Shown one piece after another: positions 1 through 64,000 of a stretch of DNA of 64,000 nucleotides (within the stretch, counting starts at the first letter, position 1; each line of letters opens with the position of its first letter). The stretch lies in assembly GCA_021731085.1 (NCBI GenBank), contig JAKFYB010000001.1:101266-165265 (forward strand), given 5' to 3'. Under the pieces are notes generated by a model. The model had not been told where the DNA came from. It did no database searches and saw nothing but the letters and a program-made list of their open reading frames with translations. The stretch comes from Dehalococcoidia bacterium (GTDB lineage Bacteria > Chloroflexota > Dehalococcoidia > DSTF01 > JACRBR01). Both the position numbers and the translations under genes were made by a program.

Positions 1-701
1 CTGCTAGCCAGGTTCTCGGCGGAGTTCAGCGCGGCTTCGGCCGATGCTACGCCTGCTTCTGCGGCAGCGATGTCTGCATCCGATGGTGTGTCACTGAGCA
101 TCTCGCGGGTTGCCTGCGCGCTCGCGAGCTGCGCCTCGGCAGCGCTGACGCCCTGCTCTGCAGCCGCGAGGTCGGCTGCCGTGCCACCTTCAACGAGCGT
201 GTCATAGTCGTTTTCTGCCTTCGTAAGCGCGGCGGAAGCCTGCGCGACGGCCTGGTCAGCCTGCGCGAACTCTGCCGCGTCGACGCCGGCGAGGAGGTCG
301 GCGAGCTTTAGCTGTGCCGCCCGAACCTGCGCCTGGGCGGACGCGACAGCGTTCCCGAGATCCTCGGAGTCGAGGGTCGCAAGCACCTGGTCGGCCGCCA
401 CGATGTCGCCGGTCTTCACGTTGACGGTTGCGACGCGTCCGGTCGACTGGAATACGAGGCTGCTGTTGAGTTCTGCGTCGGCCGCGCCCGTGATCGAGAG
501 GCTCTGGTTGATCGTGGCGCGTGTGACAGGAATCTCTTCCGTCTCGCGCGTGATGGACACGCTATCGTCGCGAACAAAGAAGTACCAGTATCCGACCGCC
601 ATCGCTGCGATGATCGCGAGCAGGACGAGTCCGGACACGATGCGTCCGCGCCAGGGATTTTCCTCTAGTTCCAAACCGTCGTCGAAATTGATAGCCGTCA
701 C
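1..701 (-). CDS. HlyD-family efflux periplasmic adaptor (membrane fusion protein), N-terminal part; partial at window edge
   Basis: Minus-strand translation gives a GTG start overlapping the TetR stop, one N-terminal TM helix, then an Ala/Gln/Glu-rich coiled-coil typical of MacA/HlyD adaptors. Not in the ORF track because it runs off the edge. Confidence 0.55.
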   Translation of the reverse strand, partial: MTAINFDDGLELEENPWRGRIVSGLVLLAIIAAMAVGYWYFFVRDDSVSITRETEEIPVTRATINQSLSITGAADAELNSSLVFQSTGRVATVNVKTGDIVAADQVLATLDSEDLGNAVASAQAQVRAAQLKLADLLAGVDAAEFAQADQAVAQASAALTKAENDYDTLVEGGTAADLAAAEQGVSAAEAQLASAQATREMLSDTPSDADIAAAEAGVASAEAALNSAENLAS

Positions 702-1369
702 CGGCCCCTCCTCCTGCTGTCGTCTACCGCCGGTGTGTGTGGGATCGCCGCGCCCAAAGAGCGAAGCGCTAACTCCGCCGTGTGTGCTGCGAATGCTGCG
801 TCGTCATGTTCGCTGGGACGGTAAGGGCCGAGCACGAACAGCAGCCCGCTTGTAATGAAGTACGAGGCGAACAGCGGATCGGTCTCATCGAACTCGCCCG
901 CCGCGACCCCGCGGGAAATGATGCCGCGCACCGCCTGTCCGAGTTTAAAAGGTAGTGATGACTCAGGGCCTTCGGGCGCCTCCGGACGTTCGCCGCGCTT
1001 GATCGTTAGTTGCCACCACAGCGCGAAGACGTCGCGGTTCTGACTGCCGACCTCGATGAACCGATGAATGAGGTTGGTGAGCGACTCTGCGGCGGGGCGT
1101 GAAACGTCATCGCCCGCCAGCACAACCTCATCCATCTCGAGACCGGCGTCGGCGAGGATGGCCGCGAGAACCGCTTCCTTATCTGTGAAGTAGCGATAGA
1201 AGGTGCCGAAGCCGAGGTCAGCTTCCTCTGCGATCGCCGCAATCGTGGTTTCCTCGAACCCGTCCCTGGTGAACAGGACGCGCGCGGATGCGAGCAGGGC
1301 GTCGCGGTTGCGCGCACGCTTCCGCTCGAGGCGGGTTTCCGATTCTGTTGTCAAACCTGATACAGCCAT
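698..1369 (-). CDS. TetR family transcriptional regulator
   Basis: N-terminal HTH with the TFYRYFTDKEAVL motif. 223 aa, directly upstream of the adaptor gene. Confidence 0.85.
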   Translation of the reverse strand: MAVSGLTTESETRLERKRARNRDALLASARVLFTRDGFEETTIAAIAEEADLGFGTFYRYFTDKEAVLAAILADAGLEMDEVVLAGDDVSRPAAESLTNLIHRFIEVGSQNRDVFALWWQLTIKRGERPEAPEGPESSLPFKLGQAVRGIISRGVAAGEFDETDPLFASYFITSGLLFVLGPYRPSEHDDAAFAAHTAELALRSLGAAIPHTPAVDDSRRRGR

Positions 1370-1593
1370 CAGGGACGAATCCTACACATCGCCTGAGCTT
1401 AATGTCCTGCGAAAGTGTTACGCCTAGCGCTTGTCAAGAATTAAGTGACATAACGGACAGGGAGGGGCCGCGTCCGGCCAGCCGATCTCGGGACAAGGCT
1501 TAAGGGCCGCCCCTTACGGGCCGAAACTATGAGAAGAAGCGATGAATGTGGGTTTGAAGCGCCCGGGCAGTCTGCTGCGGGTGAGGGGGTGCG

Positions 1594-4176
1594 ATGCGAA
1601 TCCGAATAACTGTGCTTGCCGCGATCGCCGGCGCGGCACTCGTAGCAGGTTTTGGCAGCGACCCGACCGACAAACGCGCGCAAGCGCAGGCGCCGACCGT
1701 CGAATACACGGGCGATGTGATCGTGAAATTCGACGCGGGCGTGACGCTTCCGGAAGTGGCGCAGGCGATCAGTGATGCAGATGGTTCGGCCGTGGCGACC
1801 AGCGCCGGTTCCGGCCTCGTGCTTGTCGAGCCTGCGGACGGCCAGTCACTTCAGGATGCGCTCAGTGAGTTGAAAGCGAACCCGGACGTAGCGTTCGCCG
1901 AGGCGGATACCGTCATGCGGGCCGACCTCATGCCCAACGATCCGCTTGCCAACAACGCGAGCTACAACTGGAGCTTGACCGAGATCGGCGCGCCCACCGC
2001 GTGGGACACGACGACGGGCAATGCGAACGTCATTGTGGCGGTGGTGGACACGGGCGTGGATGGCACGCCAGGCGACCTCATCGGCAAACTGACCTCCGGG
2101 GCGAACGCGGGCAAGAACTTCATCCAGATCGGCGTGAACACGTCCGTGAACGCGTCTGGTACAGCACGCATCCGGACGACGACAGCGCACCCGTATCGTT
2201 CGGGGGACTTCATCACGATCGCCGGCCACAGCGTCGCGGCCTACAACGGCTCGCGCGAGGTCTTCGTTCCCTCGACGAACATCAGCTCCGTCAGCAATTC
2301 AAGCGGTTCGGTGCTTGTCACAACATCCGCAGCCCACCAGCTTGCAACCGGCGATATGGTCAGCATCCGCAGCAACAGCGCGAACGTGACCTACCTTGCC
2401 GCGTCAACATCGATCAACCGCGAGTGGACGGTGACTGTCACGAGCACGACGCAGTTCACGCTGAACAGCGCGACCTACAACACTGCCGGCACCGGCGGGC
2501 AGGCGCGCGTCGCCTCCTACATGAATCTCGTGAGCGTGCCGTACACAAGCGCCGGGGCCGGTGGCACGGCGACCAACGACTCGCCGCGCGACGACCACAG
2601 CCACGGCACGTTCGTATCGGGCATCATCGCCGCGAATTCGAACAACGGTACAGGCATGGCGGGCGTCTGCTGGTCGTGCAAGATCATGCCGGTTAAGGTG
2701 CTGGACCACGAGGGCTATGGAAGTTCGTTCGGCGTCTCGCAAGGCATCGACTGGGCGGTCGCGAATGGCGCCGACGTTATCAACCTGAGCCTCGGCGGGG
2801 GCGGCACGGCAGGCTTGCAGACGTCGGTGAACAACGCATGGGCTGCCGGCGTGATCGTTGTCGCGGCGACGGGCAATGACAACGGGCCTGTGTCGTTCCC
2901 CGCTGCGTACTCCAACGCGATTGCCGTTGGCTCGACGCAACAAGGTGGCTCGCGGTCGTCATTCAGCAACTTCGGCCCGGAGATCGACATCGTCGCTCCC
3001 GGTAGCAGCGTGCTCGGCACATTGTGCCAGTGCAACGGTGGTGCAGGTGGCTACGGCACGGGCAGCGGCACGTCGTTCTCGACGCCATATGTCGCGGGTG
3101 CTGCGGCGCTCCTCATCGCGTCGGGGGTGACGGATAAGGCGCAGATCCGCTCGAAACTGCTGACGACGGCCACGGATCTTGGTACCGGCGGCTTCGACAA
3201 CCTCTATGGCAACGGTCGTCTCAACGTTGGCTCAGCGATCGCCACCCCAGGGACGGCCACACCAACCAACACTCCGACGAACACGGCAACGCCCACGAAC
3301 ACGGCCACGCCAACATCGACGCCGACGCCCGACACGACTGATCCTTCCGCGAACATCACAGCGCCTACGAACGGCGCCGTACTCGCGCTCGGCAATGTTG
3401 TGATAAACGCGTTTGCTGCGGATGGCGGCGGCGTGAACAAGGTTCGGTTCTGGGTGGACTCGACGTACCTGGGATTCGATAGTGCCGCTCCGTACACCAG
3501 GACCTGGGACGCGAGTAGTGCTGGACCTGGCAGCAGTCACGTAATCAAGATCGAAGCGATCGACAACTCGAACAACTCGACCATCCGAACCATCACGGTC
3601 ACGATGGCTGGTGCGGACGGAACGCCACCGACGGCGAGCATTACCTCGCCTGTGGCTGGTGCGAGCGTCTCCGGCATGGTGCCGGTCAACGCTACGGCCA
3701 GTGACGCCGGTGGCATCAACAAGGTGCGGTTCTGGGCGGGTTCGACCTATCTCGGCTTCGACGCAACAGCGCCGTACTCCAGGACGTGGGACTCTTCCCT
3801 CTCCGTATCGGGGCCAGTGACGTTGAAAATCGAAGCCATTGACAACGCGAACAACTCAACGTTCCGGACGATTGTAGTGACAAACGTGTCAACTGATGTG
3901 ACGCCGCCGACGGCGACGATCACTGTCCCTGCTGACGGCGCCACCGTCTCTGGCACGGTCGCGTTAACGGCAACGGGATCCGACGCCGGCGGTATCCAGA
4001 AGATTCGGTTCTGGGTCGACGCGACGTACCTTGGTTACGACTCTACGAGTCCGTACCAGCGTTCGTGGAACACAACTCTCGTGCCGAACGGCGTCTACGT
4101 CCTCAAGGCACAGGCTGTCGATCTGGCAAATAACGAAAGCACGATCGTCACCATCACCGTGACCGTGTCGAATTAG
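1594..4176 (+). CDS. Secreted S8 subtilisin-like serine protease with Thr/Pro linker and three C-terminal Ig-like repeats
   Basis: Catalytic triad motifs VVDTGVD, HGTFVSGIIAA and GTSFSTPYVAGAAALL. N-terminal signal peptide. About 185 aa inserted between the Asp and His motifs. GAGGGGG RBS upstream of the ATG. Confidence 0.85.
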   Translation: MRIRITVLAAIAGAALVAGFGSDPTDKRAQAQAPTVEYTGDVIVKFDAGVTLPEVAQAISDADGSAVATSAGSGLVLVEPADGQSLQDALSELKANPDVAFAEADTVMRADLMPNDPLANNASYNWSLTEIGAPTAWDTTTGNANVIVAVVDTGVDGTPGDLIGKLTSGANAGKNFIQIGVNTSVNASGTARIRTTTAHPYRSGDFITIAGHSVAAYNGSREVFVPSTNISSVSNSSGSVLVTTSAAHQLATGDMVSIRSNSANVTYLAASTSINREWTVTVTSTTQFTLNSATYNTAGTGGQARVASYMNLVSVPYTSAGAGGTATNDSPRDDHSHGTFVSGIIAANSNNGTGMAGVCWSCKIMPVKVLDHEGYGSSFGVSQGIDWAVANGADVINLSLGGGGTAGLQTSVNNAWAAGVIVVAATGNDNGPVSFPAAYSNAIAVGSTQQGGSRSSFSNFGPEIDIVAPGSSVLGTLCQCNGGAGGYGTGSGTSFSTPYVAGAAALLIASGVTDKAQIRSKLLTTATDLGTGGFDNLYGNGRLNVGSAIATPGTATPTNTPTNTATPTNTATPTSTPTPDTTDPSANITAPTNGAVLALGNVVINAFAADGGGVNKVRFWVDSTYLGFDSAAPYTRTWDASSAGPGSSHVIKIEAIDNSNNSTIRTITVTMAGADGTPPTASITSPVAGASVSGMVPVNATASDAGGINKVRFWAGSTYLGFDATAPYSRTWDSSLSVSGPVTLKIEAIDNANNSTFRTIVVTNVSTDVTPPTATITVPADGATVSGTVALTATGSDAGGIQKIRFWVDATYLGYDSTSPYQRSWNTTLVPNGVYVLKAQAVDLANNESTIVTITVTVSN
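3343..4173 (+). repeat. Three tandem ~280-nt coding repeats (~93-aa Ig-like modules) in the protease C-terminus
   Basis: The protein repeats the pattern TPPTA(T/S)IT.P..GA.VSG.V...A..SDAGGI.K(V/I)RFW...TYLG(F/Y)D...PY.R(T/S)W three times. Confidence 0.7.
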
Positions 4177-4243
4177 TGATTGGAGCAGGGTCGCACAACC
4201 CGCCACCGGATAGTGCGACCCTGCGATCTCTCCTGCTTACTTG

Positions 4244-5371
4244 TCATGCGGCTCGAGCTGCTGTGCGTTCCTCGACATTTCCGGCAATCGCTTCGATATA
4301 GCGGTCGGCCGTGCGACCCCAACCGAAGTTGTCCAGCGTGTACGACCGCATGCGGGCCCCGGCGTCCACGATCGCCTGTCGCGGCAACGAGAGGAGACCG
4401 CGAATCTCAGCGGCCCACGCAGACGCGTCTAGCGGCGGAACAAGCACGCCGTTCCCTCCGTGATGGATCGCCTCGGGGATTCCGTCGAGATTCGAAGCCA
4501 GGACGGGAAGCCCGGAAGCGGAAGCCTCAAGTGCGACCAGGCCAAAGCCCTCCATATCGCCAGTCACAGGCACGTTTGGCATGACGAAGAGATCAGACGA
4601 GGCGTAAGCCGCCGCCAGAACCGAGTCGGTGACGCTTCCCAACATTCGAATGCGGTCATGCACACCCGCGATTGCAGCGGCTCGTTCGATTTCCCCCTTC
4701 ATCGCTCCGACACCGATGATGCAGTACGTGACATCCTCGGGAAGGCGTGGTAGCACATGCTCCACAAACCATGCGACGCCCTTGCGTTCGATCAGGCGAC
4801 CGACGGTCAGAACCACTCGCTCCCCTTCCCGCACTGCGGCCAGTTTGCTGAACTGTTGTCGCGCCTCCGTGGTTGGTTCAGGCAACGGGTTTATTCCCAA
4901 CGGGATCACTTCTGACATTGGATTGGGGCCAGTCCGCTCGTGCATCGCGGCCTCGGTTGCTGCACTGATCGGCATCGCCAAATCGATGCGGCGCAGGCCG
5001 TTGGTGATCACCCGCTGATAGATTTCGTTTTCGTACGTGACATCAAGACCGCACACCGACGCGGTCACTCGAATCCCGGTTGCGGCTTTGATCGCCGCGC
5101 CGACCGGTGCGAGCAACGCGTCTGCAAGATGGACGCTAGTAAAGCCGCCGGAGCGCACCTGACGGACTGCTGCTGTCGCCGCATACGGAAGAAACAGTGG
5201 CAGCGCCTTCTTTCCCCGATGGTTGATGAGGGAAACAATCTCGACGCGTTCCTCGAGGTGATTGTGGAGCTGCAACGCAAGGTTTTCCATCCCGCCCTGG
5301 GTCGGTGGATATGCGCGGGCAATGAACAGGATCTTCAAGTCTGTCGCGCGAACGGCACTAGCGAGACGCAT
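4244..5371 (-). CDS. Glycosyltransferase family 4 (GT-B)
   Basis: EGFGLVALEASASGLPV motif and overall GT4 architecture; 375 aa. Confidence 0.8.
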   Translation of the reverse strand: MRLASAVRATDLKILFIARAYPPTQGGMENLALQLHNHLEERVEIVSLINHRGKKALPLFLPYAATAAVRQVRSGGFTSVHLADALLAPVGAAIKAATGIRVTASVCGLDVTYENEIYQRVITNGLRRIDLAMPISAATEAAMHERTGPNPMSEVIPLGINPLPEPTTEARQQFSKLAAVREGERVVLTVGRLIERKGVAWFVEHVLPRLPEDVTYCIIGVGAMKGEIERAAAIAGVHDRIRMLGSVTDSVLAAAYASSDLFVMPNVPVTGDMEGFGLVALEASASGLPVLASNLDGIPEAIHHGGNGVLVPPLDASAWAAEIRGLLSLPRQAIVDAGARMRSYTLDNFGWGRTADRYIEAIAGNVEERTAARAA

Positions 5372-7091
5372 TGGGCTCCTCCTCCAGTGTCTTCACCTCG
5401 TATAGGCGAAGGCCGTGTTCTATGTCTCGACCCCGTAGCGCCACCTTTTCATTGGTTGTCGTCATTTGGACCAGCTCGAAGTATTCGGACGGCGTGTTTA
5501 GTTGTAGAAACGACCGCATGCCATCTCTCGGCATCGCATCGACGTAAGCCCCGGGTGGATCCGAGATCAGCACGTAATCGATCCCGTATGCATTCAAAAT
5601 CTCATTCGCGCGGCGCGGCTCGCCTGTTGTGATCGCGTCGACCACCCACGCATTCCCATAGAACGTCACCCACGCCACATTGCGTTCCCATGTAAGCAGC
5701 GCCGTGTATGTCCTCGGTGTAAGGATTATGGTGTCGGGGGGAGTGTTGGCGTTAACCCACGCCCCCATCTCCGCGTATTCGGCGCCTCGAAAGTTCCGCA
5801 AATCGCGATCGCCCGTACGCAAGTACATATCCACCTCACGTGAGCTGTGAGGCGCGAGCCCGTAGAGTGCAGCGGCGATCAACGCAGCCGCCGTTGCGGC
5901 GCCAACAATGCGCAAGGCGTTGAGTTCTTCCCGAAGCCAACGGGCGCCAGCGGCGACTATCGCGTACAGGCCGAATGCGAACGCCGTGTGGAAGAGGATC
6001 TGCGAAGTGATGACGTACCGCGGATTCCCGTGAAGGAACACGAGCATCGCCGCGTCGATGGCGACTTGTGCCACGATCCAGCGCGCGAAAAAGCGGCTCG
6101 CACCTCCGCGGCCATGAAGGTACGCCACGCCTACCATCGATGTACCGATGACGAGCGCGGACATCCACTCGGGTGTCCAGCTCTCGGTGTACACCAGCGC
6201 GGTGCGGTATTTGTCTAGCCAGACGGTCGGCGATCCGTCCGGCTTGGTGATGCTGGCTATATAGGCATTTGCAGTCGGATCGATAGCCAGTGATGGGCTC
6301 ATGCCTGGCAGCCAGTTGTCCGCGTAGCCAATCGCCCCCGTGCGCATGGCAAGAAACAACAGTGCGGGGACTGAGGTCGCGAGGAGGCCCGCTACGAGCG
6401 TTGTGGTCCACGGCCATTCATGGAGGATCAGGCGTGGACGCCACGCGGCACGCTCTGCGATCCCAAACGCCACCACGAGGCTGAGCGCGAGGATGACGAA
6501 GAGGGCGTTCTGCCGCGTTGCAAGCCCCAATCCCAACAAGAGGCCGCTCAGGATCGCATAGCGTGGACGGCGCGTGTCGAATGCTACATAGGCCATCCAT
6601 GCGCCCGCGAACAAGAACGCCAGCATGACCGGTTCCATATACGGGCTTCGGTAGGGCCCTAAGACCGCAGGCGAAGACAGAAACACCAGCGAGGCAGCCG
6701 CGGCGACAATCGTTGGCGTTCCGCGTTTCGTAAACATGAACACTGAGCAAGCAACGACGCCTGCCGAAATCGCATTCAAGGCGATTACGCCTGCCAGCCC
6801 CGCAATCGTATACGCGGCTGCTCCGAGCACGTGGTACAGGGGTGGGTAGGCATAAGGGAACATCGCGACGATCTCCCCGCCTTCCTCCACGCGCGCCGGC
6901 GTGTGGGGCAGCTCAGTCGGTATGGAGCCACTCGCGGCGATGTCCTTGATAAGCCGGAGGTGCAGCGCTGGATCGCCATCGGGCGTCTCCGTGAAGTTTG
7001 CGCGAAGCAGCACGTACACAGCGGCGATGATCGCAACTCCGATGAGGATGGCGTACGCTCCGAACCACGTCGTCAGCCTCGTCCGCGTCAT
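5358..7091 (-). CDS. GT-C membrane glycosyltransferase (PMT_2/ArnT-like, GT39/GT83 family)
   Basis: At least ten predicted TM helices, the YPPLYH loop motif characteristic of ArnT/PMT-like enzymes, and a C-terminal soluble domain. Confidence 0.6.
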   Translation of the reverse strand: MTRTRLTTWFGAYAILIGVAIIAAVYVLLRANFTETPDGDPALHLRLIKDIAASGSIPTELPHTPARVEEGGEIVAMFPYAYPPLYHVLGAAAYTIAGLAGVIALNAISAGVVACSVFMFTKRGTPTIVAAAASLVFLSSPAVLGPYRSPYMEPVMLAFLFAGAWMAYVAFDTRRPRYAILSGLLLGLGLATRQNALFVILALSLVVAFGIAERAAWRPRLILHEWPWTTTLVAGLLATSVPALLFLAMRTGAIGYADNWLPGMSPSLAIDPTANAYIASITKPDGSPTVWLDKYRTALVYTESWTPEWMSALVIGTSMVGVAYLHGRGGASRFFARWIVAQVAIDAAMLVFLHGNPRYVITSQILFHTAFAFGLYAIVAAGARWLREELNALRIVGAATAAALIAAALYGLAPHSSREVDMYLRTGDRDLRNFRGAEYAEMGAWVNANTPPDTIILTPRTYTALLTWERNVAWVTFYGNAWVVDAITTGEPRRANEILNAYGIDYVLISDPPGAYVDAMPRDGMRSFLQLNTPSEYFELVQMTTTNEKVALRGRDIEHGLRLYEVKTLEEEPNASR

Positions 7092-8143
7092 GCGGACCTC
7101 CGTTCGGTCACGGCCGTGACGGGTGGCGCGCTAGCTGGTGACGGTGGGACGGTCTGCAGCGCTGCCTTGGTGCGTACCGCGTGCCACGCGACGTGTGTTC
7201 CAGCGACCACATCGATGATGAACGCGAGCACGAATAGCGCCAGGTCTGCGATCACCATCAGCAGGCGTAGCATGATGGCCGCCAGCGCGGCCACTTCCAC
7301 CGTAAAACGCGAGGCCAACAACGCTGTCAGCGCGCCGTCTCGCACGCCAAGTCCCGCTGGCACGAGTACGACGAGGATTCCAGCGACGCCCGCGAGCGAC
7401 AGCGCTCCTGTCGCGAGGAAGATGTCATCGACGGAGGCGCCGCCTACCGCGCGCAGGATGATCCACAGCGCAACGCCGTTGATTGCCTGGTTCGTGGCGA
7501 CGAAGAACGATGCGGCCATGAGCGCGCACGTAGGTGGTAGTGCGCCATCGGGCAGCGGCTCACGTCGCAGAATGCGCAGCGATGCATCGACGATGCGACG
7601 GAGGACGGACGGGTGCAACGCAGCAAGCGCGACCGAAGGCAGGAGTGCCAGCACGATGTATCGCCCGCCGCCGGCCGTCAGCCCCTGCGCGGCAACGATC
7701 ATCGTTGCACCGACCACCGTAGAGACCAGGATCTCAAGTACGTTCTGGACGGCAGTCGTCACGACAAGCGGTCGCGTGCCGTAGCCGATGCGTGTACCGA
7801 GGTACACCTTGCCGGCGAAGAACGGCAGGGTGCCAGGCACATAGCGGCCGAGCCACGAGTAAGAGAACGCCAGCATCAGACGACCGCGGCGGTGCGGCTC
7901 GGCCGCCGCTACGCTTTCGATGAGCACGATCCAGGCCGCGCCGAGGCAGAGGGTCGCCAGCATGAATAGACCGGTTGCCAGTGCAAACCACTCCGCATCG
8001 GCGACGAGGGCTGCTGTGTCCACGGATCCCGCGCCGTCGACGAGGCTGCGAGACGCGAACCACAGCATCGCTCCGAGCAGGGCGATGGCGATGGTGGCGC
8101 GCATGCCGTGCGCCCGAATCCAGCTTGAACGTGCGAGGTGCAT
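7088..8143 (-). CDS. Flippase-like membrane protein (lysylphosphatidylglycerol-synthase TM-region family)
   Basis: Polytopic membrane protein resembling the MprF TM domain. The long ORF-track N-terminus looks spurious; a start at MHLARSS (8143) is proposed. Confidence 0.5.
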   Translation of the reverse strand: MHLARSSWIRAHGMRATIAIALLGAMLWFASRSLVDGAGSVDTAALVADAEWFALATGLFMLATLCLGAAWIVLIESVAAAEPHRRGRLMLAFSYSWLGRYVPGTLPFFAGKVYLGTRIGYGTRPLVVTTAVQNVLEILVSTVVGATMIVAAQGLTAGGGRYIVLALLPSVALAALHPSVLRRIVDASLRILRREPLPDGALPPTCALMAASFFVATNQAINGVALWIILRAVGGASVDDIFLATGALSLAGVAGILVVLVPAGLGVRDGALTALLASRFTVEVAALAAIMLRLLMVIADLALFVLAFIIDVVAGTHVAWHAVRTKAALQTVPPSPASAPPVTAVTERRSA

Positions 8144-8492
8144 CGGCAATCCAGTCCGGGGTCCGGTCGCCCTGAAGCGGATCCGGCAGCAATCGGGCCG
8201 GGCGTCTTGCCCGGATCTCTGCTTCTCGCGCCCGCGTCTCTCGCGGCTTCGGCCCAGTTTCAGGGTGTGACCTCGATGAGTCAGTAGGGGGAGACCTGAG
8301 ACAGCCGGGTATGAACCCCTGCTTCCAGAATCGACCGCTGGCGATGAATCTGGATCACAGACGTTTAACAAACCGAGGCGTCTGAACCCCTCAAGTTGGG
8401 TTCGAGGTGGGCCGAACATCAGACGAGACCAGAATGGGGTTACGGGTTCGGTGGGTTGCCGTTCGACGTGCCTAAGCTAACAGGAGGACTGG

Positions 8493-8849
8493 ATGTTCAA
8501 GACAAAAGGAGCGATGTTCGGCATTGCTGCGGCGCTCGTCGTGGCCGGCCTGACCTTCGCCAGCATGGCAGTGACCACGACTTCAGGCGCGGGCACGGAC
8601 GAGGTAGAGAACACGCCGGTGGCCGCGCCGCCGCAGGCTCCGATCGAGGCGCCCGCGGACACGACGGTCGACCCGACTGGTGGCCAGCAGGGCGCTGGCA
8701 CGGGCCCTGGCGGCCTTCCCGACGCGGGCTACGGCCCGGCGGAGAACAGCGGCACGAACACGATGCTGCTTGGCCTGGCAGGAATTGTCCTGATGGCTGG
8801 TAGCGGACTGATGTTCGCGGCGAGCAAGGCCAGCGACCGAAGGTCCTAG
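8493..8849 (+). CDS. Small secreted Pro/Thr-rich protein with C-terminal cell-wall-sorting-like signal (LPDAG + TM + basic tail)
   Basis: N-terminal signal peptide and a Pro/Ala/Thr-rich body. The C-terminus reads LPDAG, a 12-aa spacer, a hydrophobic helix, then SKASDRRS. Confidence 0.45.
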   Translation: MFKTKGAMFGIAAALVVAGLTFASMAVTTTSGAGTDEVENTPVAAPPQAPIEAPADTTVDPTGGQQGAGTGPGGLPDAGYGPAENSGTNTMLLGLAGIVLMAGSGLMFAASKASDRRS

Positions 8850-9120
8850 TCTCGCGCAAACGAAAATCGAAGAGTTTGAAGGAGGCCCTGCACTGCCGCA
8901 GGGCCTCCTTCTCTATTTTCGCGCGAGTCTGACGCCGATTGACGCGCAGGTCTCGCCGCATGGTGCGATGGGGGGCGCTCTCGTAGGGTCGTTTGTGGTG
9001 TGGTTGGGGATTCGCCTGATGGTGATGGGTACGGGCGCGCGGGATGATGGCCGCATGATGGGAACCGGCGCAATCGCGTCATCTGTTGCTGTGCGCCATC
9101 CGCGCGTCCGCTGGCGCGCA

Positions 9121-11091
9121 ATGTCCTTGCCACTCGCGCTCGTCGCGGTCGCAGCGCTTTTGGCCCCGCTGTTCCTCGCCGCACCGTCGCATCTCACATC
9201 CGACGAATCGCTGTATCTGGCCGAGGCGTACAACCTCGCCGAGGGCCACGGCCTGACGTATCCCTCGGGCGAGGCAATCGTCCATCGTGCGCCGCTGTAC
9301 CCAGCCTTGCTGGCGCCAGCCGTGGCGCTTGGCGGTCCTGATGCTGCATATGGCGTCGCGAAGCTAGTTATCGCGATCAACACTGTGCTCGTGATGGCAC
9401 TGGCGTGGCGGCTCGGCGGACAAGTTGCGGGCTGGGCTGCTGGCCTCGCGGCAGCAGCATCCGCATATCTCTCGGAACTTGGCACGACGCTCTATCTCGA
9501 TCCCATGCAGTGCACGTTCTTGCTCCTGAGCTTGATCGCGCTCCATTCCGCCGTCGAGAAGCGTCGCGCGCATTGGTGGGCCGCCGCGGGATTGTCGGCT
9601 GGGCTCGCCTTCCTGGTAAAAGAATCCGCGATCCAGTGGGCACCGCTCGCCGTCGTCGTCGTGCTAACGTTGCCCTCACAACGCGACCGTATCGGTGTGC
9701 GAGGAGCTGCAATATTCACCGCTGTCTTCGTCGCGGCGATCGCGCCGTGGTGGGTGTGGGTGTATGGCCATACCGGCGATCTGTTTCTGCTCGGCGATCC
9801 GCAGCGAGTCGCCATCGAAGCCATCGCGGCGCTGGCGCTTGCACTTGGAGCTGCCTTTGTCCTGCGACGAAAGACGCTGCCCGTATCGTGGGCGATGCCT
9901 GCAGCGACCGTGATTGTCGCCGGCTGGGGCGTATTCCTCCTGTACGGACTGACCGTGTTCTCCAGCTATCCGGCTCCGAATGACTACCTCACGTCAATCC
10001 CGCGCTACCTCCTGCAGGTCGCCCCGCAGGTGCAGCCATACTTTCCGATCGTGGCCGCATGGGCATGGGTATCGTGGCGTGCGGCCCAGGGCGACGAGCG
10101 TGCGAGGCTGCTCGTCGTCGCGGCGGCGTTGTTCGTGCCTTTTGCACTGTTCGCCGCGAACCGCTGGCTGCAGTTGCGTGATGCGCTTCCGCTCGTGTAC
10201 CTGTCCTACGTCGCGCTCGGCCTCGCTGCGGCGCAGTTGTGGAACAGCGTGCGCTCCCGCGTGGAAGGAACCAACGCGCTCCCTATCGTTCTCGCAGCAA
10301 CCGGCATCGCGACTGTGGCGTTCGTCACCCACGAAGCAATGGTCTTCGACCGCACCACGGACCGTGAGGCGATCGCGCGCGATCAGGCCGGATCATGGGA
10401 CAGTCCGTACACCCGCGAAGTGGCCGCTTGGATGACGGCGAATATTCCCGCGGGGTCGGAGGTCATGACGAGTCGCCAGTACTTCTCTAGCTTGCACGTC
10501 GAGACAGAGGCCCGGTTCGAGGTCCGGCAACTGCCCACCGTGCGCGTTGCTTTCGATCCGAACTCCGATGCATTCGCGCAGGCGCGGTCGAATCTCTTCC
10601 GCTGGGAAGACGACGAGCTTCGCGAGACGCAGCCAGGTGATACGTGGCTGCATCTGCAGCAGTTTCCGAACAAGGGCTATTGGGTCGGCCTGAGCGAAAA
10701 GGAATTGTTGGCCTTCATCGCCGCGAACAACATCGAGTATGTCGTGCTCACCGGCGATGACATCGCCTTCAGTTCGTCCGCATACGCCTGGTACTTCACA
10801 GCCAACCCGGCGTTTGCGTTGTTGGGAACGGTGGAGGGCACTGGCGGCGATCGCATGTTCGCGTACGCAGTCGATCGCACACGGTTAACGTCGCTCTCAC
10901 ACTCAACGTCGATACACCCGCGCAGCATGAGCGAACTGCAGAGCCTGCTCGGCCTCGATGTGAGCGAGATCTCAGGCGCCCTCGCCACTCCACTTCACGT
11001 CACCGATGAGGATGGTGGCTTGAGCCAACGAGAGCTCGAGGCCGCGCTCGCGGGTACGGATCTCGGCATGAAGGACGAGACAGCGCCATGA
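9121..11091 (+). CDS. GT-C membrane glycosyltransferase (PMT_2/ArnT-like) with C-terminal soluble domain
   Basis: First loop carries TSDESLYLAEAYNLAEGHG (DE motif) and HRAPLYPALL (PPL-like motif). Multiple TM helices. Start chosen at MSLPLALVAV; the ORF track begins at 8968. Confidence 0.6.
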   Translation: MSLPLALVAVAALLAPLFLAAPSHLTSDESLYLAEAYNLAEGHGLTYPSGEAIVHRAPLYPALLAPAVALGGPDAAYGVAKLVIAINTVLVMALAWRLGGQVAGWAAGLAAAASAYLSELGTTLYLDPMQCTFLLLSLIALHSAVEKRRAHWWAAAGLSAGLAFLVKESAIQWAPLAVVVVLTLPSQRDRIGVRGAAIFTAVFVAAIAPWWVWVYGHTGDLFLLGDPQRVAIEAIAALALALGAAFVLRRKTLPVSWAMPAATVIVAGWGVFLLYGLTVFSSYPAPNDYLTSIPRYLLQVAPQVQPYFPIVAAWAWVSWRAAQGDERARLLVVAAALFVPFALFAANRWLQLRDALPLVYLSYVALGLAAAQLWNSVRSRVEGTNALPIVLAATGIATVAFVTHEAMVFDRTTDREAIARDQAGSWDSPYTREVAAWMTANIPAGSEVMTSRQYFSSLHVETEARFEVRQLPTVRVAFDPNSDAFAQARSNLFRWEDDELRETQPGDTWLHLQQFPNKGYWVGLSEKELLAFIAANNIEYVVLTGDDIAFSSSAYAWYFTANPAFALLGTVEGTGGDRMFAYAVDRTRLTSLSHSTSIHPRSMSELQSLLGLDVSEISGALATPLHVTDEDGGLSQRELEAALAGTDLGMKDETAP

Positions 11092-11191
11092 GCATTACGT
11101 GCAGACTGACGGCCACAACAGGGATTTCACCCACGTCGATCGATGAGGGAACTGCCGATATGTTCCAGAACAGACGGAAGGGAGTCCGCGC

Positions 11192-12226
11192 GTGAAACTG
11201 ATTGTCACTATCCCCGCGCTTAACGAAGAGCCGACGATCGCCGGCGTCATCCGCGAGATCCCCCGCCGGATACCCGGGTTCGATTCCGTCGAAGTGCTCG
11301 TCATCGACGACGGCTCGACGGACGCGACGGTGCAGCAGGCATTGCGGGCAGGCGCGGACTACGTCGTCTCAAACCGCGTCACGCGTGGCCTGGCGACCAG
11401 TTTCAAGACGGCCTTGCAGGAAGCGCTCGCGCGGGGCGCTGACATCATCGTCAACACCGACGCCGACAACCACTACGACCAGTCGCGCATTCCCGAACTC
11501 GTCGCACCGCTGCTCACCAACGAGGCCGATATAACCATCGGTAGCCGCCTCATCGACGAATTGCCGATGAAGGCCGCCAACAAGTACGGCAACAAGGTTG
11601 CAAACTACATCATGCAGCACGCGCTCGGTATCCCGGGCGTCGATGTGTCCACCGGCTTCCGTGGCTACACAGCTGAAGCGGCGATGAAGCTCAACGTCCT
11701 CTCGGACCACACGTATACACACGAGACGCTGATCAATGCGCTCGACCAGCGCATGAGGATCGTCAACGTGCCCATCGCGGCTCGCCATGTCGAGCGCCCC
11801 TCGCGCTTGATCAAGAGCATCGCCAGCCATGTGGTGCGCGCCGGCGGCGTCATCCTGCGAAGTTTCCTGCTGTACAGGCCGATGCAGGTCTACGGCACGC
11901 TCGGCGCACTGTTCTTGCTTGCGGGCGCGATTCCCTTTGCGCGCTTCGCAGTGCTCGTTGCGATCGGACAGAGCGAAGGCCACGTACAGTCGCTCGTCGT
12001 CGGCACCGCGCTGACGTTCTTCGGCGGTCAGATGATCATTACAGGCATGCTTGCCACGGCCATCTCGTGGAATCGTCGCATGATCGAGGACGTCCTCTTC
12101 CGCATGAAGTCGGAACCAATCAGCACAACGCGCGAGCGACCACGCCTGCGCATCGTACGGACACCAGGTGACGAAGAGTATGGGAGCACAACAGCAAATG
12201 GCAGCACCTCACGCAATGCCGCATAG
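11192..12226 (+). CDS. GT2 polyprenol-phosphate sugar synthase (DPM1/GtrB-like) with C-terminal TM anchor
   Basis: KLIVTIPALNEE...VLVIDDGSTD GT2 signature, DxD region, and two C-terminal TM helices. Confidence 0.8.
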   Translation: MKLIVTIPALNEEPTIAGVIREIPRRIPGFDSVEVLVIDDGSTDATVQQALRAGADYVVSNRVTRGLATSFKTALQEALARGADIIVNTDADNHYDQSRIPELVAPLLTNEADITIGSRLIDELPMKAANKYGNKVANYIMQHALGIPGVDVSTGFRGYTAEAAMKLNVLSDHTYTHETLINALDQRMRIVNVPIAARHVERPSRLIKSIASHVVRAGGVILRSFLLYRPMQVYGTLGALFLLAGAIPFARFAVLVAIGQSEGHVQSLVVGTALTFFGGQMIITGMLATAISWNRRMIEDVLFRMKSEPISTTRERPRLRIVRTPGDEEYGSTTANGSTSRNAA

Positions 12227-13076
12227 GACAGCAGCACCAATCGGTATCATCGGGGCGGGCGTCGTTGGCGGCGCCCTCCAGTCGTATCTGGAGGCGCGAG
12301 GCGCTGATGTGCGTCTCTACGACCCCCCGAAGGGCCACGCGTCGATGAGCGCGCTCAATGACGCCGAGATCGTCTTCGTCTGCGTCCCGACGCCGTATGC
12401 CCCGGGCCGGGGATTCGATGATTCGCATTTGCTATCTGCAGTATCGACTTTGGACGGCGGACGCGTCGTCATCATTAAGTCCACCGTGCTCCCGGGTACC
12501 ACACAGATGCTGCAGGAGCGAATGCCGCAGCACCGTTTCCTCTTCAACCCGGAGTTCCTGCGGGAAGCGACAGCCTACGACGACTTCATCAATCCCGACC
12601 GCCAGATCGTCGGCTGCACGTATGCAAGTCTCGGTGATGCTCATCGCATCATGGAGATACTGCCCCGCGCGCCGTTCGAGCGCATCTGCCCATCCAGCGA
12701 CGCCGAAATGGCGAAATACGTCGCGAATGCATTTCTTGCCGTGAAGGTCAGCTATGCCAACGAGGTGTACGACCTCTGCGACCGGCTGCACATCGATTAC
12801 GACTCCGTGAAGGACATCGTGGCCGCGGACGAACGCATCGGCGAGTCCCACATGAACGTGCTCGACAGTGGCTATCGGGGCTACGGCGGCAAGTGCCTAC
12901 CGAAGGACAGCAAGGCATTGCTCGATCTCGCCCGCACGCTCGGCGTCGACCTCCGCGTGCTCCGCGCAGCAGATCGCGCAAATGCGTTGTTGGTCGGCGA
13001 AGAACTCGGTGCCCGCATCACGCCGATCAAGCCCATGGCGATCGCGAAGGTCGAGGCCGAAGAGGTCGCCGCGTAA
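12198..13076 (+). CDS. UDP-glucose/GDP-mannose dehydrogenase family protein (short form)
   Basis: N-terminal GIIGAGVVGG Rossmann motif and the catalytic-Cys motif GGKCLPKD. The start overlaps the upstream gene and is uncertain (12168, 12198 or 12216). Confidence 0.6.
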   Translation: MAAPHAMPHRTAAPIGIIGAGVVGGALQSYLEARGADVRLYDPPKGHASMSALNDAEIVFVCVPTPYAPGRGFDDSHLLSAVSTLDGGRVVIIKSTVLPGTTQMLQERMPQHRFLFNPEFLREATAYDDFINPDRQIVGCTYASLGDAHRIMEILPRAPFERICPSSDAEMAKYVANAFLAVKVSYANEVYDLCDRLHIDYDSVKDIVAADERIGESHMNVLDSGYRGYGGKCLPKDSKALLDLARTLGVDLRVLRAADRANALLVGEELGARITPIKPMAIAKVEAEEVAA

Positions 13077-13110
13077 GCACGGAACGCCCTCGGACTCGAT
13101 ATTAGACAAC

Positions 13111-13150
13111 GGAGCGCGGGCCCGCCCATGGCGGCTTTCAGCCCGCGTGT
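13111..13150. repeat. REP-like GC hairpin, divergent copy (GCGGGCCCGC ... GGCGGCTTTCAGCCCGCGTGTTC)
   Basis: Shares CTTTCAGCCCGCGTGTTC with the copy at 18774, and lies ~40 bp after the stop of the dehydrogenase-like gene. Confidence 0.5.
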
Positions 13151-13243
13151 TCGCGATGGCTCCGACCGTGCGCACTTGCGCCAAGTACAGCGACGACCGT
13201 CCGCTATTCTGAGTTCGAGATCTGAATCGAGGAGGAACCACGC

Positions 13244-13720
13244 ATGGCGGCGCCGTTTGGACATGGGTTCGTGGGGATGGCGCTCGCGCGGCGCATGGGT
13301 GTGAAGTCACCTCTCGGACTGGCGGCGGCCTTCTTCGCAGCGAGCATCCCTGATGTGGATGTCCCGATCGGCGCGATCATCGGCAAGGACATCCACCGGC
13401 AGGGCACGCACACGCCGAACTTCGCGTTGACGGCAGGCATGCTTGCTGGCATGACGGGCGTGCTCGCGGCCGAGAGCGTTGAAGGCGAACGTGACCTCAT
13501 CCTCGACGCGATGACGGGCGCCGTGATCGTCGGATCCCACCTGGTGCTGGACAAGGCGCCGTACTTCCCGGACATCCCCTTCGGCCCGAAGCTGATAGGT
13601 ATGCCGGTGGCGAACTGGGTCGTGGATGCCATCCAGTGGGGCATCGTTGCCTACTTGATCTGGCCCAAGGGCGAAGTTGATGCGCTCGGTGAACCTACGC
13701 CGGAGCATGTCGTCGCCTAG
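13244..13720 (+). CDS. Membrane-bound metal-dependent hydrolase (YdjM/DUF457-like)
   Basis: Small polytopic protein with conserved His/Asp positions as in the YdjM family. Confidence 0.45.
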   Translation: MAAPFGHGFVGMALARRMGVKSPLGLAAAFFAASIPDVDVPIGAIIGKDIHRQGTHTPNFALTAGMLAGMTGVLAAESVEGERDLILDAMTGAVIVGSHLVLDKAPYFPDIPFGPKLIGMPVANWVVDAIQWGIVAYLIWPKGEVDALGEPTPEHVVA

Positions 13721-13901
13721 CCCCAAACTTGACATCCTGGCCCTGCCCCGAAGCCGCTAATCGAACCTGAGAGCGGCTTTTTCGTGTGCCCAACTGCGAA
13801 GTTGACACGCTCGCGTGTGATTGGCGTTTGGATCAGCACGCAAGGAATGCGGCCTGCCACCGGCGGTCCCGCCGGAACCAACCCCGTAAGGCAGTCCAAA
13901 G

Positions 13902-14504
13902 ATGCACCGTATTTCCGCGCCACTGCGCGGCCGCGTGATCGCGCTGGCCGTTTCGATCTCCATCGTAATCACCGCTGCTGGCTGTGGCTCGATCGGGTTC
14001 AACCAGGCGCCAGCGAATGGGTATGTTTGGGGCTCGCAACAGCCGTTGCGCATTGCCGTCATCAACCAAGCCGGGCCGGAGTGGTCTTCGTCGCTACAGT
14101 CGTCTCTGCGGCAGTACGAGGAGGGTGCTGGCGGAAACCTGCAATTCCAGAACACGCCCGACGGCGCGAATATCGTCATCACGGTGAAGACATACACCGA
14201 CACAGCACCGCCGGACCTCGAAGGCTACGACTTTCCGCAGGGCGCAGGTGGCTTCGCGACTGTGTACGACGCGCAGGGTCTCGCGTGCAACTACCCACCG
14301 TCGACGCTGCCGCTCAACTGTTCCGGCGAGATCACCCGCACGGAGATTTGGCTGAACCTCGCTATCCCCGCGGGAAGTGACATAGAAGCGCGGCGCGGCC
14401 GACTGCTGCTCCACGAACTCGGGCACGCGATGGGGCTGACACGCCACGCGCCGACGCTCGACATCGGCATGCTCGAACAACGTTACGGCTGGGAGCACCA
14501 GTAG
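13902..14504 (+). CDS. Small secreted metzincin-like zinc metalloprotease
   Basis: Signal peptide plus the HELGHAMGLTRH motif (HExxHxxGxxH). Confidence 0.6.
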   Translation: MHRISAPLRGRVIALAVSISIVITAAGCGSIGFNQAPANGYVWGSQQPLRIAVINQAGPEWSSSLQSSLRQYEEGAGGNLQFQNTPDGANIVITVKTYTDTAPPDLEGYDFPQGAGGFATVYDAQGLACNYPPSTLPLNCSGEITRTEIWLNLAIPAGSDIEARRGRLLLHELGHAMGLTRHAPTLDIGMLEQRYGWEHQ

Positions 14505-15191
14505 TCAGGTGCGCTTCTCGCCGTAGCGGTTCCAGTGCGTCACCTGTTCGGCAGGACGGCGCGGCGCTATGCCGAACTTCCCCTTCGGCCGGCCCATCGG
14601 CACGAGCGCCACGATCTCGAACGACTCCGGCACGCCGAGGATCTCGCGCACCTCGTCTTCATGCACGCGGTAGACCGTCGTGAATGCGGTGCCGATACCC
14701 AGCGCGCGGGCGGCCAGAATGAAGTTCTGCACCGCGGGAAAGACGGACGCGTGCGTCGTCCCGATAAAGATCGGCCCCTGTTCGTCGCGCATCGTCAGGT
14801 CGATCTTCGGCATCAAGAACGCGACCATCGCTGGCGCTTCGCCGATCGTGTCGGCGAGATACCGTGATGCACGTTTCATCCTGTCGCGATGCTCGGCATC
14901 CTTCTCGTTGCGCGGCAGTGGCGCGATCTTGTTGTACGTGTTCTCAAAGCGGTGGTACGACTTCCCGTACACCTCGCCGACCGCGCGCTTGGTGCCCGGG
15001 TCGGTGATGACGAGAAACTGCCACGGTTGGATATTGCCGTTGTTTGGCGCTTGCACAGCTGCGCGCAGGCATGTCGCGATCTCTTCGTCCGTGACAGGCT
15101 CGTCGGTGTACCGGCGGATTGCCCGCGTCGTCATGATGGCGTCGAGTAGCGCTTGGTCGTTAGTCGTTGAGCGTTGGGGATCGTCAGACAT
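14505..15191 (-). CDS. Nitroreductase family protein
   Basis: RAIRRYTDEPVTDEEI N-terminal motif and nitroreductase-like length. Confidence 0.75.
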   Translation of the reverse strand: MSDDPQRSTTNDQALLDAIMTTRAIRRYTDEPVTDEEIATCLRAAVQAPNNGNIQPWQFLVITDPGTKRAVGEVYGKSYHRFENTYNKIAPLPRNEKDAEHRDRMKRASRYLADTIGEAPAMVAFLMPKIDLTMRDEQGPIFIGTTHASVFPAVQNFILAARALGIGTAFTTVYRVHEDEVREILGVPESFEIVALVPMGRPKGKFGIAPRRPAEQVTHWNRYGEKRT

Positions 15192-15255
15192 GGACGTACT
15201 CCTTCGGCATGCATTCGTCGCCCAACGACCAGGCCCAACGACTAGCGACCACCGG

Positions 15256-16443
15256 CTAGACCATCGGTGTCCCAGGATCGAGGCCGAGCATCACGCGCCC
15301 CGCCAGCTCGTAGTTCGGCAGGGCATGCATGATGTGTTGCGTCGCGGCGTGCGCGTCGCGTAGGCAGCGCTGCAGCACGCTCTTCTCGTACAGCGATGTG
15401 CCGCCGCCGAGCGTGTAGGCGATGTCAGTCGCGCGAGCGCCCTCGAACGCGGCGTGTGCGCACGCCATCCGCAGCATCGCGCGATCATGCATCGTAATCT
15501 CGACGTCGCGCACGGCCTTGTCCCACAGTTCGTCCGTAAGCTCAAACAACCAAGCACGTGCCGACCGCAGGATGGCCTCCGCCTTCGCGATCTCGACCTG
15601 CGTGATCGCCTTGTCACGAAGCTTGTTGAACGAGCCCATCGGCGTCTTCGCAGAAGCCAGCGCAACCAGCTCGTCGATCGCCCGTCGCGCGATGCCCAAC
15701 GGGATCGGCGCGATTGTCAGTGCGAGGAAGCCCAGCGTCGGGAAACGATAGTTCGGGCCGTCGACGACAGCGTTGCCGCCGTACATCTTCAGCATCCGGC
15801 CCTCGGGCACGAAGACGTCCTTCACTTCGACGTCGCGGCTGCCAGTTCCACGCAGGCCTGAGACGTGCCATGTGTCGATGATCTCGACATCCTCGACTGG
15901 AAAGACCGCTGTGCGAAAGTCCGGCATGCCGTTATTGAGCGCAGGTGAGTCGCCATCCATGACGAACGTGCCGCCGACGATGATCGAACAGTGCGTGCTG
16001 CCGCTCCCGAACGGCCACCGTCCGCTGACGCGATAGCCACCTTCGACCGGCGTCGCGCGTCCGTTCGGCGCCTGTGCGCCGCCTGATACGGCGCGTGCCG
16101 TATACATCGAGCGCGCGATGTCCTCCGGCAAGAACGCCGACACAACGGCCGTACCGTTGCCGATGCCTACCACCCAGCCGACCGATGCATCGTGGATCGA
16201 GAGTTCCTCGAGTACGCGGACCAGGTTCGGGATGGCGTCTTCGAGGCCGCCGTACACCTTGGGCGTGAAGAGATCGAACATGCGGTGCTGGTGCAGGATG
16301 TCGACGAGCGCTGGCGGGCACTGGCGCGTCTGCTCGGCTTCGTCCGCGTACTGGCGAATCGTCGGGCCGAGTTCGCGTGCTGTTGCAAGCATGTCGGTCG
16401 TCGTGGGTTGGGAAGCTGTCGCAGTCATTGTCGGCTCTCGCAT
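15256..16443 (-). CDS. Acyl-CoA dehydrogenase family protein (type-2, flavin-dependent monooxygenase-like)
   Basis: ACAD fold signatures across the 395-aa length. Confidence 0.65.
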   Translation of the reverse strand: MREPTMTATASQPTTTDMLATARELGPTIRQYADEAEQTRQCPPALVDILHQHRMFDLFTPKVYGGLEDAIPNLVRVLEELSIHDASVGWVVGIGNGTAVVSAFLPEDIARSMYTARAVSGGAQAPNGRATPVEGGYRVSGRWPFGSGSTHCSIIVGGTFVMDGDSPALNNGMPDFRTAVFPVEDVEIIDTWHVSGLRGTGSRDVEVKDVFVPEGRMLKMYGGNAVVDGPNYRFPTLGFLALTIAPIPLGIARRAIDELVALASAKTPMGSFNKLRDKAITQVEIAKAEAILRSARAWLFELTDELWDKAVRDVEITMHDRAMLRMACAHAAFEGARATDIAYTLGGGTSLYEKSVLQRCLRDAHAATQHIMHALPNYELAGRVMLGLDPGTPMV

Positions 16444-16562
16444 GCTGTTGGATGTGCTGTGCCGCGAGTATATCGCCGCGAGGCGCCAACTGGCCTGCGC
16501 TCAAGCCTGAGAAACGGATTAAAAGCGCTGCTGTGTAGGGGCGGACGCCGTTCCGTTCTCCA

Positions 16563-17672
16563 TTAGTCGACCGTGATCTTGTGGACTTTGCCGTCGAGCC
16601 CGAGCCAGTACAGAACGCCGTCCGGGCCGACGTCCAGGTCCACCGGTTGGGATAGTCCTGACATGAAGGGCACAGCGGCATACGTAGGAGCATCGAGGCG
16701 CATGATGAATCCACCATACGCGTCCGCGAAGAAGTAGTCTCCATCGAACTCGCTGGGGAAATTGTCGGCCCGGTAGAACACGGCGCCGGTTATCGCGCGT
16801 CCGGCGCTATGGTCGTACTGGTGAATCGGATCGATGCGGAATCCGTTGCAAGCTCCTTCGCAGCCGGGCCACCCGTAGTTACCGCCCTTGAAGACGAGAT
16901 TGACCTCTTCCCAATCGCTGTTTCCAACGTCATTCACGAACAACGCGCCATTCGGAGGATCAAAAGCGAAACTGAAGGGGTTTCGAAGCCCCATCGCCCA
17001 TATGCTGCGGTACTTTCCCGTCGCGAACAGGCTGAACGGATTGTCCTCGGGGACGGTCCCATCGGGGTTGACGCGCAGGATTTTCCCGTGAGTGCTCGTT
17101 AATGACTGGGCAGTGGCAGCGTCAGTGGTGTCGCCGGCTCCGATGTACAGCATCCCATCCCGGCCGAACTTGATCTCACCACCGTTGTGCTGGAGCGTTG
17201 AGCCGAGATTGCCGTCGAGCTCGAACACGACGGTTTCGCTGCCGGGGATCGACACGTCGCCGTCCGCGGTCAGGCGACTGACGCGTCCATGCGGCGGGGT
17301 GCCGGGGACGGTGTAGTGGACGTAGACGTAGGGGCTGGTGGGAAATGCTGGATCGAGCGTGATTCCGATCAGCCCTGCCTCCTGAGACGAACTCTCGACG
17401 GTCAGCACGGCAAACGGATTCGGGAGACTCTTCCCATCCTTGACCACGCTGATGATGCCGGGACGATGCGCGATGAAGATGCGACCGTCGCTGGCGACCA
17501 CGAAGGAGGAGGTAGGCACGCCCGTGTCGACGATCTCACTACTGGTGAAGCTGGCCGAGGGGCAATCCTGCCCCTCGCGATCGACGCAGTTGTCGGCGCC
17601 GTCGCCAGAGCCGTCGCCGGAACCTAGTCCGCAGCTCACGAGGAGAGGCAGGAACACCACAAGCAGCAACAT
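16563..17672 (-). CDS. PQQ-dependent soluble sugar (glucose/sorbosone) dehydrogenase, lipoprotein
   Basis: Lipobox LLVSCGL plus the GLRNPFSFAFDP and GGNYGWP beta-propeller motifs. Confidence 0.75.
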   Translation of the reverse strand: MLLLVVFLPLLVSCGLGSGDGSGDGADNCVDREGQDCPSASFTSSEIVDTGVPTSSFVVASDGRIFIAHRPGIISVVKDGKSLPNPFAVLTVESSSQEAGLIGITLDPAFPTSPYVYVHYTVPGTPPHGRVSRLTADGDVSIPGSETVVFELDGNLGSTLQHNGGEIKFGRDGMLYIGAGDTTDAATAQSLTSTHGKILRVNPDGTVPEDNPFSLFATGKYRSIWAMGLRNPFSFAFDPPNGALFVNDVGNSDWEEVNLVFKGGNYGWPGCEGACNGFRIDPIHQYDHSAGRAITGAVFYRADNFPSEFDGDYFFADAYGGFIMRLDAPTYAAVPFMSGLSQPVDLDVGPDGVLYWLGLDGKVHKITVD

Positions 17673-17833
17673 CGCTACTTTGTTAATTCAGCACCTCGCT
17701 TCGTGACTTGCCTGCTCGCGTGACGCCCGTAGCGGCTTCCGCGGCATCTTAGCATCGTCCGGTGCAAACACAGGAGCGTCGGCCGCCAGAGTGTGCGGCC
17801 GGCGCCCGCTGTGCCACGGGAATCCATCCAGTT

Positions 17834-18721
17834 CTACGGCCGGACGCCGATGAGCTTCGCGACCTTGATCGCGTTGAACAGCGCGAGGGCGACGTACCAC
17901 TTCACGCGGGTGCGCGTAGCGTCCTTCGTCTCGAGGCTGCCGATCGTCTCGACCTGCAGGCCGCCGGGGGACGTCAAGCCGGCGACCGCGCCTTCGCCGA
18001 TCTGCAGCGCGTAGATGGTCGAGCAGTCGCTGCTGCTGCCGACGGTCTTCGCATCGCCGATGTAGTCGCTGATGGCGACGGGGATGCCGTCGTAGAACTG
18101 CACCATCTGGCCGAAGTCGTTGCGGTCGGCCTGCAGCAGGCTGCCCGTCGCGCGGGCGAGCGTGTTCAGCGAGCGTCGGGTGCGCTTGCTCATGAGGAGC
18201 ATGGCCGGCGGGCCGCCCTTCACTGCGTCCACCAACTCATCGAGCTTGGCGAGCGTGAGCGACGCGCCGTTTGCGCCCAGCGTCAGCGACTGGCCGCCGA
18301 CGGTGAGCTTATCGATGCCGTCGAAGGACTTCGTGTCGACGGCTGAGTCGCCGTTGAGGAACGTGTCCTCGAACTTCTGCTGCACGGCCTTCGCGCGGAG
18401 GCGAATGACGGCCGCCTGCAGGTCCTGCACGTTATTGCGCGTCGTCAGCAGGTAGTTGTCGATGTCGGCGTCGCCGCCAATGATCTTGAGCGGCGTCGTG
18501 ATCTGCGTGAACGTCGGCGTGCCCTCCGTCCATGTGTCGCCGACGTCGAAGAACGTTGCGGCGGGGTTCACGTTCTCGCGGTTGTAGGTGAGGCCGTTGC
18601 CGGTGATCTCGACGAAGGGCAGCATCTGGAGGATGGGCGACTCCTGCACGATCGTCTCGATGACGCCCTGGAGGATGATGTCGTTCGAGAGCTTCGCGCC
18701 CTCGGCCAGTGTGAGTGCCAA
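17834..18721 (-). CDS. HK97-family phage major capsid protein-like (no delta domain), TTG start
   Basis: Matches the Phage_capsid pattern: N-terminal VIETIVQESPILQMLPFVEITGNGLTY, FLNGDSAVDTKSFDGI (LNGDG motif), YDGIPVAISDYIGD (LLGRPV-like) and a C-terminal AIKVAKL. AAGGA RBS 8 nt upstream of the TTG. Confidence 0.65.
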   Translation of the reverse strand: MALTLAEGAKLSNDIILQGVIETIVQESPILQMLPFVEITGNGLTYNRENVNPAATFFDVGDTWTEGTPTFTQITTPLKIIGGDADIDNYLLTTRNNVQDLQAAVIRLRAKAVQQKFEDTFLNGDSAVDTKSFDGIDKLTVGGQSLTLGANGASLTLAKLDELVDAVKGGPPAMLLMSKRTRRSLNTLARATGSLLQADRNDFGQMVQFYDGIPVAISDYIGDAKTVGSSSDCSTIYALQIGEGAVAGLTSPGGLQVETIGSLETKDATRTRVKWYVALALFNAIKVAKLIGVRP

Positions 18722-18735
18722 TGTTGGTATCCTTG

Positions 18736-18759
18736 TGATCGGTGATCGGTGATCGGTGC
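18736..18759. repeat. Heptanucleotide tandem repeat (GTGATCG x3) in the capsid gene 5' UTR
   Basis: gtgatcggtgatcggtgatcggtg, 15 nt upstream of the capsid TTG start. Confidence 0.6.
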
Positions 18760-18773
18760 TCGTGAGCCACGTA

Positions 18774-18800
18774 GCGCGGGCTTTTCAGCCCGCGTGTTCA
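18774..18800. repeat. REP-like GC hairpin (AGCGCGGGCTTTTCAGCCCGCGTGTTC)
   Basis: 8-bp stem CGCGGGCT/AGCCCGCG with a TTTC loop, between the scaffold-like and capsid-like genes. Confidence 0.65.
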
Positions 18801-18847
18801 TCACACGCGACCAGGTTCTTGATTCTCGGTTCTCCTTCCTCGCCGGC

Positions 18848-19378
18848 CTACGACGCCCGCTGCGACAGGCCGAGGCGGATCTTCTGCTCCGGCGAGAGCG
18901 TGCTGTAGTCGGGCGCGCCGCGCGGTGGTGCGCCTGCGGGCACGCGCAACGACTGCGCCTGCGTCTCGATGTGCGTGCGGACACGGCTTACGACGTCCTT
19001 TGCGGCGCTCACGGACTGTTCTATCGTTTCGATGTCGTCGCCGCCGATCAGTTCCGCCGGCAGCTCCGGTTCCGCGCGCGCGACGAGATCGCGGTACTTC
19101 TCGGCCGCTGTTCGCAGGCGTGCCTCCGCCTGCTCGACGAACGTGCGCGCGGACTGCGCTTCGTTCGCCGATGACTCCTGCGCTTCCTGTGCCGATGCCA
19201 GTTCGTTGCGCAGCGCCGCCGCTTCGCCAATAGCCGTTGCGGCCCGTGCTTCGGCGTCTGCGGCGCCGATCTGGAGGCGTTCAACCTCCGCTCGTGATTC
19301 GGCGAGCTGTTCCTGGAGCGCCGCCAGTTCCTCGCCCGATGGGGGCGACGCGGCTTGTGAGCCGGGGTCCTTCATCAT
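18848..19378 (-). CDS. Coiled-coil protein, putative capsid scaffolding protein
   Basis: 176 aa of Ala/Glu/Gln-rich heptad-like sequence, a strong AGGAGGTG RBS, GC3-rich codons, immediately upstream of the capsid-like gene. Confidence 0.45.
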   Translation of the reverse strand: MMKDPGSQAASPPSGEELAALQEQLAESRAEVERLQIGAADAEARAATAIGEAAALRNELASAQEAQESSANEAQSARTFVEQAEARLRTAAEKYRDLVARAEPELPAELIGGDDIETIEQSVSAAKDVVSRVRTHIETQAQSLRVPAGAPPRGAPDYSTLSPEQKIRLGLSQRAS

Positions 19379-19531
19379 CCACCTCCTGTGCTATCCCTGA
19401 CCGCTAGGGCGAGAGTAGGCGGGGTGGTAAGCGTGCTCCAAGCCCCGGATGGCACTTCACGCGGAATCATCCGATTTTCCTGAACACACTTCGAGCGTTG
19501 CCCGCCTAGCTGCGGCTATCCTTCCTGACCT

Positions 19532-20584
19532 ATGGAACAATCCGCCTTTGTCTCCGGAGTCGAACTCGCTCGCCGCTACTGGCACGACGCCATCGCGCCT
19601 ATCATCGACGAGTTGCTGCCTGGCATGCCCCGTGCTGCGGCGCGAATCGGGGCGGGTTCGGACGTTCTCGGCTTCGACACCGAGCGCTCGACCGATCACG
19701 GGTGGGGCCCGCGCGTCGTCGTCTTTCTTGAAGACGACTTCGACCTGGGGCGCGAGCGGCACATAGAACTGCTCAAGGCGATCGATGCGCGCATCCCGGC
19801 AGAGTTTTCGGGATACGCGACGCGGTTCGCGGCGTATACGGGCGGTCCGGTGCGTCATCAGGTGGTGTTCACATCGGTTCGCGAGTGGTCCACATTCGCC
19901 CTGGGCTTCGACCCGCGTGAGGAGATCACGGACGCGGATTGGCTCGGTACCCCTGCGCAGCTACTGATCGAGGCTACGGGTGGCGCGGTCTTCGAGGACG
20001 CGACTGGCGAACTGACGCGGGCGCGCGAACGGCTTCGCTGGTATCCCGACGACGTGTGGCTGTACTTGCTGGGCTGCCAGTGGCGGCGCATCGACCAGGA
20101 AGAACCCTTCGTTGGGCGCACGGGCGAGGTCGGCGACGAACTCGGTTCGGCCGTGATCGCGGCGCGACTCGTGCGCGACATCATGCGGCTGTGCTTCCTG
20201 ATCGAGCGGCGGTATGCGCCCTACGCGAAATGGCTCGGCACGGCATTCGCGCAGCTCGACTGTGGCCCAACGTTGGTACCGATGTTGCGCGAAGCACTTG
20301 TGGCAAAGGACTGGCGTGCCCGCGAGGCGGCGCTTGTCCCCGCGTACGAGCACATCGCCGGGATGTTCAACGACCTCGGCGTGATCGAGCTGCAGGAACC
20401 ACACGTGCGCTTCTTTTACGACCGTCCATTCCGCGTGCTCGGCTCCGGGCGCTTTGTCGATGCGTGCTTCGAGAAGACTCCGCTCCGGAGTCTCGGCTAC
20501 AAGGGGGGCGTCGACCAGTTCGTGGACAGCACCGACGTGTTGAGCGACGCTCACACAGCCCGCCACCTCCTTAGTCAGATCTGA
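19532..20584 (+). CDS. Hypothetical protein (DUF4037-like, nucleotidyltransferase-fold)
   Basis: 350-aa ORF with good codon usage; the N-terminus resembles DUF4037 family members. Confidence 0.4.
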   Translation: MEQSAFVSGVELARRYWHDAIAPIIDELLPGMPRAAARIGAGSDVLGFDTERSTDHGWGPRVVVFLEDDFDLGRERHIELLKAIDARIPAEFSGYATRFAAYTGGPVRHQVVFTSVREWSTFALGFDPREEITDADWLGTPAQLLIEATGGAVFEDATGELTRARERLRWYPDDVWLYLLGCQWRRIDQEEPFVGRTGEVGDELGSAVIAARLVRDIMRLCFLIERRYAPYAKWLGTAFAQLDCGPTLVPMLREALVAKDWRAREAALVPAYEHIAGMFNDLGVIELQEPHVRFFYDRPFRVLGSGRFVDACFEKTPLRSLGYKGGVDQFVDSTDVLSDAHTARHLLSQI

Positions 20585-20629
20585 GCAGCTCACCGATAAC
20601 TCATCTTCATTTGGCGACGAGGGAGAATA

Positions 20630-21661
20630 GTGATGGCAAACAAACCGAAATACTGGGGCACGCTCGTGCCGCTGCCGGCGCCGGTGATAGCGGCGCAATG
20701 CCAGCAGTTCGAGGCGATGGGGCTAGAGGGAGCGTTCGCGCCGCAGGTCTCGTCGACGCCGTTCGCAGTGCTCGGGGCCGCAGCTGCCGTCTCGACGAAG
20801 ATGCGCCTCGCGTCCGGCATCGGACTGGCGTTCGTGCGCAGTCCTTTCGAGACAGCACTGCACGCGCTCGACCTCGACAAGCTCAGCGGCGGCCGCTTCA
20901 CGCTGGGTCTCGGCACGAGCGTCGAGTCGTGGACAGAGGGCTTCTATGGCATGCACTACGGCAAGCCGCTTGAGCATCTGCGCGAAGTCGTCGAGATCGT
21001 GCGGCTCGTCATCGCGAAAGGTCACACGGGCGAGCTGACGCGCTTCGAAGGCAAGTACTGGGAGCTGGACTTCAGCGAATGGCAGCCCTCTGGCCCGCCC
21101 GTGCGCGACAACATTCCGATCTGGATCGCCGCCCTCCGCACGCCGCTGATCCGCCTCGCGGCCGAAATTGGCGATGGCGTGATGGGGCACCCGATTTGGT
21201 CGCTCGACTGGGCGTCAACGAAGGTACAGGACGACCTCAAGGCCGGGCTTGCGGCGGGCGGTAAGCAGCGCAGCGACATCGACTTCAATGTTTGGCTCTG
21301 GGTCGCGCCGAACCCTGACCGAAAGCAGGCGATCGAGGACGCGCGCGGCACCGTCGCGTTCTATGCCGGCGTCGCGCAGTACGAGGAGTACTTCGCCGCG
21401 CACGGCTTTCGCGCCGAGGCCCGGGCGCTGCAAGAAGGCGTACAGCGCGGCGACTACCTCTCGGTGAAGCACCTTGTGACGGACGAGATGGCGCAGACGT
21501 TCGTCGTCTGCGGCACGCCGGACGAAGTGCGCGAGCGCGTCTCAGCGACCTGGGAGTTTGCGGATAGCGCCTGCCTCAATCCCCCCGCGTACGGGTTGGA
21601 GATGGGCGCAATGCTTCGGTATGGGGCCGCCATCGCGGACTTGTTTTACGCATCCCAGTAG
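20630..21661 (+). CDS. LLM-class F420-dependent oxidoreductase
   Basis: Luciferase-like monooxygenase TIM-barrel signatures. The window also encodes the F420 chromophore synthase genes cofG and cofH. Confidence 0.7.
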   Translation: MMANKPKYWGTLVPLPAPVIAAQCQQFEAMGLEGAFAPQVSSTPFAVLGAAAAVSTKMRLASGIGLAFVRSPFETALHALDLDKLSGGRFTLGLGTSVESWTEGFYGMHYGKPLEHLREVVEIVRLVIAKGHTGELTRFEGKYWELDFSEWQPSGPPVRDNIPIWIAALRTPLIRLAAEIGDGVMGHPIWSLDWASTKVQDDLKAGLAAGGKQRSDIDFNVWLWVAPNPDRKQAIEDARGTVAFYAGVAQYEEYFAAHGFRAEARALQEGVQRGDYLSVKHLVTDEMAQTFVVCGTPDEVRERVSATWEFADSACLNPPAYGLEMGAMLRYGAAIADLFYASQ

Positions 21662-23796
21662 CCGTGGAGCGACGCGATCTTGCCGTCGCTGTCAAGCGCG
21701 AGGACGATGACGCCGCTGAACGGGGGTGTTGTTCCATCGCGGTCCTCGACGCGCGTTGCGATTGCTGCTTCGTTTCCCGCGACGCAGATCGTCTCAATGC
21801 TCACGGAGTGGTTCGCGAACCGAATGAGCATCTGGTCGAACACCTGACCGATCGCTTCGATGCCGATCATCGGAATCATGCCTGGTGGATCCTGGCGCAT
21901 ACCGTGCTCTGACCACAGAGCGAGAAAGCTCTCGCGGTTCCCGGCGTTGATCGCGGCGACGTATGCCTCCGCCATCGCATACGGCCGCTGGTCGTCGACG
22001 TCGCGGAGCGGTCGAAACGATGTGACGGCCGAAAGCAGTCCCTCGTGTGAGGTCAGCACCTCGATGCCACGCGCCGCCGTGATGGTTCCCGGCGATTGAT
22101 CAAGATCCGTCCAGACGATGGCAACGTCGTCGCGCACGGCATACGCACTATCAAGGCGCAGGTCGTGTTGGCTGTGAGGCATTGCGTGATCCCACCACCT
22201 GGCAAGGCCGTCGATTCCGATGAACGGGGCCTCGTGATAGGGCACCTGCGCTACACAGTCTTCAGCAAACATGCCGAGAAATTCATCGCGGTCGCGCTTG
22301 TTGAGCACTTCGATGAAACGGTCGGCGAGGTTGCGCAGGCCTTCGAGCCAGGCACTTCGGTCTACATCGTCCACCTGTTCCACCCAGGGCGCCTCGTCGG
22401 ACTCCCAGTACGAATGTGCAGACGCGATCTTGCCGTCGCTATCGATACCCAGGATGTCCACGCCGACGCCTTCAGTTCGTGCGCCGTTGTCCTCGTACTT
22501 CGCACGCCACGCGATCGCGAGTTCATTCCCAGCGACGCAAACATGGTCGATGCTGAATGCGAGAGACGGATGAATGGCTGTCACGTCGTCCCACCAAGCA
22601 CGGATAGCAGCGTGCCCGATCCGCGGTGGCGTCCCGACTGGGTCCTGCTGAACGGCCTCGGGAGCAAACAGCGCGAGGAACGCCGCGCCATCACGCTCGC
22701 CAACCGCGCGAATGTACTGTGTCGCCAGATTCTGCATGGCCGGTTCTGTTGTTTTGCTCCGCGACCAGTAGGAGTGGCATGAAGCGATGAGATCGCCATC
22801 AAAGGACAGGATTTCGACACCACGCGCGTGGTGTATCTCGCCGTCTCGCTTATGCGCGATCGTCCACAAGATTGCCGCTTCCTCGCCCGTGATGTTGGAA
22901 GTTTCGAGGCGCACGTCGTATTCGTTATCGAGGGTGATTAACGCATCCCACCAGAGGCCGATCGCCTCATGGCCAATGTGGGGTGACTCGTCGATCGGAT
23001 CCTGGATGATGCCGTCCGGCGCGAAGAGTGCGATGAAGGCCGCGCGATCGCGGCGATTCAGCGTGTCCACGAACTCCTCGATGATCGCCCGCAGATCCGC
23101 CCTCCTGTTGCGCACGCTTGTGCTCGCGAATGCTGACGCGAGAGTCGCTGCCGCGGCGGTCGCATCATCGGCGCTGCACACTGCGCTGATGACGGCTGCC
23201 GCATCCGCGCCCGCGGCGATCACCTCCACGATGTTGTCGGCGTTGATGCCACCAATTGCGACGACGGGCACGTTGACGGCTGCCTTCACCGCACGGATGC
23301 GGTCGAGGTTCGCGGGGCGGGTGTCTTCCTTCGACGACGTCGGGAAGATGGCGCCGACGGCAACATAGTCCGCGCCGCCTGCCTCCGCTGCGAGCGCCTC
23401 GGCCGCGTTGTTCGTTGACACGCCGATGATGGCATCGGGGCCGAGGAGAGCGCGCGCTGCTGCAAATGGAAGGTCGTGCTGTCCCAGATGGACGCCGTGT
23501 GCGCCCGCCGCCGTCACTAGGTCAGCATGGTCGTTGATGATCAGATGCGCGCCGCGCTCACTACAGAGCTGAGCTATTGCGTGCGCATCCGCGATCTGTT
23601 CGCCTTTGTCGCGGCGTTTGTCCCGCCACTGGAGGATGTTCGCGCCGCCTTCGAGCGCGCCGCGTGCGACATCAACGGGCGAGCGATCACCGCACGCATC
23701 GGGATCGATGATGACGTAGAGTCCCTGAATTCGGTGCGGTGTCGCCATATTCGTTGCTGAGGGCTGGGTCATATATGATCTCATATTCCGGACCAA
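21646..23796 (-). CDS. thiE: Thiamine-phosphate synthase (ThiE) fused to four tandem NTF2-like (SnoaL/DUF4440-like) domains
   Basis: N-terminal ~210 aa has ThiE motifs (YVIIDPD, VSTNNAAEALAAEAGGADYVAVGAIFPTSSK). Four ~120-aa repeats follow, each beginning F(V/I)..LN.RDR..F..LFA. Confidence 0.7.
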   Translation of the reverse strand: MVRNMRSYMTQPSATNMATPHRIQGLYVIIDPDACGDRSPVDVARGALEGGANILQWRDKRRDKGEQIADAHAIAQLCSERGAHLIINDHADLVTAAGAHGVHLGQHDLPFAAARALLGPDAIIGVSTNNAAEALAAEAGGADYVAVGAIFPTSSKEDTRPANLDRIRAVKAAVNVPVVAIGGINADNIVEVIAAGADAAAVISAVCSADDATAAAATLASAFASTSVRNRRADLRAIIEEFVDTLNRRDRAAFIALFAPDGIIQDPIDESPHIGHEAIGLWWDALITLDNEYDVRLETSNITGEEAAILWTIAHKRDGEIHHARGVEILSFDGDLIASCHSYWSRSKTTEPAMQNLATQYIRAVGERDGAAFLALFAPEAVQQDPVGTPPRIGHAAIRAWWDDVTAIHPSLAFSIDHVCVAGNELAIAWRAKYEDNGARTEGVGVDILGIDSDGKIASAHSYWESDEAPWVEQVDDVDRSAWLEGLRNLADRFIEVLNKRDRDEFLGMFAEDCVAQVPYHEAPFIGIDGLARWWDHAMPHSQHDLRLDSAYAVRDDVAIVWTDLDQSPGTITAARGIEVLTSHEGLLSAVTSFRPLRDVDDQRPYAMAEAYVAAINAGNRESFLALWSEHGMRQDPPGMIPMIGIEAIGQVFDQMLIRFANHSVSIETICVAGNEAAIATRVEDRDGTTPPFSGVIVLALDSDGKIASLHGYWDA

Positions 23797-23865
23797 ATGT
23801 GGTCGTTTTCGAACCGAAAGATGTCAACTAAGGCGATTCTTGGTGTCCTCCGCGGGCTTCGGGAG

Positions 23866-24585
23866 TCAAATCGTGAGGGCCTGGGCCGCTGCCGCGTCGA
23901 GCAGCCACGTCACGCTCGGGTGCTCCTGCAGCCACGATGCCGGGGTTTCAGGCCGTATCGGACCTTCGATCGCGCTACGGATGATGTCGGCTTTATGACC
24001 GCCGGTCGCCAGCACGATGATCGTCGTCGATTCAAGAAGGTCGGCGATGCCGAGCGTCATGCCATGGGTGGGCACGCCCTCGATGCCGCCGAAACTCGCC
24101 GCGTGAGCCTGGCGCGATGTGGCGGTGAGCTCGATGACGCGCGCCGGGCTATCGCGGGCCGAGCCCGGTTCGTTGAACGCGATGTGGCCAGTCTGGCCGA
24201 TGCCGAGGACGCAAAGATCGAGGCTGCCGCCGCGCCGGATTGCCTCTGCGTATGCGCGGATGTGGAGGTCGGGTTCGGTCGCGGATGGATTCGGGCAGTA
24301 CAGCGCGCGAGTACGAAAGCGAATGTGCTCGCGATAGAACTGCGTGTTCGTGCCCGGCGTCGTTCGCCTGGCATCGCAGAACTCGTCGATCGCGTAAACG
24401 AGCACCGCGGAGGGGTCGCACGCGCCACCGGCTGCACGTAGGTTCAGTTCTTCATATAGAGGAATAGGTGTGCCGCCGGTGGGGAGCCCCAGGTTCGCCC
24501 GTGGCTTTGCGGCGACAGCCGCGCAGATGAGGTCGGCGGCATATTTGGCGACAGCGGCGGCGTCGGGGAGCACTCTTATCGCCAT
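23866..24585 (-). CDS. nagB: Glucosamine-6-phosphate deaminase
   Basis: LPTGGTP and GIGQTGHIAFNEPGS motifs. Confidence 0.8.
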   Translation of the reverse strand: MAIRVLPDAAAVAKYAADLICAAVAAKPRANLGLPTGGTPIPLYEELNLRAAGGACDPSAVLVYAIDEFCDARRTTPGTNTQFYREHIRFRTRALYCPNPSATEPDLHIRAYAEAIRRGGSLDLCVLGIGQTGHIAFNEPGSARDSPARVIELTATSRQAHAASFGGIEGVPTHGMTLGIADLLESTTIIVLATGGHKADIIRSAIEGPIRPETPASWLQEHPSVTWLLDAAAAQALTI

Positions 24586-24697
24586 AGGCGAATGCTAACA
24601 CCCGCGCGCGGCGTGGCTGCTGCGCTTCGGGGCTGCTACTGTCTCTGGCGAGAGCAACAGCACGGATCCAAGCAAACTCAACTGAGGAGACAACACG

Positions 24698-25702
24698 ATG
24701 GCGAAGCGACTGGGACTGCAGATTGGATTCACGGGCGGGCGCGAGGAGCGGCTTGAGGTCGTCGAGCGTGTGAAGATCGCCGAGGACCTGGGTGTGGAAT
24801 CCGTGTGGGTAGCGGAGGCTTGGGGGCGCGATGCCTTCAGCATCCTGACGCAGCTAGCGCTGGCGACGGAGAAGATTCAGCTTGGCACAGCGATCGTCAA
24901 CGTGTTCAGCCGTACGCCGGCGGTGCTGGCGATGACGTTCGGGACACTGGACGACCTTTCGCAGGGTCGTGCGATCGTCGGTCTTGGCAGCAGCGGGTCG
25001 AACGTGATCGAGCACTGGCACGGCGTGCCGTTCGAGAAGCCGGCCACCCGCCTGCGGGAGTACATCCAGATCATCAACACGATCATGAAGCAGGAGAAGC
25101 TGAACTACGACGGCAAAGTCTTCAAGCTGGAGCGTGGCTTCACGGCCCAGTTCCCGACATACCGCGATCACATCCCCACGTACATCGCCTCGATCACGAC
25201 GAAGAGCGTCATCCAGACGGGCGAGATCGCAGACGGCTGGATTCCGATCTACTGGTCGAAGGACAAGATCGGCGCGGGCGTGGACATGCTGATGGAGGGC
25301 GCGAAGAAGGCGGGCAGGACGCGTGCGGACATCACGGTCGCGCCGTCCACAGTCGTACAGATCACGGATGCTGGCACCGACGAGCAGGTGCGGATGCAGG
25401 CGCGCGGGCCCATCGCCTTCTACATCGGACGCATGGGCACGTACTACTACGAAATGCTGGAAAGCCACGGCTACGAAGAAGAAGTCGCGAAGGTGAAGGC
25501 AGGTTGGGCGGCGCGCGACCCGAAGGCCGCCGCGCTCGGCGTCAGCGACCGGATGCTGGAGCAGACGGCCGTCGTTGGCCCAGTCGAAAGCTGTGCGGAG
25601 CAGCTCGACGAGCGGCGTGCGCTCGGCGTCGACCTGCCCATCATCAACATGGTCGGCCGCGACGCGATGGAGATGGGCAAGATCCTCGAGAAGCTGCTCT
25701 AG
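24698..25702 (+). CDS. LLM-class flavin/F420-dependent oxidoreductase
   Basis: Luciferase-like monooxygenase signatures; 334 aa. Confidence 0.75.
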   Translation: MAKRLGLQIGFTGGREERLEVVERVKIAEDLGVESVWVAEAWGRDAFSILTQLALATEKIQLGTAIVNVFSRTPAVLAMTFGTLDDLSQGRAIVGLGSSGSNVIEHWHGVPFEKPATRLREYIQIINTIMKQEKLNYDGKVFKLERGFTAQFPTYRDHIPTYIASITTKSVIQTGEIADGWIPIYWSKDKIGAGVDMLMEGAKKAGRTRADITVAPSTVVQITDAGTDEQVRMQARGPIAFYIGRMGTYYYEMLESHGYEEEVAKVKAGWAARDPKAAALGVSDRMLEQTAVVGPVESCAEQLDERRALGVDLPIINMVGRDAMEMGKILEKLL

Positions 25703-25750
25703 CCGGGCCATACTCGGATCGAGATGACGGAGCGCGGGCTTTTCACCCCG

Positions 25751-25776
25751 CGCTTCTTCGTGTGTCGGGAGAGCTT
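25751..25776. repeat. REP-like GC hairpin, variant (AGCGCGGGCTTTTCACCCCGCGC)
   Basis: Same element with one arm substitution, ~50 bp after the LLM gene stop. Confidence 0.6.
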
Positions 25777-26190
25777 GTCCCGCAGCCGCGCGATGTGGCC
25801 CGCCGTCCCCCGGCTGTGCAGTCGTCGCCTGTCGTCCGACCCACTAGAGGTCACTACTAGTCATAACGACCGTTCCCTGGCAGAAATGCAAGGCCAGCAC
25901 GCGCGATCTGGCGCCAAATCCAACTGCTGACGCTTGTAAGCCAAACAGGTTCGGCTCACGCGGCCGATACTTCTGACGGAACACCCGCGGAAGTGAGTGC
26001 CGCAGGAGAAGTCTCGCTTACGCGTAAGAAATCCGGGCCGTAACAGGCTGTCAAGTACGGCGTTTGGATAGCTGTCAAGGGCTCAATGTCGGCTGCGATG
26101 GGGCATCGGTACGCAGACGTGAGCGGGAGTGACGTGATGGGGACTTCAGCGAACAGCCGCATCCCGCGCAAAGGGCGTCGCCGCAAGGGC

Positions 26191-26577
26191 ATGCGCCGCG
26201 GCGAGATCGGCCAGAGCCTGGTCGAGCTGGGCATGATGCTCCCGCTGATTCTGATCCTCGTCATTGGCGTGATCGAGGTGAACAGCGCACTCAACGCGTA
26301 CATCACCGTCGTGAACTCCGCCCGAGACGGGGCGCGTCTCGGCTCGAAAGGCGCCGCCACAGACGCGGAGATCCGAACCCTGGTTCGCAAGGACCTGGAG
26401 CGGCTTCCGCAGGCGACGGTCGATGGCGACATCACCATCTCGCACCCGACCGTCAACAGCGTCGCAGCCATCAAAGTCATGTCCTGTTACGACCACGAGA
26501 CGATCTTGCAAGTCGACTTGCTGATGCCAGATACGTTCCGCATCTGCTCCGACACGACGATGCCCGAATTGAATTGA
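26191..26577 (+). CDS. TadE-like pilus assembly protein (minor pseudopilin)
   Basis: N-terminal GQSLVELGMMLPLILILVIGVIE TadE-family TM segment. Start moved to MRRGE. Confidence 0.6.
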   Translation: MRRGEIGQSLVELGMMLPLILILVIGVIEVNSALNAYITVVNSARDGARLGSKGAATDAEIRTLVRKDLERLPQATVDGDITISHPTVNSVAAIKVMSCYDHETILQVDLLMPDTFRICSDTTMPELN

Positions 26578-26585
26578 GGTAGCTC

Positions 26586-27884
26586 ATGAAGAAGTTGCTC
26601 CTCCGTTTCCACCAGCAAGAAAACGCGCAGGTCCTCTGGATCTTCGCGCTGCTCGCGTTCATCCTCATCGGCCTGATGGGACTTGCGACCGACATCGGCC
26701 GCATCTATGTAGCCCGCGCCGAACTTGGACGCTCGGTCGATGCCGCGGCCTTGGCCGGCGCGAAACAGCTCCCGGACATCGTTGCTGCCGACGCGAAGGC
26801 GCGGTCGTTCATCACACAGAATGAACCAAACGCCAACGTGAACGTCGAGGTCTACCCGAACGTCCCGGCACAGCAAGTTGAGGTGCGCGCGGTCAAGACC
26901 GTCAACACCGTCTTCCTTCGCGCGCTCGGTGTCGGCAGCGTCGCCGTCCGCAACCAGGCGACCGCGGGATTCGGCGTTATTCCTGTGGACGCGTACCTGA
27001 CTATCGATGCCACTGGTTCCATGCACAACGGCTGCAACGCGGCCGAAACCAGCACAGGCGGTGTGTGTCCCATCAAGGAAGCCAAGGATGGGGCGACGGC
27101 GTTCATCAACACGTTACTCGTCACCGGCAGCACCAACACCAATACGGTTGTGGGCCTCGGCGCATTCCGTGGTTGCTACAACCTTCCACGGAACAACACG
27201 CGATGCGTTGATGCGACCGCGCCGAACTCCCTGATCACAAACCTGACCAGCAACAAGACGACGTTGACCGCCGGCGTGAGCGCTATTCATGCGATTGGTG
27301 GACCGGGACAGGACACGAGTGGTTCGGGGACGAACATCTGCCAGGCGCTGAAGAAGGCGCAAGATGTCCTCTTCAACTACGGAGGCGGCCACACAGCGTC
27401 GAACACACAGCGCGTCATCGTGATCCTTAGTGACGGTGACAACGTGTACAACGCCGACCAGGTGAACGCGAGCAGCCCGCAATCGCCCGAGAGTCCTTGC
27501 CGGCCAACAAGCCCTTCGACCAATGATGGGGATGTCGGCACGAGTTGCCTAAACAACACACAAACGCAGGAAGCGAAAGTGGACTTGATGTCGCACAACA
27601 TGGCGACGACTTTGAAGAACGCGACGAATAACGTCGAAATCTTCGTCATCGCCTGGAGCGTGTGCGGTGGAATTCAGTCGTCGTCAACGCTCTGCAACAC
27701 AACGGGTATTGGATCGACCGGGACCGGTCACCCTGACAGCACAGCCGACCACCGCCTGCTGAAGTGCATCGCGTCGTCTTCGCCTGGGACGAACGACCAC
27801 TACTTTGAGACGGCTACGGCGTCCGAGCTCCCAGGCATTTTCCAGCAGATCGCGCAGCAAGTGTCATTCAGGTTGATTAAGTGA
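26586..27884 (+). CDS. TadG-like Flp pilus-assembly protein with vWA domain
   Basis: N-terminal TadG-like TM segment (LWIFALLAFILIGLMGLATDIGRIY) and a vWA region (YLTIDATGSM ... VIVILSDGDN). Confidence 0.6.
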   Translation: MKKLLLRFHQQENAQVLWIFALLAFILIGLMGLATDIGRIYVARAELGRSVDAAALAGAKQLPDIVAADAKARSFITQNEPNANVNVEVYPNVPAQQVEVRAVKTVNTVFLRALGVGSVAVRNQATAGFGVIPVDAYLTIDATGSMHNGCNAAETSTGGVCPIKEAKDGATAFINTLLVTGSTNTNTVVGLGAFRGCYNLPRNNTRCVDATAPNSLITNLTSNKTTLTAGVSAIHAIGGPGQDTSGSGTNICQALKKAQDVLFNYGGGHTASNTQRVIVILSDGDNVYNADQVNASSPQSPESPCRPTSPSTNDGDVGTSCLNNTQTQEAKVDLMSHNMATTLKNATNNVEIFVIAWSVCGGIQSSSTLCNTTGIGSTGTGHPDSTADHRLLKCIASSSPGTNDHYFETATASELPGIFQQIAQQVSFRLIK

Positions 27885-28375
27885 TGAAGACCATGTTGAA
27901 CTGGCTCAAGGGGCGCGGAGAATACGGACAGACGCTGGCAGAGTTCGCCATGCTCATGCCCATCATCACGCTCGTCATCTTTGGTCTGGTTGACATGTCT
28001 CGCGCAATGCAGGCGTACGTCACCATCCAGGAGGCCGCGCGCGATGGCACGCGGTACGCGGTGACCGGTCGCATCGACTGCGACAACGTCGCGGTGCAGA
28101 ACAGGGCCAACTGCATTGAGGAAGCCGTGAACAATCGGACCGACCATCTCGCGAACACGGACTCGATCACTGTGTCGACGAGGCACTGGAACTTCCCGTT
28201 GTACGCCGACCCGGCCACCGAGAACGACCCTGGAACGCAGTGCGACGCCGTAGAAGTAGAAGTCCACTACACCTACGAGCCGATCACGCCGGTGTTCCGC
28301 CAGCTCGTGAAGAACAGCGTCGGCATGAGTGCGAGGGAGCGTCTTGTGAACGAACCCTACGGCACCTGCGAATAG
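27881..28375 (+). CDS. TadE/TadF-like pilus assembly protein
   Basis: GQTLAEFAMLMPIITLVIFGLVD TadE-family N-terminus; overlaps the tadG-like stop. Confidence 0.6.
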   Translation: MMKTMLNWLKGRGEYGQTLAEFAMLMPIITLVIFGLVDMSRAMQAYVTIQEAARDGTRYAVTGRIDCDNVAVQNRANCIEEAVNNRTDHLANTDSITVSTRHWNFPLYADPATENDPGTQCDAVEVEVHYTYEPITPVFRQLVKNSVGMSARERLVNEPYGTCE

Positions 28376-28467
28376 CCCTCCTGCGTACGAACACACAAAG
28401 AGGCCTGCTTTTCCGAGAAGCGGGCCTTTCTGTGCCACCGGAGCCGCCCTCCTGAAGCTGGAACGTC

Positions 28468-28496
28468 TTGACACTAGATAGGGCCGGTAGTACATT
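28468..28496 (+). promoter_or_regulatory. Candidate sigma70-type promoter for the cytochrome bc operon (TTGACA-17-TACATT)
   Basis: Perfect -35, 17-nt spacer and a 4/6 -10 hexamer, ~55 nt upstream of the first ORF of the operon. Confidence 0.4.
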
Positions 28497-28550
28497 CCCG
28501 TTTGAAACAGGATTCACAATCGGTCCGCCAACGGGCGGGCGAGGTGGACG

Positions 28551-28721
28551 ATGCCCGTTCCTCTGTTGAACTTCTTCGGCGGACTCGCGGACTACATCGA
28601 CAGTCTGTTCAACTGGCCGCCCACACCGCAGTCGGACCAGGGCGAGCTGATCTGGGTGGGCGCGACGATGGCGCTCTCGCTGGGCTTGATGGTTGTGCTC
28701 GGCCGTTGGTGGCAGAGGTAG
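28551..28721 (+). CDS. Small single-TM membrane protein, possible accessory subunit of the bc complex
   Basis: 56-aa ORF absent from the track (below the 60-aa cutoff). GAGGTG RBS 5 nt upstream and a C-terminal hydrophobic helix, directly ahead of cytochrome b. Confidence 0.3.
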   Translation: MPVPLLNFFGGLADYIDSLFNWPPTPQSDQGELIWVGATMALSLGLMVVLGRWWQR

Positions 28722-28739
28722 TCGAGGGAGGCAGGCCAG

Positions 28740-29495
28740 ATGGCGCGCACGGAACAGCCGAGGGGACCAGGGTTCGGCGACTTCCTGTACGACAAACTGT
28801 TTCATAACTATATCTGGCGGTCGATCTTCCGCTCCGGCTACCCCAACACCCCCCGCAACCAAATGCTGGCCGTCGCGACCAGCGTGTTCCTTCACCTCCA
28901 CCCGACGCGCATCCACAAGACGCACGTCAAGATTACGCACACCTACTGCCTCGGCGGGCTGAGCTTCTTCATGTTCCTGGGGCTCACCGTCACCGGCGTC
29001 ATGCTGATGTTCTACTACGTGCCGTCTGTCGACCGCGCGTACACCGACATCGCAGCGCTCGAAACGAACGTGCGCTTCGGCATGCTAATCCGCAACCTGC
29101 ACCGCTGGATGGCGCACGCGATGGTCATCACAGTGTTGCTGCACATGATGCGCGTCTTCTACATGGGCGCCTACAAGCCGCCGCGCGAGTTCAACTGGGT
29201 CGTTGGCGTCATCCTGCTCGTGCTCACGCTGCTGCTGTCATTCACGGGCTACTTGTTGCCTTGGGACCAGCTCGCGCTCTGGGCTATCACCGTCGGAAGC
29301 AACATTGCCGGCGCCGCTCCGACGCTCGGCGCGCAGACGCGCATTGTCATGCTTGGTGGCATTGAGGTCGGCCCCGGGACGCTGATCCGCTTCTACACAC
29401 TGCACGTCATCGCGCTGCCGCTGCTGGCCGCGATCTTCATGTCGGTCCACTTCTGGCGCATCCGCCGCGATGGCGGACTCGCGCGACCCCTGTAG
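28740..29495 (+). CDS. Cytochrome b6-type subunit (cytochrome b N-terminal domain) of a bc complex
   Basis: Four-helix cytochrome b core with conserved heme-ligand His positions ([11 protein letters not shown]..., [10 protein letters not shown]). Confidence 0.85.
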
Positions 29496-29519
29496 GCAAC
29501 CGGGAAAGGAAGAGGGCAC

Positions 29520-30677
29520 ATGGCCATCATCACCCGCACCCCACAGGGCTCGAAAGAGACCGTCCGCCAGAAGCGCGAGCGCGATCAGGAGCTGCTCGTC
29601 TGGCCAGACCTGGTATTCGTCGAGTTCATCTGCGCGCTGCTGTTCACCATCACGTTCGTGGTGCTGTCGGTTCTCGTCGACGCGCCGCTTCTGAACAAGG
29701 CAAACCCGAACATCACGCCGAACCCCTCGAAAGCGCCGTGGTATCTCCTGAACCTGCAGGAATTGCTGCTGCACATGGAGGCCGGTCTCGCCGGCGTCGT
29801 CGTGCCGACCATCGCGCTCGTCGTGCTCATCGCCATGCCATACATCGACCGCAGCAACGAAGGTCAAGGTGTGTGGTTCGGCACAAAGAACGCCGTCCGC
29901 ATCACGCTCTTCGCGTTCACGTTTGCTTCCCTCTACATCACAGCCTGCATCCTCTGGGATGATGGCGCTCATGTGAGAGTCTACGAACAGGCATCCGTCA
30001 CCTTCGGGTTTAGAGAAGAGGGTGACGAGTGGACATGGCCGGGTGAAATAAATCCGTTCCGCGAAGACGATCCCGACGACGGAGCGTTGTCCTTCCTGAA
30101 CCCTGCCGAAGGCGCGCTGCTTCCGATCTGGGACTTCATCTTCTTCGAGAACCGCGTTGCCATCCGGGAGACGTGGACGTGGAGTATGCCTGTACCCATT
30201 CAGCCCGGTGATGGCGACCACGACGGCCGGCTGGACTGGCCGCAAGACTTCGCGAACGTTCCGATTCCACTGAACGGCACTTGGATTATCACGTTCGACG
30301 AGCCGGAGTGGATGCCAGGCTGGATGCAGCGCCTGTACTGGTACGACCGGCACCTCGATGTTCCGGAGATTATGGCCATCTATGTGCTGCCGTTGACAGC
30401 GATCATCGCTGGCATCGTGATCATGCTCGTGACCCTCTTCAAGCTGGGTTGGGCGACGACGGTGCGCGACGCGTTCATCGCGATGTTCACCGGCTTCATG
30501 CTGACCTATCTTGCGCTGACCCTGATCGGCGCCGCCTTCCGTGGCAAGGGCCAGGAGTTGGTGCCGCCGACTCACGTCCCGAATCTCGAAGAATTCCCGA
30601 ACATTTCGCGCGAGGTCGAACCGCCATCGCAGTACGCACTCTTGGATGCGCAAGTTAGCGCGCGGGTAGAGGTCTAA
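29520..30677 (+). CDS. Cytochrome b C-terminal domain (subunit IV-like), unusually extended to 385 aa
   Basis: PEWY-region equivalent (KAPWYLLNLQE) and subunit-IV-like TM helices. A ~130-aa Trp/acidic-rich soluble insertion and extra C-terminal TM helices follow. Confidence 0.7.
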   Translation: MAIITRTPQGSKETVRQKRERDQELLVWPDLVFVEFICALLFTITFVVLSVLVDAPLLNKANPNITPNPSKAPWYLLNLQELLLHMEAGLAGVVVPTIALVVLIAMPYIDRSNEGQGVWFGTKNAVRITLFAFTFASLYITACILWDDGAHVRVYEQASVTFGFREEGDEWTWPGEINPFREDDPDDGALSFLNPAEGALLPIWDFIFFENRVAIRETWTWSMPVPIQPGDGDHDGRLDWPQDFANVPIPLNGTWIITFDEPEWMPGWMQRLYWYDRHLDVPEIMAIYVLPLTAIIAGIVIMLVTLFKLGWATTVRDAFIAMFTGFMLTYLALTLIGAAFRGKGQELVPPTHVPNLEEFPNISREVEPPSQYALLDAQVSARVEV

Positions 30678-30683
30678 GGCACG

Positions 30684-31406
30684 ATGGCTGACGAAGAAAC
30701 ACCAAAGGAAGAAGCGGCGTCAGAGCCTGCACCGAAGCCGGCGAAAGAAGCGGCGCCGAAGGCCGAGAAGGCCGTCGTTGCCGCATCGGATGCGGGACAG
30801 GTCGTCGCCGCGGGCGCTGGTCCGCCGGCCATTGTCGTCGTCCAGCCGCCACCGACGGGATTCACGGCGCCGGAGGTCACGCGTAGGCGTGTGCTTGCGA
30901 TTGGTTTCTGGGCGGGGCTGCTGGGTGTTCTCGGCGCGATTGGTGCGACGTTCCTCAACTTCTTCTACCCACGCGGACTAACGGGCTTCGGTACCGCCAT
31001 TGCCGTCGGCTCGCTCGATCAGCTGGCGCCGGGCGGCTTCATTCGAAGCCTGGAGGCGAAAGCATGGGTGATGCGCGTTGGCCCGCAGCAGGCGCCGCGC
31101 GAAGGCGCCCCTGACGGCTCGATCATCGCGCTGTACCACGTCTGCCCCCATCTCGGCTGCACCGTTCCCTGGCGGCCAGAGTTCCCATTCTCGGACCCAC
31201 GCAACGGCGGAGAAGTCTATACCGGCTGGTTCCGCTGCCCGTGCCACGGCTCCACGTACAGTTTTACCGGCGTGCGCGTCTTCGGTCCCGCACCGCGTTC
31301 GATGGACGTATTCGAGGTGACGATCGAAGACGGCGCGATTATCGTGAACACGGGCGCCATCACGAAGGGCACCACAGACAATCCTTCTTTGGCGATCGAG
31401 CCCTAG
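30684..31406 (+). CDS. Rieske [2Fe-2S] iron-sulfur protein
   Basis: CPHLGC and CPCHGS Rieske boxes, a TM anchor, and an Ala/Lys/Glu/Pro-rich low-complexity N-terminus. Confidence 0.85.
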   Translation: MADEETPKEEAASEPAPKPAKEAAPKAEKAVVAASDAGQVVAAGAGPPAIVVVQPPPTGFTAPEVTRRRVLAIGFWAGLLGVLGAIGATFLNFFYPRGLTGFGTAIAVGSLDQLAPGGFIRSLEAKAWVMRVGPQQAPREGAPDGSIIALYHVCPHLGCTVPWRPEFPFSDPRNGGEVYTGWFRCPCHGSTYSFTGVRVFGPAPRSMDVFEVTIEDGAIIVNTGAITKGTTDNPSLAIEP

Positions 31407-31430
31407 CAGCGACGGGGCGATGAGGAACGA

Positions 31431-32654
31431 ATGAACACCAGCAAGCAGATCATGATCATCGTGTCGCTGCTGTTCCTGTCGCTCATCGCGACTGGCGCCT
31501 ACACGATGTGGGATCCCAATCGCGCGGAGGAAGCGAAGGAGCGCCAGATCGAAACGGCCGTCTGGCGTGGTGCATTCCTCTTCTCGCAGAACTGCATCGC
31601 CTGTCACGGGGACGCTGGTGAAGGTGGCCAGCGCAGCAACCGCCTTCGCGAAGCGCCTCCCCTCAACCGGCCCGACCTCCAGGGGCGCGAAACCGAGGGT
31701 GGTGAAGTCAGCGAGCCCGCGAAGGATGCGGCGTTTGATACCGTCTTCAACACCATCAATTGCGGCCGCGTCGGCAAGGCGATGCCGACGTGGGGACTCG
31801 ATCATGGTGGCGTCCTCAACGCCGAGCAGATACGCCAGCTCACTCTTCTCATCACGGAAGGCACCGGCTGGGAGGACTCAGAACACTTCGCCATCGAAGG
31901 CTTCCCGGAAGGCGATGTCCACGGCTACGGCGAAGTGCCGTTCGAGCTCGAGGAGCCGATCGCCGAAGCCGACACGGAGATCGCCCTGAGCGACGTGTCG
32001 ACGCTGGCAGTTGGCGAGCGCCTGCAGTTCGCGGAGGAGCTGGCACTCATCACGGCCGTCGATCCTGAAGCGAACACGGTCACGGTCGAGCGCGGCCTGG
32101 GCACAACCGCTGCTGCCGATCACCCGCTCGACGTCGATCTGCTCAAGCCGCCCGTTCCGCCGGACCCGCCGCCGGTGACCGGCGCCGCGTGTGGTCAGTT
32201 CCCGCAGGAAGTCGCGACGGCCGTGCCAGACCCGCCCGGAGTTGACCTGACCATCACGTCCTCAGGCCTCGCGTGGAACAAGACTGAGCTGTATGCACTG
32301 CCTGACGTGCCGCTGACGCTCACGCATCAGAACGAGGACGCCGGCCAGCAGCACAACTGGGCCCTGTACGGGACGGAAGAGGGCGCGATCACAGGCGAAG
32401 GCCTCATTGCCGCCACCGAGATCGAAGTAGGACCGGGCGAGCAGTTCCTGAACTTCGGACCTCTGGCTGTCGGCGAGTACTACTACCAGTGCGACGTCCA
32501 CCCGCAGATGAACGGCTTCGTGATCGTCGCGCCGCCGAGCGCCGATGCTCCCGCTGCTGTACCGCCCGCGACGGATGGTGAGGCGACGGCCGTTCCCGAT
32601 GGTGCTGCGCCGCCTGCGGAAGAGGCGCCTGCGGAGGAAGCTACTGCGCCTTGA
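31431..32654 (+). CDS. Membrane-anchored mono-heme cytochrome c fused to a C-terminal cupredoxin (type-1 copper) domain
   Basis: N-terminal TM helix and CIACHGD (CxxCH) motif. The C-terminal domain has the HNWALYG and GEYYYQCDVHPQMNGFVIV blue-copper ligand pattern (His...Cys-x2-His-x2-Met). Confidence 0.7.
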   Translation: MNTSKQIMIIVSLLFLSLIATGAYTMWDPNRAEEAKERQIETAVWRGAFLFSQNCIACHGDAGEGGQRSNRLREAPPLNRPDLQGRETEGGEVSEPAKDAAFDTVFNTINCGRVGKAMPTWGLDHGGVLNAEQIRQLTLLITEGTGWEDSEHFAIEGFPEGDVHGYGEVPFELEEPIAEADTEIALSDVSTLAVGERLQFAEELALITAVDPEANTVTVERGLGTTAAADHPLDVDLLKPPVPPDPPPVTGAACGQFPQEVATAVPDPPGVDLTITSSGLAWNKTELYALPDVPLTLTHQNEDAGQQHNWALYGTEEGAITGEGLIAATEIEVGPGEQFLNFGPLAVGEYYYQCDVHPQMNGFVIVAPPSADAPAAVPPATDGEATAVPDGAAPPAEEAPAEEATAP

Positions 32655-32755
32655 CGCAGTGCATGGGCCGAATCTAGACTCTCACTCGCAGGACGCGTTT
32701 TGGATACGCGTCCTGCCTGTTTGAACGAAAACACACTCAGCGGAGGTCGACGACT

Positions 32756-33043
32756 ATGGGCGCACAGGTAGGCAAGCGGTACATCGCGGCAAGTGGCGCC
32801 GAGCTCATCGTCACGAAGGGCGGCGACGGCGCGCTGCAGGACGGCGACACGCCGCTGAACATCAAGGAAGACGGCCCGCCTGCATCCGGAAGCGACGCTG
32901 GCGAGGTGCAACTCGGCAAGCGCTACTCGTCGGCGGATGGCGCTGTCGAGGTGCTGTGCATCAAGCCGGGAAAAATCGAACTCAAGTACGAGGGCGCGGC
33001 GATGGAACTTCAGGCGCCGAAGGTGCTTCCGAGCGCTGACTAG
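32756..33043 (+). CDS. Hypothetical small protein with internal duplication
   Basis: 95 aa; VGKRYIAASGAEL is echoed by LGKRYSSADGAVEV. Confidence 0.3.
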   Translation: MGAQVGKRYIAASGAELIVTKGGDGALQDGDTPLNIKEDGPPASGSDAGEVQLGKRYSSADGAVEVLCIKPGKIELKYEGAAMELQAPKVLPSAD

Positions 33044-33123
33044 GCCCACGGATAATGTGGAAAGGGAAAACGCTCGCCCAAAAGGCGAGCGTTTTTCTTT
33101 GCCTACGGCCCTGAGCTTTTGCG

Positions 33124-33537
33124 CTACTTCGCCCGCATGCGGTTGTTCTTCGCATTGTGCTCCACCTCTGCCAGCCCCAGCGCCTCCAGCACAGGCGGCA
33201 CGTACATCCCGAAGCGCCCGCGCAAGCCCTTCTTGATTCCGTACCAGCCCTTCACGGGGTTCTTCTCCGACCGCCCCCATGCTTCGACGGTGCCCTCGGC
33301 CGCCGCCTTCTGCTCGTCCGCGCTGCCCAGCGGCATCCAGTCGCCGTGCTTCTTCAGCATCGCCTGCAGGTCGTCGATCGCGCGCAAGTGGTAGCGCAGC
33401 TGCGTCTTCCCGACCTGCACGACGAGCGCGGGCGGATCCGTTGCTTCATCCCGATGCGCTTCGTACGCCGATGTACCCGGCGGCGTGGTCAGCTGCCAAG
33501 GCGATTCCTTCGTCCCTTTTCCTTTGACGCTCGCCAT
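33124..33537 (-). CDS. Hypothetical protein
   Basis: ORF with reasonable codon usage; start assumed at MASVKGK. Confidence 0.3.
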   Translation of the reverse strand: MASVKGKGTKESPWQLTTPPGTSAYEAHRDEATDPPALVVQVGKTQLRYHLRAIDDLQAMLKKHGDWMPLGSADEQKAAAEGTVEAWGRSEKNPVKGWYGIKKGLRGRFGMYVPPVLEALGLAEVEHNAKNNRMRAK

Positions 33538-33629
33538 CGTGCCTCCCGACCGCAAGTTGGGCGGGCGCTCTGGCCCGTCGCAGAAGTGACTTCCGAATAT
33601 ATAGTGACCGGTCGCTTGCCGCCAAGTCC

Positions 33630-33657
33630 GAGCGCGGGCTTTCAGCCCGCGTCGCCG
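33630..33657. repeat. REP-like GC hairpin (GAGCGCGGGCTTTCAGCCCGCGTCGCCG)
   Basis: ~28 bp after the ABC ATPase stop on the minus strand; near-identical over ~30 nt to the copy at 56550. Confidence 0.65.
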
Positions 33658-33684
33658 TGCGAGATCGATTCGTAGCTTGGCAAT

Positions 33685-34551
33685 CTACGTAGCCGCGTGC
33701 GGCGACTCCACGTCGCCTGTCGTCGGCTCTGGGTGTTCGGCGAGCGCTTCCTGCTCTGGCGTTGCACCTTTGTGGCGGCGCGCGTACGGCATCGCGATCG
33801 TCTTGCCGGGCTGTTTCGGGTGTTCCCGGCTCGCGACCTCCACGCCGAAGACGTCACGCAGCAGTTCGGGCGTGAGCACTTCGTCCGTGGGTCCGCTGCC
33901 GACGATGCGCCCGGCGCCCATCGCCAGCACGCGGTGGGCGTACAGCGCCGCCAGCCACAGCTCGTGCATCGATAGTACGACAGTTACGCCATGCTCCTTC
34001 AGCTCCGACAGCAGATCCATGAGCTCGAACTGGTGCGCGAGGTCCAGGAAGGCCGTCGGCTCGTCGAGCAGCAACACATCCGGCCGCTGGGCGAGCGCCA
34101 TCGTCAGCCACGCGCGCCGCATCTCGCCCTGCGAGAGTTGCCGCAGTGGCCGCGCGCGAAACCCGGCCATGTTCATCGCGCCGAGCGCCCACTCGACCGC
34201 GTGCGTGTCCTCGGCAGCGTTGCGCGAGAGCAGCGACTGGTGAGGGTAGCGCCCTCGATATGCCAGCTCTTCCACCGTCAGGTCTGGGAGCCCGTCGCCG
34301 CCCTGGCCGAGAAACGCCAGTCTCTTCGCGACGGCACGGTTCGGTAGCTGGTGCAGCACTTCGCCGTCGAGCAGCACGACGCCGGTGGTTGGCTTGAGAA
34401 TGCGCGATAACACGCGTAGCAGCGTCGACTTTCCGGCGCCGTTCGGCCCGATCAGCGCCGTGATACGACGCTCCTCTATGACGAGATCGACATCCTCGAT
34501 GTGAAAGCCGTGGCCGTATCCGGCGGATAGCGCGCGTGCCTCGAGCCTCAT
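33685..34551 (-). CDS. ABC transporter ATP-binding protein (iron-siderophore/cobalamin FepC/FecE type)
   Basis: Walker A GPNGAGKST, LSQGE signature and Walker B LLLDEP, plus a ~40-aa C-terminal extension. Confidence 0.85.
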   Translation of the reverse strand: MRLEARALSAGYGHGFHIEDVDLVIEERRITALIGPNGAGKSTLLRVLSRILKPTTGVVLLDGEVLHQLPNRAVAKRLAFLGQGGDGLPDLTVEELAYRGRYPHQSLLSRNAAEDTHAVEWALGAMNMAGFRARPLRQLSQGEMRRAWLTMALAQRPDVLLLDEPTAFLDLAHQFELMDLLSELKEHGVTVVLSMHELWLAALYAHRVLAMGAGRIVGSGPTDEVLTPELLRDVFGVEVASREHPKQPGKTIAMPYARRHKGATPEQEALAEHPEPTTGDVESPHAAT

Positions 34552-35570
34552 GTCTTCGCCCTGACCAGATACAACAGGAACGGCGCGCCCACGACGGCCG
34601 TCACGATCCCGAGCGGGATCTCCGATGGCGCGACGATTACGCGCGCAAAGAGATCGGCATAGACAACGAGCGACGCACCAAGCAGCGCTGACAACGGGAT
34701 CAGCTTGCGGTGATCATCGCCGATGAACGTGCGGCAGATGTGTGGGATCACGAGACCGACGAACGCGACCATACCCGCGGCCGCAACCGACGCACCGGCC
34801 AGCAGCGCCGCCGTCGCGACGGCGAACACGCGCGTGCGCTCGACGCTCAGCCCCAATGACTGCGCTGGTTCATCGCCCAGGGCGAGGATGTTCATGTTGC
34901 GCGCGAGCAGCATGGCTGCCGTGATTCCCACGACCGCGTACGGCCATGTCACCTGTAGGTCGTCCCAGCCGCGCCCGAACAATCCGCCCGCGAGCCACGA
35001 GAGTGCACTCTGGGTACTGAGGTTCGACGTCACAAGCATCGCGTTGATGCCCGCAGTCAGCAGCGCCGCGACGGCGACGCCGGAGAGCGCGAGCCGCACC
35101 GGAGACACGCCCCCGCGCCACGACATGCCATATACAAGCGCCGCCGCAAGGAACGTGCCAAGAAACGCGATCGGCGTCAGCCACGCTGGTCCGATGTCGG
35201 CCGAGATTTTGATCGCGATGCTCACCGCAAGCGCACCGCCGGCCGTAATGCCGAGCACGGTCGGGTCGGCGAGCGGGTTGCGTGTGACGCCCTGCAGCAG
35301 CGCTCCCGCCACCGCAAGACTGGCGCCGACGACGACGGCCAGCAGCACGCGCGGCAGGCGGATCTCCCAGACGACGACGCGGTCGAGCGTCGTTCCGTTG
35401 TCGAGCAGGCCATCGATCACTTGCAACGGGGAGAGGGTCGTCGCACCGAATGACAGCGCCGCGAACACGGCCAGCACTAAGAGCAGCACCGCGAAGCCCC
35501 ACACCGCCACCTCGCGCCCGGAGTTCGAGCGCGAAGGCGTAGCGGTTGGAGTAGTGGCGTGTTGCTGCAT
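34548..35570 (-). CDS. FecCD-family ABC permease
   Basis: Nine or ten TM helices with the FecCD conserved region; overlaps the neighbouring genes. Confidence 0.85.
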   Translation of the reverse strand: MQQHATTPTATPSRSNSGREVAVWGFAVLLLVLAVFAALSFGATTLSPLQVIDGLLDNGTTLDRVVVWEIRLPRVLLAVVVGASLAVAGALLQGVTRNPLADPTVLGITAGGALAVSIAIKISADIGPAWLTPIAFLGTFLAAALVYGMSWRGGVSPVRLALSGVAVAALLTAGINAMLVTSNLSTQSALSWLAGGLFGRGWDDLQVTWPYAVVGITAAMLLARNMNILALGDEPAQSLGLSVERTRVFAVATAALLAGASVAAAGMVAFVGLVIPHICRTFIGDDHRKLIPLSALLGASLVVYADLFARVIVAPSEIPLGIVTAVVGAPFLLYLVRAKT

Positions 35571-36604
35571 CAGTTGAAGATGTCCGGGTAGAGAAGCTTC
35601 GTCAGGATGTCGAGGCCTTCGCCCGCGCGCGGCCCCGGCGCTTGCAGGAAGATCGCGGCGTCGATCTCACTCACGCGTTCGTTGGTGACCGCGGGCACGC
35701 TCGCCCACGCGGGATCGGCCGCCAGCGACTGACTGATCGTCTCGCCCGGTGCCGCCGTGATCGCCAGCACGACTTCAGGCGCCTCGCCGATGATCGTCTC
35801 CAGACTGAGCTTCGCGTAGCCGGGGAACGGCGCGTTGCTCGGCTGTCCCGCAGCAACATTGTCCGCGCCCGCAAGCCGCGCGAGGTCGCCCACGTACGAC
35901 TCCGGCAGCGCGACGAAGAAGTCAGTCGGCGTGCCGTTGAGGATGACGACCTTCGCCTTCTCCGCAGGCAGCTTGCTCTCGATATCCGCGAGCTGCGCCT
36001 CAAGTGCTGCAGCCTGCGTCTCGCCTTCGCCCGTGTTCAGCGCCTGGCCGATGAGCCGATATGCCGTCAGTACGTCCTCGAAGTTCTCTGCGCCGATGTA
36101 GAGCACCGGTATGCCGAGCGCCTCGAGCTGTCCAGCAAGCTGCACCTGCAGCACGCTGTCCGCGACGATGAGGTCGGGCGACGCGCCTGCCAGCAACTCA
36201 ACGTTCGGTTGGTACGCGGAGCCGATGTCCGTCGCCGAGAGCGCTTCCTCCGGGAAGTCCACGGACGCCGTGCGCGTCAGGCTCGTCTCGCCGACGGCGT
36301 ACACGAACTCGACCGTCGTCGGGCTGATGGCGGCGATCGCGGCCGGTTCGGCGTCGATCTTCACGCTGCGGCCAGCCATGTCGGTCACCGTCAGCGGATA
36401 CGTCGTCTCCTCGTCTGCGGCTGCCGTCGGTGAGGTCGATGCGCCCGTCGTCGCTTCGGCGGTCGCGACCGGGGTTGTGTCGTCCGCCGTATCGTCGTCG
36501 TCGCTACATGCTGCTGCCGAGATCAACAGGGCAGGCAGTGCAGCGGCGACGAGCAGGCGCTTCCAGGTCAGGGATGTCCTCATTCGGGTGATGCTCCTCC
36601 ACAT
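35570..36604 (-). CDS. ABC substrate-binding lipoprotein (class III, siderophore/cobalamin-binding)
   Basis: Lipobox LLISAAACSDD and PBP-fold length. Operon with the permease and ATPase. Confidence 0.75.
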   Translation of the reverse strand: MWRSITRMRTSLTWKRLLVAAALPALLISAAACSDDDDTADDTTPVATAEATTGASTSPTAAADEETTYPLTVTDMAGRSVKIDAEPAAIAAISPTTVEFVYAVGETSLTRTASVDFPEEALSATDIGSAYQPNVELLAGASPDLIVADSVLQVQLAGQLEALGIPVLYIGAENFEDVLTAYRLIGQALNTGEGETQAAALEAQLADIESKLPAEKAKVVILNGTPTDFFVALPESYVGDLARLAGADNVAAGQPSNAPFPGYAKLSLETIIGEAPEVVLAITAAPGETISQSLAADPAWASVPAVTNERVSEIDAAIFLQAPGPRAGEGLDILTKLLYPDIFN

Positions 36605-36784
36605 AATGAAGGCGAGGTTAAGCCTCGCCCCGCGTCACGTATGCCAACGCTTCGAGCGTATCTGCGGGCGGTCGCCTCCGGAATAGACAACGGTCCCAAA
36701 TCTGCGCAAATCTGTGCGAACGACGCGCAACCATGCCGATCGGGAGATTCGCCGCCACCCCAGAACCCAGGCGACCGCGCCTGT

Positions 36785-36814
36785 TTGACAGCTTCGTTAT
36801 GCCAGCCGTATACT
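36785..36814 (+). promoter_or_regulatory. Strong sigma70-type promoter (TTGACA-18-TATACT)
   Basis: Perfect -35, 18-nt spacer and a 5/6 -10 hexamer. It would drive a ~260-nt leader ending at the terminator at 37050-37077. Confidence 0.5.
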
Positions 36815-36819
36815 CTCGC

Positions 36820-37080
36820 CACATACAGGCGCAGACGCGCAGCAGTAGGTCTGGAAACAGCCACTAGCGAGCCGGTGATGGTGCAAGACCGGCGGCACGA
36901 CCAGATCGAACTCAGCGCCGAGCTGCCGGGGTGAATGTGGCACAGTCGTCCTCGGCTGTGAGACCTAGCCCCGACCGGGTCGCGACCGTTATCACGCTCC
37001 GAGAGTCCTTCCATGGAAGGAAAGAAGGGTGGCACCGCGGGCCTTCAACCCCGTCCCTTTATGAGGACGGGTTTTTTGTT
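36820..37080 (+). promoter_or_regulatory. Candidate T-box riboswitch leader (specifier-loop candidate GAA-CUC-A, Leu) upstream of ilvBNC-leuACD
   Basis: Exact T-box consensus AGGGUGGCACCGCG at 37026-37039, immediately before a canonical intrinsic terminator whose 5' arm (CCCU) can pair with the T-box AGGG in an antiterminator. Stem-I-like helix GGUCUGG/CCAGAUC, distal hairpin 36871-36892. No credible ORF in the interval. Confidence 0.5.
37050..37077 (+). terminator. Rho-independent terminator (CCCGTCC-ctttatga-GGACGGG + TTTTTTGTT)
   Basis: 7-bp GC-rich stem, 8-nt loop and a U6 tract, on the plus strand only. Confidence 0.7.
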
Positions 37081-37419
37081 AGCCTTCGGACTACGTGAAT
37101 GGCCCCGCTAAGGCGGAGGCAAAGGGATGTCGAAGCGGCATGGCCGATTCGATACTGAACAAGATGACGAACATCAACGCTTCTCCAACGGAGGTCACCC
37201 CGGTCGCAGCGGCCAGCCTACGGGCAATCCCCTGCGACCGCGACGTACTCCTTCCTCTTCTGCCGGTAGTGGGCGGGCTCCTTCCGCTCGTACTGCTTGG
37301 CCTCGCCCTGTAAACGTCCCCTCGGCTTGAACATTGATAGCGCGGGCGGGACGGTAAATTCCCACACAGCGAGACGCACGAGCCGCACGGATGAAGGCTC
37401 GGACGCAGGAGAAGCGAAC

Positions 37420-39132
37420 ATGGCAACCCAAGGCAAGATCAAAGGCGCCGAAATCATCATGGAATCGCTCCGCAAGGAGGGTGTCGACCTGATCTTCGGC
37501 TACCCCGGCGGCGCGAACCTTCCGATGTACGACGCGCTGCACAAGTACCCCGACATCAGGCACATTCTCGTCCGCCACGAGCAGGCCGCCGCCCACGCCG
37601 CCGACGCCTACGCTCGCGTCACTGGCAAGGCCGGCGTCTGTTGGGCGACGTCCGGTCCCGGCGCGACGAACCTCGTCACCGGCATCGCCAACGCATGGAT
37701 GGACTCCGTGCCGCTGGTGTGTATCACGGGACAGGTTGTCTCGTGGCTCCTCGGCCGGGACGGATTCCAGGAAGCGGACATCACGGGCATCACCATCCCG
37801 ATCGTCAAGCAGAACTGGCTCGTCCTCAACGTCGAGGACATCGCACCGACGATCGCCGAAGCGTTCCACGTCGCGACGACGGGACGTCCCGGCCCGGTGC
37901 TCGTCGACATTCCACGCGACGTGCAACAGCAACTGTGCGAGTTCGAGTACCCCGACAAGGTCGACATCCCCGGCTACCAGCCGACCGTGCAGGGCCACCC
38001 ACAGCAGATCAAGAAGGCGGCCGCGCTCATCGCCGAGGCCGAACGCCCGCTGATTCTCGCCGGACACGGTGTCGTTATCGCGCGCGCCGCTGAAGAACTG
38101 CAAGAGCTGGCCGAGAAGGCCGACATCCCCGTCATCACGACGCTGCTCGGGCTGGGCGGCTTCCCTGGTTCGCACGAGCTGTACCAGGGCATGCCCGGCA
38201 TGCACGGCATGTACTGGAACAACATCGCGATCCAGGAGGCTGACGTCCTCATAGCGATCGGCATGCGGTTCGATGACCGCGTCACCGGCTCGCTGAAGGA
38301 CTTCGCGCCGAAAGCGAAGATCATCCACATCGAGGTCGATCCGGCGGAGGTCGGCAAAAACGTGCCGACGGCAATCCCGATCGTCGGCGACGTGAAGGCT
38401 GTTCTGCAGCAGTTGCTGCCGCACGTTGAGCGGGCGCGTCACGACGATTGGCGCAACTGGTTCCGCGAGATGCGCCGCGACCACCCGTCGATCGCCATCC
38501 CGGAGACGGAGAAGATCCTGCCGCAGTACGTCATCAAATCGATCTACGATCGATCGCCCGGCGACGCCTACTATGCGACCGGCGTTGGCCAGCACCAGAT
38601 GTGGGCGGCGCAGTACTTCTGGGGTGACAATCCGTACTCGTTCGTCACGTCCGGCGGGCTCGGAACGATGGGATTCGAAGTGCCGGCGGCGATCGGCGTG
38701 CAGTTCGCGCGCCCGCAGAGCACCGTCTGGTCGTTCTGCGGCGATGGTGGCTTCCAGATGACAATGGAGGAGCTGGCGCTCTGCCGCGAGTACGAACTGC
38801 CGATCAAGTTCGCCATCATCAACAACCACTTTCTCGGCATGGTGCGGCAGTGGCAGGACACCTTCTACGACCACAACCTCTCGCAGGTGAAGATGTTCCA
38901 GCCGGACTTCGTGAAGCTTGCGGAGGCGATGGGCATCGAGGCGATCCGCGTCACGGACAAGGCCATGGTGCCGACGGCGATCGACGCAGCGTTGCAGCAC
39001 CCCGGCGCCGTCCTCATCGACTTCCACGTCGAGCACGTCGAGGACTGCTACCCGATGATGCCGCCTGGCGTCAGCCTCTCCGACACGATCGACCAGCCGC
39101 CGGTCGCCCAACTGCAGGAGGCGCTGCGATGA
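37420..39132 (+). CDS. ilvB: Acetolactate synthase large subunit (biosynthetic type)
   Basis: ThDP-enzyme motifs throughout and an N-terminus (MATQGKIKGAEII) typical of AHAS. AGGAGA RBS. The ORF-track start at 37297 looks like an upstream artefact. Confidence 0.9.
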   Translation: MATQGKIKGAEIIMESLRKEGVDLIFGYPGGANLPMYDALHKYPDIRHILVRHEQAAAHAADAYARVTGKAGVCWATSGPGATNLVTGIANAWMDSVPLVCITGQVVSWLLGRDGFQEADITGITIPIVKQNWLVLNVEDIAPTIAEAFHVATTGRPGPVLVDIPRDVQQQLCEFEYPDKVDIPGYQPTVQGHPQQIKKAAALIAEAERPLILAGHGVVIARAAEELQELAEKADIPVITTLLGLGGFPGSHELYQGMPGMHGMYWNNIAIQEADVLIAIGMRFDDRVTGSLKDFAPKAKIIHIEVDPAEVGKNVPTAIPIVGDVKAVLQQLLPHVERARHDDWRNWFREMRRDHPSIAIPETEKILPQYVIKSIYDRSPGDAYYATGVGQHQMWAAQYFWGDNPYSFVTSGGLGTMGFEVPAAIGVQFARPQSTVWSFCGDGGFQMTMEELALCREYELPIKFAIINNHFLGMVRQWQDTFYDHNLSQVKMFQPDFVKLAEAMGIEAIRVTDKAMVPTAIDAALQHPGAVLIDFHVEHVEDCYPMMPPGVSLSDTIDQPPVAQLQEALR

Positions 39133-39704
39133 GTGGTCGTTTGCACACGATCGTCGCGCTCGTCGAGAACCGGCCCGGCGTCCTGAACAAGATCGCCAGC
39201 AAGTGGCGCCAGCGTGGCTTCAACATCGAGAGCCTGACCGTCGGCCACAGCGAGACGCCCGGGCTGTCGCGCATGACATTCACCGTCGATGGCACCACGA
39301 ACGACATCGAGCAGGTCACGAAGCAGCTCTTCAAGGTGATCGAGGTCGTGAAGATCAGCGACGTCACCGAGCAGGAGACCGTCGCCCGCGAATTGGCGCT
39401 GATCAAAGTCTCGACGACGAAGGAGACCCGCAGCGCCATCATCGAGATCGTCGACATCTTCCGCGCGAAGATCGTCGATGTCGCAGTCGACTCGCTCGTC
39501 GTCGAGACGACCGGCACGGAGGACAAGGTCGATGCGCTGATCAGCATGCTGACCCCGTATGGGTTGAAAGAGCTGGTGCGCACAGGTCGCGTCGCGATGG
39601 TTCGCGGCGGCACCTCGACGGTAGGCGCGCCCCAACGCAACGGCCAGGAACGGCACTTCAAGCCCGCCGGCGAAGGCAAACCCAAAGTCGGGAGTCTAAT
39701 CTAG
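39129..39704 (+). CDS. ilvN: Acetolactate synthase small (regulatory) subunit
   Basis: ACT-domain N-terminus (LVENRPGVLNKIASKWRQRGFNIESL). ATGA overlap with the ilvB stop. ~25-aa C-terminal extension. Confidence 0.85.
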   Translation: MSGRLHTIVALVENRPGVLNKIASKWRQRGFNIESLTVGHSETPGLSRMTFTVDGTTNDIEQVTKQLFKVIEVVKISDVTEQETVARELALIKVSTTKETRSAIIEIVDIFRAKIVDVAVDSLVVETTGTEDKVDALISMLTPYGLKELVRTGRVAMVRGGTSTVGAPQRNGQERHFKPAGEGKPKVGSLI

Positions 39705-39717
39705 GGCACAGAGCACC

Positions 39718-39745
39718 GTAGCGTGGGCTTTTCAGCCCGCGCGGT
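39718..39745. repeat. REP-like GC hairpin, variant (GTAGCGTGGGCTTTTCAGCCCGCGCGG)
   Basis: ~15 bp after the ilvN stop. Confidence 0.6.
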
Positions 39746-39851
39746 CCTGGAAGCGAGGGACAGGTTTTTAGACTAGTCCGGTGGTGATACAGACAGAACA
39801 TCTCGCCCGCACGGAGCAGGCGTATACAAAGAAGAGGGGACTACAAACCGC

Positions 39852-40850
39852 ATGCCAACGATGTACTACGAGAAGGACGCTGACCTCGGCCTGTTGAAGG
39901 GCAAGACCGTCGGCGTGATTGGATTCGGATCGCAGGGCCACGCGCACGCCCAGAACCTGAACGACAGCGGAATCGACGTCATCGTCGGCCTCTACCCAGG
40001 GTCGAAGTCGTGGGCGAAGGTCGAGGCAGCGGGCCTGCGCGTCGGTACCGTGCGTGAGGTAGCGGAAGCCGCTGACCTCATCATGCTGACTGTGCCGGAC
40101 CAGGTCGCGAAGCAGATCTACTACGACCACATCGCCGACGGCCTCAAGCCCGGCAACATGGTGCTGTGGGCCCACGGCTTCAACGTGCACTACGGACAGG
40201 TCGAGTCGCCGGAGGACGTCGACGTGACGATGGTCGCGCCGAAGGGCCCCGGGCATCTCGTGCGCCGCGTATACACCGAGGGTGGCGGCGTGCCGGCGCT
40301 CATCGCCGTCCACCAGAACGCGACCGAGAACGCGAAGCAGATCGCGCTGGCGTACGCCAAAGGCATCGGCGCGACGCGTGGCGGCGTGCTTGAGACGACG
40401 TTCAAGGAAGAGACCGAAACAGACCTCTTCGGCGAGCAGTCCGTCCTCTGCGGCGGTACGACGCAGCTCGTGAAGAGCGCCTTCGAGACGCTCGTCGAGG
40501 CCGGCTACCAGCCGGAGGTCGCGTACTTCGAGTGCATGCACGAGCTCAAGCTCATCGTCGACCTGATGTACGAGGGCGGCATGGAGTACATGCGGTACTC
40601 GATCAGCGAGACGGCTGAGTACGGCGACTACACGCGCGGCCCAGTCGTTGTCGATGCGCATGTGAAGGACAACATGAAAAAGGTGCTAGGCCAAATCCAG
40701 GACGGCACCTTCGCGAAGGAGTGGATCCTCGAGAATCAGGCAGGGCGCCCGAGCTTCAACGCGCTGCGCCGCCAGAACGCCGCACACCAGATTGAAGAAG
40801 TCGGCGCGGAGCTGCGTGGCATGATGCAGTGGCTGAAGAAGAGCAGGTAG
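39852..40850 (+). CDS. ilvC: Ketol-acid reductoisomerase (class I)
   Basis: [13 protein letters not shown] Rossmann motif and full-length similarity to KARI. Confidence 0.9.
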
Positions 40851-40857
40851 GAGTCGC

Positions 40858-41223
40858 ATGAAGTCGCGCGTGGTGTTGCTGTTGTGTGGATTGGTTGTGG
40901 CGGCGGCGATGGCTGCTGCGTGCGGCGGCGGATCCGACGAGAACCTCGGAGGACAGGCGGCTCAGGCTGCAGCGCGATTCTTCGATCAGGAAGCCGCTGC
41001 TGGCAATCTGCCGGAAGGTACGCTCGTCCGACCACGGGGCTCGAAAGCCGTCGTCGAGCTCGACAGCGAGGATGCCGACGCCCGATTCTGTGTGGAGTTC
41101 GAGTACATCCGCGCGCAAACGCCCTTCGATCAGCACGTACGGGTGTACGTGATGACGCTGAACGATGAGGCATGGAGTTTCGAGGTGGTGAACCCGGACG
41201 GCACGTGTGAAGGTGTGGCCTAG
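40858..41223 (+). CDS. Hypothetical lipoprotein
   Basis: Signal peptide with lipobox AAACGG; 121 aa, sitting between ilvC and leuA. Confidence 0.4.
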   Translation: MKSRVVLLLCGLVVAAAMAAACGGGSDENLGGQAAQAAARFFDQEAAAGNLPEGTLVRPRGSKAVVELDSEDADARFCVEFEYIRAQTPFDQHVRVYVMTLNDEAWSFEVVNPDGTCEGVA

Positions 41224-41367
41224 GATGATGTCGCTTCGACCACCCGTGTTGCTCACACTTCCTCGGCCCTCGTCTCGCTAAATGCGGGGCGGAGGGCCGA
41301 CGCGAAGGTTTCGCGCCCTTGTGCGCGGGAAACACTCACACGCAAGCTCTCTGGAGGACAACACGTC

Positions 41368-42912
41368 ATGGTAGACAAGGTACTGATCTTCGATACGACA
41401 CTGCGGGACGGCGAGCAGTCGCCCGGCGTCGCCCTGACCGCCGCCGACAAGATGGAGATCGCGCGCCAGCTCGAGAAGCTGGGCGTGGACATCATTGAGG
41501 CCGGCTTCCCGCGCACGTCACCCGGTGACTTCTCCGCGGTCGAAGCGATAGCGAAAGAAATCAAGAACTCCCAGATCGCTGGACTCGCACACGCTAACCC
41601 CGAGGCGGTCGATGCCTGTTGGGACGCCGTGAAGGTCGGCGTCGCTCCGCGCATCCATGTCTTCCTGTCGAGCAGCGACATTCACATCATGCACCAGCTC
41701 GCCAAGGACAAGGAGACGGTGCTGGAGATGGCACGGACGATGGTCGCCCGCGCGGCAGGCTACTGCTCCGACGTCGAGTTCAGTCCGATGGACGCGACGC
41801 GCAGCGACCGCCAGTTCGTGTACTGGATGCTCGAACAGACGATCGCGGCCGGCGCGACGACAATCAACATCCCGGATACCGTCGGCTACACGGTGCCGGA
41901 GGAGTTCTACCAGTTCATCATCGACATCAAGAACAACGTCCCGAACATCGACAAGGCGCGCATCAGCGTCCACTGCCACAACGACCTCGGCCTCGCCGTC
42001 GCAAACTCGCTGTCTGCCGTGAAGGCGGGCGCGCGACAGATCGAGACGTGCATCAACGGCATCGGTGAGCGTGCAGGTAACGCCGCGCTCGAAGAAGTCG
42101 CGATGGCGATCAAAACGCGCCGCGATTACCTCGGCGTCGAGACGAACATCAAGACGGAGGAGCTGTACCGCACCAGCCGCATGGTCGCGAACCTCACCGG
42201 TATGAGCGTGCAGTCCAACAAGGCGATTGTCGGCCACAACGCCTTTCGCCATCAATCCGGCATCCACCAGGACGGCGTCCTGAAGATGCGCGAGACGTAC
42301 GAGATCATGAACGCGCAGGACATCGGCTGGCCGACATCCGGCGGCGAGATCGTGCTCGGTAAGGTGTCCGGACGCCACGGCTTCAAGTCGCGTCTGGAGG
42401 AGATGGGGTACTTCCTGTCCGAGGAGGAGCTGTCCCGCGCCTTCATGGCGTTCAAGGAGTTAGCCGACAAGAAGGCCGAGATCGACGACCGCGATCTGGA
42501 GGCGATCGTTGCCGACAAGCTGCGGACCGCGCAGGAGGTCTACCACCTCGATTTCGTACAAGTGCAGTGCGGCGACCACGCCGCGCCGACTGCGACGGTT
42601 CGCGTCATCGCGCCGGACGGCTCGATTCGCGCCGACGCCGCGCTCGGCACCGGCCCGGTGGACGCCGTCTACAAGGCGATCAACCGCATCATCCAGGTCG
42701 AGAACGAACTCACCGAGTACCACGTGAAGAGCGTGACCGAGGGCATCGACGCGCAGGGCGAAGTGACGATCCGCGTCGAGGGCGGCGGTCGCAGCTACAC
42801 GGGACGTGGCGCCGACACAGACATCATCGTCGCCTCAGCGAAGGCGTACATGAACGCCCTTAACCGCATGATTTCGGCAGAGAACCCGCAGGACGCGGAA
42901 GTAAGGGTTTGA
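41368..42912 (+). CDS. leuA: 2-isopropylmalate synthase
   Basis: [16 protein letters not shown]-terminal catalytic motif, HxH motifs, and a C-terminal LeuA regulatory domain. Confidence 0.9.
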
Positions 42913-42970
42913 GGAAGGATCCTTTACTAGCGCTAGAAAAGTAAGGTATCATCATCGATCCAAGGAGGCG

Positions 42971-43315
42971 GTGATGCCTAGGAAGAATGAAGAAAACAAG
43001 GTCCGGGAAGCAAAGCTAGAGTACACCGCTGACCGACGACCGCTGTACCCGGAGATGGCTTTCACGAAGCTGAGTTCAAAAAACCAGATCACGCTTCCGG
43101 TCGCATATGTTCGCGATCTTGGTCTTAAACCGGGGGATGAGGTCGTCCTGTGGCTGGACAAGGACCACATCACAGTGGAGCGCCGACTGTATGGCAAGGA
43201 ACTGCTCGACAGCCTGCAGGGCTCGATGAAGAGCGGCGAATGGAGCACGAGAGAGGGTACGTTGGCATGGATCAAGAACATCCGTGACGAGTGGGAGCGT
43301 GAAATACCGCTTTGA
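42971..43315 (+). CDS. vapB: AbrB/MazE/SpoVT-family antitoxin (VapB-like)
   Basis: SpoVT_AbrB swapped-hairpin motif (QITLPVAYVRDLGLKPGDEV). The gene is markedly lower in GC than its flanks. Confidence 0.6.
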   Translation: MMPRKNEENKVREAKLEYTADRRPLYPEMAFTKLSSKNQITLPVAYVRDLGLKPGDEVVLWLDKDHITVERRLYGKELLDSLQGSMKSGEWSTREGTLAWIKNIRDEWEREIPL

Positions 43316-43826
43316 CCAATTGCTTGACGACCTCAAGGCCGTGCGGTCAGCGGTGCTCGACACAAGCGCGTGCGTTTACTTCCTGAACGAAGTAGAACCT
43401 TGGGCGACACTCGTTCGCGTCGTACTGGAACGTGGTGATCGTGGGATCCTTCGCATCATCGTGCCGAGCATCGTGCATCTGGAGTTACTTGCCAAGGCAT
43501 TTCAGGAGCAAAACGAACTTGAGCGTAAGCGGGTCGGCTCCTTTGTGCGTGGCACGCACTTCATCCGTGAGGCACTCTTCGACTTCCAGACGATGCAAAC
43601 ATCGGCTGAGGTCAGGGGGAGGCTACGGTTCAAGGTGGCAGATTCTATCGTCGTCGGCACGGCGTGCGTCGCAGGTGTCGAGGCGTTGATTGGTAACGAC
43701 GGGGCGTTTCGCCGGCTCCGGATCTCGCCACCGCCATCCCTCAGCACCCTGGACATAGCGGCAGGCCTGCCGCGGTACATCCATCTCGACGAGTACATTG
43801 AAGGCGATACAACTGGATTGGACTGA
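43284..43826 (+). CDS. vapC: PIN-domain ribonuclease toxin (VapC-like)
   Basis: Acidic residues in PIN positions (VLDTSA ... IGNDGAF). Overlaps the antitoxin gene; the exact start is uncertain. Confidence 0.6.
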   Translation: MTSGSVKYRFDQLLDDLKAVRSAVLDTSACVYFLNEVEPWATLVRVVLERGDRGILRIIVPSIVHLELLAKAFQEQNELERKRVGSFVRGTHFIREALFDFQTMQTSAEVRGRLRFKVADSIVVGTACVAGVEALIGNDGAFRRLRISPPPSLSTLDIAAGLPRYIHLDEYIEGDTTGLD

Positions 43827-43829
43827 TAC

Positions 43830-45230
43830 ATGCCGAAGACACTCTCTGAAAAGATCTGGGACGCCCATCTCGTCCGGCGCGAGGACGGGAAGCCGGATCT
43901 GCTCTACATCGACCTTCATCTCGTGCATGAGGTCACGTCAGCGCAGGCGTTCGATGGACTGCGTCTCGCGAACCGCAAGGTGCGCCGGCCGGATCTCACG
44001 CTGCTGACCGTCGACCACAACGTACCGACGGCTGACCGCGACAAGCCGTGGTCGGACCCCCTGTCCGTCGCTCAGGTCGCGGCCATCAGCAACAACGCCG
44101 ATGAGTTCGGCCTGACGTACTTCGGCGTGAACGACCGCCGCCAGGGAATCGTTCACGTCGTCGGGCCGGAGCAGGGGCTCACGCAGCCCGGCATGACGAT
44201 CGTCTGCGGCGACAGCCACACATCCACCCACGGCGCGCTCGGCGCGCTCGCGTTCGGCATCGGTACGTCCGAGGTTGAGCATGTACTCGCGACGCAGACG
44301 CTTCCGCAGGGGACACCGAAGACCATGGCCGTCGAGGTCAACGGAGAACTCGCGTTCGGCGTGACCGCCAAGGACGTGATTCTTGCGATCATCCGCACGA
44401 TCGGCGTCTCCGGCGGCATCGGCAGCATCATCGAGTACCGCGGCGATGTCATTCGCGGCTTCTCGATGGAGGGCCGCATGACGGTCTGCAACATGTCAAT
44501 CGAGGGCGGCGCCCGCGCCGGTCTCATCGCGCCGGACGAGACGACGTTCGCGTACGTCGAGGGGCGCAACTACGCGCCCAAGGGCGCCGATTGGGAGAAG
44601 GCGCTCGACGACTGGCGCGCGCTCCCGACCGACGATGGGGCCGAGTTTGATCGCGTCGTCGAACTCAAGGCCGAGGAGATCGAGCCCTGCGTAACGTGGG
44701 GTACGACGCCGGCACAGAGCGTCAACATCAAGGGCCGCGTGCCCGACCCGAACGGCATGGAAGACCCGCGTGCGCGTGAACTCGCCGAGCGCTCCCTGAC
44801 GTACATGGACCTCAAGCCGGGCACCGCGATCGAAGACATCCCCCTCGACCGCATCTTCCTCGGCTCGTGCACGAACGGGCGTATCGAAGACCTTCGGGCA
44901 GCCGCCGAGATCGTGCGCGGCAAGAAGACGGCGTCGACGCTGTCGGCGATGGTGGTGCCAGGCTCAGGCCTCGTGAAGGCGCAGGCGGAGCAAGAGGGTC
45001 TCGACAGGATCTTTATCGACGCTGGCTTCGACTGGCGCGACGCCGGCTGTTCGATGTGCCTTGGCATGAACCCTGACATCCTGCTACCCGGCGAGCGTTG
45101 CGCATCGACCTCGAACCGCAACTTCGAAGGACGGCAGGGCCCAGGCGGCCGCACACACCTCGTCAGCCCGCAGATGGCCGCCGCCGCCGCCATCGCCGGC
45201 CACTTCGTCGATATCCGCGAGTGGAAGTAA
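43830..45230 (+). CDS. leuC: 3-isopropylmalate dehydratase large subunit
   Basis: Aconitase-family motifs and the Fe-S cysteine ligands ([15 protein letters not shown]). Confidence 0.9.
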
Positions 45231-45348
45231 GGTCTAGTAGCTGCGTAGCTTTAGCTGCGCCCGAGAGCGTCAGTACTAGCGGAGCTTTAGCTCCGCCGCA
45301 GAGTTCGAGCCAAGACGGGGCCTCGCCTGGCGAGTGAAAGGCAACACG

Positions 45349-45948
45349 ATGGAACCTGTACGCAAGATTCACGGCAAGGCACTGCCCCTCCCGCGCGCTG
45401 ACATCGACACGGACCAGATCATCCCCGCGAAGTACCTCAAGCGCATCGAACGCACGGGATTCGGCGAGTTCGCGTTTGACGCCTGGCGCAAGGACCCCGA
45501 TTTCGTGCTCAACGACCACCGTTACGACGGTGCGGAGATCCTCATCACCGGCCCGAACTTCGGCTGCGGCTCATCGCGCGAGCATGCGCCGTGGGCGCTG
45601 CAGCAGATGGGCCTCAAGGCGATCATCGCGCCGTCGTTCGCCGATATCTTCAAAAACAACTGCGCGAAGGTCGGACTACTGACCGTCGAACTGCCCCAGG
45701 ACAGCATCGACCGCCTGATCGCGCGCGCTGAAGACTCTCCCGGCTGGGAGATGGAGGTCGATCTTGAATCACAGACGGTGTCGCTCGGCAACGGCAAGTC
45801 GCGCGAGTTCGACATCGACCCGTTCGTGAAGCACTGCCTGCTCAACGGCCTCGACGACATCGGCCTCACCCTCGCCAACGAAGGTGACATCACCGCGTAT
45901 GAGTCATCGCGACCTGCGTACAAGCCACAAACAGCGCCCGCTGTTTAA
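45349..45948 (+). CDS. leuD: 3-isopropylmalate dehydratase small subunit
   Basis: Aconitase swivel-domain signatures (GPNFGCGSSREHA). ATG at 45349 preferred over the upstream GTG at 45334. Confidence 0.85.
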   Translation: MEPVRKIHGKALPLPRADIDTDQIIPAKYLKRIERTGFGEFAFDAWRKDPDFVLNDHRYDGAEILITGPNFGCGSSREHAPWALQQMGLKAIIAPSFADIFKNNCAKVGLLTVELPQDSIDRLIARAEDSPGWEMEVDLESQTVSLGNGKSREFDIDPFVKHCLLNGLDDIGLTLANEGDITAYESSRPAYKPQTAPAV

Positions 45949-46037
45949 CGAGGAGGACGGGTGCCCTCGCCCGTCGGTTCGCTGGCAATCGCACACGGCC
46001 AGTAGTGCTTGTCGCCACACCTTTCAGACAAGGAGAA

Positions 46038-46061
46038 GGGGAGTCGCCTAGGCGACTCCCC
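46038..46061. terminator. Perfect 10-bp GC-rich hairpin (GGGGAGTCGC-ctag-GCGACTCCCC), probably a terminator between the convergent leuD and htrA genes
   Basis: Palindrome lying ~35 bp downstream of the htrA stop on the minus strand, where it is followed by a T-rich run (TTCTCCTTGTCT). Confidence 0.45.
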
Positions 46062-46098
46062 TTCCGTGCTCCGATCCCGTTTGCGCCCTACACAAACA

Positions 46099-47238
46099 TC
46101 ATGCGGAGGAATCCCATGACTCAAGCGTCGCTGTCAGCTCGATCTGCTCGCCGTCGCGTTCGACCAGCAGCGTGACTTCATCGCCCACATCCTTCGAGTC
46201 GATGTAGTCGGCCAAATCTTCGAAGTCGTTCATCGGCTGTCCGTCGATCTCGAGAATGATGTCGCCTTCGCCCGCCGCCGACGACTCCAATCCAGCCTCG
46301 TCAGCCGCGCTGCCCGTCTCGACGCTCAGCACTGCGACGCCGTACTCGATGTTGAGATCCTCGGCCTGCGATGGCGTAATCGACCGGCCGGAGATGCCCA
46401 GGCGCGGGTGGTCGATCGTCTCGCCCGCGACGAGCTGCGTCAGGAAGCGCTTCGGCGTATTGATCGGCACTGCGTACGCCACGCCAGCGAAGCCAGCGCC
46501 GTTCGGGTTCTCGATCGCCGTGTTGATGCCGACGACCTCACCCTGCAGGTTGATAAGCGCCCCACCGGAGTTACCGGGGTTCACGGCGGTGTCCGTCTGG
46601 AGAAGACCGCGAATCGGGCGGCCATCCGCGCTCGAAGGCAGCGTCCGGTCGAGCCCACTGATCACGCCGGTCGTGAACGACCCGTCGAGCCCGAACGGAT
46701 TGCCGATGGCGGCGACGATCGAGCCGACGGCGATGCTGTCCGAATCGCCGAGCTTTGCCGGCTGGAGGACGCTCATGTCATCGAGCGTCACCTTCACGAT
46801 GGCGACGTCGTTACCGGGATCCTGGCCGACGACTTCAGCCGTACCCGTCGTGCCGTCTTCGAACGTCACCGTGACTTCGTCATAGCCGGTCACGACGTGG
46901 TAGTTCGTCATGATGTGGCCGTCAGTGTCGATCACGATGCCGGAGCCGAGGCCCTCTTGCCCGAAGTCGAACGGGCTATCCTCGACCTCGCCGGTCGTGA
47001 TGCGCACGATAGACGGCCGCACGTCCTCGAACAGTTCCGTGTAGTCCGACTGGGTGGCCGATGCGCCGTCACCGGATGAGCCGGTGTCGCTCACCGTCTC
47101 GCTGTCGTTGCTGTCGGTAACCGCCGCCGGTTGCGACGAGCCGCTGTCGTCATCGCCCAGGTCGAACGCCCAGACGGCGCCACCGACGATCGCTGCGCCG
47201 ACGACCACGCCGCCCAAGCCCGTAAGAAATCCTCTCAT
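46099..47238 (-). CDS. HtrA/DegP-family trypsin-like serine protease with PDZ domain
   Basis: N-terminal TM helix, S1C catalytic residues including GNSGGALINLQGEVVGINTAI, and a C-terminal PDZ domain. Confidence 0.85.
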   Translation of the reverse strand: MRGFLTGLGGVVVGAAIVGGAVWAFDLGDDDSGSSQPAAVTDSNDSETVSDTGSSGDGASATQSDYTELFEDVRPSIVRITTGEVEDSPFDFGQEGLGSGIVIDTDGHIMTNYHVVTGYDEVTVTFEDGTTGTAEVVGQDPGNDVAIVKVTLDDMSVLQPAKLGDSDSIAVGSIVAAIGNPFGLDGSFTTGVISGLDRTLPSSADGRPIRGLLQTDTAVNPGNSGGALINLQGEVVGINTAIENPNGAGFAGVAYAVPINTPKRFLTQLVAGETIDHPRLGISGRSITPSQAEDLNIEYGVAVLSVETGSAADEAGLESSAAGEGDIILEIDGQPMNDFEDLADYIDSKDVGDEVTLLVERDGEQIELTATLESWDSSA

Positions 47239-47760
47239 GTCCTATCGCCTCTTTCTCAACGTCTCATTTCCGCTGAAGTCAGTATGCGCACCGGTCGGGT
47301 GCGATCGTGCTTCAAACTTGTTAAGGGCGATTTGGTAGGAATGTTCAGACTGGGACGCACCCAAAATGAAGAGCCACGCTGGGCAAACGTGGCTCTTCGA
47401 AGGGATATTGGCTCACCGTCGCAGTGAGCCCCCGAGGGAGGGCGAGTTCATGGCGAGGTTACGAATCAACCGCCCGAAGGCTTTGAATCGAGCCGTTCGC
47501 CGTTCCTCATCACCCAACCGGAGAACCGGCTGGGAGTAGCTGCCTTTGCGGCGTCCGGAACACCCATTCTGGGTGCGAACCGGCTCGCCGGCTGTGTGCC
47601 ATTGATGTCGCTTGAGCAGATGCGGTACGTCCTCGCACTCACCTGTTCGAGCTTCTTCTTTGTGCTCACGAGGTCAGACTAGGTGTGGGGGATTATCAGC
47701 AGGTTAACGGCGATTATGGCCACGTAAAGCTTCGCCTGGCTTCGGGAGCCGGCTCAAGAC

Positions 47761-48874
47761 CTATTCGAACCCGATTCCCAGCTCCTCTACGGCCTCGGCG
47801 GTCCCTGCAATCAGTCCGTCGATATCCTCCGGGAATACATGGCCGATCGTGCCCACGCGGAACGTCTCCGCCTGCGAAATCTTTCCCGGATACAACACGA
47901 ATCGACGCTTCTTCATCGCGGTGTAGAACGCATCGAACGAGAACGCAGCGTTCGGATACAGGAATGACGTGATGATGGGCGACCGCAAATCCGCCGGCAG
48001 CAGCGTGCGAAACCCGATGCACTCGTACCCGGCGACCAGTCTGCGCGCGTTCTCGGTGTACCGCTCGTGCCGACGTTCAAGGCCGCCTTCGCCGTGCAAT
48101 TCCTGCAGCGCCTGCGCGAACGCCCGCACGATGTGGGTCGGCGACGTGTAGCGCCACTTCCCGCCCTTGTCCTCCATCTCCCGCCACTGGTCGTACAGAT
48201 CGAGACTCAGCGAGCGCGCTTGCCCGCCCGTCGCTTCCATCGCCGCCCGCCGCGCGATGACGAATGCGAATCCCGGCACGCCCTGGATGCACTTGTTCGC
48301 CGATGAGATCAGCCAATCAGCACCCATACCATCCATCGACATCGGTACGCCACCGAACGACGACATCGCATCCAGGGATGAAGCTCTTGTTGTACGTCCG
48401 CGCGATCTCGCCCGCCTCGGCCGCCGGGTTCAACATGCCCGTCGTCGTTTCGCAGTGCACCATCGCGACGTGTGTGATCGCGCGATCCACCTCAAGCGTC
48501 GCGACCATCTTGCGCAGATCCGTCGGCTCGGTCTCGGGCTGTGCGATCTCGGTGTGCGCGATGCCGAGGCGCGCAGCCATCTGCACCATGCGCGCGCCGT
48601 ACGCTCCGTTGTTCATGATCAGCAGATTGCCGTCGCGCGGAACACCCGTCCCCAGCGTCGCCTCGACAGCGAAACTGCCGCTGCCCTGCATCAGCACTGT
48701 GGTCAAATCCCGGCCGCCGCCTGCCAGCCGAACCAGTTCCGCGCGAATCTCCTGCACGATCGAGTGGTAGTCGTCGTCCCACGTGCAGAAGTCCTGCATC
48801 ATCACGGCTTTGACTGTCCGCGAAGTGGACAGCGGCCCCGGCGTCAGCAGCAGGTAAGGGATGTCATCGTCCAT
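47761..48874 (-). pseudogene. phnW: 2-aminoethylphosphonate:pyruvate aminotransferase (class V), interrupted by a +1 frameshift
   Basis: Two overlapping ORFs (48317-48874 and 47761-48366). The N-terminal half reads LLTPGPL..., the C-terminal half carries the PLP-lysine motif SSANKCIQG. Removing one C from the CCC run at ~48375-48377 (minus-strand sense) restores NKSFILDAMSSFGG. Confidence 0.6.
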
Positions 48875-48943
48875 GTTGAGAAGGTTACTGGTGACCGGTT
48901 ACAGGTGACAGCGCGCGGAGGGCAAAGGTGCATGGAGAATCTG

Positions 48944-49011
48944 ACCGACGACCGACGACCGACGACCGACGACCGACGACCGACGACCGACGACCGACGA
49001 CCGACGACCGA
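48944..49011. repeat. Heptanucleotide tandem repeat (GACCGAC), about 9.7 copies, between phnX and phnW
   Basis: Directly visible as gaccgacgaccgac... spanning ~68 nt in the intergenic spacer. Confidence 0.8.
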
Positions 49012-49012
49012 C

Positions 49013-49834
49013 CTACGGCCTCTCGCCGGACGAGATCCGCGCGTCGACCTCCTCGACGAGCCGCGGCACGTCGCGGATCGAATCGACGACGTCGTGTGCA
49101 CCCGCATCGAGCAGCTTGTCGCGGATCACGTCGAGCCTTCGCGATCGTTCCGCCGGGGGCATCGCCGTCAGATCCGCCGCCGACAGACCCATCTCGTTGC
49201 CCGTGGTAACGACGCCCGCGCTCCAGCAGCCCGCGCTCAGCCCTTCGCCGATGTCCGGCACGGTATCGCCAACCTTCAGCACGGCCTCCGCCGGATAGAC
49301 GCCGAGCGCCTCCATGTTGCGGTACATCATCCACGGAGCCGGGCGCGCCTGCGGGACGTCCGATGCGCACACCGCAAAGTCCGGCTTGTAGCCCTGCTTC
49401 TCGGCCGCCGCGTAACACGCCAACGCCGCCTCTTTGAAGTAGCCTGTGCTCGCGCCGACCTTGATGCCCCGCGCTCGCAGCTCCTCCGCGACGTTCGTGA
49501 TGCCCGCGATCAATCCGCTGTGCTTGGCGACACTCTCGACGGCCAGCGGGATCATGTCGAGGTAGATGCGCTCGATGTCCGACTTGGTAACAGGATTCGG
49601 GTGCGCGTCGAGCCACTGCCGCTCAGCGTCGGGCGCGGCCAGCAACGCCCGCAGATGGTCCTTCTTGTCGAGCCCCATCGGGCCGCGCGCGTCCGCATCG
49701 CTGATCGCGACACCCGCCCGCCGCAGCGCCTCAACGAACGGCGCCACCGGCGCGAAGCACCCGTGATCCACCGTCGTCCCAGCCCAGTCGAACACCACCA
49801 GTCGTATGCGCTCCGCCATCCAGACAGTATTCAC
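49013..49834 (-). CDS. phnX: Phosphonoacetaldehyde hydrolase (phosphonatase), HAD family
   Basis: HAD motif I in VVFDWAGTTVD, then the HAD core, directly upstream of phnW. Confidence 0.8.
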   Translation of the reverse strand: MNTVWMAERIRLVVFDWAGTTVDHGCFAPVAPFVEALRRAGVAISDADARGPMGLDKKDHLRALLAAPDAERQWLDAHPNPVTKSDIERIYLDMIPLAVESVAKHSGLIAGITNVAEELRARGIKVGASTGYFKEAALACYAAAEKQGYKPDFAVCASDVPQARPAPWMMYRNMEALGVYPAEAVLKVGDTVPDIGEGLSAGCWSAGVVTTGNEMGLSAADLTAMPPAERSRRLDVIRDKLLDAGAHDVVDSIRDVPRLVEEVDARISSGERP

Positions 49835-50006
49835 GGATCCGCCGCTGGCGGTAGCTCCGAGGTCCTCAAGCGACGTTGATAACCCCTAAGTGGCGTAGGG
49901 GCCGACCTGTGTGTCGGCCCGCATGCGACGGTGCTACGTCCCGTACCGGAACGTCGGTTGGCGTGCAGCGCAAGCCCCTGGCGGCCGATATCTAAGGGGT
50001 ACACCT

Positions 50007-51263
50007 ATGCGAACATGGCTGATCCTCGCTGGCCTTGCCGTATTCGGCGCATACATGAGTGCGTCCATCTTCGGATGGTGGGCACAGCCGATCGCCGCTT
50101 TCTTCGGCCGCCGCGAGTTCTGGTGGGATGCGGAAGACTTCGCCGTGTTTTACGCGGCAGGCACCCTCGTGGCGCGCGGCGACTTCGGCGACCTTTACAA
50201 CGCCAACGCCCACGCGGGGATCCAGATGCCGTTGCTCGTCGGCCATGACGAGCCGCTCGGTTTCTACAACCCTGCCTTCTTCGCGCTGCTGTTCGTCCCG
50301 TTCTCGTGGCTCCCGGCCGAAGATGCATATCGCGCATGGACCGGCGTGAACGTGCTCCTGATAGCCGTCGTCTGTGCGCTGCTCTGGCGCATCGCGGCCC
50401 CGCTCGACACGGTGTGGCGCGTCGTGCTCATCGTCGCGTTTCTCACGATGTACCCGCTGCCGTTCGGACTGCGCCTCGGACAGTTCTCACTCATCCTCGC
50501 AGCGTCGTGGGCGGGCGCCTACGTGCTCCTCCGCGAGGGCCGCGATCGAGCAGCCGGCTTCGCGCTGGCCCCGATGCTCATCAAGCCAGAGTTGCTCATT
50601 CCCATCACGATCTTCCTCGCCTGGAAGCGTCAATGGGACGTCCTTCGCACGCTCCTGCCAGTCGCCGCCGCGGCTGTCGTGATCTCCGTCGCGATGATCG
50701 GGCCCGTGGGCGTCTGGGACTACACCCTGCACATCGCTGATGCTGCGGGAGAGGGCGCCGGCAACATGTATGGCTGGAACGGCTTCCTCGCGCCGCTCTT
50801 CGCGCCCGGTGATCCGGGAAGCATGACGCCGTACGCGCTGCCGCTCGCGCTCATCACGTTCTCGGGTACGGCATTCCTCTGGCGCGGAGCCGTTTCCGCC
50901 ACGAGCAGCGCATTCCCGGTGCAGTGGCTCGCACTCACGCTCGCGACCGCGCTCTGGGACGCGCACATCTACATGCAGGACCTGATCATCATCGCCCCGG
51001 CCGCTGTGGCAGTCGTTGCGACTGCAACTGAGTGGCGGCGAACCCTCGCGGGCGCGGCGATTTTCGTTGGCTGGTTCATTATCGGCTATGGCAGCACACC
51101 GAGCGCGCAGTGGGGATTCAACCTCTTCACCGCGTACCTCGCCGCATGCCTCACGGCCATCGTCGCCTGGGAAGTGGGCGCCGCCATCCGCGCACGCACG
51201 CCGTCCGCTACGAACATCGACGCGGTTCCACCGTCGATCGCCCTCGAACGGAGGGCCGCCTGA
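50007..51263 (+). CDS. Polytopic membrane glycosyltransferase-like protein (DUF2029/GT87-like)
   Basis: About 11 TM helices and an MLIKPELLIP motif reminiscent of GT87. Start moved to MRTWLILAGL, which has an AAGGGG RBS. Confidence 0.5.
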   Translation: MRTWLILAGLAVFGAYMSASIFGWWAQPIAAFFGRREFWWDAEDFAVFYAAGTLVARGDFGDLYNANAHAGIQMPLLVGHDEPLGFYNPAFFALLFVPFSWLPAEDAYRAWTGVNVLLIAVVCALLWRIAAPLDTVWRVVLIVAFLTMYPLPFGLRLGQFSLILAASWAGAYVLLREGRDRAAGFALAPMLIKPELLIPITIFLAWKRQWDVLRTLLPVAAAAVVISVAMIGPVGVWDYTLHIADAAGEGAGNMYGWNGFLAPLFAPGDPGSMTPYALPLALITFSGTAFLWRGAVSATSSAFPVQWLALTLATALWDAHIYMQDLIIIAPAAVAVVATATEWRRTLAGAAIFVGWFIIGYGSTPSAQWGFNLFTAYLAACLTAIVAWEVGAAIRARTPSATNIDAVPPSIALERRAA

Positions 51264-52141
51264 TGCGCCTCCTCCGCAACGAAGCGCTGATGCCGCTCTT
51301 CGCCCCGCTCCAGCGGGCCCACTCCCGCCTGACATCTAAGGACTGGGATTGGAAATTCTGGGCCAAGCGGTTCGCGCTCCTGATCCCGGCCTTCTTCCTA
51401 TTCGCCTTCGCCAACCTGATTCACGCAACACTGCGGGGCTTCGCGATCGACGTTGCACCGTTCGCGCCCGTCAATGCCGCACAGTGGGATATCGCCGTCT
51501 TCCGCAGCGTTCCTTCGATGTGGATGCAAGACGTTCTTGGCACGACCGGTTTCTGGGCGGAGTTAGCGTTCTTCTACTGGTCCAGCCTTTTCTGGCTGCC
51601 CACGCTCCTCGTCGCGCTCGTCGTCGTCGCACGAGGGCGCTGGTACTTCACGCGGCTCATCCTGCTCCAGATCGCCGTCGTCCTCTCAGCCGATGTCATC
51701 TACGCCATCGTGCCGACCCGCCCGCCATGGATGGATGTCGATGTCGTGCGCATCATCGCCATAAACAGCGACAACGGAGTGCACATCGACCGCAACCAGT
51801 ACGCCGCGCTTCCCAGCTTGCACGTCGCCGTTCCGCTCGCCTTCGCCCTTTGGTTTCATGCCTTCGAGAAGTCGGAGCCGTTGCGAAAGCTGAGTCCGCT
51901 GCTGTTTGCGTGGGCGCTCGGTATGGGATGGTCTGTGATCTACACCGGCGAGCACTACGTCGTCGACGTCGTCACCGGCTACATCTGGGCGGGCCTCATC
52001 TTCTTCGCCCTCAATCGCCTCGGCGTACTTCACGCTCGCCGTGCCGTTCAAGAAGCCGAGGCTGAGCCGGCGCCCCTACCTCTGCATCCTCCCGCACTGG
52101 AGATCCCGCTTCCCGCACCAGCGAGCGAACAGGCGGCATAG
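51263..52141 (+). CDS. PAP2-superfamily membrane phosphatase/phosphotransferase
   Basis: PAP2 motifs VPTRPPW, ALPSLHVA and YTGEHYVVDVVTG. TGATG overlap with the upstream gene. Confidence 0.65.
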   Translation: MRLLRNEALMPLFAPLQRAHSRLTSKDWDWKFWAKRFALLIPAFFLFAFANLIHATLRGFAIDVAPFAPVNAAQWDIAVFRSVPSMWMQDVLGTTGFWAELAFFYWSSLFWLPTLLVALVVVARGRWYFTRLILLQIAVVLSADVIYAIVPTRPPWMDVDVVRIIAINSDNGVHIDRNQYAALPSLHVAVPLAFALWFHAFEKSEPLRKLSPLLFAWALGMGWSVIYTGEHYVVDVVTGYIWAGLIFFALNRLGVLHARRAVQEAEAEPAPLPLHPPALEIPLPAPASEQAA

Positions 52142-52153
52142 CCATGGGTTGGC

Positions 52154-53095
52154 CTAGATGCGATCCGTATTCCACCACCGCACCGGCTCCGACCGCAGCG
52201 GTTTGCCGCGCACATCCAGCGCCTGAACCATCATCGGATGCTCGACATCCATCGTCTCGACCGTCGACGCCAGCGATCGCAGCGCTGCCGCCAGCGGGTG
52301 CGCATCCGGCGCGAGGGCGATGATGCGCTCGCCGTGCGCGACAGCCCGCTGACCAACGGCCGCGAGCAGTGCGGCGATCGCACCTTCCTGACCCGGACTG
52401 CACTCCGCCTCCAGCACCGCATGCCCATACGACCGGCACCGCGACCGGATATAGCCAGAGACGACACCATCGCGCACGGCGACGAGGCATCCGCCGTCAT
52501 CCTCATCGAGCCACGCCTGCGGGTCGCGCCACGTCCGCGCAGTACGCACGATCGCGCCCGTCGAACCAGCGATCGCCCGACGATATAGGGCCACCACTCC
52601 CGGCACGTCAGCGTCGGACATCGGCCGAACATCCCACGAACCCGCGTCCGCGAGACCAGCGACCTCCCGTGCGTCAGCCGTGAACGACGGCTCTCGCACA
52701 ATCTGATACCCAACCCGCTCGTAGAAGCCGGGGATGCCGGTGAACAGAAACGACGCCGCCATTCCCGAACGGTGCATCTCCGCGATCGCGTCCTCCAGCA
52801 GCGCCGTCGCGATGCCATGCGACCGCGCATCCGGATGCGTCGCCACCGACCCGATGCCACCGACAAGGACCGGCGTGCCGGCGATCAGCATCGTCCGCGC
52901 GAAGATCCGCACATACCCGACGACGCGCCCATCGACCACCGCCACCCGTCCGTGTCGTAACCGGAACGTAGAGTCATGCTCCGTCTGCGCCGCGAACCTC
53001 ACCGGCGATCCTTCCTTGGTGGCAAAGACAAGGTTCAGGAGCTCATAGACCTGCGTAAGCTCAGCACGCCGAACGGCTCGAATCTTGGGTTCCAT
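52154..53095 (-). CDS. GNAT-family N-acetyltransferase (two-domain)
   Basis: Two GNAT-like halves, each with acetyl-CoA-binding-like segments. Confidence 0.6.
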   Translation of the reverse strand: MEPKIRAVRRAELTQVYELLNLVFATKEGSPVRFAAQTEHDSTFRLRHGRVAVVDGRVVGYVRIFARTMLIAGTPVLVGGIGSVATHPDARSHGIATALLEDAIAEMHRSGMAASFLFTGIPGFYERVGYQIVREPSFTADAREVAGLADAGSWDVRPMSDADVPGVVALYRRAIAGSTGAIVRTARTWRDPQAWLDEDDGGCLVAVRDGVVSGYIRSRCRSYGHAVLEAECSPGQEGAIAALLAAVGQRAVAHGERIIALAPDAHPLAAALRSLASTVETMDVEHPMMVQALDVRGKPLRSEPVRWWNTDRI

Positions 53096-53160
53096 GCGGG
53101 AATCGTACCGACTGCGCCTGATAGGTCTTCGCCTGGGTCACTGCGCTAAGCTTAGGCACA

Positions 53161-53634
53161 ATGCGTAGAGTGCCGAGCCACGTCACGCTAGCCCGCTGCA
53201 GCGCCAGCGCCGTTGAGCTAGTCGCACTGATTTGCACCGGCGTCTTGCTTCTGTCGCACTCTGACTCAACATCCAGGTACGCCACGGGACTCACAGTCTG
53301 CGCCGCCATGACGGGGGCGGGTTGGCTTCTCCTGCGGATGCCGTACGTTGGTGCGCCGATCTGGCTTGGTCGTGCATTTCTCGTCGTGCTTTCTCTGAGC
53401 GCCTGGAGTTGGGTCCATGAGCGCACGAGCGCAAATCCATGTGCGCGCCAGTCGGACAGTGCCTGGGAAGACTGTGTCCAGCGGGGCGAGTACGCCGCCT
53501 ACTTCTTCGGAGGGGCAGCAGTGCTCGTACAGGTCTCGTCAACCCTCGGGGTGGTCGTGGTTCCCAATCCCGGATCCCGCCAGCCACCGAAATTGTTCAA
53601 GCCCACGGAAGGCTCGGAGGCAGGGCCTACCTGA
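53161..53634 (+). CDS. Hypothetical membrane protein
   Basis: Three or four hydrophobic helices and no recognisable motifs. Confidence 0.3.
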   Translation: MRRVPSHVTLARCSASAVELVALICTGVLLLSHSDSTSRYATGLTVCAAMTGAGWLLLRMPYVGAPIWLGRAFLVVLSLSAWSWVHERTSANPCARQSDSAWEDCVQRGEYAAYFFGGAAVLVQVSSTLGVVVVPNPGSRQPPKLFKPTEGSEAGPT

Positions 53635-53858
53635 CGCTCCTTGACTCCACCCCCGCACTGTACTTATGATCGTGGGTAGAACCGAATACGACCTGGCGGT
53701 CATACCTGCTGGCGGTACAAGCCAGTCGCCGGGCCTAGAGATTGCGAGAGCGATCCCAGGGCGCCGGCCTTTTTGTTCCCATATAGAACTCCTCCCCCCT
53801 CCACGACGTGGAGAGGGGGCCGGCCGAAGGGTCGCCTTTGGAGACGAGGTGAGGTGCA

Positions 53859-55085
53859 GTGACAGCTCCATCCGCGATACCAGCGACCACAGCCCCGATC
53901 GAAGAGATCGCCGAGCGCGCTTTGGGCGGCGAAAGCCTCACTGCGGCCGACGGCTACGCCCTCATACACGCCGACGCCACCGACCTCACGCGCATGATGG
54001 CCGCCGCCTCCGAACTGCGCGACCGCCATCATGGCCGCACGATCACGTACTCCCGCAAAGTCTTCATCCCGCTCACAAACCTCTGCCGCCAGAAGTGCGG
54101 CTACTGCACCTTTGCCCGCGGCCCCCGCGACGAGATGGCGCACACGATGTCGCCCGACGAGGTGCTCGCCGTTGCCCGAGCAGGCAAGCGGCAGGGCTGC
54201 AAGGAAGCGCTCTTCTCGCTCGGCGAGCGGCCGGAGGAGACGTACGACTTCGTCCGCGACGACCTCGCCCGCTTCGGCCACAAGACGACATCCTCGTACG
54301 TGCGAGAGATGGCAGAACTCGTTCTACGTGAGACCGGCCTCCAACCGCACATCAACCAGGGCCTCATGGAGCGCGACCAGATCGTGTCGCTGCGTGAAGT
54401 CAGCGCCTCGATGGGCATGATGCTCGAGGTCGTCTCGATGCGCCTGCACGAAAAGGGCGGCGCACACTGGAACTGCCCCGGCAAGATCCCCGAGGACCGT
54501 CTCCGCACGATGCGCATCGCCGGCGAGGAGAAGGTCGCCTGGACGACGGGCATTCTCATCGGCATCGGCGAAACGCGTGAAGAGCGCGTCGACTCGTTGC
54601 TCGCCATCCGCGACCTGCACGAGGAGTACGGCAACATCCAGGAGGTCATCGTCCAGAACTTCCGCGTGAAGGACGACATCGCCATGCGCCACAAGGACGA
54701 GCCGTCCGTGTTCGAGATGATGCGCACGATCGCGACCGCGCGCATGCTGCTCGGCGGGGAGATGAACATCCAGGCGCCACCGAACCTCACGCCCGACGCG
54801 CACGGCATGTACCTGCTCGCCGGCATCAACGACTGGGGCGGCATCTCGCCCGTCACGAAAGACCACATCAACCCCGAACGCCCGTGGCCGAACATCCTCG
54901 ACCTGCGCGAGACCTGCGCCGACGCTGGCTTCACCCTCCGCGAGCGCTTCGGCATCTACCCCGAGTACATGCGCGAAGACCCCGGCTACGAAGGCTTCGT
55001 CCCAACCCGCATCCGCGAAACAATCGAATCAATGACCGACAAAGAGGGCCTAGTAAGCAAAGAAGCAGAAGCATGGACCCTGTAG
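53859..55085 (+). CDS. cofG: FO synthase subunit 1 (7,8-didemethyl-8-hydroxy-5-deazariboflavin synthase), radical SAM
   Basis: CRQKCGYCTF radical-SAM cluster motif and CofG-like length, directly upstream of cofH. Confidence 0.85.
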   Translation: MTAPSAIPATTAPIEEIAERALGGESLTAADGYALIHADATDLTRMMAAASELRDRHHGRTITYSRKVFIPLTNLCRQKCGYCTFARGPRDEMAHTMSPDEVLAVARAGKRQGCKEALFSLGERPEETYDFVRDDLARFGHKTTSSYVREMAELVLRETGLQPHINQGLMERDQIVSLREVSASMGMMLEVVSMRLHEKGGAHWNCPGKIPEDRLRTMRIAGEEKVAWTTGILIGIGETREERVDSLLAIRDLHEEYGNIQEVIVQNFRVKDDIAMRHKDEPSVFEMMRTIATARMLLGGEMNIQAPPNLTPDAHGMYLLAGINDWGGISPVTKDHINPERPWPNILDLRETCADAGFTLRERFGIYPEYMREDPGYEGFVPTRIRETIESMTDKEGLVSKEAEAWTL

Positions 55086-55196
55086 GGCGGCCCTGCGTGG
55101 CCGCCCATCGCTGAGCAGAACGAGATAGTAGGGGCGGCCCTATGTGGGCGCCCATCGTGGACAACACAGAGCGCGATAGCGAAAGCAGACAGCCGA

Positions 55197-55224
55197 TGAC
55201 CGACGACCGACGACCAACGACCGA
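55197..55224. repeat. Heptanucleotide tandem repeat (GACCGAC x4, one variant) just 5' of the cofH start
   Basis: gaccgacgaccgacgaccaacgaccgac, the same unit as the phnX/phnW spacer repeat. Confidence 0.6.
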
Positions 55225-55237
55225 CTTCGCTCTGCCG

Positions 55238-56524
55238 ATGCGCGTCGACACCGCCGTCGCTCGCATCCTCGAACGCGCCCTCGAAGGCCACGACATCACC
55301 GTCGACGAAGCCGTCACGCTGTTCGAGACCAGCGGCCCGTCGCTTACGGCGACGATCCAAGTGGCCGACGAACTACGCCGCCGCACCGTCGGCGATGTCG
55401 TCACGTACGTCATCAACCGCAACATCAACTTCACCAACGTCTGCATCAAGCACTGCGGTTTCTGCGCCTTCTCTCGCGAATACCGGGAGGAGGCCGGCTA
55501 TTTCCTCCCGCCCGAGGAGGTCATCCGCCGCTCGCAGGAAGCGTGGGATCTCGGTGCGCGCGAGATCTGCGTGCAGGCGGGTCTGCCGCCCAAGATGGAC
55601 GGCAACTACTACATCGAGCTCACGCAGGCGATCAAGCGCGCCCTCCCCGACATGCACATCCACGGCTTCTCGCCCGAGGAAGTGCTGTACGGCGCCGTCC
55701 GATCACGCTGCACCATCCCGGAGTTCGTACAGCGACTCAAAGACGCCGGCGTCGGCAGCCTCCCCGGGACCTCCGCCGAGATTCTCGACCAGGAAGTGCG
55801 CGACGTCATCGCCCCCGGTCGCATCACGAAAGATCAGTGGATCGAGGTCATCACTTCAGCCCACAAGACCGGTATGCGCACGACGTCGACCATCATGTAC
55901 GGCCACGTCGAGACCGTCCGCCACCGCGCCGAACATATCGGCCTGCTGCGCGACATCCAGAAGGAGACCGGCGGCTTCACCGAGTTCGTGCCGCTGAGCT
56001 TCATCGCCGAAGAGGCGCCGATGTTCAAGAAGGGCCTCATCGAAGGACTGAAAGGCGGCGCGACCGGCGCCGAGGTTATCAAGATGTACGCCGTCTCACG
56101 CATCATGCTCAACAACTGGATCCCAAACATTCAGGCGTCGTGGGTGAAGGAAGGCCCGAAGCTCGCGCAGATGGCTCTCGACGCCGGCTGCAACGACTTC
56201 ATGGGCACCCTCATCAACGAAAGCATCAGCACGTCGGCCGGCGCCATCTTCGGCCAGCGCATGGCTCCGCGCGAAATGCGCGCCCTCATCCGCGAGATGG
56301 GCCGCATCCCCGCCGAGCGCAACACCCTCTACGGCATCAAGAAGCAGTTCGGCACGGTCGAAGACGAACACTTCGACCCCCTCGACCTCGTCGACGGAAG
56401 CGACGAACGCTTCGGCAGCTACGTCATGCTCACCCAAGACGACCGCTTCAAGTTCGAAGACAACTACCACCGGGCCGAACTCCCCGAGAAGCCAGCGCCC
56501 GAAAAAGTTGCGACTCAGCTCTAG
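55238..56524 (+). CDS. cofH: FO synthase subunit 2, radical SAM
   Basis: CIKHCGFCAF radical-SAM motif and CofH-like sequence throughout. Start chosen at MRVDTAV after the heptamer repeat; the ORF track begins at 55142. Confidence 0.85.
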   Translation: MRVDTAVARILERALEGHDITVDEAVTLFETSGPSLTATIQVADELRRRTVGDVVTYVINRNINFTNVCIKHCGFCAFSREYREEAGYFLPPEEVIRRSQEAWDLGAREICVQAGLPPKMDGNYYIELTQAIKRALPDMHIHGFSPEEVLYGAVRSRCTIPEFVQRLKDAGVGSLPGTSAEILDQEVRDVIAPGRITKDQWIEVITSAHKTGMRTTSTIMYGHVETVRHRAEHIGLLRDIQKETGGFTEFVPLSFIAEEAPMFKKGLIEGLKGGATGAEVIKMYAVSRIMLNNWIPNIQASWVKEGPKLAQMALDAGCNDFMGTLINESISTSAGAIFGQRMAPREMRALIREMGRIPAERNTLYGIKKQFGTVEDEHFDPLDLVDGSDERFGSYVMLTQDDRFKFEDNYHRAELPEKPAPEKVATQL

Positions 56525-56549
56525 CTCCTCGTCAGCTGCCGCGGACCCG

Positions 56550-56577
56550 GAGCGCGGGCTTTCAGCCCGCGTCGCCG
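56550..56577. repeat. REP-like GC hairpin (GAGCGCGGGCTTTCAGCCCGCGTCGCCG)
   Basis: ~27 bp after the cofH stop. Confidence 0.65.
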
Positions 56578-56720
56578 AGCATGACCAGAGCCACATGCGC
56601 CAGGCGCGATCAAAGTCCGCGTTGGGGGCGCCGCTTGCCGCGCCCTCGTCGGGAGCGAAGGGGGCTCGTGCAACAAGCGCGTGAGGTCATGAGTAACGAC
56701 ATGCCGAGTTCACTCGCTGC

Positions 56721-56936
56721 TTAGACCTTCGTAACCCCATCCAATAGCCGCGCCGACGCCGCCGTTATCTCATCAACCGCAGCCTCAAAGGCCGCAGCCT
56801 TCTTTGGCGACGGCTGCCGGTAGCCCGAGATCTTCCGCACGTACTGCAGCGCCGCCTCCCGGATCGCCTCGTCCGAAGCGATCTCATCCCGCTCCCGCAA
56901 CCGCTTGATACTCCGACACATAGCAACCCCGCGCAT
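56721..56936 (-). CDS. Hypothetical small protein
   Basis: 71-aa ORF; weak evidence. Confidence 0.3.
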   Translation of the reverse strand: MRGVAMCRSIKRLRERDEIASDEAIREAALQYVRKISGYRQPSPKKAAAFEAAVDEITAASARLLDGVTKV

Positions 56937-57272
56937 GAACCCCGTCCGTCCGATAGGCCAACCCTATCACACCAAAGCTCCCCCTCTCCACGTCGTTGAG
57001 AGGGGGCCGGGGGTTGAGGTGCTCGAACCGTCACCGGCCTTCCGAGGTGTGCCAGCGCTCGCTTGGAGCCCTTGCCCGCAATCGTCGAAAATCGCCGGGC
57101 GGATCGCACGTCTATCTGTCGTCCTATGGCAGCCAACGCCCCGTACTCAACGCAGAAAGTGCGAAACGAGATGGAACCGTTGTCGAAGCCGCAAGAACCA
57201 GCGTCCGAAGCTAACAGCCGCAAGGAGCCAGATTCAACGGAGATGCTGAAACACCAAAACTGGCAAACGAAC

Positions 57273-58715
57273 TCACGGCCCGATCGGTACCACCGTCTCC
57301 CCGCGAGGGATCCGGAACTCCGGCGTCCGCGTCGCGGTCGCCGTGGCCGTCTTGGTCGATGTGTGAGTGGGCGTAGGCGTACGGGTCGGCGTAGGCGTGG
57401 CCGTCGGCATGCTGACGCCAGGCAGCGCGAGCCCACCAGCGGCGTAGTACGCCGCCGACCTCTGGTCGAAGAACCCGCCGTCGTCGTCCGCAGACAGCGA
57501 CATCAGCGTGTTGCCGTTGATCGCCGCCGGATTCGTGACGCCGTCGCCCATCCCGTCGCAGGCGCACGTTGTCCCACCAGCGCCACCACCGAACATGAAT
57601 GCAATCACGCCCGCGTTCGCGTAGTCCGCTATGTGCGTCCGCGCCGCCTCATCGAACAGCCACTCGACATGGTTGTCCTGGTAGTGGCCCCACGTGTTGT
57701 TCATCGCCCGCATCTTCGTGTTGCCCAGCGGCAACTGCCAGATCACCAGCCGCTCCTGCGCAACCGACGCGAACTTGCTCAGCATCCGTACGCTCTTCCG
57801 GTAGTCATCTGCGTCATACCAGGCCGCCGCATTCCCGTCGATGTACTGCTTGAACCCGGCATCGCGGTCGAGTTGGTCCGTGAACACGACATCGAAGTCG
57901 GCGCCGAGCGAGTTGTAGAACGTCGCCGCGCGCGTTCCCAGCGTGTCGAGCTGCGCGTCGGTGAAGTTGCCGTAGATGATGTCGAAGTTCGTGCCCCAGA
58001 CGCTCATGTGATACGCCACATCGACGTTCGGCGCGTACTGATCGCGCAGCCGCATCACCGCCTGCGCGACCCCCGCGACTGTGTTCGGCAGCCCTGCCAG
58101 CTCCGGCAGTCCCGTCGCCGCGACCTTCGCCGTCACCGTCGTCGCGTTGTCGTTGGTCGAGCGGTTTTCCATGTAGCCCCACATGTCGGGCTCGACGTGA
58201 AACACCACTTTGTTGTTCGGGAACGCGCCCGCCCGCTGCATGAACAGCTTCACGTCGTTGTACCAGGCCGTCATCGTCGCCGTGTTCTGGAGGTTGTTGT
58301 AGACGCCGTCCGGCTCGTTCTGCGACGCGCCCGGCGTCGACTGGCGGATCTGGTAGTACGGAAATACCGGCACGACGCCGTTCGCCACGGAGTCCTGAAT
58401 GTAGTACGTGACGAACGCGCCGTTCGTGTTCCAGTTCGCCCAGCCGTTCCCCGTGTTCACGCCACCAGCGAGATACTGATACCGAAACCCGTACGGCGCT
58501 GTCGCCTTCAGCGCTGCCGCCCCGCCCGGCGCATCGGCCGCGCCGATCTGCAACGTCGTCGGCCACCCATCAGGCATAGGCGGCATCGGCGAAGCCGCCT
58601 GTCCCGAGACCGACGTGATCATCGGCGGCCTCGGACGCCGACGCGCTTCAGTGCCTGTAGTGACGGTCACGGCAGCAACCGCGCCGATCAACGCAACGAG
58701 AAGAAATCGATGCAA
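57273..58715 (-). CDS. Secreted protein with Thr/Pro-rich linker, possible glycoside-hydrolase-like catalytic domain
   Basis: Signal peptide and a large domain rich in aromatic residues and Asn/Asp. A TATPTPTRTPTPTHTSTKTATATATRTPE linker resembles the one in the S8 protease. Family not resolved. Confidence 0.45.
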   Translation of the reverse strand: MHRFLLVALIGAVAAVTVTTGTEARRRPRPPMITSVSGQAASPMPPMPDGWPTTLQIGAADAPGGAAALKATAPYGFRYQYLAGGVNTGNGWANWNTNGAFVTYYIQDSVANGVVPVFPYYQIRQSTPGASQNEPDGVYNNLQNTATMTAWYNDVKLFMQRAGAFPNNKVVFHVEPDMWGYMENRSTNDNATTVTAKVAATGLPELAGLPNTVAGVAQAVMRLRDQYAPNVDVAYHMSVWGTNFDIIYGNFTDAQLDTLGTRAATFYNSLGADFDVVFTDQLDRDAGFKQYIDGNAAAWYDADDYRKSVRMLSKFASVAQERLVIWQLPLGNTKMRAMNNTWGHYQDNHVEWLFDEAARTHIADYANAGVIAFMFGGGAGGTTCACDGMGDGVTNPAAINGNTLMSLSADDDGGFFDQRSAAYYAAGGLALPGVSMPTATPTPTRTPTPTHTSTKTATATATRTPEFRIPRGETVVPIGP

Positions 58716-58904
58716 TCCCCACCCCTGGCGCCGAGATCCGACGCAGAACTGACCCTATGATCAGAATCGGATTCTGGCGGCAGATCTGTGAATCGACTGT
58801 GATATCCGACGAGGCGGTACGACGGCCGTTGTGCAATGAGTCGCGTTGCATTTGTGCATCGATGGTGCTGTTATAGTGCGCACGAAGAGCCGGAGGCCCC
58901 ACCC

Positions 58905-59525
58905 ATGCAGGCAACACGGCAAGACATCCTCGACTTCCTCCGCCGGCATCACGCCGCGTCCGTGAAAGACCTCGCGGCGCATCTCGCCCTAACACCAACG
59001 GCCGTTCGCCAGCATCTCACCATCCTCGAACGCGACGGGCTGATTGATTCGAGCGAGCAGCGCGGCCACGTCGGGCGCCCCGCGCTTGTCTACAGCCTGT
59101 CATCCAGCGGCGACAGCCTCTATCCCAAGCTGTACGACGACCTCGCCAACGCCATGATCACCGAAGCCCGCGAGCTTCTCGGCCCCGACGCCCAGCAGAA
59201 GCTGCTGAAGAACGTCGCGACCAGATTCGCCCGCCAGTATTCATCCCGCCTCGAGGGCAAATCGCCATCAGAGCGCCTGACCGAGACCGCGAAGATCGTC
59301 GGCGATCGCGGCAACGTCGTCGAAGCGGAATGGGCCGACGGCGACTACCTCGTCCGCAAGTACACATGCCCGTTCTGGAACGTCGCGAAGCAGAACAGCG
59401 CCGTCTGCGCCCTCGATGTCGAGTTTGTGCGCCAAATCGCAGGCGCCGACGCACGCCTCAGCACGAGCCTTCTGCGCGGCGACGAAGCCTGCACCTTCCG
59501 CATCCGCCCGCGTGCCGTCGGTTGA
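58905..59525 (+). CDS. Winged-helix transcriptional regulator (ArsR/MarR-like)
   Basis: N-terminal HTH ILDFLRRHHAASVKDLAAHLALTPTAVRQHLTILERDGLI. Start moved to MQATRQ. Confidence 0.5.
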   Translation: MQATRQDILDFLRRHHAASVKDLAAHLALTPTAVRQHLTILERDGLIDSSEQRGHVGRPALVYSLSSSGDSLYPKLYDDLANAMITEARELLGPDAQQKLLKNVATRFARQYSSRLEGKSPSERLTETAKIVGDRGNVVEAEWADGDYLVRKYTCPFWNVAKQNSAVCALDVEFVRQIAGADARLSTSLLRGDEACTFRIRPRAVG

Positions 59526-59629
59526 TGAGTGTGATGTGGCACAGCCGCCCCGGCTGTGACTGTGATCGTTCACAGCCGCCCGCCTGTCAGCGTGTGGTGC
59601 AGCCGCCCCCGGCTGTGAGCGAGCCAGAC

Positions 59630-60529
59630 CTACCAGTTGATGTCCGTCCACACCGCGATCGCAAACCCGAACGCGAGCAGAACGCCGAACAGCATGTGCA
59701 ACCCAGCCGTCTGCGCAAGCACCATGTTCAGCGCCCGCGACGACGTCTGCTGCATCTCGAACCGCACGAGCCGCAACGCTATGGGCAGCGTCACCAGCGT
59801 GATGAGCACCGTCCACGGCGCTGCGCCACCCACGATCATCGCGACGATCACGGCGTACGCGCCAAGCGTCAACGCAATAAATTCATAGTCGGCGAGAGGA
59901 CGGCCTGCCAGTGCGGCCAGCGTCCACTTATTGTTGCGACGATCATTCTCGATGTCGCGCACATTGTTAGCGTGCAGGATCGCTGCCACGAGCAGTCCGA
60001 TCGGAATCGACGCGATGAGCGGTTCCCACGCAAATGCTTCGACCTGCACGTAGTACGCACCCATCACGATCACCGGCCCCATGAACACGAACACAACGAC
60101 CTCGCCCAGCCCACGATACGCAAGCGAAAACGGCGATGCTGTGTAGAAGTAACCAGCAAGCACGCTAGCGATACCCAGCGCCAGCACGGGCCACCCCGTC
60201 ATCGCGGTGATCGTGAGACCGATCGCAGCGCCGATTACGAACGCAACGAGGCCGCCGACGAGCACCGCCCGTGGCGAAAGTATCCCGCGTTGAATGACGC
60301 CGCTCTGTCCGAGCGATTCGTCGTTGTCCGTGCCCTTCACGTGGTCGAAGTAGTCGTTCACGAGGTTTGTTCCCGCGTGAATCGCGACGGACCCGGCCAG
60401 CGCAAGCACGAACAACAGCCAGTTAAACGACTCCTGTGCCGCAATTGCCGTCCCGACCAGAACGGGAATCACGGATGCGGTGAACGAAACGGGCCGAAGC
60501 GCTGTAACCCAGACTTTGAGTGACTTCAT
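59630..60529 (-). CDS. menA: 1,4-dihydroxy-2-naphthoate polyprenyltransferase (UbiA superfamily)
   Basis: NDYFDHVKGTDND Asp-rich motif and eight or nine TM helices. Start at MKSLKVW; the long upstream extension in the ORF track is spurious. Confidence 0.75.
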   Translation of the reverse strand: MKSLKVWVTALRPVSFTASVIPVLVGTAIAAQESFNWLLFVLALAGSVAIHAGTNLVNDYFDHVKGTDNDESLGQSGVIQRGILSPRAVLVGGLVAFVIGAAIGLTITAMTGWPVLALGIASVLAGYFYTASPFSLAYRGLGEVVVFVFMGPVIVMGAYYVQVEAFAWEPLIASIPIGLLVAAILHANNVRDIENDRRNNKWTLAALAGRPLADYEFIALTLGAYAVIVAMIVGGAAPWTVLITLVTLPIALRLVRFEMQQTSSRALNMVLAQTAGLHMLFGVLLAFGFAIAVWTDINW

Positions 60530-60819
60530 ATGGAGCCATCGTATGGTGCGTGCAGGCGAGCGGCAATTCACACGATGCAGTGGCGGAATCAAGCGAACAG
60601 CGACATAAGTAACCCGTTCGTAGCAGGTTCGCGTACGCTTGCGCTCGATTGACCCGGTGCCGTGCGTATAATGCTCCGAACCCCAACGGGCGCCAACGCA
60701 GCATCTCCCGCGTCTCATTCGTCCGCGCATCCAGCGCACACGACGTGATCGCTCGCCGCGAGGAGCCTGAGGGAACGAAGACAGAATCCGCGCGACGGGA
60801 ATCGGCGCGCTCGGGGAGG

Positions 60820-62925
60820 GGCATGGTTGCCAGGACATGGGTAGGGCGCTTCTGCGTGGCCGACGGTCACGTTGACGAAGAAGGTCCGTGGTTAAGCTCG
60901 CTCATCAGACAACGCCCGGACGACGAGCCCGACGAACTGTATGTGCTTGTTGAACCCGCGTCTCCAGATAGTGCTCAGTACACGGCGCAGCTCGTCGAAG
61001 TGATCGCCCAGCTCTACCGCAAGGATGCGCTGTCTCTGACCGGCGCCCTCACGCGCGCCCTCCGTGCCGCGCACGAGCATTTGCTCGACTGGAACTCCAA
61101 GAGTCTGCCCGAACATCGCATCGGCGCAGGCTCTAGCTGCCTCGCGCTCAGTGGCGTCGACGCGTATCTCGCGCAAGTGGGTCCGAGTCTTGCCTACGTG
61201 CGCAAGGCCGACGGCACGTTGCGTCGTCTGCACGCGGCCGAGAATGATTTCGACAACGCGCTCGGCATGGCACCCGACTTTACACCGCACCTCACACGCA
61301 TAGCGTTCGAGCCAGGTGACCTCGCCGTGATCGCATCATCGTCGCTCGACACCGTCGCTCCGGAAGCAGTCGTCGAGCGTATTCTCTCCCGTCCGACTGA
61401 CGACATCCTTGCCGAGTTCTACCTGCTCGGCAAAGACACGCCGAACCTCGCGTTCGTCCTGCTGTCCTGCTTCGATGAGCCGCTCGATACGCCGCCGGAC
61501 TACCTCACCCACGAAGGCGCCGCGCGCGAAGCGCAGGGCGTACCGCTCGACGATCAGCAGCCGACGGAAATCGAGGGCATTCTCGTGCCTGTCGCAGCCG
61601 GCGACTCGCCCGAACTAGCAGAAGCATCGCTCGCGCACACCATCCCGGGCGACGACTGGCATCTCGCAAAGATGCCGATCAAACAGCAGGTCGACGAAAT
61701 CAAGGAATCCGCTGCTCCTCTCGCATCACCCGGCGTTTCGATCCGCGGCGGCGGCTCGAACATTCGCTACAAGAAGACCACCGGACCCGGCCTGCCCATC
61801 CCGCAGCTTCAGATTCCAAAGCTCGCAATATTCGCGGCGCTCGCGATCGCGCTCGTCGCGTTCGTCGTCTGGTGGCAACTTCCCGGTTCCGTCGCCGAAA
61901 GCCGCGAGGATCGCTTCGTCGAGCACGTGGCCGCCGCCCGCGAGTACAACGCTCGCGCTCAGGCCGCCTCGGATCCGGGCCTGAAGCGCCAGCTACTCAC
62001 GGACGCCCGCGCCAGCCTCGATGACGCCGCGAACATTCACGACGACGACCCCGACGTCGTGGCACTGCAGGCCGACATTACGGCCGCGCTCAACGTCCTC
62101 AACGCGGTCTACGAAGTGAAAGAGACCGCCGTCGTCGTGGACCTCGCGCAGATTGTGACGGGCGATCTCGGTGCGACGCAAATCGCGCTCGGTGGCGACT
62201 CTACCTACGTGCTCGATGCCGAGGGTGGGCGTGTGCTGCGTGTGCCTGTCGCGGGCGGTGTCGCCGAGACGATCTATGAACAGGGCACGATGGTAAACCT
62301 GACGACGGAAGGTCAGCCGATCGAGATCACGTGGTCCGACGCGACGGCAAGCCTGATCATCCTCGACGACCAGCGGCAGGCCTTCACGCACTTTCCCGGC
62401 CAGGGGACGCTGCCGCTCGTAGTCCGCGGCACAGAAAGCCTCGGCTCACTTGACTCGATCTCGACGTCGGCGGGTAATCTCTACGTGCTCGACCGCGGCC
62501 AGAACCAGGTCTGGCGCTACCTGCCCGGGCAGGGAGGCTACGACAGCGAGCGCACCGCCCTCCTCGATAGCGCAAATCTAACGAACGCAACCGAACTCGC
62601 CGTCGCGCAGGATGTCTACGTGCTCGACGCGCAGGCGGGCGTCCGGCGCTTCGTACTGAAAACCGAGGCGCCGTTCACGCTCGCCGGCATCGATACACCG
62701 CTCGTCGCGCCCGCCTCGATCGCGGTGCTACCGGGCTCGAACCGCGTCGTGTTCGCCGACACCGGCAACAAGCGCATCATCGTCGCTACCAGCGACGGCC
62801 GCTTCCTGCGCCAGATCGTGAGCCCCAGCTTCACCGACCTCCGCGCCGTCAGCATCGATGAAGGCACCGGCGCCATGTACATCCTCAACGGCGACACCGT
62901 CCTCCGTGCGACGTTTCCTCCGTGA
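60820..62925 (+). CDS. Membrane-anchored protein with cytoplasmic N-terminal domain and extracellular beta-propeller (NHL-like) repeats
   Basis: One central TM helix (LAIFAALAIALVAFVVWW) and C-terminal repeated YVLD/MYIL motifs typical of propeller blades. Start uncertain (60649 or 60820). Confidence 0.4.
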   Translation, partial: GMVARTWVGRFCVADGHVDEEGPWLSSLIRQRPDDEPDELYVLVEPASPDSAQYTAQLVEVIAQLYRKDALSLTGALTRALRAAHEHLLDWNSKSLPEHRIGAGSSCLALSGVDAYLAQVGPSLAYVRKADGTLRRLHAAENDFDNALGMAPDFTPHLTRIAFEPGDLAVIASSSLDTVAPEAVVERILSRPTDDILAEFYLLGKDTPNLAFVLLSCFDEPLDTPPDYLTHEGAAREAQGVPLDDQQPTEIEGILVPVAAGDSPELAEASLAHTIPGDDWHLAKMPIKQQVDEIKESAAPLASPGVSIRGGGSNIRYKKTTGPGLPIPQLQIPKLAIFAALAIALVAFVVWWQLPGSVAESREDRFVEHVAAAREYNARAQAASDPGLKRQLLTDARASLDDAANIHDDDPDVVALQADITAALNVLNAVYEVKETAVVVDLAQIVTGDLGATQIALGGDSTYVLDAEGGRVLRVPVAGGVAETIYEQGTMVNLTTEGQPIEITWSDATASLIILDDQRQAFTHFPGQGTLPLVVRGTESLGSLDSISTSAGNLYVLDRGQNQVWRYLPGQGGYDSERTALLDSANLTNATELAVAQDVYVLDAQAGVRRFVLKTEAPFTLAGIDTPLVAPASIAVLPGSNRVVFADTGNKRIIVATSDGRFLRQIVSPSFTDLRAVSIDEGTGAMYILNGDTVLRATFPP

Positions 62926-62938
62926 TACGCTCCGGCAA

Positions 62939-63232
62939 ATGAAGAAGAGTAACCATCCTGAATACGTCGTCGTTACGGCCGCTTGCGCGCGCCCATTTGT
63001 GATCGAGGCGACGTTCATCGACGGCTTCTCGCGCGAGATCGATATGTCCGAAGAACTTTGGGGAGAGGTATTCGAGCCTCTAACGGATCCTGCATTCTTC
63101 ATGCAAGGCAGGTTCGACGAAGAGGCGGGAACGATCGTGTGGCCGAACGACGCCGACCTCGCGCCGGAGTTCCTCCGTTGGGGCCGCCACGTTCCATCGG
63201 AGATCGGTGTGTGTGGCAGCGGGATGGCGTAG
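62939..63232 (+). CDS. DUF2442-like small protein
   Basis: ~98 aa with a VWPNDADLAPE motif resembling DUF2442; local GC is lower than elsewhere. Confidence 0.35.
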   Translation: MKKSNHPEYVVVTAACARPFVIEATFIDGFSREIDMSEELWGEVFEPLTDPAFFMQGRFDEEAGTIVWPNDADLAPEFLRWGRHVPSEIGVCGSGMA

Positions 63233-63865
63233 CTACCTACGCAGGCTCCTCGCCCAAGCGCGAGCGTCAGCGTCGGGCGCTTTCGAGTAGCCGTCCGTCC
63301 ATCCTACGAGGTGCCGCCTCGTGTCGCTGCATATCGTGTCCATGAACGACCAGATCTCATTGAACCGCCGATCAACCGCGATGTGTCGGTTCGAATCCCA
63401 AGACACGTCGAACCCGTCCGCTGCGAATCGAAGCAATTCGTTTGTTGCCTGACACATGCGATCGAATTCGACCGCCTCCGCTCGTGTCATCCGCGCAATG
63501 GTCTCGTCGAAGACAGTTGGATCGAACAGCCCGCGGTCCTTCACGTTCCGAAAGTCTCGCCCATGATCCCAGATCACTCGGCGGAGAACCGGCAGCTTGC
63601 GCTTCTGCACGAAATCCCTGGTGACCTCGTAGAGCGAGATGTTGTACCGAGGTTTGTCCCAGTGCCCCTCGGTTCGTTGAAATTCATGAGTTTGGATGTA
63701 CCAAGTAACGCCTGGTAGCTCAAAGTCGGGCGGATGAAGATGACAGGGACCTTTGAACCGGGCAAGCCCGATTGCTATTCGATGTGATATTCGCTTTGAG
63801 AGCGCCCTCGTGGGGGCAACGCGAAACCGCGTTTTCTTCGGACTAACGCACCCATCCGTCTTCAT
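63233..63865 (-). CDS. Hypothetical protein (lower-GC segment)
   Basis: 210-aa ORF with no motif recognised. ATGA overlap with the upstream partial gene. Confidence 0.3.
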
Positions 63866-64000
63866 GCAGATGGCCGCGTAATCGCACCCTCGCTCGCGCT
63901 CGACACGAGCGCAGCGTACTTCGCCATCACGCCCGTCGTGTAGCGCGGCGCCGGCGGCGACCAGTCGCGCAGTCGTGATGCGATCTCATCGTCCGAAAGC
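63862..64000 (-). CDS. C-terminal fragment of an unidentified protein (partial at window edge)
   Basis: Open frame ending ...[23 protein letters not shown]; translationally coupled to the downstream gene. Confidence 0.3.

Follow-up and report, generated by a model that had tools for sequence, protein, structure and literature searches.

The closest described counterparts of the locus studied here belong to several glycosylation systems. Three-component extracytoplasmic systems include GtrB/GtrA/GtrV, for O-antigen modification, and CsbB/GtcA/YfhO, for teichoic-acid glycosylation. The Arn pathway comprises Ugd, ArnA-D, ArnE/F and ArnT, and the Rhizobium Rgt system, made up of RgtE and RgtA-D, uses dodecaprenyl-phosphate galacturonic acid. 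In actinobacteria, O-mannosylation involves Ppm1 and Pmt (GT39), with Pro/Thr-rich secreted proteins as typical acceptors, and the lipomannan/LAM route involves the GT4 enzymes PimA/B, Ppm1 and the GT-C enzymes PimE, MptA and MptB. Finally, the N-glycosylation genes of Haloferax volcanii include AglJ, AglM, AglP, AglB, AglS and AglR. Three-component glycosylation systems are treated further in PMC11127046 and PMC7389260.

The DNA analysed here (the window) is a 64-kb stretch of a MAG from an uncultured Chloroflexota of the Dehalococcoidia. It carries a set of seven genes, coding for a GT4 glycosyltransferase, a GT-C enzyme (GT-C1), an LPG_synthase_TM protein, a 118-aa protein, a second GT-C enzyme (GT-C2), a GT2 glycosyltransferase and a UGDH-like dehydrogenase; no paralogs or further glycosylation genes were found elsewhere in the 64-kb window. 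All genes named in the original prediction proved to be intact ORFs at or near their predicted positions, and family matches supported each of its assignments (GT4, two GT-Cs, polyprenol-phosphate-type GT2, flippase-like and UGDH-like). The window does not hold a single transcription unit: the genes form two divergent units, a leftward one with the GT4, GT-C1 and flippase-like genes (- strand) and a rightward one from the small gene to the dehydrogenase (+ strand), and the small gene has a hairpin of its own. Start and stop codons overlap between genes of the set. From sequence comparisons, we consider it probable that these genes represent a conserved Dehalococcoidia envelope glycosylation set, dependent on polyprenol-phosphate-sugar and GT-C enzymes, that would follow the three-component principle of a lipid-phosphate sugar made inside, flipped, and transferred outside by GT-C enzymes. 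The plan resembles that of the Gtr and CsbB systems, in which the polyprenol-phosphate sugar is the product of a GT2 that ends in TM helices, its flipping is the task of a small membrane protein, and a GT-C carries out the transfer on the outside. However, the flippase candidate of the window is an LPG_synthase_TM protein instead of GtrA, and the locus has two GT-Cs of uncharacterised families, besides a GT4, a dehydrogenase and a small surface protein of its own.

The comparison loci, all from one class, are L-numbered relatives in which the same families are found together (L001, L002, L010, L084-L089 and further loci), with homologs of GT-C1 and GT-C2 co-located on contigs. At 36-81% GT-C identity the genes stay together while order and strand vary, in agreement with the coherent functional unit predicted originally. 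In L085 all seven form one co-directional overlapping operon, in the order small gene, GT-C2, GT2, short dehydrogenase, GT-C1, LPG_synthase_TM gene and GT4; rearranged versions occur in L086, L088, L089 and L010. The core group of small gene, GT-C2, GT2 and short dehydrogenase is present in the window, L001, L002, L084, L085, L087, L088 and L089. The left arm (GT4, GT-C1, flippase-like) is an exchangeable module: L086, L088 and L089 have methyltransferases and a large membrane protein of another kind, and L001 and L087 have Wzx plus extra GT4s. Methyltransferases were found in L001, L002, L084 and L086-L089. Near the genes of L002 lies a GDP-mannose 4,6-dehydratase, in place of a uronate-modifying enzyme, and in L087 genes for an inositol-1-phosphate synthase and two Lip_A_acyltrans proteins occur at a distance of 4 kb. 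Reshuffled versions of this gene group turn up in at least 10 related loci, in one case as a single co-directional operon; the association is therefore functional and not due to chance.

GT-C2 (8968..11091, + strand; 707 aa; PMT_2 match) is the conserved core enzyme, and GT-C1 (5358..7091, - strand; 577 aa; weak PMT_2 match) is an exchangeable component that varies between loci. Both are membrane glycosyltransferases of the GT-C fold, from two homologous families that align at the Asp of the catalytic loop. The motifs of DE and PPLY type noted originally are indeed present, as TSDESLY and HRAPLYP in GT-C2 and as PDGDPALHL and YPPLYH in GT-C1. In GT-C2, TSDESLY (D79, E80) in extracytoplasmic loop 1, H106/R107, HRAPLYP, D178, K218/E219 and R404/D405 are invariant, as is Asp40 of PDGDPALHL, after TM1, in GT-C1. 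The topology of GT-C2 puts the DE-motif loop outside, as predicted: seven Arg precede TM1 in the cytoplasmic N-terminus, which is rich in Arg, and the TSDESLY loop has five acidic residues and a single basic one. About 13 TM helices of GT-C2 are followed by a 230-aa C-terminal extracytoplasmic domain, a layout shared with ArnT and OST, and GT-C1 has an extracytoplasmic alpha/beta domain at its C-terminus. The combination of GT4, GT2 and several GT-Cs, with DE and HxxPL-type motifs in loop 1, recalls actinobacterial O-mannosylation and LAM. Nevertheless, the Pfam search detected no PMT (PF02366), PMT_4TMC or MIR matches among the set, and the C-terminal domain is OST/ArnT-like, unlike that of actinobacterial Pmt. 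Assignment of the GT-Cs to PMT/GT39 or ArnT/GT83 was rejected after the sequence tests for both had failed, the ArnT model scoring 17.7 bits against a cut-off of 567. Protein O-mannosylation, as first proposed, is thus disfavoured, as nothing points to GDP-mannose or mannose either. The locus also departs from Arn and Rgt in that ArnA, ArnB and ArnD are absent here, the dehydrogenase has no C-terminal domain, and the host would have no lipid A because it is a monoderm Chloroflexota. GT-C1 and GT-C2 represent two new, uncharacterised GT-C enzyme families.

The GT2 (11192..12226, + strand; Glycos_transf_2, 71 bits) is a polyprenol-phosphate glycosyltransferase of the ArnC/DPMS type, with a GT-A domain followed by a pair of TM helices at the C-terminus (about aa 226-250 and 266-291). 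Residues 2-291 align full-length with the ArnC structures 9bhc and 8vxh, and the N-terminal part matches the DPMS structure 5mlz. The best NCBIfam scores were obtained for AglJ (6.8e-31), Dol-P-hexose transferase (1e-15) and PpgS (4.9e-14), all under the equivalog cut-offs.

The dehydrogenase gene (12216..13076, + strand) overlaps the stop of the GT2 gene by 11 nt. The UDP-sugar-dehydrogenase-like assignment stood as regards the Rossmann N-terminal domain (UDPG_MGDP_dh_N, 69 bits) and the central domain (UDPG_MGDP_dh, 95 bits), but the enzyme is an atypical, two-domain short form of 286 aa rather than a full-length one. No match to the C-terminal nucleotide-binding domain was detected in it, nor is one encoded downstream, and PDB alignments span only chain residues ~81-315 of UGDHs of 400-480 aa, in every characterised member of which the missing domain binds the nucleotide. 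All catalytic motifs (NPEFLRE, AEMAKYxANxFLAxKV, GYGGKCLPKD) are kept. The general NDP-sugar dehydrogenase model TIGR03026 scored best (164.6, cut-off 189.8; 3.1e-48), followed by AglM (2e-35). The enzyme belongs to a widespread ~280-aa family, whose length is constant at ~285 aa in a 25-member alignment. In Poseidoniales its members lie between an upstream glucose-1-P nucleotidylyltransferase and a downstream GtrA-like protein; in Patescibacteria the order is GT2, short dehydrogenase and an SDR that resembles dTDP-glucose 4,6-dehydratase, GalE and UDP-xylose synthase/ArnA, always under equivalog cut-offs. In L004 and L014 the dehydrogenase is found beside the S8, YdjM and lipoprotein genes described below, with GT2 and GT-C absent within 10 kb.

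In the leftward unit, the final gene (4244..5371, - strand) codes for a cytoplasmic GT4 using nucleotide-sugar donors (Glyco_trans_1_4, 118 bits; Glycos_transf_1, 103 bits) and overlaps GT-C1 by 14 nt; no NCBIfam model reached equivalog level for it. Orthologs were found in L001, L085 and L087 (8e-110 to 3e-123), and weaker matches (1e-22 to 1e-64) in L010, L084, L086, L088 and L089. The flippase-like gene (7088..8143, - strand), which overlaps GT-C1 by 4 nt, codes for a membrane protein of the LPG_synthase_TM (MprF flippase-domain) family, PF03706. Its ORF is open up to 8419, with the conserved part beginning near M93; the untrimmed 443-aa ORF gave no Pfam match, and trimming to M93 gave PF03706 at E 1e-7 and 32.2 bits, just below the gathering score of 33.4, over profile positions 3-299 of 302. 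The L085 ortholog scored 39.7 bits, and precomputed annotation assigns PF03706 in L085, L086, L088 and L089. No PDB sequence match was obtained for this protein, which by analogy is a candidate polyprenol-phosphate-sugar flippase.

The small gene (8493..8849, + strand), supported by ortholog alignment and an HMM, is preceded by a Shine-Dalgarno sequence, AGGAGG (8482..8487, + strand), 5 nt 5' of its ATG. Its product had been described as Pro/Thr-rich and secreted; a signal peptide (MFKTKG...ASMA) is present, but the composition is chiefly Ala/Gly-rich (A 18%, G 16%, T 11%, P 8%). An Ala/Gly/Thr/Pro-rich low-complexity stretch follows, then an invariant LPxAGxG motif, a hydrophobic helix and, at the end, a tail of basic residues, and this C-terminal LPxAG, TM and basic signal is predicted to anchor the protein to membrane or wall; no sortase or other sorting enzyme was found in the window. 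K3, K5, G6, T30, G32, T35, D36, P46, P47, P50, E52, L75, P76, A78, G79 and G81 are invariant among the five orthologs aligned. The protein has no Pfam or NCBIfam family, and 31 cluster representatives were retrieved from 1.8 billion proteins, 27 of them with 119-146 aa. An HMM places it beside GT-C2 in 8 of 10 loci, six of which have it directly upstream; L086 lacks it. Behind the gene, the terminator scan located a perfect GC-rich hairpin of 14 bp with TCTATTTTCG after it (8878..8911, + strand), predicted to act as a terminator or attenuator ahead of GT-C2. Hairpins of 11-14 bp lie 3' of the small gene in L001, L002, L084, L085, L087 and L088, with structure kept and sequence not, so that the feature is conserved in 7/7 loci with the small gene upstream of GT-C2 on the same strand. 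The small gene appears to behave like an abundantly expressed structural gene 5' of its modifying enzymes, and its product is a candidate glycosylation acceptor or scaffold by adjacency and gene-order logic only.

Other neighbours are conserved too. A secreted S8 subtilase (1594..4176, + strand; Peptidase_S8 1.2e-52, Big_7 1.4e-43) has a fervidolysin-type prodomain, a Pro/Thr linker (TATPTNTPTNTATPTNTATPTSTPTP, aa 554-593) and three Big_7 repeats, and its ortholog adjoins the set or the short dehydrogenase in L001, L002, L004, L005, L014, L084, L085, L087, L088 and L089. Its true Pro/Thr linker makes it, by adjacency only, an acceptor candidate at least as good as the small protein, which remains a reasonable candidate without being the obvious one that it was first taken for. 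A YdjM-family membrane hydrolase (13244..13720, + strand; PF04307, 8.9e-9) is also adjacent in L001, L002, L004, L014, L087, L088 and L089, and a predicted 200-aa lipoprotein (13902..14504, + strand; ..ITAAGC) with a HELGH zinc-protease-type motif and a weak DUF3152 match has orthologs in L001, L002, L004, L014, L085, L088 and L089.

In the mechanism that we propose, the short UGDH-like enzyme would oxidise a nucleotide-hexose to a nucleotide-hexuronic acid. As the dehydrogenase lacks the nucleotide-binding domain, this step may be wrong. The membrane-anchored GT2, whose gene may be translationally coupled to that of the dehydrogenase, would load a sugar, taken from a nucleotide donor, onto polyprenol phosphate at the cytoplasmic face, and the LPG_synthase_TM protein, by analogy with the MprF flippase domain, would flip the lipid-linked sugar. 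At the outer face, GT-C2 as the core enzyme and GT-C1 as the exchangeable second would transfer it, each using the invariant Asp of its first extracytoplasmic loop. The cytoplasmic GT4, together with methyltransferases in the relatives, would assemble or modify the glycan or glycolipid that serves as acceptor. Since a 6-dehydrogenase is the sole sugar-nucleotide enzyme of the set, the transferred sugar is, if anything, possibly a uronic acid.

A different outcome, which we regard as possible but hold with less confidence, is the assembly of a lipoglycan or wall polysaccharide with no protein acceptor, likened to actinobacterial lipomannan/LAM or teichoic-acid glycosylation: the GT4 would make a glycolipid primer that is flipped and then extended or decorated by the two GT-Cs with polyprenol-phosphate sugars, the small protein and the protease being unrelated envelope neighbours. 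GT4, GT2, two GT-Cs and a flippase fit the LM/LAM blueprint, and the swapping between loci of the second GT-C, GT4s, methyltransferases and flippase type (LPG_synthase_TM or Wzx) is reminiscent of polysaccharide serotype modules; the inositol-1-phosphate synthase and Lip_A_acyltrans genes of L087 point the same way. Against this, the small gene lies repeatedly and tightly 5' of GT-C2 with its conserved hairpin, and the window set contains no priming phosphoglycosyltransferase, polymerase or export genes.

An OST-like system after the Haloferax AglJ/AglM/AglP/AglB/AglS scheme is unlikely. Here an AglJ-like GT2 would start a glycan on polyprenol phosphate, GT4 and methyltransferases would extend and tailor it, the dehydrogenase would supply hexuronic acids, and after flipping of the oligosaccharide one GT-C would transfer it en bloc to protein, the second adding one last sugar, donated by a separate polyprenol-phosphate sugar. 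The top AglJ score of the GT2, the AglM match of the dehydrogenase, the methyltransferases of the relatives and the presence of two GT-Cs, one with AglB as best structural match, are all consistent with it. However, the OST-defining WWDYG motif is absent: in GT-C2 only W477 is invariant, the next residue being D, N, E, G, H or R, and GT-C1 has nothing comparable. Moreover, the NCBIfam scores fall far under equivalog cut-offs, and the locus is bacterial, with a flippase candidate from another family. N-x-S/T sequons are somewhat enriched in the S8 protease of the window (20 versus 12.5+/-3.1 in shuffles), but inconsistently so among orthologs. That the genes are adjacent merely through the shared ancestry of close genomes, without cooperating, is highly improbable: although the comparison loci come from a single class, and the YdjM, lipoprotein and S8 genes are also conserved beside the set without an evident tie to glycosylation, order and strand are repeatedly rearranged with the set intact at 36-64% protein identity, start and stop codons overlap, and the functions are complementary.

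For the three-component set, the most likely acceptor, from adjacency and gene-order logic, would be a surface protein encoded beside the enzymes, with the small LPxAG-anchored protein as first candidate and the S8 Pro/Thr linker as second; an acceptor other than protein, either a lipoglycan or a polysaccharide of the wall, is nearly as probable. The general scheme is already well known, and what these Dehalococcoidia would add to it are two GT-C families, a shortened dehydrogenase and a tiny surface-anchored protein.

The long open reading frames of the region (G+C 59-66%) coincide with the genes of the original prediction, which had described an envelope glycosylation locus with two PMT/ArnT-like GT-C transferases, a GT2 polyprenol-phosphate sugar synthase, a flippase-like protein, a GT4 transferase and a sugar-nucleotide dehydrogenase, and Pfam and PDB alignments support these families. 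The GT2 protein (11192-12226, +) matched PF00535 with 71 bits, and its residues 2-291 aligned with the solved ArnC structures 9bhc, 8vxh and 9hwj (E values from 2e-8 to 7e-8), the Pyrococcus DPMS structure 5mlz matching its N-terminal part. Two C-terminal hydrophobic helices are visible in its sequence, and this combination of a GT-A domain with C-terminal transmembrane helices and full-length homology to a solved member places it in the GtrB/ArnC/DPMS type. Its best NCBIfam matches were AglJ (107.7 bits against a cut-off of 325), the Dol-P-hexose transferase model DPhHxTase (57.3 against 375) and PpgS (52.3 against 370); none of these cut-offs was reached, nor was that of ArnC (24.2 against 529). 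As these scores lie far under the equivalog cut-offs, the protein is predicted to be a polyprenol-phosphate glycosyltransferase to which no sugar specificity can be assigned from the sequence. The GT4 protein (4244-5371, -) is a GT-B enzyme of this family, with 118 bits for PF13692 (Glyco_trans_1_4) and 103 bits for PF00534 (Glycos_transf_1).

Both large membrane proteins, GT-C#1 (577 aa; 5358-7091, -) and GT-C#2 (707 aa; 8968-11091, +), display the GT-C_A fold of ArnT, PMT and STT3: their N-terminal module spans the membrane many times, with its helices arranged as in GT-C_A, and the first extracytoplasmic loop holds a conserved acidic residue. The PMT_2 family (PF13231, gathering threshold 26.1 bits) was matched by GT-C#2 with 53.0 bits, while GT-C#1, just under the threshold at 26.0 bits, is borderline; a precomputed PF13231 match exists for some homologs of GT-C#1, and the ortholog in the relative's locus L085 scored only 22.6 bits. 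BLAST aligned the two proteins with 33% identity over 81 residues only. Alignment of the two family profiles (probability 94%, E 1.4e-7) superposes the invariant Asp40 of GT-C#1 (PDGDPALHL) on the invariant Asp79 of GT-C#2 (TSDESLY). Invariant among 40 GT-C#2 homologs are D79, E80, H106, R107, D178, K218, E219, R404 and D405, together with several motifs of the C-terminal domain. Seven Arg residues precede the first transmembrane helix of GT-C#2 and the loop after it contains one basic and five acidic residues, so that by the positive-inside rule the DE loop faces outward.

GT39 enzymes combine a PF02366 N-terminal domain with PMT_4TMC, plus MIR domains in loop 5 in eukaryotes. A Pfam search at E <= 0.01 found no match to PF02366, PF16192 or MIR in either protein, and the resemblance to GT39 PMTs is at the level of the fold only. 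The ArnT equivalog model NF009784 (GT83) gave 17.7 bits for GT-C#2 (E 0.0011) against a cut-off of 567, and no match for GT-C#1. The original prediction is partly supported: its pathway logic stands, but its PMT/ArnT labels and the reading as mannosylation do not. GT-C#2 has about 13 helices followed by a 230-aa C-terminal domain, the architecture of ArnT and oligosaccharyltransferases (OST). The extracytoplasmic C-terminal domain of the GT-Cs has the central-core fold of GT66. In GT66, the C-terminal domain opens with WWDYG, the motif responsible for binding the +2 Ser/Thr of a sequon. This motif is absent from GT-C#2, where W477 is the sole invariant position at this site in the 40 homologs (S/D/N/G/A before it and D/N/E/G/H/R after it), and by this defining motif the identity as a GT66 oligosaccharyltransferase (STT3/AglB/PglB) was rejected; no WWDYG-like motif was found in GT-C#1. 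The relation to known structures is drawn from fold comparison, PDB sequence searches having been uninformative, with nothing meaningful returned for either the GT-C#2 sequence or its 40-member profile. Wherever a name is given, the GT-C#2 homologs come from Chloroflexota/Dehalococcoidia metagenome bins; an exact-sequence look-up of GT-C#2 itself gave no record, although a 214-kb NCBI contig encodes an identical protein. Together with the matches of the dehydrogenase described below, this assigns the window to an uncultured representative of the class Dehalococcoidia. We conclude that GT-C#1 and GT-C#2 are two uncharacterised GT-C_A families near PMT_2.

The candidate flippase lies in a 443-aa ORF (7088-8419, -) that gave no Pfam match when searched whole. 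Trimmed to Met93 (7088-8143, -), it covers positions 3-299 of the 302 in PF03706 (LPG_synthase_TM), the family to which the flippase domain of MprF belongs, with 32.2 bits against a gathering threshold of 33.4. The L085 ortholog exceeds this threshold (39.7 bits) and other orthologs carry precomputed PF03706 matches; TIGR00374 yielded just 20.1 and 10.3 bits for orthologs. A PDB sequence search with the protein returned nothing meaningful, and a literature search on flippase roles of PF03706 nothing relevant. Loci without an LPG_synthase_TM gene carry a Wzx flippase instead, a replacement that weakly supports a flippase role for the LPG_synthase_TM protein.

The UGDH-like dehydrogenase (12216-13076, +) contains the Rossmann N-domain (PF03721, 69 bits) and the central domain (PF00984, 95 bits) of the UDP-glucose/GDP-mannose dehydrogenase type, and with about 286 aa it ends some 30 aa beyond the latter. 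The C-terminal UDP/GDP-binding domain PF03720 had no match in it, no downstream ORF encodes the missing domain, and the TIGR03026 cut-off was not reached (164.6 bits against 189.8). PDB alignments span only residues ~81-315 of UGDHs of 400-480 aa, and the N-domain, too, lacks about 40 residues. A truncated pseudogene was rejected as its identity, as both length and motifs are kept in hundreds of homologs: the best 120 (62-100% identical) measure 268-304 aa, and of the 83 loci examined, 74 retain the short length (204-330 aa). In a 25-homolog alignment, NPEFLRE, AEMAKYxANxFLAxKV and GYGGKCLPKD, holding the catalytic Glu, Lys, Asn, Cys and Asp of UGDHs, are invariant, K167 and N171 included, and a C-terminal ERAA tail is conserved. 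The top matches in the genome collection were Dehalococcoidia MAGs, and beyond Chloroflexota the family occurs, as ORFs of 273-310 aa, in Patescibacteria (~50% identity) and in Poseidoniales and Woesearchaeota (34-40%). It is widespread there, at ~274 aa, as seen in the archaeal and CPR loci L019-L083. Neither databases nor the literature yielded a curated family or a paper for this short UGDH.

Two substrates could be envisaged for this enzyme. An 11-nt overlap between the GT2 stop and the dehydrogenase start in the window would couple the two genes translationally, and the hexose oxidised might be the lipid-linked product of GT2. This was demoted as the main reading since the neighbours elsewhere are sugar-1-phosphate nucleotidylyltransferases and nucleotide-sugar SDRs. 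In Poseidoniales (MGII) the gene has a glucose-1-phosphate nucleotidylyltransferase on one side and a GtrA-like protein on the other, and in Patescibacteria its two neighbours are a GT2 and an SDR resembling UDP-xylose synthase/ArnA, contexts that favour a nucleotide-sugar 6-dehydrogenase.

The 118-aa product of 8493-8849 (+) had been proposed as a Pro/Thr-rich acceptor. Its composition is not mainly Pro/Thr: the protein as a whole is chiefly A (18%) and G (16%), with T at 11% and P at 8%, and in its exposed stretch T and P reach 15% each. From N- to C-terminus it consists of a basic segment, a hydrophobic signal sequence ending in ASMA, TTxGAxTD (conserved in the family), PPxxPxE, LPxAGxG, a hydrophobic helix and a basic tail. 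LPxAGxG does not vary among five orthologs, and behind it come some 20 hydrophobic aa and then R/K residues, which gives the tripartite organisation of sortase-type signals. Compared with LPXTG, Ala replaces Thr and the spacer, of ~12 aa, is longer; the NCBIfam LPXTG and other curated models did not match. A relaxed TLxTC-type search for a sortase in the window hit only unannotated or overlapping reading frames, with no plausible gene. The family is small and real, with 31 cluster representatives among 1.8 billion proteins, 27 of them of 119-146 aa. Its gene has a canonical AGGAGG site, and behind the gene stands a GC hairpin of 14 perfectly paired bp with a T-rich tail. In each of the six further loci examined an equivalent hairpin occupies this place, its structure conserved but its sequence not. 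Pilin and peptide-precursor genes show such an arrangement, in which a short structural gene with strong translation is set apart by a hairpin from the enzyme genes downstream, and by this analogy the small gene would fit an abundant substrate upstream of its modifying enzymes.

Gene order was compared across the neighbourhoods of GT-C#2 homologs (36-64% identity) in Dehalococcoidia relatives. In L085, the genes for the small protein, GT-C#2, GT2, short dehydrogenase, GT-C#1, LPG_synthase_TM and GT4 are co-directional and overlap or abut, with the S8 protease gene convergent. L088 has the small protein, GT-C#2, GT2, dehydrogenase, LPG_synthase_TM, GT4, two methyltransferases and a 629-aa membrane protein, again with a convergent S8 gene. 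L089 encodes GT2, dehydrogenase, GT-C#2, LPG_synthase_TM, GT4, a methyltransferase and a 582-aa membrane protein, the small gene being divergent, and L086 has the same families on the opposite strand. L010 contains dehydrogenase, GT-C#2, LPG_synthase_TM, GT-C#1 and GT4. L001 and L087 retain the right arm, and their left arm is formed by GT4, methyltransferase, GT4, Wzx flippase, a 671-691-aa membrane protein and GT4. The second large membrane protein is therein of three types, unrelated or barely related, which defines the core as small protein, GT-C#2, GT2 and short dehydrogenase; the window's left arm represents one of a number of exchangeable modules. Of the families in the GT-C#1 position, one (L001 5959-8034, -; L087 4969-6984, -) shows sub-threshold PMT_2 matches, and the other (L086 12029-13624, -; L088 17197-19086, +; L089 14408-16156, +) has PDSGT after TM1 and no Pfam match. 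Both are probably further uncharacterised GT-C families; hhalign of the 691-aa L001 protein against the two GT-C families was not significant.

In the window, LPG_synthase_TM, GT-C#1 and GT4 form a leftward unit with overlaps of 4 nt and 14 nt, and rightward run the small gene with its own hairpin and then GT-C#2, GT2 and dehydrogenase. No sigma-70 consensus promoter was found in the region, a result of little weight for Chloroflexota. Also kept nearby in related loci are the S8 protease, YdjM and a predicted 200-aa lipoprotein with HExxH. In most of these loci the lipoprotein, with its HELGH metalloprotease motif (13902-14504, +), and the YdjM-family membrane hydrolase (13244-13720, +) stay together with the short dehydrogenase and the S8 protease; L004 and L014 have the dehydrogenase with these three and no GT2 or GT-C within 10 kb.

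No other glycosylation genes or paralogs were found elsewhere in the 64-kb window. Among its other genes is a lone phage major capsid protein gene (17834-18721, -; 205 bits for the NCBIfam gp7/epsilon15-type MCP against a cut-off of 75, Phage_capsid 1.9e-14), with a 176-aa gene just upstream (18848-19378, -) that has a weak SMC-related match (23 bits against 300). The genes on either side of this pair are ordinary metabolic ones, for a DUF4037 protein and a PQQ glucose/sorbosone dehydrogenase, and the pair may be what is left of a prophage, or else a capsid-like compartment that has been domesticated. The gene at 21646-23796 (-) encodes a 716-aa fusion of unusual architecture, joining thiamine-phosphate synthase (TMP-TENI, 3.5e-60) to four SnoaL_2/NTF2-like domains.

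We infer a pathway in which the dehydrogenase would supply a nucleotide-hexuronic acid, GT2 would load the sugar onto polyprenol phosphate, the PF03706 protein would flip the lipid-linked sugar and the GT-C enzymes would transfer it outside, with GT4 and the methyltransferases building or tailoring the acceptor glycan. Candidate protein acceptors are the small anchored protein and the Pro/Thr linker of the adjacent S8 protease (1594-4176, +), a true linker (TATPTNTPTNTATPTNTATPTSTPTP) present in four of seven orthologs; an enrichment of N-sequons in the S8 proteases does not hold consistently from one ortholog to the next. It is nearly as likely that the acceptor is a lipoglycan or wall polysaccharide and not a protein, a reading to which the inositol-phosphate synthase and lipid-A-type acyltransferases near the L087 set lend support. 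There, an SDR, an inositol-1-phosphate synthase and two Lip_A_acyltrans genes (15971-20043) lie ~4 kb downstream of the glycosylation set and hint at phosphatidylinositol-based glycolipids in that Dehalococcoidia lineage. A more far-reaching proposal, which we consider rather improbable, is an undescribed surface-glycoconjugate pathway. OST-like GT-Cs, with an AglB-type core domain and no WWDYG, would glycosylate a dedicated, abundant, LPxAG-anchored mini-protein to give a proteoglycan-like envelope component, and the short UGDH, without nucleotide-binding domain, might oxidise the polyprenol-phosphate hexose of its coupled GT2 instead of a nucleotide sugar.

The general scheme of the set is that of three-component glycosylation systems. 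It recalls Arn/Rgt in its dehydrogenase, ArnC-like GT2 and ArnT-fold GT-C, and resembles actinobacterial LM/LAM synthesis and O-mannosylation as well as the Haloferax Agl pathway. From all of these it differs in its flippase candidate, in its two unclassified GT-C families, whose C-terminal domain is OST-like but has no WWDYG, in a dehydrogenase of two domains and in a small surface protein dedicated to the set. By sequence models or defining motif, membership in GT39, GT83, GT66, AglJ, ArnC or PpgS was found for none of its proteins. The short UGDH family and the PF03706 role aside, the locus follows a textbook scheme that would not surprise a glycobiologist. These two exceptions, a UGDH-like family of ~280 aa without nucleotide-binding domain and PF03706 proteins as possible polyprenol-phosphate-sugar flippases, are of wider interest and can be tested in vitro.

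Dehalococcoidia abound in soils, aquifers and oceans, and next to nothing is known of the chemistry of their envelope. Peptidoglycan and an S-layer were demonstrated only recently in basal orders of the class (PMC10284905). A compact, conserved set of genes with a clear candidate acceptor offers a direct handle on how Dehalococcoidia decorate their surface.

Follow-up and report, generated by a model that had tools for sequence, protein, structure and literature searches.

REP elements carrying a GTAG tag are described in eight phyla including the Chloroflexi (Di Nocera, De Gregorio and Rocco 2013, PMC3733652), among them GTAG-23, which is present in Thermomicrobium roseum and Roseiflexus castenholzii, both Chloroflexi. 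As reported there, GTAG families have a GC-rich stem of 6–13 bp, a short T/C-rich loop and, at the end, an unpaired GTAG whose positions 2–3 are degenerate in some families. Their intergenic copies may be singletons, head-head dimers or clusters, the repeats flank RAYT genes, and some families are common to distant phyla. The REP/BIME elements of E. coli associated with TnpA-REP (structure 4ER8; Nunvar 2010, PMC2817692; Messing 2012, PMC3479197; Corneloup 2021, PMC8266576) also combine a 5′ GTAG foot with a hairpin. Their enzyme is of the monomeric HUH-Y1 type, its gene lies between inverted REPs, and extragenic copies are found after gene ends. The REPIN-RAYT system of Pseudomonas (Bertels and Rainey 2011; Bertels et al. 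2017, both cited in PMC6006769) is characterized by a single-copy RAYT that is inherited vertically, keeps a conserved neighbourhood and is flanked by its own REP family, and by tag-outward inverted doublets (REPINs).

The repeat family presented here resembles the three systems in these traits, doublets being seen in relatives, and the HUH and catalytic Tyr regions of its RAYT align with those of the E. coli enzyme. It also departs from each of them. The E. coli REPs are ~35 nt long, imperfect and bulged, and mostly found in BIMEs with alternating orientation, whereas the present family has a perfect 9-bp stem with a tetraloop and its copies are mostly solitary; the RAYT shares little identity with the E. 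coli protein (E = 1e-6 across ~95 residues). Unlike in Pseudomonas, where doublets are seen as the replicative unit, no doublet is present in the window, the term used here for the whole 64-kb stretch of DNA that was analysed. The stem sequence differs from the recoverable part of GTAG-23, whose T. roseum copies are reported to be clustered in large blocks at a few loci while the present family is dispersed (~60% singletons). The intragenic peptides of R. castenholzii given in the supplement of PMC3733652 do not correspond to the present hairpin either. The family may still be identical with one of the 24 families listed in PMC3733652.

On sequence grounds, the six hairpins of the window belong to a GTAG-tagged REP family of uncultured Chloroflexota. 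Pattern searches, both exact and fuzzy, for AGCG[C/T]GGGC-TTT(T)C-A[G/C]CCCGCG identified five intact copies and one copy interrupted in its loop. A covariance model built from 146 copies outside the window, run unfiltered across the whole 64 kb, returned the same set with scores of 36–48 bits for the five strong copies and 16 bits for the interrupted one, and no further convincing copy on either strand. Zero copies are expected by chance in shuffled sequence. The GC hairpin repeat family proposed in the initial annotation is thus borne out by searches that agree with each other. Its six copies comprise the five intact ones and a sixth (13111–13148) that is present in interrupted form, while the degenerate pattern GCGSGGGCTTTYCAGCCCSGCG suggested for finding them was mis-specified and retrieves one copy only. 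A search of the whole window against Rfam 15 at the gathering threshold detected only the T-box leader at 36823–37061, leaving the hairpins unmatched, and no direct repeats other than this hairpin family were detected in the window.

Copy 1 (13111–13148, +) is atypical. It carries a GGAG tag and reaches 16.4 bits in the model, with 19 nt inserted in the loop, its stem arms GCGCGGGC and GCCCGCGT being parted by a 13-nt mini-palindrome, ccgcccatggcgg (13122–13134), plus CTTTCA. The stop codon of a UDP-glucose dehydrogenase-like gene (12216–13076, +; assigned by Pfam, as are the genes next to copies 3 to 6) is found 36 nt upstream. Copy 2 (18771–18795, +; 46.1 bits) has the canonical GTAG tag, a 9-bp stem and a TTTC loop, and its folding energy is −17.3 kcal/mol for both orientations. 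It is positioned 52 nt past the stop of a minus-strand gene coding for 176 amino acids (18848–19378) and, in the direction of transcription, 50 nt before the start of a minus-strand HK97-capsid-like gene (17834–18721), its orientation being opposite to both. Copy 3 (25729–25753, +; 36 bits), with a GGAG tag and one stem mismatch (CACCCC), follows by 28 nt the stop of a luciferase-like monooxygenase gene (24698–25702, +). It had been placed 20 nt away, at 25751–25776 instead of 25731–25753. Copy 4 (33629–33652, +; 38.8 bits) has a CGAG tag and a TTC loop and lies 32 nt past the stop of a minus-strand ABC ATPase gene (33685–34551), upstream of a minus-strand DUF6855 gene. Copy 5 (39718–39744, +) is the best of the window (48 bits), with a canonical CCGTAG tag, a 3′ CGG and a G-U pair in its stem; it is embedded in the T-box-controlled ilv-leu operon, 15 nt past the ilvN stop (39141–39704) and 116 nt before ilvC (39861–40850). 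Copy 6 (56549–56572, +; 44.1 bits; GGAG tag, TTC loop) is found in a convergent intergenic region, 26 nt past the stop of a CofH/MqnC-like radical SAM gene (55142–56524, +). Copies 4 and 6 have the 3′ flank TCGCCG in common and are identical over 28 nt (33630–33657 and 56550–56577), close to the ~30 nt first reported, although the 30-mer quoted for both fits copy 4 only. Their similarity extends at 86% over 44 nt.

The copies are irregularly spaced, about 5.7 to 17 kb apart, and lie 15–53 nt past stop codons, in keeping with the 15–55 bp given initially. A stem of 8 bp with a U-rich tetraloop had been described; the stem has in fact 8–9 bp and the loop is either TTTC or TTC. Folding energies of the window copies range from −17 to −21 kcal/mol (z = −2.5 to −5.2), with −26.4 kcal/mol for copy 1. 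The elements were also said to follow the gene on whichever strand it is encoded. Four copies do come after plus-strand genes and two after minus-strand genes, but the element itself is always in the + orientation (two-sided p about 0.03), so that in two of the transcripts the loop would be the complementary G(A)AA. A REPIN/BIME organisation was rejected for the window, where no inverted doublet was found among the six copies, all solitary and in one orientation; doublets are present only in relatives. The tags are GTAG in two copies, GGAG in three and CGAG in one. Because only two of six are canonical and the closing pair is often G-U, the window copies are perhaps in decay, or they may suit a RAYT whose specificity has changed.

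Two shorter related hairpins are found in the leuC-leuD spacer. The one announced by the initial annotation, TAGCGGAGC-TTTA-GCTCCGC-CGCAG, is present at 45279–45296 (+), and a second one, GCGTAGC-TTTA-GCTGCGC, which contains a wobble, at 45243–45260 (+). They do not score with the main covariance model and are a separate GTAG-type subfamily. A near-identical GTAGCCGCGGAGCTTCAGCTCCGCCGCAG is located downstream of the capsid-like gene in a related locus (L023).

A scan of the collection yielded more than 160 copies in at least 109 blocks of related genomes, mostly metagenome-assembled genomes of Chloroflexota. The consensus among the matches listed is CGTA-GCGCGGGCT-TTYC-AGCCCGCGC-GG. In 164 of the copies listed, the searched core is preceded by C (71%), G (93%) and T (74%), which makes the 5′ end CGTAG, and followed by C (69%), G (66%) and G (54%); note that the 5′ C-G-T and 3′ C-G-G positions lay outside the search query. 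Genomes differ in the second base of the tag: most have GTAG, two have GCAG and others GGAG. Across 146 copies, 96% of the cells of the 9-bp stem, closed by a 3–4 nt loop, are paired, and compensatory changes are found at three stem pairs (e.g., GGGC/GCCC to GGAC/GTCC). About 60% of the copies in relatives are solitary and 40% have a neighbour within 250 nt. Tandem arrays occur as well as inverted pairs, the latter being tag-outward (+ −) in 13 cases versus none of the − + type.

Copies in relatives avoid coding sequence. Only five of the 146 classifiable copies among the matches listed are within genes, though coding sequence represents 84% of bases. The 141 extragenic ones are distributed between co-directional (86), convergent (43) and divergent (12) genes, which corresponds to 1.32, 2.43 and 0.36 copies per kb, respectively, compared to 0.008 in coding sequence. 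The nearest stop codon is at a median distance of 45 nt (37 nt for singletons), and the enrichment downstream of stop codons proposed at the outset as a check was thus found. On the complete chromosome OY969567.1, the ilvN-ilvC spacer orthologous to that of copy 5 has no such copy, and copy 2 is missing from the orthologous spacer in loci L102 and L023. The capsid-like gene has a REP upstream in the window and downstream in L102 and L045, a different REP type being found downstream in L023. The orthologous spacers devoid of copies indicate that REPs of this family turn over between orthologous loci.

No RAYT gene is encoded within the 64-kb window. The cognate RAYT was seen in relatives only, which share 79–86% nucleotide identity with the window in individual genes. 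RAYT genes in loci L004 (495–1055) and L014 (5680–6189) match Pfam Y1_Tnp and score 96 and 83 bits with the NCBIfam model NF047646 “REP-associated tyrosine transposase” (cut-off 80 bits). The HUH (PDHAH) and Y (Y..H.NPV) motifs are invariant in 19 homologues, and the best match of known structure is 4ER8, the E. coli TnpA-REP. The gene is found between inverted (+ ... −) hairpin copies at all six loci examined in related genomes (the two above and four homologues, one of them on OY969567.1), and its position, trpB-RAYT-trpS-trpE, is conserved in three genomes. When 80 metagenomic RAYT loci were searched with the REP model, it matched 12 of the 13 belonging to this clade (at least 46% identity) and none of the 67 from other clades. 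This distribution shows the hairpin family to be specifically tied, in genome sequences, to one RAYT clade. Some database RAYT proteins include the translated hairpins as spurious N- or C-terminal extensions (SAGFQPAR, RAEKPAL).

A GTAG-tagged REP family spread by its cognate RAYT, with an effect of the hairpin at the RNA level, is very probably the explanation as a whole. The unit is a 9-bp GC stem with a T-rich loop of 3–4 nt and an unpaired 5′ G(T/G/C)AG foot. Tag and hairpin together would form the recognition and cleavage substrate of the single-copy RAYT (TnpA-REP), a putative HUH-Y1 single-strand DNA enzyme whose own gene lies, in relatives, between inverted hairpins with their tags facing outward. 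The RAYT would seed, copy and prune hairpins in intergenic DNA, where insertions would last if tolerated, mostly just past stop codons. When a copy is transcribed, either where a message ends or between two cistrons (such as ilvN | ilvC), the RNA would form a hairpin of −17 to −21 kcal/mol, expected to impede 3′–5′ exonucleases and to modulate read-through in either orientation. We infer both the RAYT catalysis on the hairpin and its effect on mRNA stability or termination.

The initial annotation had left the choice between terminator-like and REP elements. The REP reading is supported by the GTAG tag, the extragenic enrichment after stop codons and the RAYT between inverted hairpins in relatives. 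The other possibility, that the hairpins are high-GC terminators or attenuators without a U tract that evolved locally and are kept similar by selection, not mobile repeats, would account for their position past stop codons, for their stable stems, and for the leaning of orientation in relatives toward that of the upstream gene (82 same, 47 opposite). It is nevertheless unlikely. Loop and unpaired flanks (CGTAG ... CGG), which termination does not need, are near-identical across loci and genomes; two of six copies in the window and ~36% of those in relatives run antisense to the gene upstream; and the copies specifically flank the RAYT gene while being missing from orthologous spacers. U-tract terminators are used elsewhere in the genome, at 37050–37077 (the T-box terminator) and 47398–47368. 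Intrinsic (Rho-independent) terminators were rejected as a class: there is no T run beside any copy on either strand, as first noted, and a terminator scan listed none of them. Since they lack a U tract and, in the window, their orientation does not depend on the strand of the gene, the hairpins are not canonical terminators. A terminator role may be a secondary consequence of the REP.

An origin of the copies from a larger mobile element, as its ends or its remnants (subterminal hairpins of IS200/IS605, a MITE, an integron attC), is very improbable. The associated RAYT does belong to the IS200-like Y1 superfamily and copies 4 and 6 are alike over 44 nt, as such remnants could be, but similarity between copies stops within about 25–44 nt, so that they are not parts of a larger element, the possibility that the initial annotation saw as fatal to its reading. 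The window is devoid of terminal inverted repeats, target duplications and adjacent TnpA/TnpB genes, and the copies have neither the length of an attC site (57–141 nt) nor conserved core sites. The RAYT passes the RAYT equivalog cut-off while scoring 33–34 bits as an IS200 transposase, below the cut-off of 55, and its fixed trp position in three genomes is that of domesticated single-copy RAYTs. CRISPR arrays, attC sites and MITEs were rejected given the irregular spacing and the short similarity. Least credible of all is a selected host-protein site (nucleoid protein, gyrase) or DNA-uptake sequence whose single orientation reflects chromosome polarity: six window copies on one strand and the E. 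coli REP/BIME precedent for binding IHF, gyrase and Pol I (introductions of PMC2817692 and PMC3733652) speak for it, but both orientations occur inside single 8-kb blocks of OY969567.1 and other contigs, neighbouring copies in relatives show no significant orientation bias (19 same, 10 opposite), and such binding would add to the REP identity, not replace it.

The same 21–22 nt hairpin and tag are found, among the matches listed, in genomes assigned to Hymenobacter (Bacteroidota), Armatimonadota, Gemmatimonadota and Opitutaceae. The Hymenobacter genomes include that of an isolate and feature compensated GGAC/GTCC partner copies in tag-outward doublets; the Armatimonadota copies have a uniform GGAG tag. 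In the lineage studied here, REPs are found inside functional RNA and operons (the T-box Stem II loop, ilvN|ilvC, the junction between the 176-aa and capsid-like genes). Barring mis-binning or convergence, the RAYT-REP pair might have crossed phyla or remained near-invariant since a deep divergence, and interior REPs might be co-opted expression-tuning modules, a doubtful proposal that we put forward only tentatively. If true, the cross-phylum pair would be a tractable case for the inheritance of REP specificity.

The family is a new REP of an established type, an ordinary kind of bacterial repeat that implies no new principle. GTAG REPs and RAYTs were already known, Chloroflexi included; what is supplied here, for one REP family of largely uncultured Chloroflexota, is a sequence model and a consensus together with the cognate RAYT clade. 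Its recognition is of use in annotation, since the hairpins cause spurious protein extensions and over-long ORF calls, and such repeats complicate both assembly and binning of metagenome-assembled genomes. It also helps to read the 3′ UTRs and operon-internal spacers of the Chloroflexota genomes that carry these hairpins.

Six GC-rich hairpins with the core AGCG[C/T]GGGC-TTT(T)C-A[G/C]CCCGCG are found in the window, all on the + strand. Their core starts are at 18773, 25731, 33631, 39720 and 56551 (copies 2 to 6), with a loop-interrupted version at 13113 (copy 1), and none is expected from dinucleotide-preserving shuffles. A covariance model trained on 146 copies from outside the window was applied without filters to the full window and its reverse complement; its only noteworthy matches are these six sites, the interrupted copy scoring 16 bits and the other five 36-48. 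The sites are those listed in the initial annotation, to which three corrections apply: its third copy, placed at 25751-25776, is shifted by 20 nt and lies at 25731-25753; copies 4 and 6 are indeed identical, over 28 nt and not about 30 nt; and the degenerate search pattern it suggested finds only one copy, its 3′ half being mis-specified.

Window genes were called with a self-trained codon model, cross-checked against GC3 frames and annotated with Pfam. Copy 1 is found 36 nt after the stop codon of a UDP-glucose-dehydrogenase-like gene (+), copy 2 at 52 nt from a gene coding 176 amino acids (-), copy 3 at 28 nt from a luciferase-like monooxygenase gene (+), copy 4 at 32 nt from an ABC ATPase gene (-) and copy 6 at 26 nt from a CofH/MqnC-like radical SAM gene (+). 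Copy 5 follows the ilvN stop codon (+) by 15 nt within the T-box-controlled ilvBN-ilvC-leuA-leuCD operon. Since the element is always on the + strand and the genes preceding it are on both strands, its orientation is not tied to transcription. The predicted transcript loop is UUUC in four copies and G(A)AA in two, and folding energies are -17 to -21 kcal/mol whichever strand is taken. All six are solitary and carry at their 5′ foot an unpaired tetranucleotide tag that is degenerate (two GTAG, three GGAG, one CGAG). The gene that ends 36 nt before the atypical, loop-expanded copy 1 (12216-13076, +) codes the N-terminal and central domains of a UDP-glucose/GDP-mannose dehydrogenase-like protein and stops before the usual C-terminal UDP-binding domain; it may be a truncated gene.

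The hairpin family extends well beyond the window. A scan of a species-representative genome collection, in which only the core was used as query, identified more than 109 blocks among the matches listed, most of them in Chloroflexota MAGs labelled Chloroflexia, Dehalococcoidia or Anaerolineae. The genomes with the hairpin include the complete 3.6-Mb chromosome OY969567.1, and some blocks carry genes 79-86% identical to window genes. Fuzzy matching yielded at least 166-171 copies. The queried core is preceded on its 5′ side by C (71%), G (93%) and T (74%) and followed by C, G and G (69, 66 and 54%). In the full consensus, C-G-T-A-[GCGCGGGCT]-TTYC-[AGCCCGCGC]-G-G, GTAG stays unpaired at the 5′ foot of a 9-bp stem. 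Conservation of the tag is an independent result because the tag was absent from the query. The second base of the tag typifies the individual genome: most have GTAG, two have GCAG and others GGAG. Pairing is kept in 96% of stem cells, and three pairs show compensatory double changes.

Position statistics were obtained for 100 high-GC records with the gene caller used for the window (low-GC records were not gene-called). Only 5 of the 146 classifiable copies are found in coding sequence, which accounts for 84% of the bases, while 86 lie between co-directional, 43 between convergent and 12 between divergent genes. This corresponds to 0.008 copies per kb in coding sequence, and to 1.32, 2.43 and 0.36 in co-directional, convergent and divergent spacers, respectively. 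The nearest stop codon is at a median distance of 45 nt (37 nt for solitary copies) and in three copies the TAG of the tag is the stop codon itself. The enrichment downstream of stop codons proposed from the six window copies thus holds for the family. About 60% of the copies are solitary; the remainder form tandem arrays or inverted pairs, and in all of the latter the tags point outward (13 to 0).

This anatomy is accompanied by an association with genes of REP-associated tyrosine transposases (RAYTs). A local tblastn search with an E. coli RayT probe, which served for detection only, matched four loci outside the window and no RAYT gene within it. At two of these outside loci, L004 (495-1055) and L014 (5680-6189), the genes encode proteins of 169-186 amino acids that match Pfam Y1_Tnp, score 96 and 83 bits, respectively, with NCBIfam NF047646 “REP-associated tyrosine transposase” (cut-off 80) and do not reach the IS200 transposase cut-off. 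Each gene stands between inverted copies of the very hairpin seen in the window, tags outward; in L004 the similarity of the two flanks runs past the hairpin. The same + ... - bracket was found in four of four further RAYT contexts, OY969567.1 included. A protein search returned 51 relatives, to some of which JGI gives the name “REP element-mobilizing transposase RayT”. The motifs PDHAH and Y..H.NPV do not vary among the relatives compared, and several have REP-encoded peptides at their called termini (SAGFQPAR at the N-terminus, RAEKPAL or RAFQPA at the C-terminus). The best solved-structure match is E. coli TnpA-REP (4ER8), with which the HUH and Tyr regions align. Among 80 metagenomic RAYT loci, the REP model matches 12 of the 13 whose enzyme is at least 46% identical to the clade and none of the 67 with more distant RAYTs, showing that the hairpin association is specific to one enzyme clade. 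A trpB-RAYT-trpS-trpE neighbourhood is common to three genomes, which is what vertical inheritance of a domesticated RAYT would predict. In this slot (L112, L113/L116 and L115), where the RAYT gene lies between trpB and a trpS-like tRNA synthetase gene followed by trpE, its called stop codon overlaps the start of the next gene by 4 nt in the three different genomes.

Other readings of the hairpins were considered. Regarding transcription termination, no T run follows any window hairpin and none was picked up by a terminator scan that does recover the T-box terminator and other U-tract sites in the window. Directly 3′ of copy 5 (39744-39768, +) the scan identified a weak 5-bp hairpin followed by TTTTT; with copy 5 it could possibly form a compound attenuator between ilvN and ilvC. 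A strict coupling of orientation to the upstream gene was rejected: copies lean toward the orientation of that gene in the pooled ratio (82:47), but singletons in co-directional spacers give only 31:22 (not significant), so that orientation is far from fixed. Replication or strand polarity was set aside as an explanation for the all-plus orientation in the window (p about 0.03): both orientations coexist inside single 8-kb blocks of relatives, including those of a complete chromosome, and neighbouring copies have the same or opposite orientation in a ratio of 19:10 (p = 0.14). No Rfam family was assigned to the hairpins at gathering threshold, and CRISPR, attC and MITE readings were dropped as they do not fit the spacing and extent of the hairpins.

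Comparison between relatives reveals turnover of the copies. The ilvN-ilvC spacer of OY969567.1 lacks the REP copy. Around a conserved capsid-like gene, the window has a REP upstream and nothing downstream, while the related blocks L102 and L045 have a REP downstream; in L023 the downstream hairpin is of a different GTAG type, and L102 has yet another one upstream. Such differences in presence between related genomes indicate that the copies are not conserved regulatory sites but come and go. The capsid-like gene (17834-18721, -) encodes a 295-amino-acid HK97-fold “Phage_capsid” protein, has an extreme codon bias (GC3 0.95) and is conserved among three related MAGs (83-86% nucleotide identity). 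No other phage genes were found near it. Copy 2 separates it from the upstream 176-amino-acid gene (18848-19378, -), which has no Pfam match; the two products may form an encapsulin-like shell with its cargo.

The window also carries a second REP family, (G)TGG-CACAGCCG-CCC(C)-CGGCTGTG-A, present at 59534-59618 (+) as three tandem copies with a 29-nt period in a convergent spacer. Its hairpin CACAGCCG...CGGCTGTG flanks the RAYT-like genes of L023 and L106, which were consequently discarded as cognates of the main hairpin. In L023 it brackets (2700-2800 and 3310-3345) a second RAYT-type gene (2770-3390; NF047646, 95 bits), and these genomes thus carry at least two REP/RAYT pairs. A 22-nt hairpin of the second family, GUGGCACAGUCG-UCCU-CGGCUGUG (36935-36962), occupies the Stem II apical loop of the T-box leader (36823-37061, +), where it is inserted with respect to the Rfam T-box model; a REP-like element thus appears to have entered the loop of a riboswitch that precedes ilvB. 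A further type of GTAG-tagged hairpin is present at 49895-49920 and 55082-55106 (+; GTAG-GGGCCGAC-ctgtgt-GTCGGCCC and GTAG-GGCGGCC-ctgcgt-GGCCGCCC), and L102 has a similar one (GTAGGGGCACGC...GCGTGCCC, about 5140-5170) upstream of its capsid-like gene. Perfect heptanucleotide tandem repeats occupy window spacers or 5′ regions at 18735-18762, 48943-49012 and 55193-55225: (GTGATCG)x4, which lies a short way upstream of the capsid-like gene, and also (GACCGAC)x10 and (CCGACGA)x4.7. In L102 the orthologous place is taken by another heptamer, (GGTTCYA)x5. These repeats recall the short heptamers that cyanobacteria carry in tandem.

GTAG-tagged REPs are described from 8 phyla and more than 80 species, among them the Chloroflexi T. 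roseum and R. castenholzii (family GTAG-23). Their tags can be degenerate, copies can form head-head dimers or flank RAYT genes, and some families are common to distant taxa (PMC3733652). The window family is dispersed whereas GTAG-23 is, by its description, block-clustered; GCGCGGGC was not found in the text or supplement on GTAG-23, whose published consensus is given only in a figure. Tagged copies of the same core occur in Hymenobacter, Armatimonadota, Gemmatimonadota and Opitutaceae genomes, which could result from transfer, deep conservation, convergence or mis-binning. An identical 21-nt core is also found in low-GC Patescibacteria/Saccharibacteria MAGs (L021, L051, L075, L087, L088, L108), where conserved flanks of about 12-14 nt surround it (GCCAGCCGA-core-CGAGGCGGC) and it closely follows tmRNA or tRNA genes, within about 30-35 nt of their 3′ end; in L051, two inverted copies are separated by 1.7 kb. 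This core may represent a terminator or integration-site feature; it was treated as a different feature unrelated to the REP family and left out of the family statistics.

That the window hairpins belong to a genuine REP family, one whose cognate RAYT clade is identified, is well supported. Based on established RAYT/REP knowledge (PMC2817692, PMC3479197, PMC8266576, PMC3733652), the HUH-Y1 enzyme most likely recognizes the hairpin and its tag on single-stranded DNA, and cuts and rejoins the DNA nearby, by which the repeats would be spread and maintained. Copies would survive where their harm is small, just past stop codons. By analogy with what is known for E. coli REPs, the stable hairpin, once transcribed, is expected to shield the message upstream of it from 3′ exonucleases, and it possibly attenuates read-through.

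Follow-up and report, generated by a model that had tools for sequence, protein, structure and literature searches.

Two adjacent genes on the minus strand of the window, by which we mean the whole 64-kb stretch of DNA that was analysed, encode a phage-type major capsid protein (MCP) and, directly upstream of it, a putative scaffolding protein. These genes, their leader elements and a divergent neighbour are listed in Table 1. The host is described as a soil or groundwater Chloroflexota bacterium.

Table 1. Features of the scaffold-coat locus, in window coordinates.
Feature	Position	Strand	Description
Major capsid protein gene	17834..18721	-	295 aa; TTG start at 18721; HK97 fold, epsilon15 gp7 / PHROG 212 type
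Shine-Dalgarno sequence of the MCP gene	18730..18734	-	AAGGA, 8-nt spacer
Period-7 tandem repeat in the MCP leader	18735..18762	-	CACCGAT on the coding strand, about 4 copies (TRF)
REP-like hairpin GCGGGCTGAAAAGCCCGC	18776..18793	-	Conserved core about 18768-18797
Second hairpin CGCGTGTGATGAACACGCG	18791-18809	-	Overlaps and precedes hairpin GCGGGCTGAAAAGCCCGC
Scaffolding-protein homolog	18848..19378	-	176 aa; coiled coil at the N-terminus variable, motif at the C-terminus conserved
Shine-Dalgarno sequence of the scaffold gene	19379..19387	-	AGGAGGTGG, immediately 5' of the ATG at 19378; read from the sequence
Luciferase-like monooxygenase gene	20630..21661	+	PF00296, 1.2e-50; divergent from the pair

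The coat and scaffold genes

The 295-aa protein is a full-length epsilon15-gp7/HK97-type MCP. It matched NCBIfam NF045672 (MCP_gp7_epsi_15) at 1.3e-60 (205.5 bits, cut-off 75), with residues 4-289 aligned to positions 1-305 of the 309 in the model, PHROG 212 (phrog_212, major head protein) at 1.7e-72 and Pfam PF05065 at 1.9e-14 (54.2 bits, cut-off 24.2). The TIGR01554 match (5.3e-13) begins only at model position 121, which indicates that the protein has no delta domain. An earlier note on this DNA had placed the ORF in the HK97/Phage_capsid family, had denied it a delta domain and had proposed an HMM search; that search, in which phage capsid families were matched above their curated cut-offs, bore out all of this, and the coordinates were right. 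The AlphaFold model (pLDDT 82, pTM 0.75) is predicted to adopt the HK97 fold, with N-arm, E-loop, P-domain spine helix and A-domain. It was built from a diverse alignment; close homologs by themselves had yielded a model too poor to use (pLDDT 37). A profile search of PDB sequences with the MCP returned no match at E up to 0.01.

Orthologs of the MCP gene in the clade of 26 loci to which the window belongs (the window clade, described below) have a start region of AAGGAG, ACCAACAC and ATG. The start codon is ATG in 24 of the 26 and the window copy is the sole TTG, which we judge correct, in agreement with the earlier note, because it aligns with the ortholog starts. The ribosome binding site of this gene had been called strong and its GC3 merely host-like. 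Neither description held, since the Shine-Dalgarno sequence is a moderate one and the GC3 of 0.95 is the top value in the window. Across loci, the MCP ranked first in GC3 in 39 of 59 and among the top three in 50 of 59, and its dS was 0.51 compared with 0.77-0.87 in neighbouring genes. From codon bias and leader architecture we infer that the MCP is produced in large amounts.

The 176-aa ORF is, judged by homology and position, a coiled-coil scaffold homolog. It matched none of the curated families at threshold, profile searches gave coiled-coil noise and a weak scaffold match only (phrog_1793, 1.9e-4), and BLAST found no similarity to the proteins that occupy the scaffold position in phages Ab18 and Nyceirae. 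A C-terminal motif (YRDL..R.EP.LPAELI.G...VR.HIE.QA...PAG.PPR..D.S..PEQKIR.GL) ties it to the gene that phage-like contigs (e.g. L153) have between portal and MCP. The homology is visible only via Chloroflexota-associated phage contigs. The gene lies directly upstream of the MCP gene in every clade locus having upstream DNA, with a median identity of 54% and a dN/dS of about 0.4, and constraint is not relaxed in its N-terminal half. Its position and homology are those of a separate P22-type phage scaffolding protein, so the scaffold-then-coat pair proposed earlier stands.

Both the tandem repeat (confirmed by TRF, period 7) and the REP-like hairpin that had been reported between the two genes are real. 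Period 7 was the top period in the MCP leader of 15 of 25 clade loci, with a mean match of 0.62 in clade leaders versus 0.38-0.40 in shuffled and other-gene controls, and such repeats are essentially missing from sister lineages and viral contigs. The 7-nt periodicity is conserved among clade leaders, the exact heptamer is not, and the repeats are thus a clade-specific conserved feature. Hairpin GCGGGCTGAAAAGCCCGC has two further copies in the window (25734-25751 and 39723-39740, with 0.14 expected by chance) and belongs to a dispersed genomic repeat that is not confined to the operon. Intergenic hairpins are unconserved in orthologous loci (median folding z +0.25, none below -2). This rules out the hairpin as a conserved regulator and leaves the suggestion that it sets scaffold:coat stoichiometry unsupported. 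A promoter and terminator scan of the locus returned no site, and Rfam gave no match there.

Genomic setting and inheritance

The flanking genes are the PQQ sugar dehydrogenase (GSDH, 3.4e-53) and DUF4037 gene (9.8e-34) recognised earlier. All ORFs from about 5.3 to 32.6 kb, together with the ten largest remaining window ORFs, were cellular by Pfam, and tblastn of the 64 kb with family-specific TerL, portal, adaptor, C2 and C7 queries found none. The absence of nearby phage genes, first asserted for the immediate surroundings, therefore holds across the whole window: it yielded no gene for an integrase, a terminase, a portal, a tail, replication or lysis, the contiguity of such genes with the capsid gene that marks a prophage is lacking, and there is no compositional island.

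The MCP has 5278 homologs, the best 120 of which are nearly all 295 aa long and 77-100% identical, many of them on contigs of 100-385 kb. Relatives of the pair were found in 339 stretches of GTDB species-representative genomes; the best 80 of these are all from Chloroflexota, complete chromosomes among them. All 26 loci of the window clade group together as a monophyletic unit; one of them, L012, comes from the complete chromosome OY969567.1 (3.62 Mb). In all 26 the MCP ORF is uninterrupted at 295 codons (dS about 0.5), its dN/dS is 0.19 and 207 of its 295 positions are at least 90% conserved within the clade. No other virion gene lies within 10 kb of any of the 26 clade pairs, and searches of ±10 kb for terminase, portal, adaptor, C2 and C7 were likewise negative. 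The match lists for portal and MCP shared no window-clade contig, a comparison of low power in which at least one key genome is seemingly outside the protein database.

Upstream of the pair the gene order beta-propeller gene, luciferase-like gene, scaffold, MCP is conserved. The luciferase-like gene, a syntenic neighbour in many clade members with its ortholog upstream in 14 loci, was used as a marker of vertical inheritance; it shows no sign of functional membership in the scaffold-coat module. Identity among its orthologs (61-87%) showed a correlation with that of the MCP (rho 0.60, p 0.024), and the median identity was 81% for the MCP versus 73% for this flank gene, so the MCP evolves more slowly. 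Flanking genes were called by a codon-position GC rule, longest-ORF calling having been misled by antisense ORFs in the high-GC DNA. The MCP has only two clade-specific substitutions, both conservative, and its dN/dS of 0.19 in the window clade compares with 0.25 in lineages with fuller clusters. Constraint on the clade MCP thus appears at least equal to that in the fuller-cluster lineages, which points to an unchanged capsid role.

The patchy presence and neutral decay expected of prophages were not seen; the gene is intact in 26 of 26 loci, synteny is kept and the MCP tracks its flank. The synteny check proposed in the earlier note thus found the pair kept without phage neighbours throughout the clade, and the note's core idea, a domesticated capsid module and not a prophage, is supported by intact ORFs, purifying selection, flanking synteny and extreme codon bias.

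Fuller clusters in sister lineages and viral contigs

Sister lineages carry TerL, portal, scaffold, MCP and adaptor genes along with proteins of no recognised family, in sets that have cellular genes at their borders or within them and are often distributed over separate blocks. One cultured carrier of the fuller cluster is L043, labelled Thermoflexus hugenholtzii JAD2. In viral contigs the TerL, portal, scaffold, MCP, adaptor, C2 and C7 genes are contiguous; IMG/VR contigs with contiguous TerL-portal-head genes come from the same habitats and have 52-72% MCP identity. The fullest chromosomal form, L170, spans about 13 kb bordered by cellular genes and reads, in order, four small ORFs, a large terminase, a small HTH protein, an SPP1-type portal, scaffold, MCP, a protein of about 130 aa, an SU10-type adaptor and proteins of about 656 and 68 aa. 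Neither an integrase nor a replication gene was recognised there; the absence of lysis and replication genes from the full clusters rests, for several ORFs, on non-matches in Pfam, PHROG and NCBIfam. C2, C7, C20, C25 and C42 likewise obtained no identity from these three collections, and to call C2 a nozzle is a guess from its position.

The break-up takes several forms. Cellular genes interrupt the clusters in L036 and L171, the packaging block stands by itself among housekeeping genes in L169, L172 and L173, the scaffold gene is 1.6-8.8 kb away from the MCP gene in five loci, and a group with MCP and adaptor only is syntenic in about nine genomes. In L036, TerL lies at 1489-2898, the portal at 3264-4610, the adaptor (C3) at 11726-12520 and C2 at 12530-14512. 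Conservation of the portal family equals that of the MCP family. In 19 of the 26 sister loci whose flanks are complete, the adaptor, SU10-type (PF24175) in these relatives, adjoins the MCP, whereas neck genes are missing in every member of the window clade; a single deletion therefore fits as well as translocation.

Because the nearest relatives of the pair belong to larger clusters, in which TerL, an SPP1-type portal, an SU10-type adaptor and additional conserved genes are present, the window locus is, on this comparative sequence evidence, a reduced derivative of a larger phage-derived cluster. The description of the pair as an orphan is accurate in cis and misleading with respect to these relatives. 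The note had also named what would refute it, namely relatives with the pair inside a complete prophage; this applies in part, as larger clusters do exist, but they are broken-up chromosomal residents and not complete prophages.

Origin and role of the pair

Our preferred reading, to which we assign a probability of roughly one half, is a joint one: scaffold and MCP form a vertically inherited operon maintained by selection, and the pair represents the shell block of an ancient podovirus-type, phage-derived particle system resident in Chloroflexota chromosomes. Judged by gene content, the element of origin was probably GTA-like. The particle set would have been cut into separately kept blocks in many genomes, the window clade keeping scaffold and MCP together. 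By analogy with P22-type assembly, the coiled-coil scaffold may bind the coat protein via its conserved C-terminus and nucleate closed procapsid-like shells; this model builds on a scaffold homolog and an HK97-fold coat protein, with both genes under strong constraint. The split loci found family-wide suggest that unlinked portal/terminase and neck genes elsewhere in the genome could complete the shells, and the product might be a GTA-like DNA-packaging particle. The period-7 leader repeats may act as a clade-specific expression element of the abundant MCP.

As a clade-specific regulatory novelty, the repeats could also mark a changed role, and they were counted against the particle-system explanation. 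The missing TerL, portal, adaptor, C2 and C7 genes near clade pairs were counted against a dispersed system too.

A wider formulation, put forward more tentatively and at somewhat less than even odds, is that we are looking either at a phylum-wide, vertically inherited podovirus-derived system, a new type of GTA in scattered blocks, or at a clade whose block has turned into a scaffold-assisted encapsulin-like shell. The former would have an epsilon15/SU10-like head with packaging, scaffold-coat and neck blocks kept independently and the window holding the most reduced block; the latter would be a shell midway between a phage capsid and a Family 2-type compartment.

The strongest rival, in our judgement unlikely, is that the clade ancestor lost the packaging and neck genes and that portal-less procapsid-like shells now serve a cellular role, as an encapsulin-like compartment or a storage/sequestration particle with the scaffold as assembly chaperone or internal adaptor. 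Coat and scaffold are the minimal set for P22-type procapsid assembly, and only this pair lies in cis at 26 of 26 clade loci, the other genes being missing from the 64 kb. The extreme codon bias suggests abundant, possibly constitutive, expression, and the leader repeat is peculiar to the clade. However, no conserved cargo gene adjoins the pair (the luciferase-like and beta-propeller neighbours are divergent and bear no sign of a targeting peptide), the encapsulin sequence families are unmatched, the MCP lacks the clade-specific divergence that a functional change might produce, and relatives routinely keep blocks of the system apart in the genome.

We regard anti-phage interference, in which resident coat and scaffold would co-assemble with the capsids of related Chloroflexota phages and poison or misdirect them, as improbable. 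Phages of the same scaffold-MCP type do share the habitats (IMG/VR), high expression is indicated by the codon bias, and defence-type genes are inserted at related loci (a restriction-modification system in L050, HicB and HATPase_c in L171). Yet none of the PADLOC-DB models matched the MCP and the scaffold drew coiled-coil noise only, very slow purifying evolution of the MCP (dN/dS 0.19) is unlike an arms-race pattern, and we are aware of no case in which a full-length coat gene serves as a decoy.

A functionless remnant of a decayed prophage, not yet purged, is strongly disfavoured. The locus appears to derive by reduction from a phage-type cluster, truncated portals in L035, L092 and L094 indicate that decay occurs in the family, and the TTG start of the window copy is weak; against this, the 295-codon ORF is whole in all 26 species-level lineages despite a dS of about 0.5, the MCP, with a dN/dS of 0.19, changes less rapidly than the enzyme gene beside it, no gene of the locus is more codon-biased, and synteny is kept. 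An active prophage or cf-PICI-type satellite with its remaining genes just beyond the region, which might be suspected from a true phage-type MCP (39-41% identical to those of the closest cultured phages, in which a scaffold gene also lies upstream) and from a large serine recombinase close to the cluster in L092, is effectively refuted for the window by 64 kb lacking integrase, replication, terminase, portal, tail and lysis genes, by housekeeping flanks common to relatives and by the missing compositional island.

To our knowledge, examples of domesticated capsids are confined to a small number of lineages, comprising encapsulins, satellites, and GTAs from alphaproteobacteria and a few other sources. 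Our searches of the literature found no description of this module; the elements in a preprint on Dehalococcoides IME1 are filamentous and unrelated. Here a large, uncultured and environmentally abundant phylum seems to have preserved a podovirus-type set of head, neck and packaging genes over a very long period. Lineages retain different subsets in different places, a natural series for the disassembly of a virus module and its cellular reuse, and for Chloroflexota in soil and groundwater the system could represent a new way of transferring genes horizontally. The predicted structural nearness to Family 2 encapsulins would make this MCP family a candidate viral lineage of origin for those compartments. 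The two-gene version is small enough for a direct co-expression test.

Compared with known systems, the GTA of Rhodobacter capsulatus (RcGTA) is siphovirus-like, with a head of the protease/delta-domain type, whereas the present system has a podovirus-type layout with a separate scaffold, an SU10-type adaptor and P22-like gene order. It also belongs to a different host phylum (Chloroflexota) and shows two genes in the window clade. The GTA hallmark of a cluster without replication or lysogeny genes is seen, as far as annotated, in relatives L170, L036, L171 and L172; the window pair shows the inheritance and purifying selection, with 2 of about 10 genes seen in the clade.

The MCP model lies structurally near Family 2 encapsulins (SrpI of Synechococcus, 6x8m; the Streptomyces 2B shell, 9bhu; A. 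baumannii, 8t6r), with only 18-22% identity. Searches of Pfam and NCBIfam, covering the encapsulin models PF04454 (Linocin_M18), those of Family 2 and PF08967 (a dedicated model is lacking for Family 3), matched phage capsid families only, at E up to 1. Family 3 encapsulins occur in a different setting, within biosynthetic clusters of Actinobacteria and Myxococcota (PMC8346489). Encapsulins have no scaffold gene and have adjacent cargo enzymes with targeting sequences, whereas the present pair includes a scaffold and has beside it, in the clade, neither a conserved enzyme gene in the same orientation nor a cargo candidate; relatives of this MCP are linked to portal, TerL and adaptor genes, which also speaks against the encapsulin type. 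Of the term encapsulin-like used in the earlier note, the structural proximity to Family 2 shells survives; the sequence family and the cargo do not.

In contrast to cf-PICIs, with their module of integrase, regulator, primase/replicase and small terminase, none of these genes was found at the window locus; the pair shows no signs of mobility, is inherited with its flanks and is syntenic across species. With P22-type phages, epsilon15 (gp7) and SU10 it shares the separate coiled-coil scaffold gene directly upstream of a delta-less coat gene, and its relatives share with the P22-type/SU10 layout the adaptor and then a large neck- or nozzle-position gene after the coat. It differs from all three in residing outside a phage genome, as a chromosomal, syntenic and codon-optimised pair with at most 41% identity to the MCPs of cultured phages.

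Capsid protein and scaffold homolog

Both open reading frames of the earlier note, of 295 and 176 codons, are present (see table). Profile searches placed the 295-aa protein over its full length in the HK97/Phage_capsid family, as claimed, with matches to NCBIfam NF045672 for major capsid proteins of the epsilon15 gp7 type (1.3e-60; residues 4-289 aligned to positions 1-305 of the 309-position model), PHROG 212 (1.7e-72) and Pfam PF05065 (1.9e-14). The TIGR01554 alignment begins only at model position 121, and the major capsid protein (MCP) therefore lacks a delta domain, as had been proposed. An AlphaFold model built from a diverse alignment (pLDDT 82, pTM 0.75) has the HK97 fold. Structure comparison, with which Foldseek agreed, scored it at 19.7 or less against the best phage capsid, 19.1 against a cf-PICI capsid, 18.6 against the RcGTA capsid, 18.5-18.7 against HK97 and 16.9 against SU10. 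By sequence (Pfam, NCBIfam and a profile search of PDB sequences) the MCP is not an encapsulin. The Family 2 encapsulins may stem from a viral source near this MCP family; because the query was a predicted model, this is a lead, not proof. Among cultured phages, no MCP is more than 41% identical to the window MCP, and in the phages with the nearest MCPs a scaffold gene lies just upstream of the MCP gene within a terminase-portal-head-tail block.

The 176-aa protein returned coiled-coil noise and a weak scaffold PHROG match (1.9e-4) in profile searches, and nothing else. A shared C-terminal motif shows it to be homologous to the scaffold-position gene of viral contigs in IMG/VR, and the scaffold-then-coat arrangement is upheld.

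Coordinates of features in the window and in comparison loci (L-handles: genomic loci of relatives or viral contigs)
Feature	Coordinates	Strand	Remarks
MCP gene	17834-18721	-	295 aa; TTG start; HK97 fold, epsilon15 gp7 type
Scaffold homolog	18848-19378	-	176 aa; coiled coil; upstream of MCP
Period-7 tandem repeat	18735-18762		directly upstream of MCP Shine-Dalgarno site
REP-like hairpin copies	18776-18793, 25734-25751, 39723-39740		GCGGGCTGAAAAGCCCGC core; ~30-nt dispersed repeat
ThiE-SnoaL fusion	21646-23796	-	716 aa; thiamine-phosphate synthase (TMP-TENI) domain and four SnoaL-like domains; unusual architecture
T-box leader	36823-37061	+	Rfam RF00230, 110 bits; upstream of next gene
TPP-dependent enzyme gene	37297-39132		acetolactate-synthase type
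LeuA-like gene	41368-42912		beyond TPP-dependent enzyme gene
Aconitase/LeuC-like gene	43830-45230		follows LeuA-like gene
Complete cluster	L170:7072-20153		~13 kb on a 519-kb contig; cellular flanks; fullest chromosomal version
Packaging block	L172:7113-11317		between ATP-synthase and nusA-infB operons
HicB, HATPase_c and HARE-HTH genes	L171:11583-15447		inserted between portal and scaffold
DNA methyltransferase and putative restriction-enzyme gene pair	L050:7917-9808		immediately upstream of MCP; one lineage
C20 with C7-like N-terminus	L089:1420-2613		also at similar loci
Large serine recombinase gene	L092:4936-6663		~2.6 kb upstream of scaffold gene, beside truncated portal

Conservation of the two-gene version

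The pair is flanked by genes for a glucose/sorbosone dehydrogenase and a DUF4037 protein. All ORFs between ~5.3 and 32.6 kb, and the ten largest of those elsewhere in the window, are cellular (including acyl-CoA dehydrogenase, nitroreductase, luciferase-like oxidoreductases, ThiE-SnoaL, Tad pilus, cytochrome bc, ilv/leu, F420 biosynthesis and UbiA genes), and no compositional island was found in the window. Large terminase (TerL), portal, adaptor and other cluster genes were absent from the whole 64 kb, in line with the claim that the pair has no phage genes nearby. The ThiE-like gene of the relative L001 encodes only 214 aa, against 716 aa in the window fusion. GC3 of the MCP gene is 0.95, the highest of all window ORFs (typically ~0.78); among 59 loci it ranked first in 39 and no lower than third in 50.

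Database searching yielded 5278 MCP homologs. Of these, the best 120 share 77-100% identity and, with few exceptions, have exactly 295 aa; contigs of 100-385 kb carry many of them, and source names, where given, are Chloroflexota or Dehalococcoidia. Across GTDB species, each represented by one genome, 339 stretches encode an MCP relative; the best 80 are all from Chloroflexota (67-89% identity; Dehalococcoidia, Tepidiformales, Thermoflexus, Anaerolineaceae and Ca. Amarobacter) and include complete chromosomes of 2-3.6 Mb.

We compared 81 non-redundant genomic loci, in 26 of which MCP identity to the window is 77% or higher. These 26 (the window clade) were cleanly monophyletic in a neighbour-joining tree. 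Every clade MCP ORF is intact with exactly 295 codons, the median pairwise dN/dS is 0.19, and a scaffold-like gene immediately precedes the MCP gene in every locus with upstream sequence. No TerL, portal, adaptor or other cluster gene was found within 10 kb of any member; the synteny check suggested earlier thus shows the pair kept without phage neighbours. Many members share the upstream order beta-propeller gene, luciferase-like gene, scaffold, MCP. Median identity to the window was 81% for the MCP (dS 0.51), 73% for the syntenic luciferase-like gene (dS 0.77) and 54% for the scaffold (dS 0.87), whose N-terminal half showed no relative relaxation. MCP and luciferase-like gene identities were correlated (Spearman rho 0.60, p 0.024, n=14), and from this and the synteny we conclude that the pair was inherited vertically together with its flanks. 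Constraint on the MCP exceeds that on the neighbouring luciferase-like enzyme and extends to synonymous sites, in agreement with the MCP codon bias. Intact ORFs, purifying selection and vertical inheritance bear out the proposal of a domesticated module rather than a prophage, and the evidence for domestication is strong.

The period-7 repeat described earlier and the intergenic hairpins both exist. Period 7 was the top period in 15/25 clade loci (mean match 0.62 vs 0.38-0.40 in controls), but the exact GTGATCG heptamer is not conserved. Orthologous leaders (L013, L018, L021, L022, L032, L033 and others) carry 2-7 copies of A/C-rich units of ACCAGT, ACCAAT and ACCGAT types immediately ahead of the MCP Shine-Dalgarno site, with unit sequence and copy number drifting between species. 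Such repeats, nearly missing from sister lineages and viral contigs, are conserved in the clade and specific to its two-gene version. They might serve as an unstructured enhancer of translation, as an array of sites for an RNA-binding protein or as an expression rheostat set by repeat number. The suggestion that the hairpin sets scaffold:coat stoichiometry found no comparative support: hairpins are unconserved across 24 orthologous loci (median folding z +0.25, none below -2). The label "REP-like" is correct, because the GCGGGCTGAAAAGCCCGC hairpin belongs to a dispersed repeat with at least three copies in 64 kb (0.14 expected by chance). The TTG start was confirmed; it is unique to the window copy, and 24/26 orthologs use ATG.

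Viral relatives and fuller chromosomal clusters

In loci with at most 75% MCP identity, conserved genes follow the MCP on the same strand: C25 (~130 aa), the adaptor C3 (~211 aa; Pfam PF24175, SU10 head-to-tail adaptor, 2e-9), C2 (~656 aa, no family match), C7 (~68 aa) and, in a subgroup only, C20 and C42. IMG/VR holds 139 contigs with MCP relatives (52-72% identity), on which the contiguous order is TerL, SPP1-type portal, scaffold homolog, MCP, (C25), C3, C2, C7; a real phage lineage of such layout therefore exists. The genes are tightly packed on one strand in L153, and in L128 the portal adjoins a replication protein O gene. The nearest relatives of the window clade (L034-L040) carry scaffold, C25, C3, C2 and C7, and one, L036, also TerL and portal. 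The description "orphan" thus holds for the neighbourhood of the pair but not for these relatives, with their larger clusters. The N-terminus of C20 (~330-450 aa) is homologous to C7 (~52-54% identity over ~67 residues), a small module common to two cluster genes. The recombinase-bearing L092 is an IMG/VR provirus call with an MCP 69% identical to that of the window; some members may once have been, or may still be, integrative elements.

No integrase or replication genes were recognised in the L170 cluster, and its neck-side C25, C20, C42, 116-aa protein, C2 and C7 had no Pfam, PHROG or NCBIfam match. In L036, a complete chromosome, portal and scaffold are separated by genes for an ImmA/IrrE-type HTH-peptidase and a PMT_2 glycosyltransferase, and the cluster end adjoins dnaN; in L171 a 4.3-kb insertion likewise lies between portal and scaffold. 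Cluster boundaries seem to draw insertions of defence or accessory genes.

The packaging block spans ~4.3 kb and comprises four small ORFs, TerL, a protein of 105-144 aa (with an HTH in L169 and L170) and the SPP1-type portal. In L169, L172 and L173 it is isolated among housekeeping genes, with no MCP within 10 kb. About nine genomes have only MCP and adaptor, with CorC and TilS genes as conserved syntenic neighbours, and in five loci the scaffold gene has moved 1.6-8.8 kb from the MCP. Conservation of the portal family equals that of the MCP family (67-87% identity in the best 120 of 4091 matches, many on 0.2-2.7 Mb contigs). The fuller chromosomal clusters are not ordinary prophages. Because of gene content and conservation, we read them as a probable old phage-derived head, neck and packaging set in Chloroflexota chromosomes, repeatedly cut into separately maintained blocks.

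Possible roles of the pair

The pair comprises a scaffold homolog and an HK97-fold coat protein under strong purifying selection. P22-type assembly yields scaffold-chaperoned procapsid shells, and by analogy the pair would form procapsid-like shells in the same way. To judge from sequence, there is no sign that the MCP role has changed, since fixed clade-specific substitutions are two and conservative (V40T, R179K), dN/dS is 0.19 against 0.25 in lineages with fuller clusters, and all tiers share the same residue at 112 positions.

Because relatives so often hold blocks apart, we assign a probability of about 0.5 to a dispersed system like a gene transfer agent (GTA), whose packaging and neck genes would lie elsewhere in window-clade genomes. 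A stand-alone, encapsulin-like shell is a tentative alternative; the MCP differs from encapsulins in having a scaffold partner and falls outside them by sequence. Anti-phage interference is less likely still, as PADLOC finds nothing and slow MCP evolution does not fit. A dead remnant of a neutrally decayed prophage is unlikely because the pair was inherited with its flanks and the MCP is constrained, synonymous sites included. An active prophage or satellite, amid cellular ORFs, is also unlikely.

We found no descriptions of this scaffold-capsid module in the literature. It is best regarded as a domesticated capsid module of phage origin, unusual in retaining a separate scaffold gene and, apparently, in its podovirus-type ancestry and its place in a putative phylum-wide series of progressively dismantled clusters. 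The observation of the pair is solid. The putative Chloroflexota set is like multi-locus GTAs in its dispersed blocks.
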